Part shown: positions 1 to 64,000 of the stretch, piece after piece
How positions within the stretch are numbered: the stretch's first letter is position 1
Layout of the letters: each line of letters opens with the position of its first letter
Source of the DNA: an uncultured Chthonomonadaceae bacterium
GTDB taxonomy: Bacteria; Armatimonadota; Chthonomonadetes; Chthonomonadales; Chthonomonadaceae
Length of the DNA stretch: 64,000 nucleotides
Reading direction: 5' to 3'
Assembly (NCBI GenBank): GCA_963835065.1
Contig: CAWIEK010000039.1
Location: 1-64,000 of the forward strand
Translations under genes and position numbers: made by a program
The notes under the pieces: generated by a model
Seen by the model: the letters and a program-made list of their open reading frames with translations, nothing else
What the model was told of the DNA's origin: nothing
Database searches by the model: none

Positions 1-9
1 AAACCGGCG

Positions 10-339
10 CTATTGCCAATATAACTGACCCTCCAAATGCAGGGAACGTCCCTCTTTGGCTGCCATCAGGTAGTTTATTATCATGGCGACTGCTTCCTGT
101 ACCGTAACAGGTTTGAGAGCGTTCCTACAGCATTGCTCATCCGTTTCCATGAGAAACGGACAGGAAGCTCCTTCCACCTGTATTTCCTGCGCAACGTCCG
201 GCAGCCCAAACCACCAGAGGTTGTCATCATCGGCAGGCCAGATTTTATGCCATTGCGTGATTTTGACGGCGGGCATTTGCTGCTGCACCATCCGAATCAT
301 AGCGTCTATATCCCGCTCCTGATTTTCACTGTTCGGCAT
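10..339 (-). CDS. small hypothetical protein
   Basis: ORF with a GGAG RBS before ATG at 339 (MPNSENQ...); no recognisable motif. Confidence 0.55.
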   Translation of the reverse strand: MPNSENQERDIDAMIRMVQQQMPAVKITQWHKIWPADDDNLWWFGLPDVAQEIQVEGASCPFLMETDEQCCRNALKPVTVQEAVAMIINYLMAAKEGRSLHLEGQLYWQ

Positions 340-370
340 ATCTGACTCCAAACGCCGCGACCGAGTTAGA

Positions 371-1073
371 TTACCTGCCCAGTCCAAACTTCGACGCCGT
401 CGGCTTTTTGGTGTCTTCTGACATCAATTTTGCCGCCGTCACCCCTTGCTCGGCATCCAGCGTTATGCGGTACCAATACTTGTAGTTGTCAATCTGCTGT
501 TCGCTCAAAGCCCATTCCGTAGGCGATACCTGGCGGTGTTTTCGCTGGTCGAACCATTTCTTTTGATGAATGTCATTGAAAGCCGTCCAGATGAGATCGG
601 CATCCTCCACAGATTTTAGCTTGACGTTGTTTCGATGCAGCAGGCTGCCAAAATCTTCGTAGTTGCCATACCCGAACAGCTTTATAGCCTCGCCTTGTGG
701 CGGGACAACCAGAGTGAAATACAACCCGAAGGCAACGGGAACGGCGCTTTTCGGATCAGCGGGAACCATATCCCAGCCGATAAGGTAAAACCTGTGTCCA
801 GGGAAAAGGCGCGTTAAGGCCGGCGTTTTCAACTGCATTGGTTCGGCCATGTTCGGAGGCGCGTAGGCAGGCTTGTGGTAACTGGCTATAACGGCCTGCA
901 CTTCCGAGGCAATCAGCTTCCGGTCGAGATTATTGCGCGCAATCATGGTGACAGTGGCGGATTTTTGCCAGGGAACGCTGGGCGCAACTTTACGCTGCTT
1001 TTGGTTCCGCGCCAGCAAAGCCGATGTGCGCCAGCAAAATGGCAGCGACTATAATACCGGTCCTTGTGTTCAT
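371..1073 (-). CDS. secreted hypothetical protein, one frameshift near 995
   Basis: ATG 1073 gives signal peptide MNTRTGIIVAAILLAHIGFAGA-EP, which joins the 371..1018 ORF after a 1-nt shift. Confidence 0.55.
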
Positions 1074-1278
1074 TTGTACCTATCTTGTCTTTCCTTCCGA
1101 TTTGTCCAGAGCAGTCCGCGCCCATGTTCGCCCTGTGCATGTTTGACGCGATCCTCGGCAGGCACTGCGCCGCCTTGCAGAGTCAGCACGAGAAAAAATA
1201 CAACCATAACAAACCTTACCGCCCTGCAGGATGAGGGTTGAAGCCCCCGGCGATGCGCAAGACCAAAGGGTAGTTGTA

Positions 1279-2208
1279 TCAGGCGACCGGTGGCACGTCC
1301 TGCCTGTTCCCGGCGCGCAGCAGTTCTGCCGGAGGCACGGGCGCGCCGGACGTGGCGGCGCGGAGCAGCGTGTCCAGCGTGTGGGTGTCGGGCGCAGCCG
1401 CGCGCAGCAGCGTTTGCGGCCCGTCCAGACTGCCGACATGCGCCCGCAGCACGGGCAGACACGCCTGTGCCGCTTCCTGTATCCGCTTCCCGCGTTCATT
1501 GCGCGGCTTGCGGTTCGCCAGCCGTTCCACAAAGGGAATATCTGCCGCATCCCCCACCTGTTCGTAGGCTTTCAGCAAGGATAAAACCAACTCCTCACTC
1601 CACGTAATCCACACGCTGGCAGAGGGGCTAGGATTGAGCAACATATTCAGTTGACGCTTGTGGCGGGGCATCAGCAAATGGGCATCGGTTGCTTGCAGTT
1701 GCGGTAAAAGGGTTGCCAGCGCGGAAACACAATTTTTATCATCCTGCGTCTGATCCAGATTTCCAATTGAGTAGTCCAGCAGCGCGGGAATGGCGCTTTT
1801 ACCGCCTATTCGCGCCAGTTCGCCTGAATTGAACTGCATCGGTATGCTCATGTTGACAATAACGACAAACAAACTCACTATCCAGAGGATAAATGTACAA
1901 TTCGGTATGTCGTGCCTTCCATGATAGCCTGGTATGCAAAAAAAGAAACAGTTGAGCAGGAGCAGCCCAAGAAACACCGCATAGGAAGTCCAATTCCACT
2001 GTTTGCGGCGGCGTATTCTCTGCCGTGTTTGTGCAAGCAGTTCGGCGACAGCCTGCGTCGCCGCTGCTGTTGGCGCAGTTGCCACTTCCGATGTTCCAGC
2101 AGTAGGCGTGGCTTCCGTCTGCGGCGTATCGGCAGTTGGAATGGCAGCCGGCAGGATGGTGGGCGTGGTTTTCTCAGACGTTTCCGGTGATAGAAATTGG
2201 TTTTGCAT
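1279..2208 (-). CDS. membrane protein with two TM helices and a HEAT-like helical region
   Basis: Hydrophobic segments YAVFLGLLLLNCFFFCI and FILWIVSLFVVIVNM; motifs IGGKSAIPALL and LKAYEQVGDAADIPFVERLA. Confidence 0.65.
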   Translation of the reverse strand: MQNQFLSPETSEKTTPTILPAAIPTADTPQTEATPTAGTSEVATAPTAAATQAVAELLAQTRQRIRRRKQWNWTSYAVFLGLLLLNCFFFCIPGYHGRHDIPNCTFILWIVSLFVVIVNMSIPMQFNSGELARIGGKSAIPALLDYSIGNLDQTQDDKNCVSALATLLPQLQATDAHLLMPRHKRQLNMLLNPSPSASVWITWSEELVLSLLKAYEQVGDAADIPFVERLANRKPRNERGKRIQEAAQACLPVLRAHVGSLDGPQTLLRAAAPDTHTLDTLLRAATSGAPVPPAELLRAGNRQDVPPVA

Positions 2209-2260
2209 GGTGGCGGCGCTTTCTTCATTCGGGACGCTTGCCGGAAGGTCTTCGACGCGC

Positions 2261-3897
2261 TCACTTTTCCGGCGGCAGCAGGGCGAGAATCGCTTTCACA
2301 TCCCCGTTCTGCTCCTCCGTGCCCTGCGCGTCTTTCAGATACCTGCGCGCCTGTGTGGGATTTTCGTCCAGCGCATAGTAGATGCCGCCCAGATAGTTGA
2401 AACTGAACTTTTGATCGTCGGTGTAGCCGGACGCAAACAATTCCCGCGTCTGACGCGCCTGACTGCTGAACTCCAACATCCTCGTGTCATCCGTCGCCTT
2501 GCGCAGCAGAACGGCGCACTGCGCGAGATTGACATCCAGATTTTTTGGCTCGTTTTTGAAGGCCACGCTTATATTTTGTTCCACGTCGTCCCAATGGTTC
2601 TGCAGCTCCTCCGTCCTGGCTGCCATCAAACGCCAGCGCGCGCTTTCCCGGCGCTGGAGCGCGGCTTTGAGGACGTTCTCCGCATCGGCGTACTTTTTTT
2701 CCTGCATATAGAAAACCGCCAGATACTCCACAACGTTGGGATCATCGGGCAAAAGCGCATGGGCGCGAACAAGCGCCGCGCGCCCCTGTTCCGGCGATAA
2801 TAACATTCCCCGGAGGATACCCAGCGACAGCGCGCTTTCCCCCGCAACAGCGTGGTTCGCGGCAGAAGTCAGTTTCTCCAACCGCGCCATCAGGTCGCGT
2901 TCCGTTTTCTGGTCGGCCTCCGACAGATGCCTCATCGCGCCGCCCTTCTGAAAATCAAACCCGTCGGCTTGCGCAGCGCTTCCCCCGCCACGAGAAAATA
3001 CGCCGCCATTCCCAGAGCGAGGGGTTCTTCATGGGTGAGGCGCGCAGCCATAACAAGGTCGCGGATGCCGTCCTCATCTACCATCAGGCGCGTGGCATCG
3101 GACATGATACGGTTCTGATCCGCTTCCGAAGCCACTGTCTTTTGAAGCGCGATATTGATCAGTCGGACTCTCATTCTATATTCGAGGCGCATAACCCAGC
3201 GATTGCTGTAGCCGTGCCAGTCGTTGGGCGCGACCTCAACCGCCTTATCATAGTCCGCTTTCGCCTGTTCGAGCAGGCTCAACGCCGCGCGCAGTTTCGC
3301 TTTCGGTTGCGGCTGCTTCAGCAAAGGCATCAGGATTTTGGCAGAAGGAAGTTCGCTGACGGTCTGTGCCTGACCGCTCAGGGCGGCGTTGGAGGCGGCA
3401 AACGCGAGTTGGGCGCGCGCATCCCATACCTGCGCGTTGTTGGGCGCGTGAACGAGAGCCGCAGCCATAGCTTTATCGCGCTCTGCCTTACTCCCCGCCT
3501 CATCCAACGCAAGCGCCAGGTTTGCCCATTTCAGCCCATCGGCAGGCGCAGCCTTCACCTGCTGCCGGTACAACGCAACGCTTTGCGCGTAAGCCGCTTT
3601 CGCTTCGGCAGGCTTGTTGTTATCATTGCACAGGCTGCCGATCCGATAGTAGAGGAACGCATCTGCCGCGTTGCCATGCAGCATTTTGCGCAGCGAGTCC
3701 GGCGTAACTGTCGGGGCGTCCGGGGCAATCTGAAGCGTATAGCCGTCGAGATGACTGTACGAAAACTTGAAGGCGCTGCTCATGGGAGGCAAGCGAACAA
3801 GCCCGCGCAGTTTATCGCGCGTCTCGTCGGCGCGGGCGGGCAGATACAGAGAAAGGCACAGGGCGGCAATGGGAAGCAAATGCAGCCGTTTCAGCAT
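2261..3897 (-). CDS. secreted TPR-repeat protein, frameshift near 2955
   Basis: Signal peptide ...LPARA-D; TPR-like repeats in ORFs 2932..3897 and 2261..2935, which join through ggtttgatttt. Confidence 0.7.
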
Positions 3898-4014
3898 GAA
3901 AAATCACTCCGATTAGGAATATGCCGCAGACGGGACGGCAGGCAAGAGACGCATACGCATAGTGAATATTACGGCAATGAAAACGCCGAATCCTTTTGCA
4001 GTCAGGCCGGAAAT

Positions 4015-5598
4015 CTACTTGCCGGGAGAATAGAATATCACTGTCACATTCATTCCGGGATAGACATAGGAACGGCCAGGCAGTATCGTCAGGGTCGTGG
4101 GCGGATTTCCGGGAATAATGATCTGGCCTCCATCGGGGAATAGAATCACATCGCCGGGATTGTAATGCTTTACGGGAACCAGCGCTGTCGTGGTGGTCGG
4201 CGTTGTTTCCTGATTGTTCGCGCTTGTGGAGGTAGGCAGGGCCAGCGCGAACGTCAGGGGTTCCACCATCCCCTTACGCCGAACATGAAGCGTCAGTGTC
4301 GTGTCCGTCTGCATCCTGTCTATATCAGACAGCCACTTCTCCCCCGGTACGCCGTTCACGTCCAGCAGTTCATCTCCGACTTTTATGCCCGCCTGCGCCG
4401 CCGGATACCCGGCAAACAGCGCAAGGATGCTGAAATGATTACTCTCCCGCGTTATAAGCATCCCAAGCCGCCGCAGAGCGCGGGACGGCGTGTGGTTGAA
4501 GTCGGCATACGGAGACACATACAGCGTTTTGCCGGGAAAATCCATGAGAATGCGGCAGTTCGTCAGTACGTCCATTCCCAGTACAGGCGTGTCAAGGAGG
4601 ATTAATTCCCCTTTCGATTTGGGCGGATGCACAACCGCTATCGCCGGAAAATCAAACGCGACACTGCCCAGTGTGAGCGAACGCAGTAACATGGTGGTTC
4701 CGCTCGTCTCATTGTCTACGCCGTGTATTTTCGTGGCGATGCTGAACAGGGGATGCAGTTTCGCGCCCACCGCCTCCGATACCATGCTGCTGTCCGAACC
4801 GGTATCCAGTACCAATTCCGCCGGAATGTTGTCCAACGCCACCTTTAGCAGCCAGTACCCGTCCTCCTGCTTCGTATATAGGGGCAGCGTTTGCGGCATG
4901 CCCGGAGCCATTGGCGGGTTCGCAACCACCGTATTGTTGATCGTGACAGAACTGCCCGGCAGAATAATGCGGTTCACGCCCGGCGGGTCGTTGGGCAAAT
5001 GCAGCAGGCTGTTGAAGGAGCGGGCCAGTTCGGGAGACAGTTTGCCTCCCGGCCACCAGCCCAGCGTGTGGCTCACGAAGTCTAGGCCGAGCGCGCCTGC
5101 TTCCAGCGCATCACGGCCTAGCAGCCCGATAAGTTTGGATTGGGGATGCTCTTTGTTCCAGGCATCAATGAAGGGAAGCGGGGTGAATTCCACGCCGACC
5201 TTTTCCAGCTTCACACTGCCAATCGCCAGGCTTGCGATTTCTCCGTATTTAGATTTCGGACCGGCATCGGGATAGGGTTCCAACTTCACGCCCAGGTCTG
5301 TGGCAATGCGCGGCACAAGGCACGTATTGGCTCCCGTATCCAGAGCCACATTGCCGGCCACTTTCCCGTTGAGCCGGACGCGCAGCACGATCTTATTGCC
5401 GACCATCTCGAACGATGCTGCCCGGAAATCGGGCGGAAGGGTAATGGCCGCAGGCGGTTCGGCCTGCTTCTCCTGCGCAACCGCCTTCAGCCCACTCCCG
5501 CCAAGCAACGCCCCGGCACACGCCATCAACACGCCTACAAAGCGCAAATACTTCCAAAAGGCCACTTGTAACTCCTCCCTGCATAGCTGCGCTTCCAC
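4015..5598 (-). CDS. secreted double retropepsin-like aspartyl protease with PDZ domain (start uncertain)
   Basis: Two LDTG motifs (VALDTGAN, LVLDTGSD), GLLGRD and PVLGMD, PDZ motif PAAQAGIKVGDELLDVNG. Confidence 0.85.
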   Translation of the reverse strand: MEAQLCREELQVAFWKYLRFVGVLMACAGALLGGSGLKAVAQEKQAEPPAAITLPPDFRAASFEMVGNKIVLRVRLNGKVAGNVALDTGANTCLVPRIATDLGVKLEPYPDAGPKSKYGEIASLAIGSVKLEKVGVEFTPLPFIDAWNKEHPQSKLIGLLGRDALEAGALGLDFVSHTLGWWPGGKLSPELARSFNSLLHLPNDPPGVNRIILPGSSVTINNTVVANPPMAPGMPQTLPLYTKQEDGYWLLKVALDNIPAELVLDTGSDSSMVSEAVGAKLHPLFSIATKIHGVDNETSGTTMLLRSLTLGSVAFDFPAIAVVHPPKSKGELILLDTPVLGMDVLTNCRILMDFPGKTLYVSPYADFNHTPSRALRRLGMLITRESNHFSILALFAGYPAAQAGIKVGDELLDVNGVPGEKWLSDIDRMQTDTTLTLHVRRKGMVEPLTFALALPTSTSANNQETTPTTTTALVPVKHYNPGDVILFPDGGQIIIPGNPPTTLTILPGRSYVYPGMNVTVIFYSPGK

Positions 5599-5737
5599 GC
5601 CTACACAGAACTTAGTTGTCTTTCCACCGGGTAAAGCATAGCGCCAGTGTACTGAACCCTGTACCGAGCGGATTCCGGTTTATGACGCAAATATTCTAAT
5701 TCAGGGGTACGCGCCAGTATGATACCGCAAAAAGTTG

Positions 5738-5766
5738 TTGACAGGGGCGCGGGAATCGGGTACACT
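5738..5766 (+). promoter_or_regulatory. sigma70-type promoter of the infC operon
   Basis: TTGACA-17 bp-TACACT. Confidence 0.8.
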
Positions 5767-5855
5767 ATCTTTTGTCTGGCAGCACTACCTTTCCACGTTG
5801 GAAAGCCGCGCGTGAACAGGTCACGCCGCGTTGAGAGTTGCCGGAGGGGTGATCC

Positions 5856-6389
5856 ATCAACAAAGACTTTCGTGTGAATGAACAAATTTTGCGGATGCAA
5901 AACGGCGTCCGCGTGCGCGACGTTCGCTTGATTGACGAAGAGGGCCAGCCCCTCGGAATCTTGAACGTCCGTGATGCCCTTGCGCTGTCTGTGGAAAAGG
6001 GACTCGACTTGATTGAGGTGGCTCCCGCCGCCCAGCCGCCCGTCTGCAAGATCGGCGATTACGGCAAAATCCGGTACGAGCAGGGCAAGCGTGAGCGCGA
6101 ACAGCACAAGAAGCAGAAGCAGCAGGAAATCAAGGGCATCAAAATGCGGCCCGTGACCGCTGAACACGATTTTCAGGTGCGGCTGCGGCACACGCAAAAG
6201 TTTTTAGAAGAAGGCGACAAGGTCAAAGTCACCATTCAGTTCAAGGCGCGCGAGATTACACACCCGGAAATCGCCCGCAAACTGATGGACAAAATGGTCG
6301 AGTCGGTAGGCGACAAGGCAATCATCGAAAAGCCGCCGTCCATCGAAGGCCGCATGATGACCATGATCCTCAGCCCAAAAGCGCAGTAA
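5856..6389 (+). CDS. infC: translation initiation factor IF-3, non-canonical ATC start
   Basis: IF-3 motifs GLDLIEVAP..PPVCKIGDYGK and GDKVKVTIQF; RBS GGAGGGGT followed by in-frame ATC AAC AAA; in-frame TGA just upstream. Confidence 0.95.
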   Translation: MNKDFRVNEQILRMQNGVRVRDVRLIDEEGQPLGILNVRDALALSVEKGLDLIEVAPAAQPPVCKIGDYGKIRYEQGKREREQHKKQKQQEIKGIKMRPVTAEHDFQVRLRHTQKFLEEGDKVKVTIQFKAREITHPEIARKLMDKMVESVGDKAIIEKPPSIEGRMMTMILSPKAQ

Positions 6390-6574
6390 CGGTTTCCGAT
6401 ACGCCGGCCTGTTTGCAAGTGGGCGCGAATGTCGTTCCGAAGCCGGGTCTCATTCCCGGCTTCGTTGCTGTCACGCCATACCTGTCATTTTCGGCATTTT
6501 TAACGACAACATCATTCTTGCGCGGCAGTTTTCCAAGTATTCGTGTCGCTGCGCAGAAGGTTCTTATTCCAGCT

Positions 6575-6778
6575 ATGAAAACCAAACTGAAAACCCGCAA
6601 AACCGCGGCCAAACGGTTCACCCAATCCGGCACAGGCAAACTGATGCGCGGCAAAACCGGCCTCAACCACCTGATGCGCAAAAAAGACGGCCCCCGCCGC
6701 CGTACCCTGCTCGCCGACGGCGAACTGTACAAAGGCGACAAAAAGCGCATTTCCCGCATGTTGGGAGAAGGAATTTAG
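6575..6778 (+). CDS. rpmI: 50S ribosomal protein L35
   Basis: MKTKLKTRKTAAKRF..GTGKL..NHL; lies between infC and rplT. Confidence 0.95.
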   Translation: MKTKLKTRKTAAKRFTQSGTGKLMRGKTGLNHLMRKKDGPRRRTLLADGELYKGDKKRISRMLGEGI

Positions 6779-6905
6779 GAGGTAGACGGTAGACGGTAGA
6801 CGGTAGACGGTAGGAAGACCTATCTGATTATAGTGTTGCGCAAACCGTAAATAGAGAAGAGGGTTTTTCTACCGTCTACCGTCTACCGTCTACCGTCTAC
6901 CTCCT
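6777..6905. repeat. heptamer-arm palindrome, (GGTAGAC)4 ... (GTCTACC)4
   Basis: Perfect 37-bp inverted arms 6777-6813 and 6869-6905 with a 55-bp spacer. Confidence 0.95.
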
Positions 6906-6926
6906 TTCTCGAAAGGAGCGTCCCCT

Positions 6927-7307
6927 ATGCCGCGCGTGAAACGTGGCACGATGACCCATAAGCGCCATAAGAAGGTGCTGGAAACCGCCAAAGGCAACTG
7001 GGGCGGCAAGCGCAATCTGTTCAAGACGGCGCACGAGCAAATGCTCAAATCGGGTAACTATGCGTACCGTGACCGCCGCAACAAAAAGCGCGAGTTCCGG
7101 GCGCTGTGGATTATCCGCATCAGCGCCGCCTGCCGCGCGCAGGGCATGCAATACTGCCGCTTTATCGAAGGCATGACCAAAGCCGGCATTGAGCTTGACC
7201 GCAAAGTGCTGGCGGAAATGGCTGTCAACGATCCCGACACGTTTACGCAGCTCGTCGCGCAGGCGACGAGCGCCCTCAAAACGGCGGGAAGCCCGGTTAC
7301 AGCGTAA
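6927..7307 (+). CDS. rplT: 50S ribosomal protein L20
   Basis: MPRVKRG...YAYRDRRNKKREFRALWIIRI...LDRKVLAEMA. Confidence 0.98.
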   Translation: MPRVKRGTMTHKRHKKVLETAKGNWGGKRNLFKTAHEQMLKSGNYAYRDRRNKKREFRALWIIRISAACRAQGMQYCRFIEGMTKAGIELDRKVLAEMAVNDPDTFTQLVAQATSALKTAGSPVTA

Positions 7308-7309
7308 TC

Positions 7310-7378
7310 GGTGTTGGGTATTGGGTGTTGGGTGTTGGGGAACTTTCCTTGTTACGCCCGATACGCGATACTTAAACT
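7310..7378. repeat. heptamer-arm element, (GGTRTTG)4 with decayed right arm
   Basis: ggtgttg ggtattg ggtgttg ggtgttg directly after the rplT stop; degenerate cccgatac gcgatac downstream. Confidence 0.75.
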
Positions 7379-7398
7379 TTGGCGATTGTTATAATTCA

Positions 7399-7451
7399 AA
7401 CGCCCTTTACTTGCTCTCCCGCAACCGTTGCCTGAGCAAGTGAAGGGCGTT
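7399..7451 (+). other. 18-bp-stem hairpin in the pheS leader
   Basis: aacgccctttacttgctc / gagcaagtgaagggcgtt, just after an extended -10-like TGTTATAAT (7387-7395). Confidence 0.6.
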
Positions 7452-7466
7452 CTGACGTTTGGATAA

Positions 7467-7557
7467 TCGGTGTTCGGTATTCGGTGTTCGGTGTTCGGCA
7501 GACCCTTGTTCAACAGAGGCATTGCCCAAATACCAAATACCGAATACCGAACACCGA
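7467..7557. repeat. heptamer-arm palindrome, (CGGTRTT)4 ... (AAYACCR)4
   Basis: Arms 7467-7500 and 7523-7557, ending just before the pheS RBS. Confidence 0.9.
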
Positions 7558-7572
7558 CAGAGGAATAAGGTT

Positions 7573-8589
7573 GTGACAGATACCATTCCTACACAGAACA
7601 GCGACACATTCGGCAGCGTGGAAACGTTGGCGCAGGAAGCGCGGGACGCTTTGCGGCAGGCCACGACAACGCTGGAACTGAGCGCGATTGAAACGCGCTA
7701 TCTGGGACGCAAGGGCAGCCTGAACGAACTGCGCAAGGCCATCGGCGGCCTGCCCAAAGAAGAGCGTCCCGCGTTTGGAGCCAAAATCAACGAAGCGGTG
7801 GAAGCTCTGACGGTTCTGCTGGACGCGCGGCGCGCTGAATTGGCGGAACAGGAACTTCAAATTCGGCTTCAAAAAGAAACCATTGATGTCACGTTGCCCG
7901 GACGCCGGGGCGCGCAAGGCAGGCTGCATCCCCTCACGCAAACCGCAGGCCGCATCAAGCAAGCCCTGACAGGCATGGGCTTTGAGTTCGTGGACGGGCC
8001 GGAACTGGAAGATTACCGGTACAACTTTGCCGCGCTCAACTACCCCGAAGACCATCCGGCGATGGATGAGCAAAACTCGTTCTTCGTTACGGACTCGCGC
8101 CTGCTGCGAACCCAAACGACGGCCTTGCAGGGACGCATCATGGCGGAGCGCCGCCCGCCGTTTCGTATCGCCACATTGGGACGCTGCTTCCGCTATGAGG
8201 CGGTAGACGCCACGCATCACCACACGTTTCATCAGATAGACGTGTTCATGGTGGACGAGAAAATCTCAATGGCGGATTTGAAAGGCACGCTCGGCTCGTT
8301 CGCCCGCCAGATGTTCGGGCCGCAAACGCTGGTGCGCTTCCGTCCCGACTTTTTCCCCTTCGTGGAACCGGGGGTGGATTACTCGATTTCGTGGCGCAAC
8401 CGCTGGCTGGAACTCGGCGGCGCGGGCTTAATCCATCCCAACATCCTCCGCGCGCACGGCATCAATACGGAAAAGTACAGCGGCTTCGCGTTCGGCCTGG
8501 GCGTCGAGCGCGTCCACATGATCCAAACCGGCGTAGACGACCTGCGCCTGTATCTGGAGAATGATCTGCGATTTTTGAGACAGTTTTGA
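7573..8589 (+). CDS. pheS: phenylalanyl-tRNA synthetase alpha subunit
   Basis: GRLHPL, YNFAALNYPEDHPA, LLRTQT, FRPDFFPFVEP, GFAFGLGVER; GTG start after RBS. Confidence 0.97.
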   Translation: MTDTIPTQNSDTFGSVETLAQEARDALRQATTTLELSAIETRYLGRKGSLNELRKAIGGLPKEERPAFGAKINEAVEALTVLLDARRAELAEQELQIRLQKETIDVTLPGRRGAQGRLHPLTQTAGRIKQALTGMGFEFVDGPELEDYRYNFAALNYPEDHPAMDEQNSFFVTDSRLLRTQTTALQGRIMAERRPPFRIATLGRCFRYEAVDATHHHTFHQIDVFMVDEKISMADLKGTLGSFARQMFGPQTLVRFRPDFFPFVEPGVDYSISWRNRWLELGGAGLIHPNILRAHGINTEKYSGFAFGLGVERVHMIQTGVDDLRLYLENDLRFLRQF

Positions 8590-8591
8590 GG

Positions 8592-8717
8592 AAGTAGTCA
8601 GTAGTCAGTAGTCAGTAGTCAGTAGAAATGCCTGTTTAATCACGGCTTTGCGCTACAGGAATAGCTTACGAGAGAAGGTTTTTCTACTGATTACTGACTA
8701 CTGACTACTGACTACTT
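8592..8717. repeat. heptamer-arm palindrome, (GTAGTCA)4 ... (TGACTAC)4
   Basis: 37-bp arms 8592-8628 and 8681-8717 with one G-T mismatch; fills the pheS-pheT gap. Confidence 0.95.
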
Positions 8718-8728
8718 GAGGTTCTCCC

Positions 8729-10838
8729 ATGCGTATCCCCTTACAATGGCTGCAACAGTATGTGAACGTACAGGCGACGCCGCAGGAAGTCGGCGTGAAG
8801 CTGACGATGGGCGGGCTGGAAGTGGAAGGCATCGAAGAAGTCGGCAACGGGGCCGGTTCTGGATGTGTATGTCACGCCGAACCGGGGCGATTGCCTGTCG
8901 CTGCTTGGCGTGGCGCGGGAAGTGGCCGCGCTGTACGGCCTGCCGCTTGCGCCGCCCGTTCCGCCCAAATCGGAAAACGGCGGCGAGGTGGCGGGGCAAA
9001 CGTCCGTTACGATTGAAGACGCGGATTTGTGCCCCCGTTATGCGGCGCGGATTGTACGCGGCATCAAGATTGGGCCGTCGCCGGCATGGATGCAGGCGCG
9101 ATTGGAAGCGGCGGGGCAGCGTCCTATTAATAATGTGGTGGACGTGACCAATTACGTGATGCTGGAATTAGGGCAGCCGCTCCACGCCTTCGATTTGCAC
9201 AAGCTGGCGGGCGAACGGATTGTGGTTCGGCGGGCGCGGGACGGGGAAACCATTACAACGCTTGACGGCGAAGCGCGAATTCTTTCCAATGCGACGCTTG
9301 TGATTGCCGACGCGGAAAAGCCGGTTGCGGTTGCGGGCGTAATGGGCGGCGCGGACTCGGAAGTGGACGAGAACAGCGTGGATATTCTGATCGAATCCGC
9401 GCATTTCGACCCGCTTTCCATTCGGCGCGCGTCCCGTCTGCTGAAACTGCGCACGGAAGCCTCCTACCGTTTCGAGCGCGTCGTAGATATTGACGGCGTA
9501 CAACGCGCCGCAGACCGCGCCTGCGAACTGCTGATGGAAATGGGGCAAACGGGCGTTGTGCCCGGTATTGTGGATGTGTACCCGGAGCCGCGCCCCGTTC
9601 GCCATCTAAATCTGCGCGTGGCGCGGGCAGTGGAACTGCTCGGCATGGACATTACGACCGACGCGGCGACGGACTGCCTGACGCGGCTTGGTTTTACGAT
9701 TGGGCCGCGCATGGACAGCGACACGCTCAATGTGCAGGTTCCCTCGTTCCGCCCGGATATTACGCTGGAAGAGGATTTGATTGAGGAAGTGGGGCGTATC
9801 TACGGGTACGAGAACATTCCCGAAACCCTGCCGCGCGGCTTTACCACGCAGGGCGGAGACAGCCCGGACGGCTTGCTTATTGACCGCATCAAGCACATTC
9901 TGGCGTCTGCGGGCTTGCAGGAAGTGGTGACGCACAGCCTGACCGCGCCCGCGTTTTTCGACTCGCCCGATGACGCGCAACGCCGGGTATCGGTGCGCAA
10001 CGCATTGTCGGCGGAAGTGGGTGGCCTGCGGCGTTCCCTCCTGCCCACGCTGCTGGATGTGGCGCGGCACAACGCCGCCTTTCAGCAGGCTAACATGGCG
10101 CTGTTCGAGGTTGGGCGCGTGTGGCAGATGCAGCCGGTTCCCGCCGAAGACGGCGGTTCCGGGGAGCCGATTCCAACGGAGTACATCGCGGTGGGCGGTT
10201 TGCTCGTGGGTTCGCTGGAACCGGGCGACTGGCACAACAAAGGCAAGGGAACAAGCGCGGACTTTTATACGGCGCGCGGCATTGTGGAACGCCTGACCGC
10301 TGATTTAGGGCTGGATTCCATTTCCTTCACGCCGCTTGGCGACAAAGCCAACGCCCTGCCCTTACTGCATCCGGGACGCAGCGCCATGATTGCGCGTAAC
10401 GAAAGTCAGGTTATCGGGATTGTGGGCGAAATCCATCCCCGCGTTGCGCAGACATTGGATTTGCGCGATCACATTTACGTGTTTGAACTCAGTTACGAGG
10501 CGCTGAAGCAGGAGGGAAACGCTCCCACATCGGCCTACCATGCCCTGCCGCGCTTCCCGGCTGTTACCCGCGACCTGGCTCCGCGTTTGGCCGCCGATGT
10601 TCCGTACAAGCAGGTGGAAGCGGCCATCGCCGCCCTGACACTGCCCCTGCTCGAATCCGCGCGCCTGACGGACGTGTTTACCGGTGCGCCCGTGCCGGAA
10701 GGCCAAAAGAGCCTGACCCTGTCCTTCACCTTTCGCGCCCCGGATCGAACGCTCAACGACGCCGAAGTTACCGCCGCCCTGCTGCAACTGCGCCACGCTC
10801 TGGAAACGCAGTGCCATGCAGCCTTCGCAGGAGCCTGA
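8729..10838 (+). CDS. pheT: phenylalanyl-tRNA synthetase beta subunit, short form, +1 frameshift in GGGG 8849-8852
   Basis: [12 protein letters not shown] joins [51 protein letters not shown] and the C-terminal FDX-ACB domain. Confidence 0.95.
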
Positions 10839-10841
10839 TTC

Positions 10842-14262
<3,421 letters not shown>

Positions 14263-14273
14263 ATAAAATACTA

Positions 14274-14944
14274 TCAACCGCTGCATGACCGTAGGGCAAT
14301 GGTACGAAATTCCCAACCTGCTGCGCAACGGCGTCCTTGCCGATTTGCTGCAAGAGCGCCCGCAACTGCAAACCCTGGTGCTGCACAACATTGATACATT
14401 GGGCGCGAACGTGGACGCGGGTTTGTTGGGCGCATTCATGCAGCAAAACGCCACGCTTGCGGTTGAAGTGATGCCGCGCCGATTGGAAGACCGGGGCGGC
14501 GGGCTGGCGCGGGTAGACGGCAAATTGCGGCTCGTGGAAGGCTTGGCGATGCCCCGCGAGGAAGCCGAATTCGCCCTGTCCTACTACAACTCCCTGACAA
14601 GCTGGATTGACATTGACGGCCTGCTGGCTACGTTCGGCCTGACCCGTGAAACCCTGCGCGACGAAGCCACAGTAACGGCGGGAATACGCGCCCTCGCGTC
14701 CCGTATGCCTACCTATGTCACGCTGAAAGATGTAAAAAAGCGGTGGGGGCATGGGCACGAGGACGTGTTCCCGGTCACGCAATTTGAAAAGCTGTGGGGC
14801 GACATGACCGCCCTGCCCGACCTGCAAACGCGCTTCCTCGCCGTTTCGCGTCTGCGCGGGCAGCAGTTAAAAGAGCAGGCGCAACTCGACGGCTGGCTCC
14901 GTGACGGCAGCGCTTCCCACATCGAGTCCCTCTGTTACTGGTGA
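14274..14944 (+). pseudogene. tandem diverged copy of the 3' ~670 bp of the preceding gene (open 219-aa frame)
   Basis: Near-identical to 13592-14259, with mostly third-position differences. Confidence 0.8.
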
Positions 14945-14977
14945 AGCAGACAGACTAGCAACTTTATCTTAGCGAGC

Positions 14978-15011
14978 AGCCTGTATCCTTATGCTAAGGG
15001 TACAGGCTTTT
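14978..15011 (+). terminator. intrinsic terminator
   Basis: agcctgtatcctta-tgc-taagggtacaggct followed by T run. Confidence 0.7.
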
Positions 15012-15080
15012 ATACTCAGGGCAGTAGATATCTAAAATTGCCGTGTACATGGTATACTTACCACATGGAGGTTAGATATT

Positions 15081-15524
15081 ATGAACGCCTACTCGCGCTT
15101 GAAACACATTCTCCGGCAACAGCAATTGTCTATCCCGGAACTGCATCGCCGCCTTCGGAATCATGGGTTTCAGGTCAAAGTCAAAAGTCTTTACCGCCTC
15201 AACGACGACAATCAGCCGGTGGAACGTCTGGATATCCGCGTTGCAGGCGCAATCTGCCAGGTTTGTACTGTTCCCCTTTCTGAATGGATCATTTTCGAGG
15301 AAGAAATTACGCGGCTTCATACGCTGGCAGAAAACAAGCAAACTCGGTTGGATACGTTGATGGACAAAAACAATGAAGGTCAGTTGACGGAAACAGAGCG
15401 AACGGAACTACAGTTGTTAGTACGCGAAGCCGAAGAAATTATGCTTGCTAATGCGCGCCTGCTTGTCGCGCAACGCAATCAATTGGCTTCCTCGCAACTG
15501 AAAGCCGTTGGCAATGCCACGTAA
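15081..15524 (+). CDS. HTH-containing putative antitoxin/regulator
   Basis: Cro/C1-like N-terminus (LSIPELHRRL..KSLYRL..ICQVCTVPLSEWI); helical C-terminus LDTLMDKNNEGQLTETERTEL; overlaps the HNH gene. Confidence 0.65.
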   Translation: MNAYSRLKHILRQQQLSIPELHRRLRNHGFQVKVKSLYRLNDDNQPVERLDIRVAGAICQVCTVPLSEWIIFEEEITRLHTLAENKQTRLDTLMDKNNEGQLTETERTELQLLVREAEEIMLANARLLVAQRNQLASSQLKAVGNAT

Positions 15525-15927
15525 ATCGCTGCGCGCCCGAATAGAGGAACGCGCTCAGGAACGCTGCGAGTATTGCCATGCGCCTCAAATGCTTTGTGGC
15601 TATCGCTTTCATCTGGAACACATTATTCCCATTGCCGCAGGAGGTTCCGACGAAGATGCAAACCGCGCCCTCGCCTGTGCCACTTGTAATCTCACAAAAT
15701 CGGACCATCTTGTTTATCAAGATACCTTGACAGGAGAGGAAACGCCGCTGTTTCACCCGCGCCTTCATGTTTGGACTGACCATTTTGCCTGGGAAGAAAA
15801 TCAGCAAACACTGGTCGGGCGAACGGCCATTGGGCGCGTCACTGTGACGGCACTGAATATGAATAGTGACTTACAACGGTCTGCAAGGCTGGTGTGGTTC
15901 GCCATTGGCTGGCTGCCTAAAACGTAG
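15514..15927 (+). CDS. HNH endonuclease
   Basis: RCEYC..HLEHIIP..GGSD..NRALACATCNLTK, LFHPR..W..HF. Confidence 0.9.
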   Translation: MPRKSLRARIEERAQERCEYCHAPQMLCGYRFHLEHIIPIAAGGSDEDANRALACATCNLTKSDHLVYQDTLTGEETPLFHPRLHVWTDHFAWEENQQTLVGRTAIGRVTVTALNMNSDLQRSARLVWFAIGWLPKT

Positions 15928-16290
15928 TGTGCCTGGCAACAGCGACAGAGTTGACAACGAATAAGGATGAAAACATCGCTGTCCGAGCTTTTCAACTATT
16001 GGAAAGCCCGGACAGTAACACAGATGCAGAGCATCAGGCCATCGTCTACAAAGAAAGGAAGAGACATTCTTCGCAGTCAGGTTCTACTTGCGAGACAGCC
16101 TTACCGCGTCTCTTTGCGCCATTTTGTCAGATAGGGACGCGAGTTTGGCTTCGAGCGTGGCAATTCGCTTGATCTCGCTTTGCAGCATTGGTGGCTTGTT
16201 GCTCTACGGCCTTCTCCAGAACCAAAATACTGTTGTATAATGCGAACGAAAACGGTCATCGCACACACAATGGAGGCGATCTTCACGCTA

Positions 16291-17329
16291 CTACCAGCGG
16301 AACCAGGTATCTTTGCCGTTGCTGTAGTACCGGATGACGGAAGGTGTAGAAGCGTTGAGATTCAGTTGATTGGCATCTAAGCTGTAGGCGGGCAGGGTAT
16401 CCGCTGGCTGCGGCTTTATAGTAATCTGATTCCTGATGCTCGTGTAATCGTACTTTTCTACGGAAAATACGATAACTGCCCCGTCATCGAAAGCTGTTGG
16501 CTTTGGGAAGCATTATCGTGCCCCCATCCTGACCTGTCACTCCAATGAGATTGAAGCCGGGCGGGACAGTGACTATTGAGGAAGCTCCCACAAACAGCGT
16601 TGTGTGCTTAAACTTCGAGATTCCGTCGGCACCATCTTTGCCATTTGTGCCATTCGTTCCCGGGTCACCTTTGTCTCCCTTGTCCCCCTTCGGGCCTTTG
16701 GGCACTGGCTGCCAAGTTCCATTGCCGTTTGCATCAGAAACGATAGCGTATCCTGCTTGGGGTGATGTAGACAGGTTAAATCCCTGCATGCGGACTGCGC
16801 CCAGAAAGTCCCCGGCAAGGCCATTTTTACTGAAGGCCGATATTCCAGGTCCCCAAACGCTTCTGCCGTAAACGCCCGCTCCACTACTGGAGTTGTCCCC
16901 GTAAACGCCTGCTGCGCGCGACCCACCGAATCCATGAACGCCGTCGTTTTGGTCACTTTCTCCGTAAATGCCGTATCCCCCTGAGCTTGAACCCGCAACA
17001 CCCGCGTATCCATGGGCGCTGATTCCAACTAGTCCAGTGCCAGTGCCACTCGTCGAGGCTACCAGAGCGGAGTTGGTATTGGCGGGATTGAGAATTTGGA
17101 AGGTACTAACGCGCCCCAGTCCCAGTTGCTCAATCCAGAAGGCTGGCGTGTCATTGGAGGTGCTGACGCTCCCATGAAATGGCAACGCGGAAATCGGCGA
17201 CTGGCTGTGCGCTGGCTGCTTCGATGCCACAGCCAAGCCGAGCAAAGACAAACCGACGCCGAGCGAGGCCATGCCTGGCTTTGGCAAGGCGCGAAGGCGC
17301 GAAGAGCGAGAGAGATTAACAGGACGCAT
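16291..17329 (-). CDS. secreted Gly-rich/collagen-like protein, frameshift near 16490
   Basis: Signal peptide; GVYG repeats; PKGPKGDKGDKGDPGTNGTNGKDGADG; shifted frame continues FDDGAVIVF...YYSNGKDTWFRW to a stop at 16291. Confidence 0.7.
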
Positions 17330-17649
17330 GGTTGATTTCCTTTCTGACGGAAGAACAGAGGGATTGCCTCAGTATTCTGTGGAAGCAGCGATAACATGAA
17401 AGCTGTCTCGCTAAGAAGCTACATTCAACAGGACAACGCGGATTATGTCTTTGTGAATGGTGATGAGTATAGGATAGAGTATCTACTGCAAACCTGCCAC
17501 TGCGAAAACGTTAAATTTTTCCTGCAAAACAAGGATTTGCGCAACGAAACACGAACATGTTGCTGACGAACCGTTATTTGCGCAAAAGCAACGTCACGGA
17601 AATGAATTTCTAGACAGCAAAAGGTACAACGGCATAGAGGCGATTAGAC

Positions 17650-19471
17650 ATGACAATTCCTGTTCACTCCAAACTCTGCGTCTCTGTTTTTGGAGAAGGC
17701 GATTTAACCCTGAATGGTAAATCCCTGATTGCGAGTTCAAGGTCTGCCAAATGGCTGTTGACGTACCTTGTTCTGCGCCACGATCAAACCATCCCCTATG
17801 AGGAGATGGAACATGATCTTTGGGGAAAGCCCGCACAACGGGGATGTGGATAGCGCAATAGCGATGTCTCCGCAGCTCTGCCGGGCTTCTTTCCAGAGGG
17901 AGAGATCGCAAAATGGAGCGGGCTGGATTTGAGCGGGAAAGAGACCGAACCGCAGCGTGTCGCAGCGTGTCGCTGTAAAGGGTTATACGCCGAAGAACTC
18001 CGTCAGGGAACGGCTGTGGAAAAGCCGAATTGCGTTCGTCTGCGTCTCATCACGCGGGACGGCAAGGAAATGATTCGTTTGTGCAATCCAACGAAAAGTT
18101 CTTTGTGCTTGCACTTGTCACCGGAAGCCGACGTTGACCTCTGGGATTTTGACGCCAACTATAATTCTGAAGATCGTGCTGTGTTGATGCGACTGGAATC
18201 ATTGTGCCGCCCTGATACTTTGCTGCAAGGTTGTGAGACAAAATGGGCTGAACAACAACGTGAAATTTACCGCGCAAAGTATGAGTCGTTAAGGAAGCGA
18301 TTGTTTGAAGTCGGCTCTGCTCCGCCGTCTTTGCTTGAAGAACCCGGATCGAATTCGACATCTGCACAAACAGTGGCTTCAGAACCTCTTGAGTCGAATT
18401 TTACGTCGCTTCTACCCACAGTGAAATTAGGCAGTGTGCCTCCTCTTCCTCCGTTGATATTGGGGCGTGAAGACGCCCTGCTTGAACTCAAACAACGCTT
18501 GCTGGTCAGGAAAAAAGACGCCTCGACGTCCACGTTGCCGGAAATAACGCAAACGCTGACCGTTATGCGCGGATGGCCTGGTGTCGGAAAAACCACGCTG
18601 TCGAAGGCTCTGGCGCATGACGCTGACATTCATGCGGCTTTCCCGGACGGCATTTTATGGACTTCGCTTGGTACGGAGCCAAACCTGCTCTTCCTGCTTA
18701 CAGCCTGGGGAAACCAATTACAGTCTGATGCGCTTCGCCATTGCGCAGATGTCAAGGACGCATCTGAGGCGTTAAATCACCATTTTGTGGAACAAGCGAA
18801 TGCTCCTCATTGTGGATGATGTTTGGCAGCAGGAACACGCGCAGGCGTTTTTGGTTGGCGGCATTGGCTGCGCCATTCTGTTCACCACCCGTGAAAGCCA
18901 CATTGCCCGCCAACTTGCCCCGCGTGCCGAGGACGTTTATGTTCTCCCCGAACTGAGTGATGAAGCCGCCCTACAGCTCCTTCAGATTTTGGCTCCTATC
19001 GTTGTATCCCGGAACATAGATGCCTGTCGCGAACTTTGCCGCGCGTTAGAAGGCTTGCCACTGGCGCTGCAAGTCGCAGGCCGCCTGCTGAACGAGGAAG
19101 AAGATTTGGGATTTGATGTGGCGACTCTACTTGCCACCTTGCGTGAAGGCGCAAGGATGCTGGAAGCGACCGTGCCGGCAGACCGCGCCGATTTTCGCCT
19201 CGGAACCACGCCGACAGTAGCTGCTCTGCTCAAGAAAAGCACGGATAGACTGGATGCGCAGACCCGTGAATACTTTGCCGCTTTGGGGCCGTTTGCTCCC
19301 AAACCAGCCACCTTTGATCTTCCCGCGCTAAAATTTGTATGGGAGATAAATGACCCCCAACCTGTTATCAGAACCCTTGTCGGACGCGGACTGCTGGAGG
19401 CTTTGGGAGAAGGGCGGTTTCAGATGCATGCCCTGTTAGTTGCACATGCAAACTCTCTGCTGAAGGAGTAA
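17650..19471 (+). CDS. SARP-like wHTH/BTAD plus NB-ARC (STAND) ATPase, several frameshifts
   Basis: KWLLTYLVLRH..LWG; Walker A GWPGVGKTT; Walker B LLIVDDVW; ILFTTR; GLPLAL; FQMHALL. Confidence 0.8.
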
Positions 19472-19477
19472 CCGTCT

Positions 19478-20674
19478 ATGCTGACGCGCCATGAAGCCTA
19501 TTTGCGCCATGTGCGCTATTATCTAAGCCTGGCTGAGGAAGCCGAACTGCATCTGACCGGCGCTGATCAGAACCTATGGCTGGAAACGCTGGAAACTGCC
19601 TATGAGAACCTGTGTGCTGCGCTGCGGTGGTCATTGAACAATCAGACCGACATTGGCCTTCGTCTCAGCAGCGCGTTATGGCGATTCTGGGAGATCCGAG
19701 GTTATTCCAGTGAAGGTCGCCAGTTTTTAATGCAGGCACTGGAATCAGTTGATCCGCAAGTATACTGCCCACAGCGAATGAGAGCGCTGACCGGAGCAGG
19801 GAATCTAGCATTTAGTCAAAATGATTATGCGGCAGCGCACACCTTGCATGAACAGAGTCTCACGCTTGCCCGCCGACATGGAAGTAAGCTGGATGTGGGA
19901 ACCTCGTTGACCAATTTAGGCTTGGTCGCCTGGCATCAGGGAAACTACATCCGCGCCCAAACATTGTTTGAAGAAGGGCTTAAAATAGATCGTAAATTCA
20001 AAAACCGTGTAGGAGAATGCAAATCTCTGCTCAACCTGGGGCTTCTTGCTGTTGAGCAAAGCAATTATTCCACAGGCCGTGTTTACTACAAGAAAGCGTT
20101 GATATTGAGCCGTAAACTAGGCGACTTGCAAAGTACGGCGCGCATCCTGAACGGGTTAGGAAATATATACATTGGCGAAGGCGATCAGGAGGGAGACACA
20201 GAAAGAAAACAACAGTTGTATGCAGATGCAGAGACCAAGTATCAGGGAGTTTGAAATCAAGCGCAGGTTGAAAAATGAAGCAGGCATTGCTACCTCGTTG
20301 CTGAATCTGGCGATTGTGGCATGTCGCTGCCACGACTATGAGCAGGCCAGAACGTACCTCGCAGAAATTTAACGTCACGGCAAAATTTAGGGGATAAACG
20401 GGGCATTGCGGAGGCGCTCGAAGAATTCGCCGGATTGGCCGCCGCGCTGCATCAGGGGGAGCGGGCGGCCTGTCTGTTCGGAGCCGCCGAGGTTCTGCGC
20501 GAGAAAACTGGTTCTCCTATTTCACCGGACGACCTTGCGGAGTACGACAAAAGCGTTGCTCTGTCGCGTGAAGCATTGGGCAACGAAGCGTTCGCAGCCA
20601 CCTGGAACACAGGCCGCTCTATGGCGCTGAATGAGGCCATAAAGTACGCATTAACCACGGAGACTGAAAGATAA
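19478..20674 (+). CDS. TPR-repeat protein (STAND sensor-like), frameshifts near 20250 and 20365
   Basis: LWRFWEIRGYSSEGR, repeated SLxNLGxxA TPRs, ERAACLFGAAEVLRE C-terminus; own AAGGAG RBS. Confidence 0.8.
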
Positions 20675-20710
20675 AGTGCCGATGGGCATGCTGGAAGAGG
20701 AGATTGTCAC

Positions 20711-20900
20711 ATGGATAAACTCGTACGCTACCGAAGCCTCCTGAAACAGTTCTTACAGGAACGCGCCGGCCTGATGAACAGCCATCCCATTGACGGCATA
20801 GACACTCTCTGCCTGTTCGATGAGGCGAGAGATGAGTACTTAATTTACAACGTTGGCTGGCAGCACCGAAACCGCGTTCGCTATGTTACTCTGCTGACAG
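20711..20900 (+). pseudogene. truncated XisI-family protein
   Basis: MDKL..YR..L..FDEARDEYLIYNVGWQHRNRVRY matches the XisI N-terminal half; similarity stops at a hairpin; no xisH nearby. Confidence 0.65.
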
Positions 20901-20906
20901 ACCAAC

Positions 20907-20942
20907 AAAGCCGCCGCAAATTCTTGTATTTGCGGCGGCTTT
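20907..20942. terminator. bidirectional terminator-like hairpin
   Basis: aaagccgccgcaaat-loop-atttgcggcggcttt. Confidence 0.7.
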
Positions 20943-21116
20943 ATCTGTCTTGCCAGCCTTTGGGAAGAGGGGCGTGAACTCAAAATGAGAATTTGATGAG
21001 AATTTTGTAACAGCCGCGCACTTTTTCCTGCTTTCTCCCTTATGTCCATTGACCGCATATCCAGAAAACCGCTACAATAATTAACGCGCGCAAAGAAATG
21101 GATAAAGGAATTATTA

Positions 21117-21169
21117 GGCATAAGATATAAGATATAAGATACACACCGAACACCGAATACCGAACACCC
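21117..21169. repeat. chimeric heptamer element (GATATAA)n + (CCGAAYA)3 upstream of tkt
   Basis: Two non-complementary unit types abutting. Confidence 0.8.
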
Positions 21170-21191
21170 TAACCTGTCAGGAGGACACGCG

Positions 21192-23283
21192 ATGACGACT
21201 ATGGAACGACCGGCGGAACTGCCCGCCACGACGCAGGCGACCGAACAGCTTTGCATCAATACCATTCGCACCCTGTCTATGGACGCCGTGCAGCAGGCCA
21301 ATTCCGGCCATCCCGGAACCGCGATGGCGATGGCCCCGGTCATGTACGAACTGTGGCAGAAGCACCTGCGCTTTGACCCCGAAGACCCCATCTGGCCCAA
21401 CCGCGACCGCTTTATCCTGTCCATCGGCCACGCTTCCATGCTGCTGTACTCCCTGCTGCACCTGACGGAAGTGAAATCCGTCAACGCCAAGTACGAGCAA
21501 GTTGGGACGCCCTCCGTCTCGCTCGACGACATTAAGCGGTTCCGGCAGTTGGACAGCAAATGTCCGGGACACCCGGAGTACCGCTGGACTTCGGGCGTGG
21601 AATCCACGACCGGCCCGCTCGGACAGGGCGTGGCGACAAGCGTGGGCATGGCGATTGCGGGGCAGTGGATGGCCGAACAATTCAACAAGCCAGACTACAC
21701 GATGTTCGATTACAACGTGTACGCGCTGTGCGGCGACGGCTGTATGCAGGAAGGCATTTCGGGCGAAGCGGCATCCCTGGCGGGGCATCTCAAACTGCCC
21801 AACCTGTGCTGGATTTACGACAACAACCACATCAGCATCGAAGGCAACACGTCCCTGTCGTTCAGCGAGGACGTGGGAACCCGGTTTCAGGGCTACGGCT
21901 GGAACGTCGTCCGCGTCAGTGACGCCAACAACCTGGAGCGACTGGATGCGGCGCTGACCACGTTCAAGGCCACGCAGGACCGGCCCACGCTGATTATCGT
22001 GGACAGCCACATCGCGTATGGCTCCCCCAACAAGCAGGACACGAGCGCGGCGCACGGCGAACCGTTGGGCGATGAAGAGATTCGGCTGACCAAAAAGAAT
22101 TATGGCTGGCCGGAAGACGCCAAGTTTTTGGTTCCTGACGAAGTGCGGGCGGAATTCAAAGCGGGCATCGGGGCGCGGGGCAAGCAATTGCGCGACGGCT
22201 GGATGGCGAAGTTCGACCAGTACAGCGCGGCCTATCCCGAACTGGCCGACGAACTGTACAAAATGCAGCACCGCGAATTGCCCACCGACTGGAACAAGGA
22301 TTTGCCGACGTTCCCTGCCGATCCCGAAAGGCGTGGCGGGACGCGACAGTTCCAGCAAAGTCCTGAACGCGCTGGCAAAAAACGTGCCCTGGCTGATTGG
22401 CGGCTCCGCCGACCTTGCCCCGTCCACCAAAACCCGCCTGACATTCGACGGCGCGGGCGACTTTTCCGCTACCGAACGGAGCGGGCGCAACATGCACTTC
22501 GGCATCCGCGAACACGCGATGGGCGCAATTTTGAACGGCATGTCGCTGTGCAAAGTCCGTCCGTATGGCTCCGGCTTTTTGATTTTCAGCGATTACGCCC
22601 GCCCCGCCATTCGTCTGAGCGCCCTCATGGAACTGCCGACCATCCACATCTTCACGCACGATTCGATTGGCGTGGGCGAGGACGGCCCGACCCATCAGCC
22701 GATTGAGCAACTCGCCAGCCTGCGTTCCGTTCCCGGCCTGATTACCCTGCGCCCCGGTGACGCCAATGAGGTTGTCGAGTCGTGGAAGGTGATTATGCAA
22801 TTACGGCATCAGCCAACCGTACTGGTGCTGAGTCGGCAGGCGTGTCCCACATTGGACAGAACCGTATACGCGGCGGCGGACGGCGTGGCAAAGGGCGCGT
22901 ACATCCTTGCCGATACCAACCCCGGCGAATTGCCCGACGTGCTGCTGATGGCAAGCGGCAGCGAAGTGGGACTGGCGGTAGCGGCCTTCGAGCAGTTGAA
23001 AGCGGAGGGTGTGAAAGCCCGCGTCGTCAGTATGCCCTCGTGGGAATTGTTCGAGGATCAGGAAGACAGCTACCGCGAGGCCGTGCTGCCGCCAAGTGTG
23101 AGCGCGCGCATTTCCATTGAGCAGGCCGGCACGTTCGGTTGGGAGCGCTATGTCGGGCGGGGCGGCAAGGCCATCGGCATGAAATCTTTCGGCGCGTCCG
23201 CCCCGTTGAAGGAACTGCAAAAGAAGTTCGGCTTCACCGTCGAGCAAGTCGTGCAGACTGCCAAAGACCTGCTTGCCAAGTAG
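21192..23283 (+). CDS. tkt: transketolase, +1 frameshift near 22324
   Basis: ANSGHPG, NRDRFILS.GH, TTGPLGQG, GDGCMQEG, HFGIREHAMG, THDSIGVGEDGPTHQP. Confidence 0.96.
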
Positions 23284-23289
23284 GTCTTA

Positions 23290-23337
23290 CCTCACCCCGG
23301 CCCCTCTCCTTGCCGCGCAACGCGCTAGGAGAGGGGA
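23290..23337. repeat. REP-like element CCTCACCCC..CCCCTCTCC..GGAGAGGGG
   Basis: Hairpin after the tkt stop; a related copy lies at 32648-32720. Confidence 0.75.
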
Positions 23338-23486
23338 GACTATTGATTATTGCCTCTCCTTGTCGCGCAAGTCAAATGAGCGCGTTGTAGCGAACCAGAC
23401 GCGCTACATTACGCTACGGGAGGAATTTCCAATGAACTTTAAAGAAGAAGTAGGCGATGTTTGCAAGGTTGGTATCGGAGGCACGA

Positions 23487-24149
23487 ATGATGCGCTTGGA
23501 GGAAGCGACGCGAATAGATTTTGAAGAAGTGTTGTCGTCTCCAACGCGCGCTTACGAGGAGGGATTGCGCTTTTTTGAAGGCAAAGGAATGTTGAACGAC
23601 ACCTTGAAACGCTTGGTTGCGGATTTGGAAGCGCGGGGCATTGATTACAACATCATTGGTGGCCTGGCGCTGAATCAGCACGGCTATCAGCGTTTCACGC
23701 ACGACATTGATTTGCTCATGTCTCCCGAAGGACTGGAGAAATTCCGCAACGAACTGGTAGGGCGGGGATATCGCCCTGCTTTCGGCGGCGCGCAGAAAAC
23801 TTTTCGGGCAACCGAGAGAAACGTTCCGATTGAAGTCATCACCGCAGGCGAGTATCCGGGCGACGGCAAGCCCAAGCCGATCCAGTTTCCCGACCCAAGC
23901 GAATATTACACCGTTATTGACGGCGTGAAAACAGTGACGCTGCCAAAACTAATAGAACTGAAACTGGCTTCGGGAATCAGTTCTCCCGGACGCCTGAAAA
24001 ACCTTGCCGACGTGCAGGAGTTGATACGCATCAAGCAGTTAGACGCGGCAATGGCAGAGCAGATTGATCCCTCCGTGCGCGACAAGTATCTGGAACTTTA
24101 CGCAGGCCTGGCACAAAGCCGCGCACAGGAGCAGGATCGGGAACGTTGA
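23487..24149 (+). CDS. nucleotidyltransferase-family protein
   Basis: IIGGLALNQHGYQRFTHDIDLL (GG..DxD); GGAGG RBS. Confidence 0.8.
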   Translation: MMRLEEATRIDFEEVLSSPTRAYEEGLRFFEGKGMLNDTLKRLVADLEARGIDYNIIGGLALNQHGYQRFTHDIDLLMSPEGLEKFRNELVGRGYRPAFGGAQKTFRATERNVPIEVITAGEYPGDGKPKPIQFPDPSEYYTVIDGVKTVTLPKLIELKLASGISSPGRLKNLADVQELIRIKQLDAAMAEQIDPSVRDKYLELYAGLAQSRAQEQDRER

Positions 24150-24192
24150 ACGTCCTTAACATTATACTAACGGCGCGTGAAAAGTTCATATT

Positions 24193-24216
24193 GTAGGGGC
24201 TTGATTCATCAAGCCC
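24193..24216. repeat. GTAG-type REP palindrome
   Basis: GTAG GGGCTTGAT TC ATCAAGCCC. Confidence 0.65.
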
Positions 24217-24287
24217 GCTTGCGTGAATATCGAACTTCTGATGCGCCGTTAGTATATAATGGTCACTGCGCATGATGCAGACGGGTC

Positions 24288-24319
24288 ATTCGCGTGTATT
24301 TGCGTTTATTCGCGGCTAA
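24288..24319 (-). repeat. decamer repeat TTAGCCGCGAAT(RAACGCRAAT)n
   Basis: Follows the oxidoreductase stop; inverted copy at 26660-26681. Confidence 0.7.
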
Positions 24320-24326
24320 ATTCGCA

Positions 24327-24974
24327 TCAATAAGCAACGGTGAAGCGCTGGCGGATGTGCTGCGGGTTTTCCGCTTCATCCAAAAGCGCGACGGCGTAAT
24401 CTTCCGCTGAAATGCGGCTGTTGCCTTCCGCGTCAGTCAGCAGTTGGTCGCCTCCCAACCGGAATTTGCCGGTGCGCTCGCCGGGTTCGATGAAGGCAGC
24501 GGGGCTGAGATAGCTGTAATCCAGGTCGCCGCCTTCCGCCTTGTATACGTTGAGCGCGTCACGGTGCGCGAGGACAAGCGGCATCCATTCTTTGGGCAGT
24601 TTGTCCGTATCCAATAGCTGAACGCCCGGCGCGACTTCCAGCGTGCCCGCGCCGCCGACAATCACCAACTTTTTCACGCCTGCCTGCTTCAGTCCGACAA
24701 TCAGGGAATGGGCGGCTGTCACCAGTGTTTGCGGATCGCCACTTCCCGGCCCATACGCGGTAATCACCACATCCTGTCCCGCCGCCAATTGCGCGACATT
24801 TTGCGGATCGAGAATGTCGCCGGTCACGGTTTTCAGCGTAGAGTTCTGCGCCGTCACGCCGGACGGATCGCGCGCAACCGCTATAACGTCATGCCCGCGC
24901 TGCAATGCTTCCCGCAAAATCCGCTGTCCGATCATCCCCGTCGCGCCATACAAAGTGATTTTCATTGCTGTCAT
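24327..24974 (-). CDS. NAD(P)-dependent oxidoreductase (NADH-flavin reductase-like)
   Basis: GATGMIG, VGGAGTL, GERTGKFRLG, ISAEDYAVALLDE. Confidence 0.9.
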   Translation of the reverse strand: MTAMKITLYGATGMIGQRILREALQRGHDVIAVARDPSGVTAQNSTLKTVTGDILDPQNVAQLAAGQDVVITAYGPGSGDPQTLVTAAHSLIVGLKQAGVKKLVIVGGAGTLEVAPGVQLLDTDKLPKEWMPLVLAHRDALNVYKAEGGDLDYSYLSPAAFIEPGERTGKFRLGGDQLLTDAEGNSRISAEDYAVALLDEAENPQHIRQRFTVAY

Positions 24975-25016
24975 CCTTTCAACACGGCTCGGTTGTCAAT
25001 ACTTGCATCGTAATTG

Positions 25017-25121
25017 TTCACCACCAAGACGCCAAGAACACCAAGAAGAACGAGAACGTTCCGGTTCTGCGCCTTTTTAGTTGCCTGTTTTTCTTGGTGT
25101 TCTTGGCGTCTTGGTGGTGAA
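25017..25121. repeat. perfect 31-bp inverted repeat built of CCAAGA-containing 8-9-mers
   Basis: ttcaccaccaagacgccaagaacaccaagaa / ttcttggtgttcttggcgtcttggtggtgaa. Confidence 0.9.
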
Positions 25122-25328
25122 GAGTTGTCCTACGTCTATACTACGCCTGTGACGAGCAAATGGTACGGCAAAGAGGGAAAAGCAGTTTGACCGGGCTTGA
25201 AGACAAAATGGGCGCGTTGGAAAAGGTATACTGAAGATGTGAGCGTTGGCCGCGCCTATTGTTTAGGCTTTTCGCGCGGGTTGCATCCTTCTGGAAAGGC
25301 TTTTGTTTTGACCTTCTTGTTTGCGGGT

Positions 25329-26648
<1,320 letters not shown>

Positions 26649-26659
26649 TGTCGGGAAGG

Positions 26660-26681
26660 TTAGCCGCGAATGAACGCGAAT
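26660..26681 (+). repeat. decamer repeat, second copy
   Basis: ttagccgcgaatgaacgcgaat after the MFS stop. Confidence 0.7.
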
Positions 26682-26732
26682 TGCCAATCCGCAACGGGAT
26701 AAATGATTCAGGAAAGGGTTTGGAGTAAAGAA

Positions 26733-27339
<607 letters not shown>

Positions 27340-27347
<8 letters not shown>

Positions 27348-28416
27348 GCCGGAAACGACGGGGCGGAATTCGTTGCGGGCGCAGACGCGCCGACAGCAGA
27401 AGCAGATGCGGCGGATGCGCGGACTGCTGTTTGCGCTGATACTGGTGGTGGTGAGTATCGGGGGCGGGTGGATGTGGATGGTTTCGCCGCCTTCCGAAAG
27501 CCATACGTCTATTACCGTCATAATTCCTCGCGGCTCAAATCGGATGGCGATTGGCGGGCTGCTGGCGGAGCAGGGGCTGATCCGCAGTCCCTATGCGTTT
27601 GTGTTGAAGACGCGCCTGGCGAACGCGGAAATCAAGGCGGGGAAATATCGCCTGACGCCCGCTATGAGTCTGGAGGAAGTCGTACAAGCCCTGCGGCGCG
27701 GCCCGATGGCAAACGCGGAAGGCATCAGCGTCACCATCCCGGAAGGCTATACGCTGGCACAAATCGCGCAGGCGTTGCAGGCAAAGGGCGTCACGGACGG
27801 CGCGGAACTGCTGCGCCTCGCAACCGACAAAACATTTGTTGCCGGACTGCATGAAGCGTTTCCCCTGCCGACGCAAACGCTGGAAGGGTATTTGTTTCCC
27901 GATACCTATGTGTTCAAGCCGCACTCATCCCCTCGTGACGTTCTGGAAGAAATGCTGCGCAATTTTGGACGCCGCTTTGCCGATAGTCAGGCGCAGGAAA
28001 TCGCGGCGAGCGGGCACAGTCTGCATGAACTGGTGACAATTGCCTCCTTAATCGAGCGCGAAGCCGAAGTTCCGCAGGATCGCGCCCGCATTGCCGGGGT
28101 CATCAACAACCGATTGGGGCGTAAAATGCGCCTGCAAATTGACGCTACCGTACTTTATGCGCTCGGACACCATAAAAATCGCGTTTTGTACAAGGATTTA
28201 AACGTCAAGTCGCCGTATAATACATACCGTCACGCCGGCCTGCCACCCGGCCCGATTGCCTGCCCCGGCCTGCCCTGCCTGATGGCCGCGCTGCATCCCG
28301 AAACCAACGATTTTCTCTACTATGTCGCCCGCCCGGACGGTTCGCACCTGTTCACGCGCACCCTCCGCGAACACGAAGCCGCCAAACGGCAGGCGCGGCA
28401 GGAACGGGGGCGGTAG
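27340..28416 (+). CDS. mltG: endolytic transglycosylase MltG
   Basis: VTIPEG, LEGYLFPDTY, ASLIEREA, LQIDATV, SPYNTY..GLPPGPI. Confidence 0.95.
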
Positions 28417-28555
28417 GTGTTCAGGTATTCGGGTGTTCAGGTGTTCAGGTGTTCAGGTATTCGGACTTCATTAGCGTGTTGTCATCGTTGAATTAAGACT
28501 GATAGGCGCTCAAAGTTGCTTCCTGAACACCGAACACCTGAACACCTGAACACCT
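28415..28555. repeat. octamer-arm palindrome (RGGTRTTC)6 ... (GAACACCT)4
   Basis: Arms 28415-28465 and 28521-28555; starts inside the mltG TAG. Confidence 0.9.
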
Positions 28556-28702
28556 TCCTCGGATTTTCGGGAACAATTGAAGCGGGCGATGTTACCAACA
28601 GCATTAAGTTTTGCGCGGGGAATATCGGCGGCAATGTTCGCCGCCCCAACTTCCGCGTCAGGAATGACCCTGTAGAAACAATTGCGTAAGGATGTTCTGC
28701 CC

Positions 28703-29470
28703 ATGTCACAACAGCCAACCGACAGCAACCCGCAAACATCCCCGACGGGAGCGGAACCACACAATACAAACGCCGTTCCTGCTTCTGTTGAAACGGCGGC
28801 GGAGGGTGTGAAGACGCCGCTTACATCTAACTTGATCGAATCCAAAATCCTGCAAATGATAGACCCGAATGTCAACACGCCGGACGTCCCTGTCCTGACG
28901 CCCGCTTCCGCTGTCGGTGTTTCGCCGCAGGCCGTAAAGCGCGGCCACCCACGCCGCAAGGGGCTTCTCATCTTCTGTCCGCACCGCCTGGTGGAAACCG
29001 TGTGGCAAGTTACCGCCGATGAACTGCTGCAAATCGGCATTGCGGGCATTATTTTGGACCTGGACAACACGCTCGTCAAGTGGCAGCAGGAAGAAATGAC
29101 CGAGGAAGTGACAGGCTGGCTCGAAGCGATTCAGGAGCGCAAAATCAAGTTGTGCATCCTGTCCAACAGCATGATGAGCAAGCGCAGTGAAACCATTGCC
29201 GCCAAACTCAACAGCCCCTACGTGCGCCACGCCCGCAAGCCGAGCCGCGTCGGGTTTGAAAAAGCGATGGCCGCAATGGGTACAGTTCCCGCGAATACGG
29301 CGATTGTGGGCGATCAGATGTTCACCGACATTTGGGGCGGCAACCGGACAGGAATTTATACTATCATGGTCAAGCCCATTCATCCCCGCGAGTTCGCCTA
29401 CACGCGCTACGTCAGTCGCCCGCCCGAAAAGCTGCTGCTCAAGTATTTCAAGCGCCGGGGAAACCTGTAA
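28703..29470 (+). CDS. YqeG-family HAD IIIA phosphatase with N-terminal extension
   Basis: IILDLDNTL, ILSN, ARKP, VGDQMFTDIWGGNR. Confidence 0.9.
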   Translation: MSQQPTDSNPQTSPTGAEPHNTNAVPASVETAAEGVKTPLTSNLIESKILQMIDPNVNTPDVPVLTPASAVGVSPQAVKRGHPRRKGLLIFCPHRLVETVWQVTADELLQIGIAGIILDLDNTLVKWQQEEMTEEVTGWLEAIQERKIKLCILSNSMMSKRSETIAAKLNSPYVRHARKPSRVGFEKAMAAMGTVPANTAIVGDQMFTDIWGGNRTGIYTIMVKPIHPREFAYTRYVSRPPEKLLLKYFKRRGNL

Positions 29471-29648
29471 GGGTTGGTAAATGTAGCCGTAAGCAATGTG
29501 TGCATGTACGCGCTTGTGCCTGTGCCAGTAGTGGCTAACGTAGCGGTAAGTATGTGCGTATCGAATCTTTGTGCAAAGAAAAAGTTGATGAAGAGAGATA
29601 CAGGCGGGAAAATGGGTACAATGAGTAGGGGAACAGAAACAGGCGGTG

Positions 29649-30635
29649 ATGTCGTCTAATCCTAATAGCACCTCTTTGCCTGCGATGCCCGGCTTTTCTG
29701 CTTCGTCCGGCATCTGTGGCAGCACGAAGGTTGTGGGCGTGTTCGGGCATCCCGTTACGCACAGCCTGTCCCCGGCGATGCACAATGCCGCGTTCGCCGC
29801 GCTTGGTTTACCGTTTGTGTACGTTGCTTTTCCGGTTGCTCCCGACGCGCTTGGGCCGGCTCTGCGGAGTCTGGCCGCGCTTGGCATTGTTGGCGTGAAT
29901 CTAACTATTCCGCATAAAGAACGCGCGCTGAAATGGATGGACGCGATTACGGATGAAGCGCGTTTGGTTGGGGCCGTCAATACCGTGCATTGTGTGGATG
30001 GGCAGTTGATTGGCGACAACACGGACGGGCAGGGATTTTTCCAGCCGCTTGTGGAAGCGGGCGTCAATGTGGCGGGGCAGACGGTTGTGGTACTGGGCGC
30101 GGGCGGCGCGGCGCGGGCGGTTGCGCATCGGCTGGCGCGGGAAGGCGCAAACATTGTGCTGGCGAATCGGACGCTGGAGCGCGCCGAACGTTTGGCGGGG
30201 GAAGTTACGTCATTATCTGATGTTACCCGCAACACTCCCGCGATCCGCGTCGCAGCCTGGAACGATATGCCGGACGATAACGCGGAACTGGCGGATGCGC
30301 TGCGAACGGCGCGCGTTCTGGTAAATACGACGCGCGTGGGCATGTTCCCCGACGACCATGCCCTGCCTCCTTTACCTCTTGATGCGCTCGCGCCGACGAC
30401 ATTAGTTTATGATCTCGTGTACAATCCGATAGAAACGCGATTGCTTCAGGAAGCGCGTCAACGGGGCTGCGCCACCTTAACCGGCGTAAAAATGCTTGTT
30501 TATCAGGGCGCGGCAGCCTTTCAGCGCTGGTGTGGAGTCTGGCCGCCAACGGATGTTATGGAACAGGCCGTAAAACAGGGGCTAGGATTCAGGATTTATG
30601 GGTCAGAAAGTACAATCGTTTCTCCTGATCCCTGA
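29649..30635 (+). CDS. aroE: shikimate dehydrogenase
   Basis: HSLSPAMHN, NLTIPHK, GAVNT, GDNTDG, GAGGAAR, DLVYNP. Confidence 0.95.
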   Translation: MSSNPNSTSLPAMPGFSASSGICGSTKVVGVFGHPVTHSLSPAMHNAAFAALGLPFVYVAFPVAPDALGPALRSLAALGIVGVNLTIPHKERALKWMDAITDEARLVGAVNTVHCVDGQLIGDNTDGQGFFQPLVEAGVNVAGQTVVVLGAGGAARAVAHRLAREGANIVLANRTLERAERLAGEVTSLSDVTRNTPAIRVAAWNDMPDDNAELADALRTARVLVNTTRVGMFPDDHALPPLPLDALAPTTLVYDLVYNPIETRLLQEARQRGCATLTGVKMLVYQGAAAFQRWCGVWPPTDVMEQAVKQGLGFRIYGSESTIVSPDP

Positions 30636-30641
30636 CCCCTT
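30577..30641. repeat. decayed heptamer-arm element overlapping the aroE 3' end
   Basis: aggggct aggattc aggattt atgggtc ... cctgatc cctgacc cct. Confidence 0.5.
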
Positions 30642-30785
30642 GCATGATGTGCGACAGTAGGATATAATCGGACGCGCAGAATTCCAGCCTTGCCTGGCTG
30701 CTGCAAGGAAATAGGAAGCGCGTCCTTCTCAACACTCAACATAAACTCACCGGCCAGAATTAGGGAACAAGTAAGCGGCTTTTCC

Positions 30786-30810
30786 CTGACCACTGACCAC
30801 TGACCACTGA
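30786..30810. repeat. solo heptamer arm (CTGACCA)3.5 upstream of pilB
   Basis: Directly visible. Confidence 0.8.
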
Positions 30811-30835
30811 ACCCCTTGAAAGTGGAGATACAAGC

Positions 30836-32647
30836 ATGGTAATGGCACGCAAAAGTCTTGGCGACTATATGCTGGAAAAGCAGTACCTTACCGAGACGCA
30901 ACTTGAGGAGGCGCGCAAGGCCCAGCAAAGCACGCGCGGCGACCTGGCGAAAATCCTCGTCGAAATGGGCGTGGACGGCAAGAAAGTGTACGAGGCGAAA
31001 GCCCAGGAACTTGGCGTACCGTTTGCCGACCTGTCCAAATTCAAGCCGGAACCCGGCGCGCTCAACATCGTGCCGGAACACGTCGCCAAGCGGCACAACG
31101 TGATTCCTTTGCGCAAGCAGGAAAACGTGTTGTGGGTGGCGATGACCGACCCGAACAACATTCAGGCGTCCGATGACCTGCGCCTTGTTTCGCGCTGTAC
31201 CATCAAGCCCGTTCTGGCTCCCCCCGCCGATATTGAGGACGCCATTGGCCGCAACTACAACAGTTCGTTCAGCCCGGAAGCCGTCGCCGGGGCAACGACA
31301 ACCGGCTCGTCCGTCAAACTTGCGCCCGGCATGAACCCCAACAAAGGGGGCAGCAACGACATCATGGACACGGACACCAAATCGGCGCTTGCCGAAGTGG
31401 TGGCGATTACCGGCGCGGGCAAAAACGCGATGGACAGCGAGCGGGAAGACGAAGCGCTTGCCAAAGAGGTTGAGGAAGCGCCTATCGTCCGTCTCGCCAA
31501 CACCATTTTGCAGTCGGCGATTAAAGAGAAAGCCTCGGATATTCACATCGAGCCGGATCGCCGCAACATCCGCGTCCGCTTCCGCATTGACGGCGTTCTC
31601 CATGAAGTGATGCAGATGCCCGGCTATATCAAGTCGCCGCTTGTCGCCCGCTACAAGATTCTGTCGGAAATGAACATCGCCGAACGCCGCATCCCGCAGG
31701 ACGGACGTATCGGAACCCGCTACGACGGCAAGGAATACGACCTGCGCGTGTCGTGCCTGCCCAGCCTGCATGGCGAGAAAATCGTTATGCGTATTCTGGA
31801 CAAGAGCAGCGTTATGCTCGGCATGAACAAATTGGGCTTCACGCCCGAAATGCAGACGCAGATCGAAGAACTGGCGGCGCAGCCTAACGGTATGCTCCTG
31901 TCCACCGGGCCGACGGGATCGGGCAAAACGACAACCCAGTATTCGCTGCTCAACAAACTCAACAGTATCGAAAAGAACATCCTGACGGTGGAAGACCCCT
32001 GCGAGTACCAGTTGAGCGGCATCACGCAGGTGCAGGTGAACAAAAAAGCCGGCCTGACGTTCAGTTCCGCGCTGCGCTCGTTCCTGCGGCAAGACCCGGA
32101 CATCATCATGGTCGGCGAAATGCGCGACCTGGAAACGGCGGAAATCGCCATTGAATCGGCGCTTACGGGCCACCTTGTGCTTTCCACGCTGCACACGAAC
32201 GACGCGCCCTCGGCAACCATCCGCTTGATTGACATGGGAATCGAGCCGTTCCTTATTTCGGCAACCATCATCGGCGTTATGGCGCAGCGGCTTGGACGGC
32301 GCATCTGCTCCAACTGCAAGGAGTACTACGAGGTTCCTTCCTCCGACCTGCGCCGCTTCGGGTACAAAGTGACCGACCCGAACGAAATGGTGCAGCTTGC
32401 GCGCGGCAAGGGCTGCGAAGTGTGCCGCAACACGGGCTACAAAGGCCGCGTCGGTTTCTACGAGCTGATGACGATGAACGCGGAAATGGCGGAAATGGTC
32501 GTGCGCCGCGCCCCGCTCACCGACTTGAAGGAAGCCGCCAAAGCCAACGGCATGAAGGAACTGCGCGAAGACGGCCTGATCAAAGTCCTGCAAGGCATGA
32601 CCACGCCCGAAGAGGTTATGCGCGTCGTCTTCACCGCCGGCTTCTAG
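30836..32647 (+). CDS. pilB: type IV pilus assembly ATPase
   Basis: ASDIHIEP, GPTGSGKTT, TVEDP, LRQDPDIIMVGEMRD, TGHLVLSTLHTN, two CxxC. Confidence 0.95.
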   Translation: MVMARKSLGDYMLEKQYLTETQLEEARKAQQSTRGDLAKILVEMGVDGKKVYEAKAQELGVPFADLSKFKPEPGALNIVPEHVAKRHNVIPLRKQENVLWVAMTDPNNIQASDDLRLVSRCTIKPVLAPPADIEDAIGRNYNSSFSPEAVAGATTTGSSVKLAPGMNPNKGGSNDIMDTDTKSALAEVVAITGAGKNAMDSEREDEALAKEVEEAPIVRLANTILQSAIKEKASDIHIEPDRRNIRVRFRIDGVLHEVMQMPGYIKSPLVARYKILSEMNIAERRIPQDGRIGTRYDGKEYDLRVSCLPSLHGEKIVMRILDKSSVMLGMNKLGFTPEMQTQIEELAAQPNGMLLSTGPTGSGKTTTQYSLLNKLNSIEKNILTVEDPCEYQLSGITQVQVNKKAGLTFSSALRSFLRQDPDIIMVGEMRDLETAEIAIESALTGHLVLSTLHTNDAPSATIRLIDMGIEPFLISATIIGVMAQRLGRRICSNCKEYYEVPSSDLRRFGYKVTDPNEMVQLARGKGCEVCRNTGYKGRVGFYELMTMNAEMAEMVVRRAPLTDLKEAAKANGMKELREDGLIKVLQGMTTPEEVMRVVFTAGF

Positions 32648-32720
32648 CCCTCACCCCAACCCCTCTCCCTTAAAATCGTATTTGAAAGCGAAACAGAAAT
32701 ACAAAACATAGGGGAGGGGA
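32648..32720. repeat. REP-like element, second copy
   Basis: ccctcaccccaacccctctccct ... aggggagggga directly after the pilB stop. Confidence 0.7.
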
Positions 32721-32774
32721 ACACCGTTTGTAACATACTTGGTAAGGTTTGTCGCCGAAAGCGCAGGGACAGAC

Positions 32775-34100
32775 ATGGCGGAACAAAAGCCCTTCCTGAA
32801 AGATATGCTGGATGTTGATACCAAGTCAGCGCTGTGTGAAGTTGTTGCGCTTATTGGAGCGCAGGGTGAATCTGCCAATTACAGCAGCGAAGTTCAAAGT
32901 CAGGTTGAGGATGCGCCAATTACGCGCCTTGCCAGTACAATTTTGCAGTGCGCCATTAAAGAAAAAGCCTCCGATATTCACATAGAGCCGGAGAAGCAAA
33001 CTATCCGCGTTCGTTTCCGCATTGACGGCAATATGCACGAAGTGATGCAGATGCCGGGCTATATTACAGCCCCTCTCATACGCCGATACAAAATTTTAGC
33101 GGATGTAAACATCATTGAATATCGTGTGCCACAGCAAGGGCGTATAGGCGCGCGTTATGATGGGGACGAGTACAATCTGCGGTGCAACATACTTCCAACC
33201 CTGCACGGCGAAAAAATTGTGATGCGTATTTCCGCTTCATCCGGCGCGAAATTGTACATGAATCAGGTAGGTTTTACGCCCGAAATGCAGGCGGACATCG
33301 AGGAGTTGCTGTTCTGGCGACCGGGAATGGTGTTGATAGCAGGCGCGAACGGGCAGGGCAAAACTACCACGCAGTATACGTTGCTCAATCGTGTGAATTC
33401 TGCGGATAAAAGCATCTTTGCGGTAGCTCCCGATTACGAATACATGCTGCCCGGAATTATGCAATCCACGTTGAACTCTCGTATTGGCTACACGGCGGAA
33501 GTGGCATTGGCCTCTATTGCCAATTTGGATGCACAGGTAGTGGCGCTAGATCGCTGCCGCACAAAGGAAGCAACGCAGTTAGCGTTAAGGATGGCAGCCG
33601 AAAATGTTTTGGTACTGCAAACATTAACGGCTCCAAACGCTTTCTCGGCATTGCAGTTTTTAATGACCAATGCGCAACCGGAGTTGATAGCAGAGGGACT
33701 GAGCGGCATTCTTGCGCAGACGCTGGTACGCCGACTTTGCTCCAACTGCAAAGAGCATTATGAAGTTACTGCCCGGGACTTGCGCCGTTTCGGGTACAAC
33801 GCGCCTGATCCGTCTGAGAAGGTACAAATTGCGCGTGGCAGGGGTTGTGAAATATGCCGCGATACGGGCTATCGCGGACGTATGGGGCTGTTTGAATTCG
33901 CAATGCTGGATGCAGACATGGCGGAAATGGTTGTACGCCGCGCCCCGCTCACGGACTTGAAGAAAGCCGCCAAAGCCAACGGCATGAAAGAATTGCGCGA
34001 AGACGGCCTGATTAAAGTACTTCAGGGATTGACCACGCCCGAAGAAGTAGAACGCGCTGTTCCTATACGTAATGTGAATGGCAGATTGCAACGGAACTGA
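32775..34100 (+). CDS. N-terminally truncated PilB paralogue with degenerate ATPase motifs
   Basis: Collinear with pilB from EDAPI to TTPEEV; Walker A GANGQGKTT; Asp box, Walker B and His box replaced. Confidence 0.85.
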   Translation: MAEQKPFLKDMLDVDTKSALCEVVALIGAQGESANYSSEVQSQVEDAPITRLASTILQCAIKEKASDIHIEPEKQTIRVRFRIDGNMHEVMQMPGYITAPLIRRYKILADVNIIEYRVPQQGRIGARYDGDEYNLRCNILPTLHGEKIVMRISASSGAKLYMNQVGFTPEMQADIEELLFWRPGMVLIAGANGQGKTTTQYTLLNRVNSADKSIFAVAPDYEYMLPGIMQSTLNSRIGYTAEVALASIANLDAQVVALDRCRTKEATQLALRMAAENVLVLQTLTAPNAFSALQFLMTNAQPELIAEGLSGILAQTLVRRLCSNCKEHYEVTARDLRRFGYNAPDPSEKVQIARGRGCEICRDTGYRGRMGLFEFAMLDADMAEMVVRRAPLTDLKKAAKANGMKELREDGLIKVLQGLTTPEEVERAVPIRNVNGRLQRN

Positions 34101-34229
34101 AATTCCTGTTGCTTTAGGGCGTTCCGCCAAATGTCCTTCGGACATAACTCTGCTTATAGCAAGACTGCCCGTAGTCCGAAGGACACTTAGCCGCAAGGCT
34201 ACTAAAGCAAAGGGAATTCATTCCGTTGC
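34088..34229. repeat. long imperfect palindrome overlapping the stop of the PilB paralogue
   Basis: Nested pairs gcaacggaa/ttccgttgc, ttgctttag/ctaaagcaa, tgtccttcggac/gtccgaaggaca. Confidence 0.8.
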
Positions 34230-34406
34230 GCGTTAGTGCAAATCGGATTGTCATACGCGCATCCCCTTGCGGCCTGAAACAGGGCAGAGGTTGGCATATT
34301 TTTGAAAATGGGCGTATACTGAACTTATCTGCACTCATAACAAAGCGCTTCGTTTGTTGGCGTTGCCCGGCCTGATCCGGGCAAAATGAATCGTCGGAGA
34401 AAACAC

Positions 34407-35794
34407 TTGGCAAACAATCCATACTCCAATCAGCCGGGACAGCCCGGTTCCGGCCAGCCTGGGCAACCCGGCCAGCCGCAGCAGCCCGCCTACGGTCAGC
34501 CGCAGGCAACGGGAACGCCCGCCGCGTACAATCCCGCCGCCGGTCAGGTTGCCACAATGCCGGGACAGACCCGGTCAGCCGGGAATGCCCGTGCCGCAGG
34601 GACAGCCGGGGATGCCCACGCCGCAGCCCATGCCCACCGCGCAGGTGGTGCAGGTGGCGTCCGCGAAACCGCAGCCGCTCGACGACGCGCACATTGACGA
34701 CCTGCTGCACCATGATGCACGACAAGGGCGCGTCCGACCTGCACCTTGCGGTTGGCATTCCGCCCATCATTCGCGTGGACGGCGCGCTTGTGCCGATTCC
34801 CTTCGAGAAAATGACGCCGCAGCACTCGCAGCGCCTGATCTACGACATTCTGACGGACGAACAGATACAGCGCTTTGAAACGCATCTGGAACTGGACTTT
34901 TCCTACCAGTTGTCGCGCATCGCCCGCTTCCGCGTGAACGTGTTCCGCGATAAAGGCAACTCGGCCAGCGCCTTCCGCCAGATTCCGCAGAAAATCCCGA
35001 CACTCAAGCAGCTTGGCCTGCCCGCCGTGCTGGAAGAACTGACGCGCCTGCCGCGCGGCCTGGTCCTTGTAACCGGCCCGACCGGTTCGGGCAAGTCCAC
35101 CACGCTGGCCGCCATGATCAACCAGATCAACAGCGAAGTCAGCAAGCACGTCATTACGATTGAAGACCCGATTGAGTACCTGCATACGCACCGCACGAGC
35201 GTTATCAATCAGCGCGAAGTGGGGCAGGACACGCTGGAATTCAAGAACGCCCTGCGCGCCGCTCTGCGCGAAGACCCGGATGTGATTCTCGTCGGCGAAA
35301 TGCGCGACCTGGAAACCATGCAGATGGCCGTATCCGCAGCGGAAACGGGCCACCTTGTGTTCGCCACGCTGCACACCAACTCCGCCGCGACTTCCGTTGA
35401 GCGCATCGTTGACTCGTTCCCGTCCGGTCAGCAGGAGCAGGTTCGCTTGCAGTTGTCCAACAACCTGCAGGCCATTCTCTGCCAGCAGCTGATTCCGCGC
35501 TCCAACCAGCCGGGCCGCGTCTGCGCCCTGGAAATCATGCGCGCTTCCCCGGCTATCCGCAACCTGATCCGCGAGGCCAAAGCGCACCAGATCACCTCGA
35601 TGATCCAGACCAGCGCCAACCTGGGGATGCAGACGATGGACCAATGCCTGCGCGACCTGTACGTGCGCGGAACCATCTCGTTTGAAGAAGCCATGAACCG
35701 CGCCATGAACCCGCCGGAACTGGAAAAGATGATCAAGACCGCCACCACGCCCACTACCGGGCCGGGTTCGGGCGGTTCCGGGACACGGTATTAG
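34407..35794 (+). CDS. pilT: type IV pilus retraction ATPase with P/Q/G-rich N-terminus (frameshifts near 34570, 34711)
   Basis: GASDLHL, GPTGSGKSTT, TIEDPIE, LREDPDVILVGEMRD, AIRNLIRE, GMQTMD; TTG start after GGAGA. Confidence 0.93.
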
Positions 35795-35814
35795 GGGGTT
35801 GAGAGTTGCCTTTG

Positions 35815-35912
35815 TCTGAACCATGATTTCACATGATTTATGATGATTACCATGATTTTAGGAGGCGCTTCCTCATGGTAATCACAACAATCATGTGAAA
35901 TCATGGTTCAGA
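35815..35912. repeat. palindrome built of CATGATT-containing units
   Basis: tctgaaccatgatttcacatgatt ... aatcatgtgaaatcatggttcaga. Confidence 0.9.
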
Positions 35913-35948
35913 AACAGCGCAGGTAAATCAATCATTCGGAAAACTGCC

Positions 35949-36410
35949 ATGCCGAATCTACCAGTACACAGTACGGACAAACGGGGTATACGCGAACCGG
36001 GACTACGCAGGCCGAAAACGTCGAAATTCTGACGTACATGTTGCAGCAGCAAGGATTTGAAGTAGAGCGTGTTGAAGCCGTCCACTGCGAAACAGCGAGC
36101 GGTAAGTACCGTTCGCGTGTCTCGTACTGAAGTGCTGGTGTTCTGGATACAATTTTCGATTATGATTGACAAGAGGTGTCGCCTGTTCGCGCCTTGGATA
36201 TTGCCGCCGAACGCGCCGATTCACTGCGGTTTGCAACGGCTGCTTAAAGACATTGCCGGACAGGTTTGCGGCGGACGTCCGCATTTCATCAAGCGCTGGC
36301 GCAGTACCCAAACGTGTTTGATGCGGCTTCCGTCGGCATTATCCATGCGGGCGAAATAGCCAACGCGCATGTCGGACGCCGTACATCGTCTGATACAATT
36401 CATGGAGCGT
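35949..36410 (+). pseudogene. degenerate 5' fragment of a pilC paralogue
   Basis: Across frames: YQYTVR..TGTTQAENVEILTYMLQQQGFEV, FWIQFSIMID, LQRLLKDI, QYPNVFD..VGIIHAGE; parallels the PilC N-terminus. Confidence 0.75.
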
Positions 36411-36476
36411 GACCGCAGGCGCGGTTAATGTTTGTGTTTGCTCATCGGGTTCGTGTAGTTTGCGGAGGAAATATCC

Positions 36477-37733
36477 ATGCCCGTTTTTCAATATACTGTC
36501 CGTGACCAGACCGGGGCCGTGCGTACCGGCACGTCGGAAGCGGAAAGTCAGGACATTCTGAAACGCCGCTTGCAGGAGCAGGGCTTTCAGGTCAACGATG
36601 TTACGCAGTCCAAAGGCAAGCAGAAGAAATCTGCCGGAGCCGGTTTCGGCCGCGTCAAGCTGGGCGACCTGTCCATCTTCTGCCGCCAGTTTTCGACCAT
36701 GATTGACGCGGGCGTGTCGCTGGTGCGCGCGCTCGACGTGCTTGCCGAGCAGACCCAAAACCCCAAGCTGAAGCGCATCCTCAAAGAGATTCAGGTTGAA
36801 GTCGAATCGGGCGGCAACCTTTCCAAAGCGATGCAGAAGTACCCCAAAGTGTTCAACAACCTGTTTATCGGGTTGATACGCGCGGGGGAAGTCGGTGGCG
36901 TCCTCGAAGAATCCTTGCAGCGTTTGTCCCACTTCCTGGAAAAGGACATGGAACTGCGCCGCAAAGTGAAGTCGGCCATGACGTATCCCGTCATCGTCCT
37001 TGTCGTCGCGCTCGCCATCGTGCTTGGGCTTTGTACCTTCATCGTTCCCAAGTTCGTGGAACTGTTCAAGGACCTGGGCGTCAAGGAACTGCCCGCCATG
37101 ACGCAGTTCCTCGTAGACTTCAGCGACTTTCTGAAAACCAAGTGGTACATCGGTATCCTGATTATCGTGATTACCTATGTGGCCGTCAAATACTTTGGAA
37201 CTACCAAAGTGGGACGGCGCGTAATTGACCGCGTGAAGCTGAAAATACCGGTCTTCGGCAAATTGGGCCATAAAATCTGTCTGGCGCGTTTTTCGCGAAC
37301 GCTGTCCACGCTGCTGGTTTCGGGCGTACCCATTTTGCAGGCGATGGAAACCGTTGCCGGCACATTGGGCAACGAAATCATTGCCGAAGCCGTTATGAAC
37401 GCCCGCGCCCGTATCCGGGAAGGCGACAAAATCAACGAGCCGCTGGAAAAAAGCAAGATGTTCCCGCCGATGGTCGTTCACATGATCAGCATCGGCGAAG
37501 AATCGGGCGCTCTGGACCAGATGCTTTCCAAAATCGCCGAGTTCTACGAGGGCGAAGTGGAATCGCAGTTGGCCTCGCTGACCGCCGCCATTGAACCCAT
37601 CATGATCGTTCTCCTGGGCATCTGCGTCGGCTTTATCGTAATCGCCATGTTCATGCCCCTCGTTCAAGTGATTCAGAACCTGACCGGCGGCGGCGACGAC
37701 GAAGCCAAGAAGGCAGGCGCGGACGATAAGTAG
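36477..37733 (+). CDS. pilC: type IV pilus platform protein (GspF/PilC)
   Basis: RQFSTMIDAGVSL, AGEVGGVL, AMTYP, ARFSRTLSTLLVSGVP, GEESGALD. Confidence 0.96.
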   Translation: MPVFQYTVRDQTGAVRTGTSEAESQDILKRRLQEQGFQVNDVTQSKGKQKKSAGAGFGRVKLGDLSIFCRQFSTMIDAGVSLVRALDVLAEQTQNPKLKRILKEIQVEVESGGNLSKAMQKYPKVFNNLFIGLIRAGEVGGVLEESLQRLSHFLEKDMELRRKVKSAMTYPVIVLVVALAIVLGLCTFIVPKFVELFKDLGVKELPAMTQFLVDFSDFLKTKWYIGILIIVITYVAVKYFGTTKVGRRVIDRVKLKIPVFGKLGHKICLARFSRTLSTLLVSGVPILQAMETVAGTLGNEIIAEAVMNARARIREGDKINEPLEKSKMFPPMVVHMISIGEESGALDQMLSKIAEFYEGEVESQLASLTAAIEPIMIVLLGICVGFIVIAMFMPLVQVIQNLTGGGDDEAKKAGADDK

Positions 37734-37740
37734 GAAAGGA

Positions 37741-37863
37741 AGGGATAAGGGATAAGGGATAAGGGATAAGATCGTTCAGGTTCTTTGTTTTCTAAACGGA
37801 CAGCAATTAAGACTTGCTTCAGAGGCGTGAACACTTATCCCTTATCCCTTATCCCTTATCCCT
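37741..37863. repeat. heptamer-arm palindrome (AGGGATA)4 ... (TATCCCT)4
   Basis: Perfect 30-bp arms 37741-37770 and 37834-37863. Confidence 0.95.
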
Positions 37864-37874
37864 ACTATGGGACC

Positions 37875-39083
37875 ATGCTTCCAACCGCTTTCTGGGTGAT
37901 AACGCTATTTCTACTCGGTATTTGCGTCGGCAGTTTTCTGACGGCGGTCATTTATCGTCTGGGACACCCGGAACTCAGGAAGGACGGCAGGCGGTTGAGT
38001 CTGCTGGAGCCGCAGCGCTCGATGTGCCCGACGTGCAAACAGTCGCTTCATGCGATAGATTTGCTTCCCCTGGTCAGTTTTTTGATGTTCGGGCGCAAGT
38101 GCCACTATTGCCGGACGCCGATCTCGTGGCGCTACTTCGGCGTGGAACTGCTGACCGGCCTGTTGTTTGTGGCGTTGTACTACAAGTTCCCGCTGACGCC
38201 CACCGAGATGATGGGGCAAAACGCTGTCACGCTGACGGCGATGCTGCTGTTTGCCGCCACGCTGATTCCGATTTTCTTTATTGATCTGGAAACATATACC
38301 ATTCCGATTTCGCTGACGCTGCTGACAACGGTGATTCCGATTGTGCTGGATGTGTGGCAGATCGCGCATCACCGCGAGGGGTTTGCGCCGATGATGGGCT
38401 GGCTGCCGCGTTCGCTGGCCGGCTGGATTGTCGGAACTTTGATTTTTGGGTTTGTGCGCGTGATGGGCTGGCTGTATCTTCGCTACAAAACCGGCGAAGA
38501 TGGCGAAGCGATGGGGTTGGGAGACGTGTTTCTGGCACGGGGCATGGGCGCGATGTTCATGGTCACAATGCCGATTGGACTGAGCTACTGGCCGTTTCCG
38601 CTGTGGGTCATTCTTTCCTGCGTGGGCGGCATCCTTGTGTATCCTCTTTTCACCATTTTTAAGCGCCAAAACGAAAAAAATGAGGCAAAAAAGCTGGATC
38701 GGTACGGAAATGCGCCCTCGCCTGTTGAAATAAGCGGTGGCATGTCCGACAATGCTGAAGATGCGCCCAAAGGTTCGCTGTTGGAGCAACTGCGCGATGT
38801 GGCGCTGGTGCTGTTCGCGGTAGATGCGTATGAATGGACGCGGTACACGTTCCATCCCGGTTATCGCAGGCAAATCGAAGATAAAGAAGCGGAAGAAGCC
38901 GCCCGCTACGCCGAAATGACTCAGAACGCGGAAATGCAAGGCTGGACTCCTGCGGCGACAGCCATTCCGTTCGGCCCGTTTTTAGTGGTAGGCTTTCTCC
39001 TCACGATCTTTTGCGGCGAGGCCATGATTTACGCATATCTCGTCTACGCGCACCTGACGCCGGAGTTCACTCAGCCAAGCTGA
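37875..39083 (+). CDS. pilD: prepilin peptidase
   Basis: GSFL..VIYRL, RSMCPTC, KCHYC..ISWRY..VELLTG, FIDLE, MGLGD, IPFGPFL. Confidence 0.92.
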   Translation: MLPTAFWVITLFLLGICVGSFLTAVIYRLGHPELRKDGRRLSLLEPQRSMCPTCKQSLHAIDLLPLVSFLMFGRKCHYCRTPISWRYFGVELLTGLLFVALYYKFPLTPTEMMGQNAVTLTAMLLFAATLIPIFFIDLETYTIPISLTLLTTVIPIVLDVWQIAHHREGFAPMMGWLPRSLAGWIVGTLIFGFVRVMGWLYLRYKTGEDGEAMGLGDVFLARGMGAMFMVTMPIGLSYWPFPLWVILSCVGGILVYPLFTIFKRQNEKNEAKKLDRYGNAPSPVEISGGMSDNAEDAPKGSLLEQLRDVALVLFAVDAYEWTRYTFHPGYRRQIEDKEAEEAARYAEMTQNAEMQGWTPAATAIPFGPFLVVGFLLTIFCGEAMIYAYLVYAHLTPEFTQPS

Positions 39084-39094
39084 CATGGGCGGCG

Positions 39095-39120
39095 GGAACA
39101 AGCGCGGGAACGATGTCGTC
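39095..39120 (+). promoter_or_regulatory. putative ECF-sigma promoter GGAAC-N17-CGTC
   Basis: Same motif and spacing at 41456-41481. Confidence 0.55.
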
Positions 39121-39234
39121 AGACATAACGTGCGGAGTGGCGCGGCGAGGATGTGGAAGCGGTGAATTGCCCTGCCTGTGTGCCTTATCTGTTTACTGCC
39201 CGCGATTTCCACACCGGGCCAAAGGAACGGAGAC

Positions 39235-40080
39235 ATGAACCGTAAAGGTTTCACCCTGATCGAATTGCTCGTCGTGATCGCCATAATCGCCATCCTCGCC
39301 GCCATTCTGTTCCCCGTGTTCGGGCAGGTGCGCAAGAATGTGCGGCAGGGGCAGTGCATTGAACAAATGCACACGATTTATACCGCACTCAAGCTGTACA
39401 AGGAAGACAACAACCGGTATCCCGCCGCCTTGTTCGGGTTTGCCGAAGATGGCACGGACTTCTACACCGGCGGAACTGTCGGAAATCTCAGCCTGCTGCA
39501 CTACAAGCCGTTGTTCACCAAACAAAATTATCTCAAAGACAACGCGCTGTACCAGTGCCCGGTCACAAAAGACAAAAACCAGACGGATGTGACGAAAGCG
39601 TACTATCCGAACGTGATTGCGTACCCGACCAATACGGCGCTTGCCACTACAAACGTGATTTTCGATACCAATGTCCAGCACAGCATCGGGCGTGACGCGG
39701 ACGCGACATTCAGCAAATTTATCGGCCAGAGCATCTACTATTACAAGTACGACAACTACGACATTCAGCCGATGCCCAATTCGACTCTTGATGGCCCCGA
39801 TCCGAGCGGCAAGTACGAGGTTCACTACGCGCTGAACTGGTCTATCAAGCCTGCCAATCCGCTGCAGCCCGTCACCAGCGCCAACGATTTTCGCGTGTAC
39901 CCCAACCAGATGAAGTACGGCAACAAAGCCGACGAAAGCCATACCGTCGTAACCTGGTGCAACGAACACGCCCTGAATGCCTACAGCGACAAAGTCCTGG
40001 TGCTGTCCCTGAGCGGGCAAACCAAAGTCGTTGACAAGAAAACCTTCTACCAAAAAGGTCCTTTGACAATTTTGAAATGA
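39235..40080 (+). CDS. prepilin-type N-terminal cleavage/methylation protein
   Basis: MNRKG-FTLIELLVVIAIIAILAAILFPVF. Confidence 0.92.
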   Translation: MNRKGFTLIELLVVIAIIAILAAILFPVFGQVRKNVRQGQCIEQMHTIYTALKLYKEDNNRYPAALFGFAEDGTDFYTGGTVGNLSLLHYKPLFTKQNYLKDNALYQCPVTKDKNQTDVTKAYYPNVIAYPTNTALATTNVIFDTNVQHSIGRDADATFSKFIGQSIYYYKYDNYDIQPMPNSTLDGPDPSGKYEVHYALNWSIKPANPLQPVTSANDFRVYPNQMKYGNKADESHTVVTWCNEHALNAYSDKVLVLSLSGQTKVVDKKTFYQKGPLTILK

Positions 40081-40109
40081 GTGATACGACGCGGAAAGAA
40101 CACGGAACC

Positions 40110-41177
40110 ATGAAAACGCGCAACGCTTGCCGCCCAACACCCAACACCCAACACCCAACACCCAACACCGCTTTCACCCTGATCGAATTGCTCGTCGTGA
40201 TCGCCATTATCTCGATTCTCGCCGCTATTCTCTTCCCGGTCTTCGCGAAGGTGCGCGAATCAACGCGGCAGGGCAGCGCCATGAGCAACATGCATGCCGT
40301 CTATCTGGGCGCGAGGCTGTTTTACGAGGATGAAGGCCGCTATCCCACGTCGCTGTTTGGTTACGCGGAAGTGCCTGTTGTCAACGCGACCTACGACCCC
40401 AACAAGCCTACTGCCGCGCCCGCCCGACCCGGCGATACTAACATCACGCCCATGAGTCAGGCTACGGGCAATTATTACACCGACGCGCTCAGTACGGGAC
40501 GCGGCCTCAATCACGGCTATCTGTACGGCGAGCAGGTGAAAGACTTCGAGACGTTTCTTGACTCAGATAACCTTGTCGGCAAGCAGCAGAACGGGCAGAC
40601 GCAGGTAACAGCTGTTGTCTATCCCAAGACACTGCCGACGCTGAAAGATGGCACGTCGCTGGCAGGCCTGAACGTCGTGTGGACGCAGCGCAGTACGGGC
40701 GGAACCGGCTGCCCGGTATCCGGCGACACTGATTATCCGACCAACCCGAACGATAACACCGACTTGTCCTACTACAACAACCAGTCAAAACTGTTCTACA
40801 AGATGGACAGCATGGACATCGGCCCGGCTATAGACTTCGACGCGAGCGGCAATGCGATTGTCCGCAAAGACGGCAGTGGCAACACGGTGTATGAACTGCA
40901 CTACTCGCCCGACTGGACCAAAGAGCGCTACGATGGCAAGGGCTGTGACGCAGTAGCGGACGGCACTCCAAACGGCAAGCCGATTGTGTCACAGTTGAAG
41001 TACAAAAGCCCGCCCACCGAGCGCACGATTCTTACGTACAACACCGACCACGTCGCCACCGCCGGAAGTTCAAACGTGCTGATCCTGCTGATGTCAGGCA
41101 CAGCCCGCACCATGGACGTCAAGCAAGCCCTGAAACCGGCTGCCAATGCCATCACGCTGCCGCTGAATTATAAATAG
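40110..41177 (+). CDS. prepilin-type protein, paralogue of the preceding gene (alternative start 40077)
   Basis: A-FTLIELLVVIAIISILAAILFPVF; shares RYP..LFG.AE and YE.HY..W with its neighbour. Confidence 0.92.
   Translation: MKTRNACRPTPNTQHPTPNTAFTLIELLVVIAIISILAAILFPVFAKVRESTRQGSAMSNMHAVYLGARLFYEDEGRYPTSLFGYAEVPVVNATYDPNKPTAAPARPGDTNITPMSQATGNYYTDALSTGRGLNHGYLYGEQVKDFETFLDSDNLVGKQQNGQTQVTAVVYPKTLPTLKDGTSLAGLNVVWTQRSTGGTGCPVSGDTDYPTNPNDNTDLSYYNNQSKLFYKMDSMDIGPAIDFDASGNAIVRKDGSGNTVYELHYSPDWTKERYDGKGCDAVADGTPNGKPIVSQLKYKSPPTERTILTYNTDHVATAGSSNVLILLMSGTARTMDVKQALKPAANAITLPLNYK
40133..40169 (+). repeat. (CCCAACA)5 inside a prepilin leader peptide
   Basis: Encodes PTPNTQHPTPNT immediately before A-FTLIE. 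Confidence 0.95.
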
Positions 41178-41302
41178 GGTATTCAGGTATTCAGGTGTTC
41201 GGGTGTTCAGGAAATGCAAAAGCAAAGATGTTGTTTTCGCGCAACAAGTTCGCAGCCTAACACCTGAATACTTGAATACCCGAACACCTGAACACCTGAA
41301 TA
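41177..41302. repeat. octamer-arm palindrome (RGGTRTTC)4 ... (GAAYACYY)4-5
   Basis: Begins in the TAG of the prepilin gene; arms 41177-41211 and 41256-41302. Confidence 0.9.
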
Positions 41303-41311
41303 TGTAACCGG

Positions 41312-41352
41312 GCGGGGAAGTCACGCGAACAGGCAATACTTCCCCGCTTCTT
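41312..41352 (+). terminator. possible intrinsic terminator
   Basis: gcggggaagt ... acttccccgc followed by ttctt. Confidence 0.5.
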
Positions 41353-41404
41353 ATCTGTGTTCCCATCAGGTATTGGGGATTAGACACTGCATACACGAGT
41401 TAAG

Positions 41405-41437
41405 CCGAACACCTGAATACCTGAACACCTGAACACC
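41405..41437. repeat. octamer arm (GAAYACCT)4 with decayed left partner
   Basis: ccgaacacctgaatacctgaacacctgaacacc. Confidence 0.8.
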
Positions 41438-41455
41438 GCATTTGGATTGTCCGTC

Positions 41456-41481
41456 GGAACAAGCGTCACCGGGAAGTCGTC
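41456..41481 (+). promoter_or_regulatory. putative ECF-sigma promoter GGAAC-N17-CGTC
   Basis: GGAACAAGCG.....GTCGTC, matching 39095-39120. Confidence 0.55.
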
Positions 41482-41545
41482 GTAAGTAGGGTAACGCGCT
41501 CTTGCATTGCTGCCATCGTCGGCAGTCTCCACGCTTAGGGAAACC

Positions 41546-43690
41546 ATGAACTCAGGAACATATCATAATCGTCGTCCCGTGATTTCGATGCGCAGGCTTC
41601 GCGCTTTTTCACTGCTCGAAATTCTGGTCGTGATGGTCGTTTTGCTGATCGGCATCCTTGCCGTCGTGCGCCTGTTTCCCGGCGGCTTTCTGGCGATTCA
41701 GCGCACAGGAGAACAAACGACGGGAACGCAGCTCGCCGAGCAGCAGTTGGATTTACTGCGCAGCCTGCCCGTTCTGCCGGACTACATCGTGCCCGGCCTC
41801 CCCGACAGCAATGGCGGAATTCATGAGATTTCCAACATTCGCCCGGACGATTTGACGGAAGCGACGGATCAGGACGTGTCGCAACTGGCGACTGCGAACG
41901 GGTTCACCATCTTTCCCAACTATCCCGGCTACTACTTCTCCAATATAAATCGCTTCGGCTACATCAAAGGCGAAACTTTTTATATTCCCGTGTCCAATCC
42001 CAACATTGTGGATGGCAGCAACAAGCCCTATGGCTCTATTGCTCTGCTTCAACTCGGCCCCGTGTTCAACTACTTTAATACGAGCGGCGGTCAGACGACG
42101 GACAGCCTTCACGTGTATGGCGCGGCATTGACGCGGACGCTGCAAAGCGCGGTCGCCAGCACGGATCGCCCCGATGCCCGCGCCCTGCTGCGCAACGAGG
42201 CCGAGTACGCGATTGATTATGACAATCACATCATCGCCTTCTTCCCCCGCGTTGCCCAACCCGGCATGATAAAGTCGCGCGAGTTCCAGATTACCTTTGA
42301 TTACTACGACACGAGCGCCAACCCGCCCACGCTGAAAACGCAAACGGGTAAAATCGTCGTGCAGGACATAGACCCCACAACCGTTGTTGCGGGCGTGTTG
42401 CCCCAACCCGTGTGGCAGGACATTTTCAGCGCCACGAACCCGGCTCCCACCAACGCCAAAGACGAGTTCAACATCCGCCACGAAAGCGACGATGTGAGCC
42501 GCGCCTTCAAGTTGATTACGACGGACTACAACGGCGGAACGAAGCAGACGTTTGAGGACGCAACTGCCGGACCGGGCTGGTCGGACGATGCGTATGAATA
42601 TGCCTGGTTCTCCGGGCAGCAAACAGGGGATTCCAATGATGGCGTACTCGTGTTCAACCCGAAAGCGCATGTCTCCATTCTTGCGGACGACAGTTCCGAT
42701 CCGCTGACGCAGGCGCAGGGCCAATCGTTTACCAACAATCTCGGACTGGTGGCGCGGGTGGATTACCTGACCTACGACAACCATATTCTGCGCGACCAGC
42801 GTACGGTTCCCTCAAGCGCGCCGTATACCATTAAATTGTCCGTGCCCAACCTGCTGACGTACAATGACATTCTGGACGATGGCTCCACGTATACCGGCCT
42901 GTTCAATGTCGCGGCGGGAACCGTGCAGCCCGACATTATTGTTGTCAACGCCAACGACGGAACGGAAGTGGCCGAGTACACCAACAACCCCTCCGCAGGC
43001 AGCAATCCTACGGTTGTGCGCGGCAATTATGATGAAGCCAACCATGTCCGCATCAGCGTTGACACCGTAGCGGGAACCATCACGCTTGCGGCGACGGCGC
43101 AGCCGGGGGATACCAACTTGAAGGGCGTGGAAGACCTGAACCTGCAGGGCAAATCCCTGCGCGTCTACTACCGAACGCAGAAAAACTGGGGTATGCAGCT
43201 GCAAAAGGCCAGCAGCGTGTACACGGCCACCACAAACCCCGACACGCTGGACTACAAAACGTTCTTCATCGGCCAGGGCGGCACGAACGGCTTTGCCACG
43301 CGCCTGTATTTCGCGCCCTCGGAAGCCGGCAAGACCGTCAGCCTGAGCGAGTTCTATCTGAAAACAGCGAGCGGCACTATTTACAGCCCGTTCAAGAACG
43401 CGACGTTCAAAATTCAGGACGCCCCCTTACAATTCGAATCGTTGGGCACGAAAGGCATCCTGTATCCCTGGATTGACGTGAGGGACAGTTTTCCGAACGC
43501 GGACGCAGAACACGTTCCGCAGGGTGGCGCAAGCGGCGATGCGATTACCGGGTTTACCGCCGCCCCAACTGGACGCGCCGTAAGCCAGGTGCGCGGCCTG
43601 TCCGTGAAATCCCGCGTGATCTGGAAAGACCGCAACAATTTCCGCCGCATAGACCAGGACAGCGTTCTGACTACCGACCGTTTACAATAA
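41546..43690 (+). CDS. giant PilV-like minor prepilin (~715 aa)
   Basis: RRLRA-FSLLEILVVMVVLLIGILAVVRLFP. Confidence 0.85.
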   Translation: MNSGTYHNRRPVISMRRLRAFSLLEILVVMVVLLIGILAVVRLFPGGFLAIQRTGEQTTGTQLAEQQLDLLRSLPVLPDYIVPGLPDSNGGIHEISNIRPDDLTEATDQDVSQLATANGFTIFPNYPGYYFSNINRFGYIKGETFYIPVSNPNIVDGSNKPYGSIALLQLGPVFNYFNTSGGQTTDSLHVYGAALTRTLQSAVASTDRPDARALLRNEAEYAIDYDNHIIAFFPRVAQPGMIKSREFQITFDYYDTSANPPTLKTQTGKIVVQDIDPTTVVAGVLPQPVWQDIFSATNPAPTNAKDEFNIRHESDDVSRAFKLITTDYNGGTKQTFEDATAGPGWSDDAYEYAWFSGQQTGDSNDGVLVFNPKAHVSILADDSSDPLTQAQGQSFTNNLGLVARVDYLTYDNHILRDQRTVPSSAPYTIKLSVPNLLTYNDILDDGSTYTGLFNVAAGTVQPDIIVVNANDGTEVAEYTNNPSAGSNPTVVRGNYDEANHVRISVDTVAGTITLAATAQPGDTNLKGVEDLNLQGKSLRVYYRTQKNWGMQLQKASSVYTATTNPDTLDYKTFFIGQGGTNGFATRLYFAPSEAGKTVSLSEFYLKTASGTIYSPFKNATFKIQDAPLQFESLGTKGILYPWIDVRDSFPNADAEHVPQGGASGDAITGFTAAPTGRAVSQVRGLSVKSRVIWKDRNNFRRIDQDSVLTTDRLQ

Positions 43691-43717
43691 CCTGCCTTTA
43701 CCGAGATATTCAACGCC

Positions 43718-46030
43718 ATGACAGCAACGAAGCCAACCATATATAGGGAACAGGGAACAGGGAACAGGGAACAGAAAATACCCAATACCCAACGCTCAAC
43801 ACCCAACACCCGACACCACGCCTTCACCTTGATCGAACTTCTCGTCGTGATCGCGCTGACGGCGATTCTGCTGACGCTGGTGTTCGCGCCGCTTGTCACC
43901 ACGCTGAACCTGACGAGCCGGGCGGGAACACAGATCGAGGCGCAGACAAACGCGCGCGACGTAATGCGCCAACTGGAAGCGGAATTGGGCGGCCCGGTCT
44001 TTGTGTACGACAACGTGCTGCAGGGGCCGGCCAGTCAGGGCGGCAAATTGGGCGACCCGGACGGGCGCGTCAACCTGTGGATGTACAAGCGCAATGGAAC
44101 CAATCCCATTGGCGGCGCTCCCGTTGTGATTCCCATTCGGTTCGGCATGATAGAATATGTCGCGCCGGCCAGCCAGTCGGAAAACAGCGCGAATACGACG
44201 CTTGATCCCACGACAGGCAGGCCGGATGTGGGAACCGGTTCACCGGGAAACGTTTCTTTGCCTCTGGTGCGCGGACGAGAAATAGTGCGCATATTTCAGG
44301 GACTGCAAAATAACACTTCCGGGACAACAGGCTTAACGCAGGACGGGGTTACGCTGTCCGGTATGCCTGTAGACGCGAAAGGCAATTTTCACGGCTACGC
44401 CAACCGCTTCGACGACGCGGCGGATGTGACCGCTTCCCAGGACAACCGCACCACGCTGTACCGGGCCGAAGTTCAGCCCTACATTCCCGACCCGACCGCG
44501 CCTGCGAACACAACGCGCTATGTCGCCAACATCGCCCTGTTCCATACCTTCAATGCGCAGGGAACGCGGGGAACCGACCCGACCGGAACCCTGATTATGG
44601 ACGAACCCAACTTCTTCTATGACACCACCCCGATTCCTGCCGCATACGTACGATTAGGCGCTCCGGGCGTGGATATTGCCGGACGCGCGACCGTTCCCAT
44701 GTGGGAGTGCTGGAAGGCCGTGTCGCAGCCCCTGCTGCCCCTAACCAAAGGCGATGTTGTGGAATTGCAGCGTGATAACCGCAACCAAATCGTATACGAT
44801 GCCAATGATGTGCCGATTGTGCGTCCGTTGATTACGTTCACGCCGCAGTACGTGGAAAACGATCCGGGCGTCCCGGCCAGCGTGGAAGCGTCCGCTTCGG
44901 AAACTCCTTTTACCGCCGCCACAACGTACCGTTCGCAGTATGGCGCGTGGGCGCGTCCGTTCCGCGTGATCGTGTACCGCTCGCCGGACGGAATTCAGGA
45001 CCCGCTTGGCTATCAGGACGCGGGCGGCAAACCGCTTTATTATGAAATGGATGACGTGAGTACGGGCATCGGCTTTCAGGGGCCGAGCGCGAATCTGGCG
45101 TCCAGCGTCGGGCCGCAGCTCAACCCGGATGGCTCGTGGAAAACGAATACGACGCCGCAGTTCGCCTTTACGCCGGATTATGACAAGGGCACGATTAATT
45201 TCGCGTTCCCGCACACCGTCTATGATCGCCTGAGCGACGGTTCGCCCGTGCCGATGTACTACAATCCGAATACCATCAACAGCCAGATAGACATTCTGGC
45301 GAACGGCGAACCCCTTACCGGACGTCGTTACCTGTGGCTGCGCTACTTCGACCCAACGGCGCAAATCGGCGGCACGGCAGCCAACCCGACAACGGCCATA
45401 TCGCCGCTCGACAAATTCTATGTGGCGCTGGATGATCCGCCGCAAACACCGGCCAAAAATCAGCCCAAAGTACGCATCGTGCCGGGCAGTGAGCGCGTGT
45501 TCGGGCCGGATCAGCTTCCGGGAGCGCACTACGGCTACCGAACGCAGTACACCCGCGTGTCGGCCAATGCCGGTCAGATCGGGCAAAACCAGTACAAAAT
45601 CCTGTACGAGAACGCCGCCAACTCGAACTATGTCAACGACATCAACGACCCGCGCGTACAAACCGGCTATATCGAATTCGACAGCCTGCCCGACAAAGAC
45701 CCCGGCGCATTGCCCAACATCGGTTCCGTAAACCTGGATGCAACGGTGGAAAACCCGTCGCAGGCGGCAGGCAGTCTGCCCGTATATCGCCCGCACAGCC
45801 TGCCCCTGCTGAAGTACGTTGCGGCAACCGGCCAGACCGTGCCCGCCGACCCGATTGAAGTGTCGTACAGCTTCCAGATGAACCGTCCAAGCGACGTGGT
45901 GAAAATAGACTACCTGACGCGCAGCATCATGAACGTCAACATGGAAATGCGCCTGTACGATCCGCGCTCCGCCCGCCCGCAAACCACGCAATTGACCAGC
46001 AAGGTTTCGGTACGGAACCTTCAGCGCTGA
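43718..46030 (+). CDS. giant PilW-like minor prepilin (770 aa)
   Basis: HA-FTLIELLVVIALTAILL..Q.NAR..M..L..EL; C-terminus LTSKVSVRN. Confidence 0.85.
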   Translation: MTATKPTIYREQGTGNREQKIPNTQRSTPNTRHHAFTLIELLVVIALTAILLTLVFAPLVTTLNLTSRAGTQIEAQTNARDVMRQLEAELGGPVFVYDNVLQGPASQGGKLGDPDGRVNLWMYKRNGTNPIGGAPVVIPIRFGMIEYVAPASQSENSANTTLDPTTGRPDVGTGSPGNVSLPLVRGREIVRIFQGLQNNTSGTTGLTQDGVTLSGMPVDAKGNFHGYANRFDDAADVTASQDNRTTLYRAEVQPYIPDPTAPANTTRYVANIALFHTFNAQGTRGTDPTGTLIMDEPNFFYDTTPIPAAYVRLGAPGVDIAGRATVPMWECWKAVSQPLLPLTKGDVVELQRDNRNQIVYDANDVPIVRPLITFTPQYVENDPGVPASVEASASETPFTAATTYRSQYGAWARPFRVIVYRSPDGIQDPLGYQDAGGKPLYYEMDDVSTGIGFQGPSANLASSVGPQLNPDGSWKTNTTPQFAFTPDYDKGTINFAFPHTVYDRLSDGSPVPMYYNPNTINSQIDILANGEPLTGRRYLWLRYFDPTAQIGGTAANPTTAISPLDKFYVALDDPPQTPAKNQPKVRIVPGSERVFGPDQLPGAHYGYRTQYTRVSANAGQIGQNQYKILYENAANSNYVNDINDPRVQTGYIEFDSLPDKDPGALPNIGSVNLDATVENPSQAAGSLPVYRPHSLPLLKYVAATGQTVPADPIEVSYSFQMNRPSDVVKIDYLTRSIMNVNMEMRLYDPRSARPQTTQLTSKVSVRNLQR
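43745..43817 (+). repeat. chimeric heptamer cassette (AGGGAAC)4 + (CCCAACA-like)5 in a prepilin leader
   Basis: Encodes REQGTGNREQKIPNTQRSTPNTRH before A-FTLIE. Confidence 0.9.
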
Positions 46031-46047
46031 AATAGCATCTAAGTAAG

Positions 46048-46174
46048 AAGGCATTAGGCATTAGATATTAGGCATTAGGGACTAGGAACACTCCTCAAAT
46101 CCTGCTTCCCACAGTCAATGCAAACATCAACGAGCGCATTTCCCTAATGCCTAATGCCTAATATCTAATGCCTT
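46048..46174. repeat. heptamer-arm palindrome (GGCATTA)4 ... (TAATGCC)4
   Basis: Arms 46048-46081 and 46141-46174, each with one GATATTA/TAATATC variant. Confidence 0.95.
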
Positions 46175-46192
46175 TCCTGGAGCATCGTTCCT

Positions 46193-49100
46193 ATGTCCGA
46201 GCAAACCCGGCAGGTCTGCGCGTCGCGCAAATCCCGTATTCGCCGTGCATCGCGCCCAATCCGGCCAAACGCTGGTTGTGGCGCTGGCCGTGCTGTTTAT
46301 TCTGCTGTTCCTCGGCGGCACGTTTGTCGCGCGCGTGGCCCGCAACCTGACCAACTCGCGGCGGGCGGGGGATACGTCCGACGCGCTTGCGCTGGCGCAG
46401 GCCGGACTGAAATACTGCGACTCCGAATTGACCGGCAGCGCGGACGGCGCGGACTGGCGGCCTGTTCCGAGCGCCCCCATCGGCCCCAATAACGGCGTCA
46501 ACGATCCCGATTACTTCTGGCTGGAAAAAGGCTTTACGCGCCTGAACCTCAAGGGCGGACGCGCGCTCGTGCGCGTTTCCTACGATCCCGATCCCTTCAA
46601 CCCAGTCGGGCAGGCCATTAAAATCGAAAGCATCGGGCGTACGGGCGAACTCGATCCCAATGACCCGACCGTGTTTGTGCAAAATCAAGTCTCGCCGCGC
46701 CTGCGCCGCGAACTGATCGCTTACAAGCGGCTGGGCATCACGGACTACCTGCGCTTCATTACCGATAAAGACAAGAACAACCATAACAACTATCTGGGCG
46801 TTCCGGCTATCGGCCACTATTTCCCGATGGTGTTCGGCAACCCGATGCTGGCGATGGCTTCCTATTATAATGGCGTGAGCGGCAACGAAACTCTGTACGG
46901 CGGGCCGGTTTACTGCAACTCCAACCTGACCATCATGGGCGACACGCTGTTTTATGAGGGGTCGCGGGGCGTGTACGATCCGTATACTGCTGGTTCCGGC
47001 GACGCGGCGCGCGTTCAGGAAGGCATTTTCGCGGCAGGCGTGATTACGGCCAACCAATCATCAACGGCTTCGCCCACCGCCACGCGCTTCGATAACGCGG
47101 GACTTCCCATCAATCAGGCGTTTATCAACGTAGACCCGACTGACCTTGACCGCGCCTGCCACTGTGAACAACATGCCCTACGGCGGTCCGATTACCCCGA
47201 CCCTGACGGCAGCGGGCGCTCCGAACGCGAATTATGAAACCTATATTCAGCGGGTGCGCGACAACAGCCCCGATCCCGACCGCTCCGGCAATCCCCGCGG
47301 CGTGTCCCGCCTGACGCCGCCCTCCATTGACACCAATCTCAACGGCACGGGCAGCCTGCGCGTCCGCCGCATTGCGCAGGAGTCGGGCATCTGGATCAGT
47401 CCAGAACTTCAACACGGGTATGCACGGGTGGGGAACCAGCATCTACGTGGACAACAACGCCGACTTGCAGCAGGAAACCCAACTGCCGGGCGTCAATGGC
47501 GGCTTTTCCCTGCCCGCCGACTGGACCAATCCCAACGCCGGATTTGCGCAAAGTTCGTGGCAAGGCCCGTACTATCGCCCGCCCGGAGTCCTCGTGGAAC
47601 TGCTCGGCGACCGGATGCGGATTACCCGCACGGACGGCAAATCGTTTTATGGCTCGGATGGGACGCCCAACGCGCAAAACGGCGGCTCCACAATCGAAAT
47701 TCCGTTTTCGGATGTTGATCGCGATAATCTGCCGACGATGGCCGGACAACCACCGTTGCAGCACTTCCCGCGCGATGGCGACGAGCCGTACACGGGAACC
47801 GACCCGCGCAACAGCAGCAAGTTCAGCATTGATCCGGGTTCCTACGGCGTCAACATCCTGCTGTTTGCCGAAGGCAACATCCGCGTCAAGGGCGTGTACG
47901 GAACCCTGACCGATACCACCAAGCCTTCGCCCAAACTGAGCCGCGTTCACCTGACACTGGTTACGGGCGGCAGCGCGTATATCGAAGGCAACCTGGTCAA
48001 GGGCGATGGAACCGTGAGCGGAGCGGGCGGAGCCGTGCAGCTTCAGCGCAACTCGACGTGCCAGATAATCGCCAAAGATTATGTGTGCGTGAACACGTCT
48101 ATGTTTATGCAGCCGCAAAACCAGACAAACGTGTGGAACCGCCTGACGCCGGACGTGGACGCTTTCGCAACCGAAATCGGCCTGCCCCGCGTGTCCTACG
48201 ACACGGCTTTTAACAATGGCGTGTTCCCGAACAGCTACACCAGCGCCAGCGCGGGGAGCGCGGTTCCGCAGATGCTGATGATGCGACAGGCCGCGCTTGC
48301 GCCCGGACCCACAGCCGTAAACCTGTTCGTCAACCCGGCTGCCGACAATGGCGCGGGCAATACCCTGTTCAACTGGCCGCAGTACGGCATCAGTTACCCG
48401 CTCGGCACGCGGCCCGACCCGAACACCAACCTGATCATACCGGACCCGTCTTCCGTGACGCCGTACTTTGAGCAGAAAACGTTCGTGTTCGATCCTAACA
48501 CGACTGCGCCGACGTACAATGTGTATCCCGGCTACGACAACCTGCTGCGCTTGCAGGTGGATCAAACGGCGGCGGCATCGCAGGTCAACATCGCGCAGGG
48601 GCCGCTGCAAAGTTATCTGCTCGGCGGTATCATGGTATCGCCCTTAGACATTCGCATCGAAGCGGCCTTGTACGCGCAGGACAAATCGTTCTTCATCATT
48701 CCGGGTTACTCGTTCAACCCGGACCCGAACGATACCCGCGCCCATTTCCTTGCGACTAGCAGCGCGCCCGCCGCCGGGGATGGCAACCGCGTATCGTTCA
48801 GCCCGCTGGATGTTCAGGCGGATCGGGACGCCAAAAACAGGTTCCCGTACCACAATGAGCCGCTGGATGTGCGGATTACGTTTCAGGGCGCGATTGCCGA
48901 AAGTTATACGGCAAGTCTGGGCGCGCAGGCCGCGTGGCTGAAGCAATGGGGTTATACGCCCGCCAAATACGGCTCGTTTAACGCGGCCAATGCCATGAAT
49001 ACTGAGATCCCGGACGATCACCTGATGGCGCGCGACCCGGCCCCCAATGGAACCCTGCCGGTCGGGTATGTGGCGGGCGATCCGGGCAATCTGGATTTCC

Positions 49101-49436
49101 GCACAATGGTTGAAAAGCAAACCGATACGCCGCCGCGCCAACGACTTTCTGCTCACGCGCGCTCTGCGCTTCGAGTACGATCCCGCGCTGGCAATGCCGT
49201 ACTTCCACAGCACCGACAAAACGCTGACGGGACAGCAAAACCGCAATCTTCGGCTTGGCCGCGCCCTGCGCTTCACCAAGCGCACGGTAACAGGCTTCGG
49301 CAGCAACACGCTGGTTTTCCGCCAACTGCTGCCGCCCATGCCGCGCCTGCCGCTCGGCCCCGACCTGATCTTCTCCGGCCAGAGCGACCAACTGCTGGGT
49401 GAAAACCCGTATGACACGGATTTGTATACGCCATAG
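46193..49436 (+). CDS. giant PilX-like minor prepilin (~1080 aa; frameshifts near 46245, 47145, 47400, 49135)
   Basis: QSG-QTLVVALAVLFILLFLG (no Glu5), A..LAQAGL, IESIG; consecutive ORFs overlap with 1-nt shifts. Confidence 0.75.
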
Positions 49437-49438
49437 GA

Positions 49439-49523
49439 AGGCATCAGGCATCAGGTATTAGGCATATAGGAAACGCTGTACACGATAAGTCTTAACTGAC
49501 CTAATACCTAATACCTGATACCT
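49439..49523. repeat. heptamer-arm palindrome (AGGYATY)4 ... (CCTRATA)3
   Basis: Directly after the TAG at 49436. Confidence 0.85.
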
Positions 49524-49547
49524 ATTTATGAAGTGGACACACGAAAC

Positions 49548-52500
49548 ATGAAACGTAAATCCCTGACGATAGGATTGACCGGGCTGGCCGGAGTGGTGCT
49601 GTGCGGCGGGCTGCTGACGTTGAGCGGCAGGAACCAGCCGGCACACGCGGACGCCACCAATTACAGCAACCAGAAGCGCGCCATACGCGCCTGCGTCCTC
49701 GTGACCGAAGCCACGCAGGACGCGGACGGGGGCGGCGCAACTTATCCGAGCAACGTCACGCCGCACGTCTTTTATGCGCTGGACAGCCGGACGGATTTGC
49801 GCCCCGGTAACTTCGAGTTCGTAAACCCGCTCGCGCCCCAGATCATTACGCAGGATATTTATAACCGCTGGCTGCGGCGCAGCAATGCCAACGGCAACCG
49901 GGATCGCGCGTTCAACAACGGCACGGCGGAGCAGCAGTTGTTTCAGGTTGGATCACCCTGCACCAAAAACATGGGCGCGTACTGGGAAGTCAATCTGAGC
50001 AAAGTGACTTCGACGGATTTACAGCAGTTCGATGTGGTGCTGATGCCCATGCACGGGTCGCGGCCCGGTTTGGGCGTACAGTTTACGCCCGCCGAGCGCG
50101 AGCGCCTGCGCCATTACGCGGATCAGGGCGGCACGATCTGGATGGAAAACGCCGGATTGGGCAGTGGCGCGTTCGGCGGCGGCGGGTTCTTTGAAGTGAT
50201 GGACACGGGCGGGCAGCCGGGCGCGAACACGCCGATTACGGTTGCCGCCGCGCACCATCCCCTGCTCAATTACCCCTATTACATCTCGCCCCAAAACACG
50301 TATGGCCTGAGCGTCCAGAACAGCATGAACAATAACCTGTTCATTGACCCGACGACGAATGCGGCAAAAGCGGCGTATGGCGGCGCGCAGCTGCAATTGT
50401 CGCAGGCGACGGCTCCCATTCTGCGCAAAGGTGGCGCGACAACCGTGTACGCGGGCGACATCGGCGCGGGGCATTTGCTTGTTACGTCCGCCAGCATCGC
50501 GGGCGACATTAACAATTATATGATCAGTGGCAATGCGCAGGGCGTTCCCGGCTCTTCGGTTATCGGCGTCAACGACGGCGCGGTTTGCGGCAGCAATCTG
50601 CAAGGCATCCCGCCCACGGATTTGAAGTTCGCGTACAACCTCGCAAGCTGGATCAGCAGTGTGCCCACGCCCGGCAGCAACCAGCGGCGCACGGGTTCCA
50701 CGCAGGAAAACATCGGCTCGACGCTGGCCGTGAAATGGTCGCCCCTGCCGCTGATGAACCCGGCGAATGTCGGCTCCGGCGCAACCATTTATAAGGGGCT
50801 GACCTATTGGGTGGACGGCAACAACTTCCTCCACGCTTTCGACACCAACCCGCAGCAAAGCCTGAGCGGAAACGGCAACCCGGACGACGGCATTCCCGAT
50901 TTTATTTATGGCTTTCCCTATGATGAAGTGTGGAACGACAAGGGCGCGCGCATTCTGCCCGACCCCAATACGGCGCGCGGCTCCACGCCAACCGTCGTTA
51001 CCGTGACTGACCCTTCCAGCAATACCATTCTCGAAGCGCTGGCGCTGCAGGACACGCAGGGTTCCTTTTACGTTGTGCCGATGGCGCTTGGCGGGCAGAA
51101 ATACACCACCAATACTCAAATTACCATCAAGCGCGCGACGGGAGACATGCAGCCAAGCCTCGTGACCACGCCGACTATGGCGGGCGCGATGCCGAAATCA
51201 AGTTCGGGAGCGCCGTTCGGCAACCCGTTTCCCAAGCCTGTTCCGGCTCCCGCCTATTCCGATGGCGTCCTTTTCGGCCTGACCTTCAACAAACCGCAGG
51301 GCAGGAACGGCGAACTTGGCTGGCGCATCGAAGCCATTGACCTGCTGACGACCCTCAAATCGGGGAATCCGTCGAGCGTGTTCGGCGGCGATACAGGCGA
51401 CGCGGCTGTGCCCAACCCGTCCACCGGCAGCATGGGCCTGCCCGGTTTTTACAACCCGCAGGGCAATCTGACAGTGGGCGAGGTGAAGGACCCGAATTCG
51501 GACGCGGTAGATAAAATCGTGTATGTGCCGATTGCGGCCAACGACACAGCCCAAACCGCCGGCGTCATCAGAACCGCGTGGTTCAGTACGCGCTCCGAAA
51601 GACTGCGCGCCGGACTGTTGACGAATTTCCCGGCGGAATTTCCGATAGGCCGAACGTTTGTGCCGTCCGGCAACCGGGCGCGCATACCTTGGTACGTGGG
51701 CGGGAACAGTCCGAGCAACATCAACCTCAACCCGGTCGTGCATATCGTCACGTATAACGGCACGGTGGCAACGGGAATTCAAACGTTGACCTATCCGAAT
51801 GATTTCACCGTGTCCTACAAAGCGGATGGCGAGTACGCGCTGGATGATCCCAACGATCCCACCTCCACAAAGAACCCTACGGTTCCCGCAGGCGCGCGCA
51901 TGCACGTTATTTTGAACAACGTCACGCCCAATCCCAGTACCGATGTGGTGTATGTGGATTACACCGTAGACTGGCCCGGCGCGCCGATAAACGGCGTCAC
52001 GCCTTCACCGCTGGACCTGGCCTTGATCATGGCGCGGCAGTACCAGACGTTTCCCCAAACCTACGGCGCTATGACGCCGGAATTCTCCGGCGGCGTTGCG
52101 CTCAGTGGCGACGACAACCTGCTGATGGCCGTGACCAACCTGCGCGGGGGAACGGGAGTGACGGGCAGCACGGATATAGCCGTTCCTGACCGGGTTTTCA
52201 ACGTGCGCGATTCCTATATCGGCGTGGACAGTTCCACGGTTCGTACCAATCTGACCGGGCAAAGCGGTCCTCCCGCCCGCCCGCGGCAGGAAGGCCCGTA
52301 TGTCAACTGGATGTTTTCACCCAATGAGGGCGTCACGCTGGACAGCAGCTACGGCGGCGGCGCTTTCAACGGCTACCAGGTGCGCCCGCGCCTGCTCGAC
52401 CCGATCAACAAGCAGCCTATCTATAACTTCAAAGCGGTCGGTTCGCCGATTTCCTCCAACGGCACGGTTTACGTGCTGGGCATGGGCTACAGAACGGCCC

Positions 52501-54766
52501 AATCTGCCGGAACCGGCAGCGCGAACCAGCCCGATTATACGGTGCTGCTGGCCCTGCGCGAAAACGTGGATGCCTCCATTGATGTCGGGCCGGTGACGGA
52601 TACCGCTGTGCTTACCCTGGTGCAGCCAAGCCTGATCAATCCCAGCGGGAAGATCACGCTGACGCAGGACAATGAATTTACCCTTGAGCGCGTCCCGGAT
52701 ACTATTAATGGCGGCTTTAAGGGCATTGCGCATATTCTGCGCTTTCAGCAGATTCAGCCGGGTGGGCAGACAAACACGGACACCTTCAATCTCGCCCTGC
52801 CGATCTGGGTTCAGGACGCCACTGCCGGGCAGGGAACCCTGACCATACCGCCCAAAGTAAACCCGGTGACGGGCGTGGGCATTCTGGACAACCTTCAATA
52901 CTATGTGGTGATTCCCACCAACGAAAACCGGCGCGCTGCCCAATGTTCCCGGCGCGTTTGCGACCAGTGGCCCGTCCGTATCGGGCAATACGCTGTACTT
53001 TGCCGCGGACGCCAGTTGGCGCGGGTGGTGGCGGGCAGGCGGTAAGCGGTGTCGTGACGGTTGACTTGCAGCGCGCCGTCAGCGCGCAAGGCGGCAGCCC
53101 CTTAGACGATAAGGGCGTGTCCTTTGTGTCCAATACGCCGGCGCTTACCGATGTAACGACGGGCGGGCCATTGGCGACGATGTATCCGAGCGTCCATCCG
53201 CCGCTTGGCACGACAAACGTGATGATCGCTCCCAACGCGCAAAGCCTGACGGGTATGGACAACGGCCTGATTCTGATTGCCGACAGCCACCGCCTGCTGG
53301 AAGTGGACGCGGGGGGCAACGCCTACTGGTCTATGGAAGCCACGCGAACCCATACGATTGTGGGCGCAAACAACATTGCGGATGGGGGCATTGCAACCAC
53401 GCCGATTCCGCTTTCGCGCCCGGCAACCGCGCGCCGGTTTGAACTCAACGACTTTCTGGTCGTGGATACGGGTAACAACCGCATCGTCGGCACGGACAGG
53501 GGCAGTACCACGCGCTTTGAAATCAGCGGTTTCCAGGACGGCATGAAGTTCCTGCGCCCCGGCGACCCGCTCAGTCTGAACCAGCCTACGGATGTGGAAA
53601 CGTTCCCGGAACAGTTCAACGGCTATACCATTACCAACCGCGATACGAACGTGTCCTATACCTTTAACGGGGCGGGCGTGGCGTACCACTACTTGATCGC
53701 CGACAGCGGCAACTACCGGATTCTCGATTTGGTGGACGTGTACGACGCGAACGGACAGTTGGTACAGCTTACGGCAAGCGATGGAAGCGGGAATATCTCC
53801 GGGGAAAAACTGCTTTCGTTCGTTTCTCGCTCGCTTGGGGAACAAAATCAGCGCTACCGCTATCGAACAGTACAGCAGTTCCAGGCAAGTGGCGTAAACT
53901 ACATCATTGCCACTGTCGCCAACGTGCGGCAGGCCAATGTGGGCGGCGCGGGCATCGTCGGCAACGACGCCACCAACTTCGAGGGACCGGGCGGTTCGCT
54001 GATCGTGATTCAACGCTCTCCAAGCGGCCCGAACCCCAATGGTGGCGCGAACCTGCAGGCCGGTGATGTATACAACGTCATCAACAGCTTCCGGGTCGCC
54101 GACCAGAACGGCAACTTCACGCAGCGCCAAAATGTCAGCAATCCGACGTGGTTCAAAGAGTTCAGCGTTGCCGATACCACGCAGGGCGTGGGCAACAACC
54201 CGCAGCAGGTTCCGCGCTTCCTGCTTTCCGACGCGAACGGCTGCTACATCCTGCGCTACGACAACGTTCTCAAGGACTACGTGACCGACTGGAAACTGAC
54301 CGCCAACGAATACTACTATATGACGGGGCGCAAATTGCAGGCAACGTCTATCACGCGCGAAACCCTGGCGGACTACTCGCCGTCCCGCAACAAGTTCGAA
54401 GCGCGCCTGCTGATTACCAATGGCTACAGCGGCGCGGACAATATGCCCGCCGTATTTGGCGCGGGCTGGCTGCAGGGTGTGGTACAGGGCGAAGTGTTCG
54501 AGATCAACGCCGCGCAGTATTACCCGCTCCCGGCAGCCGGTAAAACGACCTTTGGCTATGCCGTCGCGCCCTACCAGCGCTATGGCGTGAACGCGGGCAA
54601 CCCGGTTATCAACACCAATGGTCCCTTAACGCGCATGATTCCCAACGAGCGCGCCGTGAAAACACCCGGCGGCCAGTACGTCATCAAACGCAGCATCGGC
54701 TCACCCGACAACGGCCTGTCCACCTTCATTCTGGAACAGCCGCAGTACGCTGAGAAACCGCTTTAG
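49548..54766 (+). CDS. large secreted protein (~1740 aa): GATase/DUF4159-like N-domain plus PQQ/NHL-like propeller repeats (frameshifts near 52926, 53015)
   Basis: Signal peptide ..PAHA-D; LQQFDVVLM..ERLRHYADQGGTIWME; GSPISSNGTVYV; FLVVDTGNNRIV; LIADSGNYRI. Confidence 0.7.
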
Positions 54767-54773
54767 AAAAGAA

Positions 54774-54919
54774 AGGCATTAGGCATTAGGCATTAGGCAT
54801 TAGGAGGAGAGCAAAGCGCAGCTTGATTGGGTCGGCTGCACTGTGAAAACAGGGTTGACACGCGCAAGACGCGCTTCATTGCTTCCCTCCTAATGCCTAA
54901 TGCCTAATGCCTAATGCCT
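54774..54919. repeat. heptamer-arm palindrome (AGGCATT)4 ... (AATGCCT)4
   Basis: Perfect 34-bp arms 54774-54807 and 54886-54919. Confidence 0.95.
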
Positions 54920-54941
54920 CTACGCAAAGAGGATACACCCC

Positions 54942-57900
54942 ATGAGGCACCACAGTGCGCTCGTCAAACAGTTTGTGATGGGAGCGGCGGCGACGCTGCT
55001 GCTGGCATTGGGCGCAGGTTCGGCCCGCGCGCAGGTTCCCATAACCTTCGATGACCTCGACTGGACGACAGATCGGGGTAACATCATCTTTTCCACAACG
55101 GGAAATCTGAACGCTTATCCGCTGCGTCCGGGACGCAACGGCGCGAACGGCAACCCTGCCGATCCCCGCTTCAATCCCCTGGACAGCAAGCGCGCGGTTC
55201 GGCGCTGGGTCTGGCCGACAACATCGGACCTTTCCGGCATTACGGGCGGGATTCTGCCGCCCACGACGAGCCTCAGCGTGACGGTGGACAACCCCTACTT
55301 TGACGGCGCGAACGGCTACCTGAATAAAGCCAATAGCAACATCTTTTTAGACAGTACGCAGTCGCCCGACTCGCTGAACCCGTGGACGCCCATAAATGGC
55401 TTCACCGTGCCCGCGCCTGTGGATCGCGCAGACCTGAACGGGTTCTATTTTACGTTTAACCCGCGCGAAACCACCGGAGTTCCCACGGATCCGCCACAGG
55501 CCGCCGCAGGCGATTACGGCTACACCTACGCGCACCACAACGATTTTGTCGTCATACGCGGCAACAATAATGACGGGCCGGCGACGGACTCGGAACTGGC
55601 CGCGCTGCCCAATGCCGCGCCGAACGTGTACTCCGCCGTCCATAAGGTGCTTATCAACACGGCCCAGAGCCAGCCCCTGGCGCAGTGGACACTGGGTTCC
55701 ACGCTCAACGCCAATTTGGGCGGAAACCCGGTTCCTGCCGGCACGTACAACATCAATCTGTACTCGCCGGGCGGCGGCACTTTCATCACCCATCCCGGCA
55801 ATGTCCGCCTGCAGCACCCGAATGTGCTGCGCGCGTTCGCGCGCGTTTCGTGGGGCAAAAACACGGTTACCGGCGGCGCGATCAATTTCGGGACCGGCGT
55901 GGCGGGAGCGGGCGGCGTCAATGATCCCACGACCAGCCGCATTTTTCTGATAGACCTGTCCGCGCCCGGCTATATTCCCATCGGGGCGGCAGGGCAGGCG
56001 GCTGCCGTGTTCCCTTACGACGGCAACGCCAACGATCAAATCGTGGTCACGCTGTACAGCGTCACGCCCGACGATCCCAACGACCCGACCAAATACGGCC
56101 CGCCCGACCCGGTCAGCGGCATTCAGCGCACCGCGCTTGTCACCGCCGACGCCTGCCAGTTCACGCAGGAAAACCTGGACGCGGAGTGGCGGGCCGGGAC
56201 TTGGTCCGCTTCCCGATGCCAACGCCAGTTTTATCGGCTCGTCGGGCGTGATTTCCAGCCCGGTTGTCGGCTCTAATAAGTTCGCGCCCAGGGGCGTGGC
56301 GGGCGCGACGCAATGGTATGTGGCGCGTCAGGAACTGACGCGCGATGTGACGCCGCGCACTTATGTAGACCCGACCAACGGCAACAGCCTGCCGATTCCT
56401 GATCCCACGCTTGTGGCGAACGTGCCTGTCTTCTACTGCCTGAGCAACGAAGACCAATTGGGCATTTTGGGCAACCAGAGTTCGGCGCAGCCCTCCAAAG
56501 CGCGCGTGTTGTGGCGTTTTGTCGGCTATCCCGACGCGGGCAGTGAAACCGTGTTCGCTTCCCCGGTTCTCGCCAATGTGCGCGGACGCGACGGCAAGTA
56601 CCATACCATCGTGTACTTCTGCGGAACCAACGACGGGGGCCAGGCGGGAATCACGGGACGCATTTACGCGCTGGACGCCAAAGGCGACCCCACAACCGCG
56701 ACCACGATTCCCTATTGGACCTATCCTTCCGTGCGCCCGCTGTCGGCAGGGGAAGTCGCTGCCGGCCTGTACCCCGCGCAGTACGAAGACCCCAACTACA
56801 ACGGCTCGCCCGTCCTCACTTCGACGGTGTACCCGACCAACACCATGCCCTATGGCGGAGCGGGCCACTGGTGGGAGAAAGACCAGCCTCTGTTCGCGTC
56901 CGGGGCGCAGGAGTATTACGACGGCGACATTCGCCCGGACACCACCAACGCCGGCCATTTGATTGTGCGTACCGATACGCTTATCGGCAACACCGGAGCG
57001 GGCATGGGCGGCATTCAGGGCGCTCCCATCGTCATAGATGACCCGGTAAATCCGGGTGGCCCGATGCTCCTTGTCGTGCCGAGCGTGGATGGCCGTTTGT
57101 ATACCTTCGATGCGGGCGGAAGGGGAGACTACACGCTGGCCGATGGAACAACCATCGTGCCGGGAACCACGCAGCGAATCTGGACATGGCCCCACTTCAG
57201 CGCGGACGCTTATCACCATTTCTTTGCCGGAACCCTTACCGGCAATCCCGAAAACCAGTTCAAAAGCGAGTCCGGCAAGGGCAACATGCCGTACTCGCCG
57301 GCATACGATCCCACGTTCCCGGTCGCTTCGGGACCCGGCGTTGTGAACGACCCGATTATCGTCACGGCGGGGGATGGGCACGTTTACGGCATCAAGCCGC
57401 TGCACGACGCGCTGACCACCGTTGCCAGCAACGGCATCCCATTGTGGAACGAGCGGCGCTTCTGGGTGTATCCGCACCAGGGCACGGGCCTGAATGATCC
57501 GTCCGCGGACGCCCTGTTCGACACGCCCGGCGTGCCGACCATCTATCGAACCGGACCAACCTCGGCAACCGCGTCCATCAACTTTACCAGCAGCGGGCGC
57601 ATTTACAGCCTGAACTTCCCGCAGACGCAACCGGCCTCCGGCTACAGTACGCCCAGTTTGCGTTGGGTATTCCCCAACACGCCCAATCCGCCCAACCAGG
57701 ACCCCACCGATCCGTCCACGTTTGAATACCCGCAGGGTTTCAGCGCGCACGGCCTGATCGTCGTGCCGCAAAGCATTACGAACGGAAGCGGCCAATCCTT
57801 GCCGAACGACATGGTGTATGCGCTGCTGAACGATGGCAACGTGGTGGGCGTGAATTACCCTAATGGCACGTTTTATGCGGCGGGAACGTCGCTGCTGAAC

Positions 57901-60900
57901 GCGGATTCCATCGACAGCGCGCCGATTGTCGCGGAAATAGCCCCGGACCCGGCCTTTTACTCGCCGGTGCGCAATCTGACGTCTGTGGCGCAGTCCGTGC
58001 CCGCCCTTGTTTTCGGCGACAGCGCGGGAGGACTGTACGGCTTCAAACTGGTTTCCGAATCCAACCAGGATTCGACCAATCCTGTCAATATCCTGCCGAT
58101 CATTTATGCCCGCCTGGATACAAGCGGGCAACTGGCCGCGCCGCCCGCCCTTGCGGCCTCGAACTTTACCAGCAAAATCGGCGGCTATTATGTGGTGGGC
58201 GACACCAACGGGCAATTGCGCGCGTACAGCTTCGGCTTCGGGCAGTACGGCGACATTGAAACCGTGCCCAATACGGAAGGAACCGGCAACAGCTTTATAG
58301 CAGGAGACGTGTCCATTGACGTGCGTATCATAGACGCCTATGCGAAGGCCGATTACGACCAGATGGCCCAGGCCGGAACTGCTTACGGCACGGGCAAAAC
58401 ATCGGCGCGTATGCAAACAGGCGGCGTGTATAGCCGGTCGAACGGCCACGCCCCTGCCCAACAACCTCAACGCGAACGGCACATCCTACTTCGCGCAGGA
58501 TCAGGGCAACGTACTCTACCTGGTCGCGTCGGGCGTCTATCACGCGCAGCCGGTTGTGGACAGCGTTCCCAATGGCGCCGCGAAAATCGCCACCGCGCCG
58601 CCCACAATCAAGGTCACGTTTACCCTTCCGCAGGAAGGTGGCCCGTCCGTAACGAAAGTGGTTACGATACAGCCCACTTCCGATACGGACACCAAGAGTG
58701 GCGCTCCGTGGCCGCATAAATTCGCGTGGCCGGATGACCGCGCCATTTCCCCCGGCGAACACGATCAGTTGAGCATCTACGGCAACGATTACAGCGACCC
58801 GATGAATCCACCCGACCCGGCTGCCAATCCGCCGACGGGCGCGAAAAAATTGACCGGGCGCGCGCAGAATGTCTTTCCCTGGATCGCCACAACGTCCATT
58901 TCCCTGACGCCCTCCATCGTCAACGGCATGGCTACGTTCACGCCCAACACCGTCGGCTCCCAGGTGTCTGTCAGCGCGATGATTATGCAGACACTGTCCG
59001 GGCAACAAGCCCCGGCGCAGGAAACCGCATATCTGAACATGGGCCAGCGCTCGGATCAGGGCAGTTCCAACAGCGCGTATCCGCCCGACCGCAACAACCT
59101 GAGCAATGGCAACTACCAGAGCAAAGAGCGCGCGCTGTACATCACCAACCCGCTGTCAGTCACGGTGCGCGGCTACAATACCAGCGGCAACAACATCACC
59201 GACCAGACGGGCACAAACTCGTACAACATCATCGGCTGGTTCCCCGGCGTGGATAATCCGAACTTCAATGGCGCGCTCAGCGGGCTGGAACTGACCGGCA
59301 ATGGGGCGTATGTCGGCATCGGCGGCGCCACGCCGGGGTCGCCGGGAACGGGCGTTATCAAGTCCATTTATGCGCCGTTCGATATGGCGCAGGACAACAG
59401 TTCGACGACCTATCGGGGCATTGACAACACGGGAACGCGCCGGGATGCCTTCTTCATCATGGATCGCAGCAGCCTGGGATACAAAGGCAAACTGGTCCAA
59501 ATCCGGGCGCATGTGTCAACTCTGAGCTGGACGGGAACGAACACGTCCATGATGAACCCCCTGCCGTTCGACATATTCCCGATCAATCAGTACGGTGTGC
59601 AAAGTTTGGACTATCCGAACCTGGACGCGCGCTACGCCACAATGACCGTCAACAACTCGGACGCGCTTCACGGCACGGCCACGCTGCTGCCGGCTACCGA
59701 CGACCCGGCGCATCCGGGCGATGAAAGGTATCGCATCCCGCATCCGACGCCCGTTAGCATGTCGCTGCAAATCCCGAAATACTTTCCGGCGAACGTGAAC
59801 CGGGGCGTGGTTCGCAGCAATTTCCGGGGCCAGAATCTTGATACGGGCGGCACGTTTACCGATCAAGCCGGGTACATACGCGGCGCGCGGCAAGGCTCGT
59901 CCGGGCCTGCGTACCAGGATACAAGGCAGATCGTCGGCCCGCTGAACAACGTTACCGGCCAGGCGGACGCTTATACCAACGCCAACGGGTTGGTAGGCAG
60001 TTCTCCCGCCGCCGGCTATACCGGCTCCATCGAAGTGGAAATGGTTCCGCCGGGAAGCACGAGTCAGCCGCTCTCAGCCGGCCAGCGCCGCCTGACCTTC
60101 AACCAGGGGGCAGGACTGACAAACAGGCGCACGGGCGCTGCGAACGGGCAGACGTACCGCAAGTTCGAGGCCGGCATCGCCGTTGCCCCGACGTTCCGCA
60201 TGAAGGTGCTGGAAAACGTGGTGGACCTGGGCAACCAGCCGCATGGCACGGGCTACAGCGATCTGATCGCGAATAACGCCGGGTATCCGGGAGCCGCGCA
60301 GTACCGCTATCCGTTTGCCCCGTCCGCGACAGGTTCTTATGCCACGTCGCTGTCGCCCTGGGACATCAATGAAGCGTTGACGGGATTGGCGCTTGGCGCG
60401 GGCATACCCGCCGAGGGGCAGTTCTTCCATCCGATCACGCTTGTCAGTGACAGCAACATCAACCTGATCAACCTGCGCGTCGCCAAACTGCTGGGTATTC
60501 CCAGCACGGACAGCAACGCGGTTCCGAACCTGGGCGGCATTATCAACAACGCTTCGCTGTCGCAAAATCCGCCGTTCGGCGTTGCCCGCGCCGCGCGCCT
60601 GTTCAGCGACCAGGTCAACAGCCTGCTGTCGCCGCCCATGATCGCCGCTCCCTTCGGCATGATCGTGGGAGGTGGAACCGCCCCGAACTACCTGGGCAAT
60701 ATCGGCATCGTGTCGTCCTTCGACCACGACAGCTACGCGCAGAGCATTTTGGGCGAAAACAACCTGTATCCCATCGCCAATCCCGCTGTGGACGCGCAGA
60801 CCGCGGCGCAGTCGCAGGACTTGTTCACGCTGTACGGTCCCGCGCTGTTCGGGCCGGCGTGGGCGCAGAACACGCAGTCGCGTCCCACGCTGCACAAGCC

Positions 60901-63832
60901 GCGCCCCAACGACAGCACGGGAACCATCGCCAGCATCCCGGATAAGCCGTATGACTTCGACTACCAGGCGAACACGCTGAATCAGCCTGCAAATCCAAAC
61001 GGCCCGTCGTACATTCAGCAGCAGCAGCTAATCGGGTTGTTTGGCCGTCCGTCTGTGGGAATGGCAATACCCATCGGTACGCCGGTGGGAACCTACAGCG
61101 CGCCCATCTTCCCGTATGAGGATGGCCTGCCGATACAATGGGTGGAATGGCTGAACAGTTCCACGTTAAGCTCGGTCGCCAAACCCGCCAACATCCTGGG
61201 CAACAACGACGACATTCTGAACACCACGCAGGCCGGCGCGCTGGCGGAACCCTACGCCAATCCCTCGCCAATCGTGAAAGTGTCGGTTCGGGAGTCCCGC
61301 CTGACCGAAGGCGCGACAAACGGCTCCATGCCGCAGATTGACGTGCGCAATAACAACGGCGGCTACGATCCCATCGGCTTCAACATGCAGCCCTCCGCGA
61401 TCATGGTTCCGCAGGCCGGAACCGCCACGAATGTCTATAACAAGATATTCCTGTACTGGGCGACCAACCGGCAATTCAACCCGGCGGGCAACAACGGCAA
61501 GTACAACGTGTCCGGGCTGCCCACGCCGTTCGCGCCGTACAATCTCGCGTACTCCTCGCTCATCACGCCGTATGCCTACCTGAACGGCTACTATCGGGGC
61601 GACGCGGACTTCGGCTACTACAAGGGCAACAACGCGCTGTTCCCGGACAACGTGCGAATGCCGCAATGGTGGAGCGCGGGCTATCCCAAGAACTCGCCGT
61701 TCGCGCTGTTGCCGGGCTTCGATATGAACGGCGACCCGCTGGATTACACCAAGCTGTTTCCGCAGCAGACGGGTTCCAGCAATGTCGTCAGCCCGCCGTC
61801 TGTCCGGTACGGCAGCCCCGCCACCACGCTGGCTACGCTGTACAACGAGGCCACCGGCAACTTCGAGATTGACCCGGAAGCCTACCTGACCGCGCAGGGC
61901 ATTGCGGACAAGACTTCGGGCACGGATGCGTCGGGCCGCGCGCTTCCGCAGCAGACGGAAACCCGCACGTTTGTCGCGTCGCTGGCGAATCGCTCGGGCA
62001 ATTCGGAACCGGGAGCGCCGGACTATACCAATAGCACAACCGATACGTGGTTCAAATCGTTTATCAACGATCCCACGCTGCCCAAACTCAGCCCGCGCCC
62101 GCTGCTGGTCAAACTGCGCAGCGCGCCTGTCAACGGCAGTACGCAGGACCTCAAGTTCCTGTACGTGTTCTGGTTTACCGGCGCGCAGAACCGCACAAGC
62201 CTGTACTACAACGTGAACGTGCAGGCGGGTGGCCTGAATCAGAAGTTCGATGACAAGGGCTTCCAGGTTCTGGGCGACCAGAAACTGTCCACGCCCGGCG
62301 CGCTGACATGGCAGAGTGATCCGTACCCGGTCTTCCGCCGCGCTTACGACCCGACATTAGGCCAGGTTGTGGATGCGGTAGACGTGATGTTTACGGGACA
62401 ATTGAAGAACCGGCAAGTGTCGGAAGTGATGCTGGCCCGCTACCGCATCGTGGAGCAGGCGGTTCCGGCTGGCACGAGTACGCCCGCGCTTGCGGTCGGC
62501 CAACTGGTTGCGATGCCGTTCCCGACGGTGCATCAGGAAACCCTGACGCCCGTGCCCGGAACCAACACGTATGCGGCGCGGGACGCGGCCTGGTTCCTGC
62601 CCAACGATCAGCAGACGGCGGATACGGCAGCTAACCGCTACATGCGTATCTACCTTTCGCAGAAGGGAACCAGCCAACTCTACCTGATTAACAGCCAGGC
62701 GTATATCAACGGCGGAACCAATGTCGCCAATGGAACGCAGCGCGGGCGCATTGACCCGGCTTCCGGCCTGGTCTACTTCAACGCGGTCGCTGTGGATACG
62801 GGCACAAACAAAATCGCCATGAACGGCACTCGCCCGGTCTATGGCGGCGGGCAGATCGTGGTGGATGCGCGGTCTGGTACGGTTTCGTTCCCGAACATCC
62901 CGCCCGGCAAAACGGATCGGCTGTATGCGTCTTACACGCCTTATCTGCTGCGGGTCAACACGTCCCGCGACGAAAGCAATGTGGAGCGCGACAGCACAGA
63001 TATTTCGGGCAATCCCAATCCGTATGGCGGTTTCAACCTGGCCGCCTTCCCGGCGCACCCGGCAGTGTCATCCAGCGGGCAGAACTACTCGCCGACGTTC
63101 ATCATGGATCGCGCCGCCAACTTCCGGGGTACGCTCCAGTCGCCGCAGGTGCTGTTCGGCGTCAACAATCAGCCCGCGACCTCGTTCAACAACCAGGGCG
63201 CGCTTGTTGGAGGCTCACTGCCGCCCGTAGCTCGCATGTGGGCGTTCTACCGCAAGACCGACGCGGCGGGAAGCATCAAGGGAACCGTGTTCTTGAAATC
63301 GCTGCGGCTGACGGCGCGTTTGCCCCTGCCCGTCGCAACGATTGCCACTGTAGGTACGGCAACTGCGCCGATTGCCTCGCAACGCATCCAGTCCATAACC
63401 GTTACCGGCGTAGATAGGCCATTGACGCGGGGGTATGAGGTGGATTGGGTACGCGGGCGCGTGTACTTCCAGGAGGAGGATGAGGGCAATCTCGTCAAGA
63501 TCAACTATCAGTACTACAATCCGAGAAATGGGCAGTCCGCCAATTCCGGCGACCTGTACTACCGGGTAGCGTGGAGCGACGAGATCAGCGCGGCGGGCGT
63601 CACCAATGGCGATCAAACAACGCCGGAAGTGGCAATGCCGACCTCCTCGGTTGTCAACGAAGGCCAGATTGCCGCGTTCAAAGACCCGTACATTGACAAA
63701 GTGTGGCTGTTCTGGAGCAGCACCCGCGCGGGAACCACCATCGGCGCCAACAACAATCCGCTCGGCGAAACCGACCTGTACTACGAAACGCTCGCGCCGC
63801 AGTTCTACCCGTCGGCGAGTAATCAGTATTAG
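54942..63832 (+). CDS. giant secreted protein (~2960 aa) with carbohydrate-binding-like domain and PQQ-like propeller (frameshifts near 56183, 58445)
   Basis: Signal peptide ..SARA-Q; FASPV, GRIYALDA, DGRLYTFDA, GDGHVYG, GDTNGQLRAY; three ORFs overlap with 1-nt shifts and show no obvious internal RBS or signal peptide. Confidence 0.7.
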
Positions 63833-63834
63833 GA

Positions 63835-63959
63835 AGTAGTCAGTAGCCAGTAGACAGTAGTCAGTAGAAATGCCTCACTACTCGAAGCTGTGCAGAACAA
63901 GAACAGCTTGCAAGAAACGGGCATTTCTACTGACTACTGACTACTGGCTACTGACTACT
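63835..63959. repeat. heptamer-arm palindrome (AGTAGNC)4 ... (GRCTACT)4
   Basis: 40-bp arms 63835-63874 and 63920-63959 with one mismatch, 2 nt after the TAG. Confidence 0.95.
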
Positions 63960-64000
63960 CCTCCTCACCCACGCCTCTGCATCGTACTGCAACTGCTGTA

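Follow-up and report, generated by a model that had tools for sequence, protein, structure and literature searches.

Heptamer-armed palindromes in a Chthonomonadaceae genome as candidate non-autonomous relatives of S23p intervening-sequence elements

Heptamer repeats comparable with those described here occur in cyanobacteria as STRRs, and the Rickettsia palindromic elements are repeat DNA inserted in frame in protein loops. The structure of the S23p pentamer was reportedly solved in 2006, and we know of no activity for its family, PF05635. In the helix 45 intervening sequence (IVS) of the Coxiella burnetii 23S rRNA, inverted arms of tandem heptamers are described around the S23p gene (Warrier 2016, PMC4990558). 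The ORF-bearing 23S rRNA IVS of Coxiella and Leptospira share with the elements reported here the gene family, inverted heptamer arms and a stem of about 30 bp, but they have been treated as rRNA-only curiosities, whereas this genome carries about 1,460 sites that are mostly between or inside protein genes and nearly all gene-less. Rehm 2015 (PMC4692102) reported heptamers repeated four times, in inverted arrangement, at start as well as stop codons, and GGGAATC in Xanthomonas, GGGGA(C/T)T in Nostoc (PMC4692102) and TAACTGA (MacGregor 2015, PMC4679880) show the same four-unit preference and inverted pairs as our arms; all have the G-rich strand past stops, the C-rich strand ahead of starts and conserved positions. 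There, one unit was examined in each genome and explained as G-quadruplex (G4) or regulator sites, whereas here many units coexist and interchange. Rehm 2015 found no link to mobile elements, even though its own table has a four-unit GGGAATC-type repeat across the start of XCC0516, the Xanthomonas gene of structure 2GSC (PMC4692102).

The REPIN/RAYT system, as Bertels and Rainey 2011 (PMC3337134) describe it, likewise consists of hundreds of non-autonomous hairpins with conserved arms and diverged spacers, together with a small number of genes that have these arms on both sides. Unlike these, the arms studied here are tandem 7-8-mers without internal palindrome instead of the short imperfect palindromes of REP, and the enclosed gene encodes a four-helix bundle where that system has an HUH tyrosine transposase; a RAYT was rejected as mobiliser, as other repeats flank the two full-length RAYT-like genes (two of four PF01797 matches were inspected). 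Avd is described in the Handa preprint (10.1101/2023.10.23.563531) as a pentameric barrel whose five protomers all contact RNA. The PF05635 protein shares the fold of this DGR protein (TM 0.82; its other matches are 2GSC at 0.93 and 2RLD at 0.88, both with five chains), but no RT, TR or VR is linked to it, and RT genes and PF05635 genes lie on different contigs. The elements also differ from a MITE in having no fixed terminal repeat (129 unit families; 88 units at 97 gene loci) and a partner that is no known transposase, and from the Rickettsia palindromic elements in that the inserts are strings of heptamer arms, few of them palindromic, in place of which a congener has different strings.

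The window is the whole stretch of 64,000 nucleotides that was analysed, and it contains the following features (plus strand where marked +, otherwise without assigned strand):

6781..6901: complete element, unit GGTAGAC, in the gap between rpmI (as we take the upstream gene to be, from its translation) and rplT; begins 2 nt past the stop codon
7310..7339, +: solo G-rich arm right behind the rplT stop codon
7467..7557: short complete element, unit CGGTGTT, 5' of pheS
8593..8716: complete element, unit AGTAGTC, in the pheS-pheT gap
11498..11605, +: in-frame composite of an AGGGAAC arm and an AGTGATG mini-element, within an unnamed conserved gene
21117..21168: chimeric pair with non-complementary arms, ahead of transketolase
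25022..25116: 9-mer-armed element of the type flanking GxxExxY (PF13366) genes, a parallel family
25881..26065, +: composite of five arms, not palindromic, lying in frame within an MFS transporter loop
27138..27325, +: copy of the 25881 composite, in frame at the C-terminus of the following gene, presumably RuvX/YqgF-like by its look
28415..28555: complete element, 8-mer unit AGGTGTTC, 3' of a YceG/MltG gene
30577..30641: decayed element
30786..30810, +: solo C-rich arm ahead of the start codon of a type II/IV secretion ATPase
37740..37863: complete element built of AAGGGAT units, between a T2SSF gene and a prepilin peptidase gene
40133..40169, +: solo C-rich arm within a pilin leader, reading frame kept
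41178..41302: complete element, mixed 8-mer units
41407..41437, +: solo 8-mer C-rich arm
43745..43817, +: chimeric G arm and C arm within or just ahead of a pilin leader; pilin frame open
46049..46173: complete element built of AGGCATT units, each arm having a single variant
49439..49524: short complete element, units AGGCATC/AGGTATT
54774..54919: complete element, unit AGGCATT
63835..63959: complete element built of AGTAGTC units, both arms having the unit-2 variant of that family

The ten complete elements and five solo or decayed arms located by an earlier sequence-only reading were all recovered in place. Contrary to its list, the element at 41177 is also built of 8-mers; its length range of 123-146 bp suits most elements, eight of ten measuring 121-146 bp, but not those at 7467 (91 bp) and 49439 (86 bp). 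The in-frame non-palindromic composites at 11498, 25881, 27138 and 43745 and the 9-mer-armed element at 25022 were lacking from it. All six complete elements that were folded gave stems of 33-45 bp, with z of −7.7 to −14.9 relative to shuffles. Spacers of the window elements are about 30-85 nt long and without a PF05635 ORF; Rfam gave no match within the 64 kb, and the elements lie outside rRNA genes.

Several of these sites vary among relatives. At 6781..6901 the congener G002 has a different unit, and public DNA runs, from which strain-level alleles were taken for window positions 6000-12500, show the site empty in one run and occupied by a 143-nt replacement in another. The element at 8593..8716, whose unit family AGTAGTC is shared with a gene-bearing element on contig C8 and with one 23S rRNA insert, is replaced by an 8-mer AGGTAGAT type in G002 and by a 9-mer type in the relative G001, and judged by eye the pheS-pheT site is without element in most family members. 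The composite at 11498..11605 has copies of 88-94% identity elsewhere in the genome and other modules at the G002 site, and the composites at 27138..27325 and 25881..26065 are 96% identical over 182 bp, with unrelated flanks and the last arm swapped.

A genome-wide scan yielded 2,292 arrays of 7-8-mers, which fall into 129 unit families; hundreds of the sites with tandem-repeat arms are paired as hairpins. A chance origin is excluded because arrays of period 7 (1,988) and period 8 (306) far outnumber those of period 6 (93) and period 9 (21), and arm pairing also lies far above chance. The G-rich arm comes first in 365 of 365 adjacent complementary arrays at most 100 bp apart, as the earlier reading had claimed from the window. 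Element length has a median of 118 (5-95% range 76-141), and the 355 matched intergenic elements each consist of two inverted arms round a diverged spacer, with arms 2-6% off consensus (measured under a mismatch ceiling of 3) and spacers at most about 50% alike (median); spacers are shared within the AGTAGTC family (50% versus 31% when shuffled), not within AGGCATT or AGTTGAT. The four copies per arm noted earlier are indeed four units, yet with the repeated end motif an arm holds five, not four, phased purine cores (AG/GG) separated by four linkers. Among the arms of the 30 largest families, 1,050/1,940 have five cores, 633 four, 164 two or three and 93 at least six, arms of less than about three units being under the detection limit of the array scan; with this mode at five and steep fall above it, the copy number is not geometric. 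Against a five-core ceiling stand these four-core arms and the AGTGATG family, which is modal at four, and against core recognition the approximately 7% of arrays without an AG/GG core. Variant units occupy fixed positions within arms, for example unit 2 in 32/43.

The elements are copied within the genome and turn over at fixed sites. We found 219 pairs that are at least 88% identical although their flanks are unrelated; the members of one pair, 99% identical, lie 3.9 kb from each other. In a comparison with a congener covering 0.8 of about 7.5 Mb, 47 junctions are occupied in both genomes, 25 and 10 in one only and 98 in neither (odds ratio 18), and units are identical in 4 of 30. Similarity of orthologous spacers is at background, 0.15 versus 0.48 for element-free spacers (16 element-free controls; 15 sites were set aside, 12 without a matched congener element and 3 unparsed). 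The idea that arms are rewritten in place while the spacer is inherited was rejected, as the spacers of 13 orthologous pairs were at background in both orientations; replacement seems to affect whole elements and not arms alone. Target-site duplication was not evident at the few clean empty sites, where relatives are highly diverged, and shared occupancy could partly stem from a limited set of tolerant sites. With presence/absence and unit swaps found among relatives, all the refuting conditions set in the earlier reading turned out in favour of its idea of a non-autonomous mobile or rewritten element recognised by its periodicity, which gains support from copy number, arm pairing, turnover and the enclosed gene.

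Elements begin at stop codons; in long spacers 30 of 64 do so versus 6-20% expected, and solo arms are 206 G-rich versus 9 C-rich behind stops and 114 C-rich versus 13 G-rich ahead of starts, gene limits being those of a rough in-house gene caller. Five inserts of the family lie inside the 16S and 23S rRNA genes of the rRNA operon of this genome, on C51; one of them is in the small hairpin that we take to be helix 45, spanning positions 1205-1226 of the Rfam LSU model. Another 290 sites are in frame within proteins, where the surviving orientations are stop-free and mostly hydrophilic. Composites of unrelated arms are common genome-wide; simple nesting was rejected as their origin, as only 19 of 111 multi-arm sites have a matching pair and none is cleanly A-B-B'-A'. 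Non-palindromic composites are also copied, so that pairing into a hairpin seems unnecessary. RNase III, which this genome encodes, was discarded as a discriminating partner because 149 of 151 genomes have it.

Arms of this kind surround the PF05635 (S23p/23S-IVP, Avd fold) gene. All three such genes in this genome are enclosed by arms and lie on contigs other than that of the window (C8, C25 and C33), in agreement with the earlier suggestion of a servicing enzyme encoded elsewhere, and the product is a small helical-bundle protein, one of the candidates then listed. Across phyla, 56 of 78 PF05635 homologues have flanking inverted repeats versus 1 of 297 control windows, and 51/54 of the upstream and 52/56 of the downstream arrays have period 7; the 97 gene loci carry 88 different units, and AG or GG is present in 82 of 86 heptamers. 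As to co-occurrence, which the earlier reading had proposed to check, at least ten matches to the gene-less hairpin pattern are present in 19 of 67 genomes with PF05635 versus 0 of 84 without (Fisher), the pattern being narrow and kin genomes not independent, while 40 of the 67 have zero matches and 9 of the 84 have 1-8. Among congeners, there is 1 heptamer array in 400 kb without the gene versus 86 in 800 kb with two genes. Against a mobilising role of S23p are the arms in other phyla, often ragged or longer, and the aligned part of the protein, which has no net positive charge, unlike Avd as described; against a miniature origin is that no deletion derivation from the three resident gene-bearing elements is visible in the small elements. 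Conserved acidic or polar residues of the protein are E27, Q34, R37, E71 and Y17, numbered on the aligned C25 fragment. A strict code between protein and unit was rejected, the correlation being only weak and confounded by kinship (Mantel rho −0.11, p 0.003), and it could be that PF05635 is a passenger gene, making use of the arms as any other cargo does.

On balance, we read the palindromes as miniature S23p intervening-sequence elements that are non-autonomous and resemble REPINs, with the pentameric protein as their likely mobiliser. The PF05635 protein is probably needed for their spread. It would act in trans, as a predicted pentamer, on gene-less elements, reading five phased AG/GG cores per arm and mostly ignoring the letters of the linkers; that its five subunits set the five-core ceiling is a proposal on which we are evenly divided. 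The reaction might take place on single-stranded or extruded DNA, as for REPINs, because the cores lie both ways round and G-U pairs are not in excess on the sense strand; we see about equal reason to accept and to doubt this. Gene-less elements would be copied to new sites, replacing one another, and insertions would persist where harmless: behind stop codons, where the stem may re-join the stop and the following ribosome-binding site; in rRNA loops, from which inserts would likely be excised by RNase III; and in protein loops, where they may be tolerated if the frame is open and the peptide hydrophilic.

The Avd fold of the protein (PMC10053308) also fits a retro-route, in which an Avd-like protein would load element RNA released by RNase III onto a borrowed RT, the cDNA would be pasted at ribosome-free spots past stops and template jumps would give chimeric arms. 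The insertions close behind stops, the five rRNA inserts in a genome with RNase III and the frequent composites of unrelated arms agree with this, but spacer orientation relative to transcription is 24:20, and the two resident RTs, by their look in CRISPR-type and retron-like contexts, do not adjoin elements and were rejected as mobilisers. Variation is not focused on adenines, so adenine-biased spacer mutagenesis was not seen, and neither was selection for an RNA stem, as the sense strand has no G-U excess (74 G-T versus 79 A-C; 38 T-G versus 44 C-A); we find the retro-route unlikely. Somewhat less likely still are regulatory hairpins kept by the host, whose arms would be selected as RNase III or pentamer RNA sites at functional positions and homogenised by slippage and gene conversion. 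This would suit the occupied sites shared by congeners, the strict polarity of arms at stops and starts and the variants mirrored in register between arms (131/285 versus 170/694 off register), as well as the same place of 83% of repeats in two Xanthomonas species according to Rehm 2015 (PMC4692102). However, both unit and spacer are replaced at shared sites, clean empty sites exist, almost no arrays occur in the 400 kb sampled from a 97% complete congener and the in-frame sites look like tolerated insertion.

For Xanthomonas and Nostoc, Rehm 2015 proposed that four G-tracts of a G-quadruplex account for four units, and GGGAATC-type units were shown to form G4 in vitro (PMC4692102). Here GGG occurs in the unit of only 518 of the 2,292 arrays, the large families AGTAGTC and AGTTGAT have the same geometry without GG and the modal count is five cores, not four; G-quadruplexes thus fail as a general explanation, which we hold to be very improbable, and may be a side property of G-rich units. 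Replication slippage with template switching, making and mirroring arrays with no dedicated protein, deserves just as little credence. Template switching could account for mirrored variants and the slight extra pairing of at least 3 bp beyond the arms seen in 15% of elements versus 4% of controls, but the restriction to period 7-8, the five-core ceiling and the invariable G-first order are left without reason, as are the fixed-position variants across loci and the link to one gene family, and near-identical whole elements at unrelated sites need copying between loci.

The system had been put forward as undescribed; its parts are in print, in the Coxiella IVS (PMC4990558) and Rehm 2015 (PMC4692102) papers, and what seems new is their unification, as no paper joining the repeats to the PF05635 gene as a mobile element was found in the openly accessible literature searched. 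More tentatively, and with less than even confidence, PF05635 proteins may be enzymes that mobilise or template a class of mobile DNA so far unrecognised. Their pentameric ring would count five cores and tolerate almost any linker, and arm modules could therefore be copied, stacked and overwritten by it, whether at stop codons, in rRNA or within proteins; rRNA intervening sequences, the STRR, Xanthomonas and Beggiatoa heptamers and heptamer-derived peptide loops would be products of this single system, and GxxExxY genes would run a 9-mer sister system. Spread driven by PF05635 would likely account for several long-unexplained bacterial repeat families, and should the protein prove catalytic, its roughly 120 residues would make up a DNA-mobilising enzyme with a fold not known for such a role. 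The in-frame sites offer a route to rapid protein change, with hydrophilic peptide strings swapped between congeners. Three old questions, the origin of rRNA intervening sequences, the role of the S23p pentamer and the widespread four-unit heptamers, would become one testable system, of which this genome, with its approximately 1,460 sites and 129 unit families, is an extreme case. The predictions are that the ceiling of five cores matches the five subunits of a ring, that recognition is blind to linkers, that insertions fall behind stop codons and that whole elements are overwritten.

All ten complete elements placed in the window by the sequence-only reading were found at those positions, as were its solo arms. 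A periodicity scan of the whole genome (8.0 Mb, 57% GC, 71 contigs) recovered 1,988 period-7 and 306 period-8 arrays, together with 5, 13, 93, 21, 2, 1 and 3 arrays at periods 4, 5, 6, 9, 10, 11 and 12, respectively; about 4.5 copies were present in 1,021 of the 1,988 period-7 arrays. The merged set comprises 2,292 arrays in 129 unit families at 1,460 sites, and the G-rich arm came first in each of the 365 adjacent complementary array pairs lying no more than 100 bp apart. Folding of six complete window elements gave z-scores of −7.7 to −14.9, and no stable fold was obtained for the composite at window position 25925 (z +2.5). Most arms carry the same short motif at both ends (AG, AGG, AGTAG, GGG and others), so that a full arm consists of five cores, the phased AG/GG purine motifs, joined by four linkers. 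Five cores are also the ceiling: the 1,940 arms of the 30 largest families divide into 1,050 with five cores, 633 with four, 164 with two or three and 93 with at least six. The unit contains AG or GG in 2,125 of the 2,292 arrays and GGG in 518. Spacers of matched elements are most often 55-59 nt long. Those of the AGTAGTC family have a common, diverged sequence (median identity 50%, against 31% when shuffled) found both ways round with respect to transcription (24:20), while the AGGCATT and AGTTGAT families showed no spacer likeness above shuffle.

The arms are shared with a gene-bearing element. A search for long arm pairs brought up a four-helix-bundle ORF between AGTAGTC arms, and all three PF05635 (S23p/23S-IVP) genes of the genome lie between arms, as, judged by eye, do most of 30 PF05635 loci from the same phylum. 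From a cross-phylum set of 80 loci two were dropped for short flanks, and 56 of the remaining 78 reached an inverted repeat score of at least 30, compared with a single one among 297 shifted controls. At these loci 47/54 upstream arrays were G-rich and 46/56 downstream arrays C-rich, and the gene was co-oriented with both neighbours at 51 of the 80. We found 88 different units at 97 of 114 gene loci, AG or GG being present in 82 of 86 heptamers; unit and protein similarity are weakly tied, and the arm units around the gene are free. The protein model (pLDDT 97) superimposes on 2GSC (TM 0.93), 2RLD (TM 0.88) and Avd (4DWL, TM 0.82), the first two having five chains each, and L3, W6, Y17, E27, Q34, R37, R52, S68 and E71, none of them part of the search motif, are 96-100% conserved.

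Elements are also found within rRNA genes:
G000:C51:112500-121600, rRNA operon with arm elements (locus L210); a further 23S copy lies on contig C49

This operon contains five elements, two in the 16S and three in the 23S gene, which exceed the Rfam models in length by ∼160 and ∼300 nt, and the mature 16S and 23S rRNAs are predicted to be fragmented. One insert, with the AGTAGTC unit of the window elements at 8593 and 63835, splits the hairpin that spans LSU model positions 1205-1226; we take this hairpin to be helix 45, where Coxiella has its intervening sequence (IVS). In Coxiella the IVS forms a 28-bp stem, contains tandem heptamers and an S23p ORF, and is excised by RNase III; the authors term its origin unclear (PMC4990558). 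For Xanthomonas and Nostoc, Rehm 2015 described repeats that favour four units, form inverted pairs and are polar with respect to stop and start codons, with no link to mobile elements found, and a table there lists a four-unit repeat overlapping the start of the XCC0516 gene, whose protein is that of structure 2GSC (PMC4692102). MacGregor 2015 reported TAACTGA repeats ahead of start codons, with a mechanism that was not evident (PMC4679880). No paper joining heptamer repeats, rRNA IVS and the S23p gene was found in the openly accessible literature searched; a CRISPR survey that names IVP in a single line has no bearing on the question.

Elements are copied and replaced. At the rpmI-rplT and pheS-pheT junctions the congener G002 has elements with other units, and a second congener, G001, has a decayed element and a 9-mer type; by eye, no element is present in most of the other relatives. 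Of 180 orthologous junctions compared with G002, 47 were occupied in both genomes, 25 in ours only, 10 in G002 only and 98 in neither (odds ratio 18), and of 30 unit comparisons in the first half of the data 4 showed identity. Orthologous element spacers (13 pairs) score 0.15-0.16, like their reverse complements, against 0.48 for element-free spacers (16 pairs), and therefore whole elements are replaced. At orthologous sites within ORFs, G002 has arrays at 9 of 12, with different module strings. In public DNA runs from relatives ∼85-90% alike, a single contig lacks the 6781 element, with 8 letters left, and another single contig has 143 other letters in its place. Within the genome, the 687 multi-arm sites include 219 pairs that share at least 88% identity while their flanks are unrelated. 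The two members are no more than 10 kb apart in 6 of the 219, against 0.3% of random pairs. The 219 include two oppositely oriented copies with 99% identity at a distance of 3.9 kb, and the non-palindromic window pair 25881/27140. At locus L206, G002 has a full four-helix-bundle element (C2:440314-440628) where our genome has a small toxin-antitoxin-like cassette, presumably PemK/MazF-like by its look, and a leftover C-rich arm (C24:82671-83578). At L209 a full four-helix-bundle element in G002 corresponds to a 9-mer mini-element at C40:6630-6761.

On gene calls of our own, which are rough (6,544 genes), 355 matched elements fall between genes and 8 inside ORFs, the former divided into 302 between co-directional, 34 between convergent and 19 between divergent genes. 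Insertion is behind stop codons: in 227 of the 302 no more than 15 nt separate the upstream stop from the beginning of the G arm, and the same holds for 30 of the 64 that have over 100 nt of other DNA at their disposal, where 6-20% would be expected under uniformity. Tight junctions, with 40 nt or less of other DNA, contain 64% of the 302 and 1.5% of intergenic bases. The stop is TAG in 122/214 cases against 1,687/6,544 overall, partly because the arms themselves supply the stop. Called ORFs contain 290 sites, many being strings of unrelated arms, and these are filtered by reading frame, since orientations giving stops or hydrophobic peptides are almost missing (strand counts of 138 vs 14 for AGGGAAC, 46 vs 0 for AGTTGAT and 31 vs 0 for AAGACAG). 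Elements occupy many junctions in window 30836-63832, where a long run of co-directional type IV pilus/type II secretion genes (two ATPases, T2SSF, prepilin peptidase, pilins) precedes large proteins that have no Pfam match.

Gene and gene-less hairpins co-occur. In a phylum sample of 151 genomes, 67 have PF05635 and 36 the gene-less hairpin pattern; any match was present in 27/67 genomes with the gene and 9/84 without, and at least ten matches in 19/67 and 0/84, respectively (Fisher p 4e-8, overstated by kinship). The 40 gene-bearing genomes with no match are to be read against the narrow pattern used. G001 (97% complete) has no PF05635 gene and one heptamer array in the 400 kb fetched, whereas G002 has two such genes, each inside its own arms, and 86 heptamer and 39 octamer arrays in 800 kb.

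Other systems and features of the genome and window are:
C19:8329-8673, C39:76631-76981 and C3:174084-174431, GxxExxY genes (PF13366, PD-(D/E)xK) between 9-10-mer repeat arms
window 25022-25116, 35820-35858 and 24288-24314, gene-less elements with 9-10-mer arms
C42:76532-76870 and C51:103107-103445, RAYT-like Y1 transposase genes flanked by long inverted repeats of their own
C49:681483-682613, reverse transcriptase gene adjoining cas6/cas1-like genes (by look)
C50:52482-53912, retron-like reverse transcriptase gene heading an operon of large unknown genes (by look)
window 8716-10838, pheT, frameshift-split
window 10842-14944, unnamed conserved gene, frameshift-split
window 21192-23283, transketolase gene, frameshift-split
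window 15508-15927, HNH endonuclease gene
window 18785-20254, NB-ARC/TPR gene, in pieces

The GxxExxY genes and 9-10-mer arms are a sister system using the same kinds of site, and the repeats of the RAYT-like genes are a separate system. The frameshifts may be assembly errors, since the congener alignment has a 2-nt gap at one of them.

The family is real and abundant, and consists of gene-less miniatures of S23p/IVP elements. TRAP and other ring-shaped RNA-binding proteins recognise spaced triplets, and by analogy each of five subunits of the PF05635 protein could read one core, the protein probably acting in trans on gene-less elements. The recognised feature is probably the lattice of cores and not a paired stem, because non-palindromic composites are copied too. 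The reaction would take place on DNA, as the spacers have no fixed orientation and G-U is not in excess among sense-strand mismatches. It is unlikely that the protein instead has an Avd-like role, loading element RNA onto a borrowed reverse transcriptase so that cDNA is pasted behind stop codons. A host regulatory role for the arms seems quite improbable. Arm variants cluster at fixed units, which is not expected from independent slippage, and pure slippage fails as an explanation, as do G-quadruplexes.

REPINs (PMC3337134) are the closest working analogy, but the elements differ from them in arm type and enzyme; they are REPIN-like in working and are not REPINs. If the PF05635 protein is the mobiliser, a reading that we hold as possible though somewhat doubtful, this would be a categorically new system.

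Follow-up and report, generated by a model that had tools for sequence, protein, structure and literature searches.

Hairpin elements with arms of tandem heptamers appear, from the comparison of orthologous gene junctions, to be replaced as wholes, spacer included, at fixed junctions in an uncultured Chthonomonadaceae bacterium and its relatives, an effect larger than the switching of repeat units in their arms. The arms themselves change, with high probability, through templated copying and not through point mutation alone. The window, that is, the whole 64,000-nucleotide stretch of DNA analysed (GenBank assembly GCA_963835065.1, contig CAWIEK010000039.1, positions 1 to 64,000), contains three of these elements: element A in the rpmI-rplT gap, element B in the pheS-pheT gap and element C near its right end, all with arms of 33 bp. 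The features are as follows, with the strand given for those that have one.

6575..6778, + strand: rpmI (L35), TIGR00001 above cut-off; its stop codon adjoins element A
6779..6912: the "seat", from the rpmI stop to the ribosome-binding site of rplT; relatives have other elements here, or none
6781..6813: element A, left arm, GGTAGAC x4 + GGTAG, with five GTAG cores
6814..6868: element A, spacer of 55 nt, belonging to the 58-nt spacer family but diverged
6869..6901: element A, right arm, reverse complementary to the left one at every position
6927..7307, + strand: rplT (L20), TIGR01032
7310..7557: further heptamer arrays in the rplT-pheS gap (a GGTGTTG array and a TCGGTGT arm pair), partly retained in the congener G002
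7573..8589, + strand: pheS, TIGR00468
8593..8625: element B, left arm, AGTAGTC x4 + AGTAG
8626..8683: element B, spacer of 58 nt, a typical member of the spacer family
8684..8716: element B, right arm, with one unmirrored variant copy
8729: ATG of pheT, downstream of the right arm of element B
63835..63959: element C, AGTAGTC arms (left 63835-63867, right 63927-63959) around a 59-nt family spacer (63868-63926)

The original prediction, that the unit differs in every arm copy of elements A and B, is borne out (GGTAGAC throughout at 6781, AGTAGTC at 8593), and so is the single intermediate unit of element C, which is one unmirrored AGTAGAC copy accompanied by a mirrored AGTAGCC copy. The arms of element A mirror each other perfectly, and the unmirrored variant in the right arm of element B had gone unmentioned. 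No open reading frame of the PF05635 family is found in elements A, B and C, the spacers of which are 55-59 nt long, and a search of positions 6400-9000 against Rfam gave no gathering-score match, only two plant miRNA models far under threshold.

The spacers of elements A and B had been taken as homologous, and the elements as having switched their unit. Recounting gave the same 17 identities in the first 28 nt of the A and B spacers (8 of the 11 mismatches being transitions), the same 33/52 identities between B and C, and the shared end GGTTTTTCTAC in A and B. Judged against 2000 dinucleotide shuffles, B and C match without gaps at 38/58 positions (p<=0.001), A and C are weakly alike (p=0.04; p=0.42 after trimming 8 nt off each end) and A and B score 14.8 (null 2.5 +/- 2.8, p<=0.0005; trimmed p=0.011). 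The A-B similarity is significant with gaps but not without them; the best ungapped match is 24/55 (p=0.08), so that a 3-nt indel is required. Against 59 spacers of the family described below, the spacer of element A scores 8.8 (shuffles 1.0 +/- 1.3; 0/300 as high; z about 6), albeit it lies under the cut-off of the family profile and outside its 74 matches, and element B is missing from its eight best matches under end-trimmed scoring. Since A matches the whole family and B is not among its best matches, the homology is family-wide, and A and B are neither sisters nor a single element in the course of a switch.

The 8.0-Mb genome (G000) has 1899 heptamer and 312 octamer tandem arrays, other periods being scarce (35, 80, 26 and 6 arrays for periods 5, 6, 9 and 10). 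Nearly all heptamer arrays (1852/1899) comprise 3-5 copies, 98% of the 1899 have an arm length of 20-46 bp, and five cores are present in 119 of 172 arms. Pairing of 806 arrays yields 403 inverted elements, the spacers of which are most often 50-59 nt long. Polarity is constant: among 337 neighbouring arrays separated by 40-80 nt, 331 are arranged left-then-right and one is reversed, a count that is partly circular as the types were defined from paired elements. With gene calls of our own making, 289/342 short elements have co-directional genes on either side (4590/6339 for all gene pairs), and 198 of these 289 start -5 to +15 nt from a stop codon. Direct repeats of at least 5 nt flank 0.098 of 347 elements and 0.093 of permuted ones; the elements are therefore not MITEs, which they resemble in having terminal inverted repeats (the 33-bp arms), but from which they differ in this absence of a target-site duplication. 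The mirror symmetry may extend weakly into the outer flanks (at positions 1 and 2, 0.43 and 0.39 vs 0.37 and 0.30).

One 58-nt spacer family is associated with six arm units. A profile trained on 55 of 75 AGTAGTC spacers has 74 matches at E<1 (one in the reversed-genome control), every one of them with an arm: 59 AGTAGTC, 9 GGTAGAC, 2 AGTAGTG, 2 AGTAGGG, 1 AGAAGAC and 1 AGGCATT, the last of which differs at 4/7 positions. The AGTAGTC- and GGTAGAC-armed spacers have an almost identical consensus, and 9 of the 18 GGTAGAC-armed spacers fall within the family. Both arms share their unit in 67/74 matches and are clearly different only in C49:731893, where one arm is switched and the spacer is 85% identical to that of an unswitched element; C53:202204 and C64:22854 have part-converted arms, with the new unit in the outer copies of both sides. 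Mapped on the spacer tree, unit type does not cluster (9 changes for 9 GGTAGAC rows; shuffled mean 8.6), thus significant spacer similarity goes together with units that are not congruent with spacer clades, albeit on a star-like, poorly resolved tree (6/70 branches well supported) on which the AU test does not reject GGTAGAC as one clade (p=0.094). Spacer identities are alike within and between the two classes (0.546, 0.549 and 0.536).

The family spacers are about 32% off their consensus. Their divergence is transition-rich and free of base bias (retained: A 0.67, C 0.66, G 0.65, T 0.73), in line with the original inference, but the spacers do not vary equally freely at all columns (conservation 0.28-0.96). 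The AGTAGTC arms deviate at 131/3900, a figure biased low because the search demanded good arms. Two ideas about the spacers were discarded: mirrored AGTAGCC does not mark one spacer clade (8.7 vs 12.9 for random sets), and descent from a four-helix gene is unsupported, the best profile match in 87 cassette loci having an E of 1.8.

Deviant bases in one arm are frequently mirrored in the other. Across 346 elements 160/463 are mirrored in register, compared to 72/398 and 70/388 one unit off register and 30/282 and 26/276 two units off; for rare, singleton variants the count is 10/44, with 0.64 expected. The outer two copies are mirrored in 24/39 cases and the inner two in 2/28 (p=4e-6); without the commonest variant the figures are 14/24 and 2/19, and over all classes 43/115 and 24/120 (p=0.004). 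Mirrored outer variants recur as whole haplotypes (seven with GAAGTGA, for example), and part of the mirroring may have been inherited from a donor. The outer bias and the part-converted elements are the expected trace of fold-back template switching primed by the inner copies, a mechanism which the accessible text of PMC5941160 describes and which would extend to the elements studied here. Templated copying of the arms rather than independent point mutation, as originally inferred, is sustained by the variants mirrored in register and by the lack of unit clustering on the tree; as an interpretation it is incomplete, given that whole elements including the spacer appear to be replaced at fixed junctions.

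This replacement is seen in relatives. In the congener G002, of which 1.7 of 7.5 Mb were compared and whose four-fold sites differ at 0.346 (G001, at about 75% on the nucleotide level, was too distant for comparison and was left out), the 62 orthologous sites comprise 34 with two arms, 12 where a single array was called, 11 where none was, and 5 that are empty. Arrays are thus present at 46/62 sites as against 12/43 control gaps (p=3e-6), and the unit pair is retained at 0/34 two-armed sites, several of which differ by one position only. Only 1/20 orthologous spacer pairs reach z>3 in forward and 2/20 in reverse orientation, one spacer being inverted at its orthologous site; simulated drift predicts z>3 for 97%, a level attained by 48% of 31 control gaps, these intergenic gaps being often poorly conserved too (median z 2.8). 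Four of the commonest units of G000 (5.5-10.9% of arrays) make up 0-0.7% in the G002 sample, where the spacer family is mostly found with the 8-mer GGTAGAT[AG] and the rpmI-rplT seat has AGTAGGG arms.

Closer relatives were found as junction contigs in Logan, the coverage of which excludes spacer positions 6818-6857. In X1 and X2, from two studies, contigs match 6300-6777 with 9/478 and 11/478 differences and then run into GAATGAT-type arms, and other contigs match from 6913 and are preceded by complementary GAATGAT-type arms; the pieces on the two sides of the seat lie on different contigs, with no sequence seen that bridges them. The flanks are thus ~98% identical, yet the rpmI-rplT junction has another arm class. 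An X5 contig spans 6778-6913 with 87 other nucleotides and X6 has a further unit at the same seat, both with flanks of only about 48 nt on each side, and X4, a distant contig, is empty at both junctions (8 nt only at the rpmI-rplT seat). The metagenome relatives of pheS are all distant (at most 86% amino-acid identity), and 3 of the 31 loci inspected, out of 72, have arrays after pheS.

In G000, an assembly 92% complete, three PF05635/TIGR02436 genes (C8, C25 and C33), which encode four-helix-bundle proteins, lie between arms of this kind. The C8 cassette (C8:31944-32384) has AGTAGTC arms, and the 72%-identical relative of its gene in G002 has GGTAGAT[AG] arms, the same that the spacer family has there. 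For the comparison of clades, at an identity of at least 58%, the 80 best among 591 relatives on genome contigs were combined with two phylum searches. In the C8 clade, arms are present at 67/81 loci and 99/105 arms consist of 7-mers, with G2 and A4 each in 98/99 and with positions 3 and 6 variable. In the C25 clade (7 loci) 9/12 arms are ACAGG[GT] inward, 1 is in the opposite sense and 2 are C8-type, and in the C33 clade, where 13/17 loci have arms, 19/20 arms consist of 8-mers. Both arm period and arm motif track the protein clade, a coupling broken by the 2/12 C25-clade arms and by the G002 8-mer. The units of elements A and B disagree at two positions, 1 (with G in 5/99) and 6 (with A in 22/99), of a motif that was derived from the very arms it describes; the switch between 6781 and 8593 stays within this degenerate C8-clade motif, an indication that constraint acts alongside conversion, and GGTAGAC and AGTAGTC read as tolerated spellings of it. 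The uneven conservation of positions across phyla would imply a reader of the repeat. For abundant classes such as AGGCATT and AGTTGAT no PF05635 cassette was found in the assembly.

PF05635 is stated to have no known function in the accessible text of PMC4990558, which describes the solved relative 2GSC, a structure of five chains, as a homopentamer; five subunits might be matched to five cores. The cassette protein shows homology to Avd (NF033474, with E values of 1e-7 to 3e-6, under cut-off), and Avd is a pentameric cofactor of a reverse transcriptase according to the available part of PMC6182149.

We lean, moderately, towards the following reading: gene-less hairpin elements placed after stop codons, whose arms are common to PF05635 cassettes, are kept by templated overwriting from donor copies and by fold-back copying, with the units limited by a protein. 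The 33-bp stem would extrude in single-stranded DNA at the replication fork and be repaired from an ectopic copy or, alternatively, a new element would land on the old one, which would then be deleted. The nascent strand would subsequently fold back, pair via the inner copies and copy the outer copies of the other arm, so that both arms would change together. Lastly, the units would be confined to a degenerate motif (R-G-D-A-K-N-Y in this clade) that a cognate pentameric protein reads, possibly with five subunits on five cores. No enzyme that mobilises, creates or swaps the elements was identified. An extended version, in which pentameric Avd-like proteins, each reading its own degenerate 7- or 8-mer with five subunits on five cores, drive the templated overwriting at post-stop seats as a transposase-free mobile system, is unlikely.

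Doubtful, although it survives best among the alternatives, is an account without any switching, in which every unit class goes back to a separate master cassette, elements come and go at preferred post-stop sites, strains recombine in the conserved flanking genes and the symmetry of the arms is inherited from symmetric masters. Empty sites do exist (X4 at both junctions; 5/62 in G002), most orthologous spacers are unrelated (1/20 forward at z>3) though four-fold sites differ at only 0.346, arm haplotypes recur and the monophyly of GGTAGAC is not rejected (p=0.094). Against it stand the mirrored singleton variants (10/44 vs 0.64 expected) and the part-converted and one-arm-switched elements; moreover, GGTAGAC spacers are no more alike among themselves (0.546) than they are to AGTAGTC spacers (0.536), no column is diagnostic for them (p=0.11), and six masters with one spacer would be needed.

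We consider it improbable that the elements are functional mRNA stems, processed by RNase III or stabilising in the manner of rRNA intervening sequences (IVS), in which selection for pairing leads to compensatory changes in the second arm. Their position between co-directional genes (289/342) and close to stop codons (198/289), the conserved occupancy of the seats and the very stable stems (DNA fold z -10 to -14) would suit such a role, and in Coxiella RNase III cleaves an IVS stem that contains heptamers, as reported in the accessible part of PMC4990558. Against it, unmirrored mismatches show no excess of G·U on the transcribed strand (70 vs 83 A·C, p=0.33), the two halves of the spacer show no covariation within elements (p=0.62), spacers are oriented both ways (27 sense, 25 antisense), and pairing alone requires neither the 7-nt periodicity nor the fixed G2 and A4. 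A role in RNA can coexist with copying at the level of DNA, as our preferred reading has it.

Re-synthesis of the arms by a reverse transcriptase that uses the Avd-like pentamer as its cofactor (retrohoming similar to that of diversity-generating retroelements or telomerase, about five units per side of a junction motif) is suggested by the Avd homology, by the tight arm length and by arms that swap at a common GCATT junction, beyond which near-identical compound cores have unrelated terminal arms, but it is very improbable, as the spacers have no adenine bias and the two RVT_1 genes, C49:681660 and C50:52695, are beside none of the three PF05635 genes, one of them being located between cas2 and a cas1-like gene and the other being retron-like. 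A diversity-generating retroelement proper was ruled out: all four bases vary alike, mostly by transitions, and neither of the two reverse transcriptase genes is next to an avd-like gene.

Inverted heptamer pairs and template switching are both already known. The GGGAATC repeats of Xanthomonas (Rehm et al. 2015, PMC4692102) are, in the accessible text, intergenic heptamer arrays, often in convergent inverted pairs (70 and 75 cases), whose position is kept between relatives in 83%, and in this they resemble the present elements (46/62). They consist, however, of one unit kept between species, whereas here dozens of units, a common spacer family, mirrored variants and units replaced in situ are observed, and no unit pair is retained between congeners. 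The paired "global regulator binding sites" (classes 1-3) of Geobacter metallireducens (Aklujkar et al. 2009, PMC2700814) are likewise 3-5 tandem 7- or 8-mers in opposite-strand pairs, with several classes per genome, and are absent from a congener; the available text interprets them as IHF/HU sites and does not treat a PF05635 link, turnover or mirroring. The ORF-bearing 23S rRNA IVS of Coxiella also involves a PF05635/S23p gene, inside a ~28-bp stem, with tandem heptamers beside the ORF that vary in number between strains; as far as the accessible text goes (PMC4990558), it is a single-copy element in rRNA with demonstrated RNase III excision, in contrast to the hundreds of mostly gene-less copies at mRNA junctions here. 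The elements of the window are not IVS of this type: elements A and B are flanked by rpmI/rplT and pheS/pheT and not inserted in 23S rRNA, and a PF05635 ORF between arms is a feature of the C8, C25 and C33 cassettes, not of elements A-C.

Quasi-palindrome template switching, as the accessible part of Lavi et al. (2018, PMC5941160) presents it, accounts for perfect arms and mirrored variants, but such correction conserves inverted repeats and leaves new units, the replacement at seats and the clade-linked motif unexplained. GTAG REPs (Di Nocera et al. 2013, PMC3733652), in the available description, are also multicopy extragenic inverted pairs downstream of genes, and GTAG is likewise present in the arms of the hairpin elements; REPs are, however, 20-40-bp self-palindromes with one terminal tag, and were ruled out since the arms here are built of tandem units and pair only with one another, GTAG being one of many cores. 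Four matches to the Y1 transposase PF01797 (two of them weak) are present in the genome, of which L044 has long inverted repeats of its own on both sides instead of arrays, and no RAYT link to the hairpin elements was seen among the PF01797 loci viewed. The TAACTGA repeats of Beggiatoaceae (MacGregor 2015, PMC4679880) are 2-6 heptamers at gene junctions, ribosomal operons included, and according to the accessible text nearly all are direct unpaired arrays of one unit, unlike the paired arms described here.

No paper describing the rewriting of units or the replacement of elements at seats turned up in a literature consulted mostly as open-access text; the Geobacter supplements may hold related alignments. 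The genome offers a predicted binding motif per protein clade, with fixed and free positions, and a predicted inner-to-outer direction of arm copying, and rpmI-rplT is a named junction at which strains about 2% apart bear different elements. If the replacement is as proposed, the overwriting of spacers within core translation operons outpaces the drift of the neighbouring genes. Many bacteria have an excess of heptamer repeats, which the accessible text of PMC4692102 described as uncharacterised; overwriting driven by a pentamer, if true, would explain this excess and assign PF05635 its function.

GxxExxY and DUF559 nucleases are also present in the genome, with 3 matches each and with other inverted flanks, and no link between them and the hairpin family was found. 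The halves of the spacer have what we take to be an IHF-like appearance.

The compound element of the window combines a conserved core with an exchangeable terminal arm, and two array stacks lie further along:
11498-11605: compound element, conserved core plus exchangeable terminal arm
25881-26065 and 27138-27325: two mutually similar stacks of at least four arrays each

About two dozen further copies of the compound element are present in the source genome (G000), and its terminal arm is built, from copy to copy, of one or another of four unrelated units. The congener G002 retains the layout, with all units different from those of G000. The conserved core is a GATGA-type hairpin with GCATT at its end. 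The likeness of the two stacks suggests the recent copying of a nested element. Elsewhere in G000, three pairs of elements are identical or nearly so, representing either recent copies or assembly duplication:
C27:5813 and C29:8167
C37:156197 and C37:159027
C49:339816 and C51:116536

Two sites differ between G000 and G002. At G000:C30:44476, both arms are changed in G002, while the 97-nt segment that they enclose, possibly coding, shows good conservation there (z 12.7). At a single seat (G000:C24:82671-83578 vs G002:C2:440100-440800) the small inserts differ and an arm stands at the end of each; the G000 insert resembles, by eye, a toxin-antitoxin pair.

In distant relatives (L155-L198), the pheS-pheT junction holds variously heptamer hairpins (called in 3 of 31 loci), other palindromic repeats or nothing, and is therefore a general repeat hot spot. 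In the window, the start region of pheT is frame-shifted:
8729-8865: pheT start region, start at 8729, frame shift near 8838 (sequence; X3 and X4 contigs)

Matching contigs from sequencing runs X3 and X4, the latter distant, lack one base at 8838/8839 relative to the window, therefore the frame shift is probably an assembly error.

Genes of other kinds lie beside inverted flanks, an arm pair or an element:
L364-L367: three GxxExxY (PF13366) genes and one DUF559 gene, each bracketed by its own inverted flanks
L042 (G000:C49:680160-683777): cas2, a stand-alone group-II-like reverse transcriptase (RT), then a short cas1-like ORF (cas1 by eye)
L043 (G000:C50:51195-54827): retron-like RT, 476 aa

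The products of L364-L367 are candidates for the nucleases of a parallel type of cassette; the flanks of L365 are 9-nt arrays. A heptamer arm pair sits between the RT and the cas1-like ORF of L042. The RT of L043, which has a long N-terminal extension, lies immediately downstream of a family element and a BRCT/SWIM-like gene (labelled by eye).

What the first reader, a model, noticed from the sequence alone, without database searches (positions are those of the whole stretch)
39235..63832. Type IV pilus locus with giant minor pilins and two giant propeller proteins
Seen: after pilB/T/C/D come two ~280-355-aa prepilins, then prepilins of ~715, 770 and ~1080 aa in PilV-PilW-PilX-like order (the last lacks Glu5), then secreted proteins of ~1740 and ~2960 aa where pilY1 normally lies. 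Known: canonical PilV/W/X are only about 150-400 aa and form a tip complex with one PilY1. Inference: an unusually massive, lineage-specific tip or surface apparatus for adhesion, polysaccharide binding or cell contact. No secretin, PilMNOP or short major pilin is in this window.
Basis: partly seen in the sequence, partly recalled or inferred. Interest (0 to 1): 0.72.

Follow-up and report, generated by a model that had tools for sequence, protein, structure and literature searches.

The report
Giant pilus-tip module of Armatimonadota
This is a real operon, shared by almost the whole bacterial phylum Armatimonadota, in which the proteins that likely start and cap a retractable type IV pilus are several times the usual size and are followed by two huge exported propeller proteins that would act as optional tip adhesins; it is an undescribed, oversized variant of a known machine.

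Summary
Observation confirmed. After pilB/pilT/pilC/pilD come prepilins of 281, 355, 714, 770 and ~1,060 aa (the last without Glu5), then exported proteins of ~1,740 and ~2,960 aa. The frame breaks are probably assembly errors: relatives are intact. The organism is an Armatimonadota (Chthonomonadaceae-like). The K-type pilin X was found in 388 of 401 phylum genomes, the first giant protein (Y1) in 128 of 171. In many relatives pilMNO and the secretin follow directly; this genome has them on other contigs. X is predicted to be ComZ-like (pilin plus beta-solenoid plus a CBM35-like insert) and to close its own pilin sheet, supported by fold alignment and a covariation ladder. It would therefore not need PilY1. 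Y1 and Y2 match no PilY1 profile, and several families keep the big pilins without them, so they look accessory. No paper on the locus was found. The scan has reported this operon before in other genomes. Verdict: new variant of a known kind.

The parts
26703..30635 (+). Upstream context: ruvX, mltG (YceG), a HAD hydrolase, aroE; aroE precedes pilB in most relatives examined
   Evidence: Pfam; synteny
30836..32647 (+). pilB extension ATPase with MshEN domain (603 aa)
   Evidence: PF00437, PF05157; TIGR02538 643.6 bits, just under its 675.65 cut-off
32739..34100 (+). Second, degenerate pilB-like gene (453 aa): no MshEN, altered Walker A, Walker B glutamate and His box missing; likely inactive
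   Evidence: also in G001 and G013
34386..35794 (+). pilT retraction ATPase, one frame break near 34,710
   Evidence: TIGR01420 497.9 bits over its 319.1 cut-off; 95% identical to the intact G001 gene
36477..37733 (+). pilC platform protein (418 aa)
   Evidence: PF00482
37785..39083 (+). pilD prepilin peptidase
   Evidence: PF06750, PF01478
39235..40080 (+). pre1: prepilin, 276 aa mature, Glu5 present; locus-bound subfamily (H/FimU-like or major pilin, undecided)
40110..41177 (+). pre2: paralogue of pre1, 334 aa mature, Glu5 present
41546..43690 (+). V: enlarged PilV/GspI-position pilin, 694 aa mature; inserted part has no known family
   Evidence: weak TIGR02523 PilV hit on the N-terminal helix only; alignment A4; Pfam N_methyl only
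43718..46030 (+). W: enlarged PilW/GspJ-position pilin, 735 aa mature
   Evidence: some homologues are labelled PilW or PulJ/GspJ family by NCBI
46245..49436 (+). X: K-type pilin without Glu5, ~1,060 aa, three frame breaks; homologue predicted as pilin + beta-solenoid + CBM35-like sandwich, with a C-terminal strand returning to the pilin sheet
   Evidence: model of the G233 homologue, pLDDT 77.8, pTM 0.83; ComZ 6QVI Z 12.2, rmsd 4.5, 294 aligned; covariation
49548..54766 (+). Y1: ~1,740 aa exported protein (signal peptide read by eye): DUF4159/GATase-like domain, PQQ-type propeller with a DxDxDG loop, NHL propeller; two frame breaks near 52,930-53,050
   Evidence: Pfam on 26 members: DUF4159 20, NHL 8, PQQ_2 3
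54942..63832 (+). Y2: ~2,960 aa exported protein (signal peptide read by eye): PQQ-type propeller with Golvesin_C-type module(s), predicted beta-sandwich stalk, C-terminal sialidase/BNR-like propeller without sialidase motifs; two frame breaks
   Evidence: Pfam on 19 members: Golvesin_C 11, PQQ_2 7; model of the G233 C-terminal half, pLDDT 74.7; Z 23-25.5 to sialidase-fold propellers

Best explanation
The window holds the main type IV pilus operon of an Armatimonadota bacterium, whose three enlarged minor pilins V, W and X likely form the priming and tip trimer of a retractile pilus; X is predicted to close its own pilin sheet like Thermus ComZ, and the two giant exported propeller proteins Y1 and Y2 would dock on this tip as accessory adhesins. 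Shown: gene content, order, sizes, loss of Glu5 in X, a PilT motor, phylum-wide conservation, linkage to pilMNO and a secretin in relatives, and whole families with no Y1 match. Predicted: the ComZ-like fold and cis strand of X, its CBM35-like insert, and the stalk-plus-propeller build of Y2. Inferred: PilD processes the five prepilins; X goes in first, then V and W; pre1/pre2 act as adaptor or shaft subunits; Y1 and Y2 cross the inner membrane by Sec, are loaded on the tip and are displayed beyond the secretin; PilT retraction pulls the cell onto a bound, probably glycan-coated, surface.
For: Complete motor set with PilT; operon runs on into pilM-N-O and a secretin in many relatives. I-J-K gene order and Glu5 pattern. 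X model: best PDB match is ComZ by two programs; the alignment spans model 120-887 to ComZ 30-517 and 49-886 to GspK 29-311, so the last strand aligns with theirs. Sequence covariation gives an antiparallel ladder 165-887, 167-884, 170-883, 172-879: 4 of the top 45 pairs from a block of 81 in 9,488, against 0-1 in 8 shuffles. X profile in 388 of 401 phylum genomes, mostly one locus. Y1 profile in 128 of 171, with none in families f6 (0/16), f10 (0/4) and f26 (0/6); four f26 loci run V-W-X-pilM with nothing between. Where Y1 is present it directly follows X, and family f33 fills the slot with two smaller propeller-type proteins. Glycan-type folds: CBM35-like insert in X (Z 7.6-8.1), Golvesin_C module and sialidase-like propeller in Y2. 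A cultured member has fimbriae and is non-motile (PMC4072686, passages).
Against: No direct evidence that Y1 or Y2 touch the pilins or leave the periplasm. V and W were not folded; their I/J assignment rests on gene order and N-terminal helices. The last residues of the X model have low confidence (mean pLDDT 54 for 881-889); the covariation shuffle ignores relatedness, and AlphaFold uses the same kind of signal. CBM-like Z scores near 8 are close to background for this search. About 7,100 residues (my sum) is far more than PilY1, which is already too wide to diffuse through the Pseudomonas alignment cage (PMC11525922, passages), so passage of a folded complex is a real problem. The shaft pilin is not identified.
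Confidence: 0.55

Rival explanations
1. V/W/X prime the pilus, but Y1 and Y2 are not tip subunits: they are cargo pushed out through the secretin to form a surface layer, or periplasmic/outer-membrane accessory parts of the machine.
For: They have signal peptides, are not needed to complete X, are not found in whole families, and their size is hard to fit through a secretin on a tip. BamB/TolB-like propellers and a GIFT/GATase-like domain are typical scaffolds. PMC13533445 notes that T2SS cargo with propeller folds binds the tip without strand addition.
Against: The genome has a separate T2SS-like cluster on C37. Y1 directly follows X in the loci read, and Y2 has a stalk-and-head build with glycan-type modules.
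Confidence: 0.22
2. The pilus is mainly a DNA-uptake (competence) pilus with X as a ComZ-like DNA receptor; Y1 and Y2 are secondary.
For: ComZ, the best structural match, binds DNA (PMC6561018, passages). comEC is in the genome. Near-universal, mostly single-locus retention would fit a housekeeping role.
Against: The same solenoid-PilX design also primes cyanobacterial motility/adhesion pili (PMC13759059, passages). Identity to ComZ is 16%. No competence gene was seen among the upstream window genes scanned. CBM-like and propeller modules point to glycans.
Confidence: 0.14
3. It is an ordinary PilVWX-PilY1 tip complex with long insertions, Y1 or Y2 being a diverged PilY1 that donates its last strand to X.
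For: Same gene position; signal peptides; C-terminal propellers; a DxDxDG loop in 15 of 26 Y1; PilY1 can reach about 3,500 aa (PMC13533445).
Against: No PilY1 Pfam match in 26 Y1 and 19 Y2 members. X's own C-terminus is predicted to occupy the strand position. Loci without Y1/Y2 exist. Y2's propeller matches sialidase-type folds best, whereas PilY1's is seven-bladed (PMC11525922).
Confidence: 0.06
4. The locus is decaying, or the large ORFs are fusions created by sequence error.
For: Eight frame breaks across pilT, X, Y1 and Y2 in the window.
Against: Single intact ORFs of the same sizes in the same-genus genome G001 and dozens of others; a transketolase in the window is broken in the same way.
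Confidence: 0.03

Closest known systems
Thermus thermophilus ComZ (PDB 6QVI) with PilA1-3 (PMC6561018, passages read)
   Same: K-type pilin with a triangular beta-solenoid inserted in the pilin sheet, GspK-like, argued to sit at the tip; best match to the X model (Z 12.2, rmsd 4.5, 294 aligned).
   Different: ComZ chain is ~520 aa; X is 741-1,138 aa in the loci counted and has a CBM35-like insert. No giant exported partners are described for ComZ. ComZ binds DNA; untested for X.
Cyanobacterial PilX/HpsA core priming complexes (PMC13759059, passages read)
   Same: [quoted passage not shown]
   Different: No sequence match of X to any Pfam family above chance or to NCBIfam. Here V and W carry hundreds of extra folded-looking residues and two propeller proteins follow.
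FimU-PilV-PilW-PilX-PilY1 / PilH-I-J-K-PilC tip complex of type IVa pili (PMC13533445, parts 1-3 of 8 read; PMC11525922, passages)
   Same: Gene order, Glu5-less K subunit, PilB/PilT/PilC/PilD/PilMNO/secretin machine, exported propeller proteins downstream.
   Different: Two non-PilY1 proteins instead of one PilY1; last strand predicted in cis, not donated; pilins of 500-1,100 aa.
T2SS GspI-J-K (PDB 3CI0)
   Same: K subunit closes its own sheet; X aligns to GspK over the pilin core and last strand (Z 6.5, rmsd 3.1, 94 aligned).
   Different: The locus has PilT and, in relatives, pilMNO; this genome has a separate T2SS-like cluster on C37.
Verru_Chthon cassette (TIGR02596, TIGR02599)
   Same: Lineage-restricted cassette of prepilin-like proteins, one of them very large (size recalled, not from a call).
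   Different: Only the N-terminal helix matches, far below cut-off.

Membership tests
Type IVa pilus machine | PilB, PilT, PilC and PilD | tested here: met
   PilT over cut-off; PilB 643.6 against 675.65 with MshEN; T2SSF; peptidase A24
Type IVa pilus machine | PilMNO(P) and a secretin | tested here: met
   On C32/C63 of this genome; directly after Y2 in many relatives; three downstream ORFs hit secretin models, best PilQ, all under the subfamily cut-off
Type IVa pilus machine | An identified major pilin | tested here: inconclusive
   pre1/pre2 hit GspG and PilA models on the N-terminal ~70 aa only; 63 other prepilins of similar N-terminus are scattered in the genome
I-J-K core minor pilins | Prepilin motif in I-J-K order, Glu5 in I and J, none in K | tested here: met
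I-J-K core minor pilins | Pilin globular fold in V and W, and trimer formation | not tested
ComZ / cyanobacterial PilX-type K pilin | Beta-solenoid inserted in the pilin sheet, last strand supplied in cis | tested here: met
   Prediction level, on the G233 homologue:
ComZ / cyanobacterial PilX-type K pilin | DNA binding (ComZ) | not testable with these tools
   needs a binding assay
PilY1/PilC adhesins | C-terminal T4P_PilY1 (PF05567) domain by sequence | tested here: not met
   0 of 26 Y1 and 0 of 19 Y2 members at E<=0.01; no PilY1 chain among PDB profile matches
PilY1/PilC adhesins | Seven-bladed PilY1-type propeller by fold | tested here: inconclusive
   Y2 C-terminal propeller matches sialidase/GH93/lectin folds best (Z 25.5, rmsd 3.5, 321 aligned); Y1 was not folded
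PilY1/PilC adhesins | Partner K pilin lacks its last strand and receives it from the adhesin | tested here: not met
   X is predicted to fill that position itself; a direct complex model was not run
PilY1/PilC adhesins | Sec signal peptide, gene directly after the K pilin | tested here: met
   Signal peptides read by eye, no predictor run; synteny
Type II secretion system | No retraction ATPase; GspL/M/C-type assembly genes and GspD in the cluster | tested here: not met
   pilT is in the operon; a distinct T2SS-like cluster lies on C37, read by eye
GH33 sialidases (Y2 propeller) | Asp-boxes and F/YRIP motif (motifs recalled) | tested here: not met
   Asp-box in 0 of 27, F/YRIP in 1 of 27 propeller sequences
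Class I glutamine amidotransferase (Y1 N-domain) | Catalytic Cys at the nucleophile elbow (position inferred from the motif, recalled) | tested here: not met
   Trp in 63 of 69 and Asp/Glu in 68 of 69 at the positions after GGxL; weak profile match to the IFT52 GIFT domain, E 0.06

The most novel reading that the evidence does not exclude
Armatimonadota build a phylum-defining capture-and-retract organelle: a ~0.8 MDa tip of three multi-domain pilins and two non-PilY1 propeller proteins, too large to pass a standard secretin gate pre-folded and so assembled in a new way at or beyond the gate, on a filament whose subunits are drawn from some 60 interchangeable prepilins, used to grip and reel in polysaccharide particles.
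Probability: 0.13. Interest if true: 0.85.

Novelty: new variant of a known kind. Interest (0 to 1): 0.52.

Why it matters
If right, it is a third way to cap a type IV pilus: a self-completing ComZ-type K pilin, plus I and J pilins carrying large domains, plus optional adhesins unrelated to PilY1. It tests how much mass a secretin can pass and how an adhesin can hold on to a tip without the strand-donation anchor. It also gives a near-universal surface machine of a widespread, poorly cultured phylum a concrete parts list, with natural loss variants (families without Y1/Y2) as built-in controls.

Tried and rejected
Inter-protein covariation on 78-80 paired loci (V-W, W-X, V-X, V-Y1, W-Y1, X-Y1; effective n about 55) gave only noise, including for the expected V-W pair; Y2 pairs were not computed. 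No RNA holder was listed for a relative's locus. The ESM Atlas gave only generic PQQ-propeller leads under 0.9 for Y1 and could not be run for Y2 or W. The idea that one V segment tracks Y1/Y2 presence failed: counter-examples G139, G089 and G105. PHROGs gave no family for V or W beyond weak N-terminal helix hits; the viral fold search gave generic propeller/Ig matches. The Hydin/CFAP (ASH-type Ig) reading of Y2's stalk rests on Foldseek ranks with very low TM-scores and a recalled motif; Pfam found nothing on 8 slices and the VIA runs covered only the propeller, so it stays a lead. PilY1 did not appear among the 50 listed fold matches for Y2. The genome-wide PF05567 search found nothing but its controls were also silent, so it is not counted. 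The Y2 profile found nothing in 5 Y1-negative genomes, with no positive control in that call. The f33 propeller proteins did not match Y1/Y2 profiles. Correction to my first notebook entry: pilM on C32 is one intact 540-aa ORF, not frameshifted. A planned larger set of loci could not be fetched, which limited the covariation test.
Full report
1. Observation. The window is the first 64 kb of contig C39 of an 8.0 Mb genome. On the + strand lie ruvX, mltG, a HAD gene and aroE, then pilB, a degenerate pilB copy, pilT, pilC and pilD, five prepilin-like genes and two very long genes. pre1, pre2, V and W have Glu5; X starts G|QTLVV. The window has eight frame breaks in this locus: one in pilT, three in X, two in Y1, two in Y2. 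The same-genus genome G001 has single ORFs of 1,124, 1,750 and 3,305 aa. In a comparison of 27 G001-derived ORFs with this genome, 6 showed a frame change (a few of the 27 are probably spurious opposite-strand ORFs), and a transketolase in the window is split. I read the breaks as assembly errors; reads were not examined.

2. Organism and spread. The two named records holding a V homologue are Chthonomonas/Chthonomonadaceae, and every organism name attached to W and Y1 homologues is an Armatimonadota taxon. W alone matched 121 of 301 phylum genomes at E<=1e-8. The X profile matched 388 of 401 at E<=1e-10; the weakest families (f6, f10, f33) score near 1e-20, and the loci I read from them were real pilin cassettes. 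The Y1 profile matched 128 of 171, with none in f6 (0/16), f10 (0/4) or f26 (0/6). Across 80 loci chosen for a clear X match and mostly carrying Y1, complete ORFs measured from the first possible start were V 504-876 aa (n=76), W 499-820 (80), X 741-1,138 (80), Y1 1,184-2,001 (77) and Y2 2,084-3,554 (51); 64 of 80 showed all five within the stretch fetched. The large ORFs therefore do not resolve into ordinary pilins. A search of 1.84 billion representatives found 510 X relatives at E<=1e-30, without names, so range outside the phylum is untested.

3. The machine. In G029, G040, G219, G298, G111, G233, G309, G107, G031, G039, G030, G181, G084 and G334, pilM-N-O follow Y2, and three downstream ORFs are secretins. 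In this genome's family, and in G132, G164, G201 and G068, they do not follow. This genome has pilM-N-O and a secretin on C32 and C63. It also has a T2SS-like cluster on C37 and a small-pilin cluster on C53, both read by eye. The window's operon has PilT, so it is the retractile system. Denise et al. mention T2SS in Armatimonadetes once (PMC6668835, passages), which fits the C37 type rather than this locus.

4. X. The G233 homologue folds as one unit (pLDDT 77.8, pTM 0.83). Foldseek's only matches at E<=0.001 are the three ComZ chains. VIA-align gives ComZ Z 12.2 (rmsd 4.5, 294 aligned, model 120-887), ice-binding solenoids Z about 11, CBM35-type sandwiches Z 7.6-8.1 for residues 537-719, tapirins Z about 7 and GspK Z 6.5 over model 49-886. 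Ellison et al. show that PilY1/PilC licenses assembly by donating its last ~10 residues to the K pilin, while GspK and some K pilins with large insertions supply the strand themselves (PMC13533445, parts 1-3 of 8). X ends in a conserved PxLPVxPxLxYxG. Mean-field covariation on 161 sequences put four pairs linking 164-172 to 879-887 in the top 45, all on one antiparallel ladder; 81 of 9,488 pairs lie in that block, and eight row shuffles gave 0-1. The shuffle does not keep relatedness and the model's last residues are of low confidence, so this is a supported prediction, not a fact. Cyanobacterial PilX proteins have the same design and are proposed to replace the PilY1 cap (PMC13759059, passages); ComZ is argued to fit only at the tip (PMC6561018, passages).

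5. V, W and pre1/pre2. V (27 members) and W (28 members) match only the N-methylation motif in Pfam beyond single chance-level hits. Both end in conserved strand-like segments, which suggests insertions inside a pilin fold; they were not folded. A ~70-residue segment of V recurs near the end of Y2 (E down to 1.8e-6). pre1 and pre2 belong to a locus-bound subfamily: a profile of their C-terminal parts from 23 other loci scores them 152 and 116 bits, against at most 19 for the other 63 prepilins of this genome. In many deep lineages the order is pre-V-pre-W-X. Whether they are H-type adaptors or the shaft is open.

6. Y1 and Y2. Both begin with a signal peptide by eye. Y1: DUF4159 in 20 of 26 members, NHL in 8, PQQ_2 in 3; the N-domain weakly resembles the IFT52 GIFT domain and shows no catalytic Cys. 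Y2: Golvesin_C in 11 of 19, PQQ_2 in 7. The C-terminal 1,188 aa of the G233 Y2 (pLDDT 74.7, pTM 0.68, first 150 residues poor) is all-beta; its last ~590 residues match sialidase, GH93 and fucose-lectin propellers (best Z 25.5) but lack sialidase motifs. The middle reads as beta-sandwich domains, with Hydin/CFAP Ig arrays at the top of Foldseek's list at very low TM-scores. No PilY1 match was found by profile. Four f26 loci run V-W-X-pilM, f6 and f10 loci show no Y genes after X, and f33 has two 440-540 aa propeller-type proteins there, one with a TolB hit. Y1 and Y2 are therefore accessory to the big-pilin cassette.

7. Mechanism. Most likely (0.55): V/W/X prime and cap a retractile pilus, X self-completes, and Y1/Y2 dock on the tip as adhesins for glycan-coated surfaces. 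The docking step is inferred from gene position, export signals and module types only; covariation was uninformative and no complex could be modelled. Against it, the module totals about 7,100 residues, while PilY1 at ~126 kDa is already too wide to diffuse through the Pseudomonas alignment cage (PMC11525922, passages). Rivals: Y1/Y2 as cargo or envelope scaffold (0.22), a competence pilus (0.14; comEC present), diverged PilY1 (0.06), artefact (0.03). The Fimbriimonas genome paper reports fimbriae, no motility and 79 PulG-like genes, and suggests attachment; the passages I saw do not describe this cassette (PMC4072686).

8. Literature and novelty. Searches: Armatimonad + type IV pil (23 of 24 listed), Chthonomonas + pili (7), prepilin/DUF1559/Armatimonad (7 of 8), Armatimonad + minor pilin (3), Armatimonad/PilY1/PilX/ComZ (12 of 169 listed, none with Armatimonad), plus for background. 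From titles and abstract starts none describes the locus; the library lacks most subscription papers and I opened no supplements, where gene tables may list it. PMC13190605 was seen as abstract only. The scan's index holds 11 findings on this operon in other genomes, 8 shown, all reaching a similar verdict; I had the ComZ match before that call and took from it the ComZ paper's id. New here, as far as those short notes show: the covariation support for cis completion and the families that keep the pilins without Y1/Y2. Class: new variant of a known kind. Interest 0.52.

Noticed in passing
window 32739-34100: Second pilB-like gene lacking MshEN, with altered Walker A and no Walker B glutamate or His box; also in G001 and G013 but not in most other loci read. 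Possibly a regulatory pseudo-ATPase.
   Followed up: partly
G000, many contigs: About 63 further 200-360 aa prepilins with a near-identical N-terminal helix are scattered through the genome; 31 of 65 have an H-x-N-x-DGH tail. They could be exchangeable subunits of this pilus.
   Followed up: partly
G000 C32 and C63: The pilM-N-O-secretin region occurs twice, 97.6-98.7% identical over about 27 kb; probably two strains or an assembly duplication.
   Followed up: partly
G000 C37:94052-111571 and C53:228362-241027: A T2SS-like cluster with a 1,164-aa secretin frame, and a second type IV cluster with two 117-aa pilins, normal-sized V/W, a 496-aa X-like gene and its own secretin; no pilT seen in either.
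   Followed up: partly
window 40134, 41285, 41426, 43746 and elsewhere: Short tandem 7-8-base repeats sit in intergenic gaps and inside prepilin leader sequences; three motifs occur 100, 402 and 178 times in the genome. They resemble cyanobacterial short tandem repeats (recalled).
   Followed up: partly
L082:93-2924, L110:3882-7021: Family f33 has two smaller exported propeller-type proteins (440-540 aa, DxDxDG loops, one TolB hit) after X in place of Y1/Y2; no profile match to Y1/Y2.
   Followed up: partly
L021-L024 (G023), L077 (G082): G023 carries two copies of the W-X-Y1-Y2 cassette; G082 has a second, orphan X-like gene of about 1,390 aa.
   Followed up: no
window 21192-23283: Transketolase split between two frames, used here as a sign of assembly errors.
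   Followed up: yes
window 17929-20254: NB-ARC and TPR pieces in three adjacent ORFs, probably one broken STAND-type regulator gene.
   Followed up: no
L011:5121-5726 and 8455-8937 (G001): The same-genus genome has an extra 201-aa prepilin before pilT and a partial pilC copy before pilC; neither was seen in the window.
   Followed up: no
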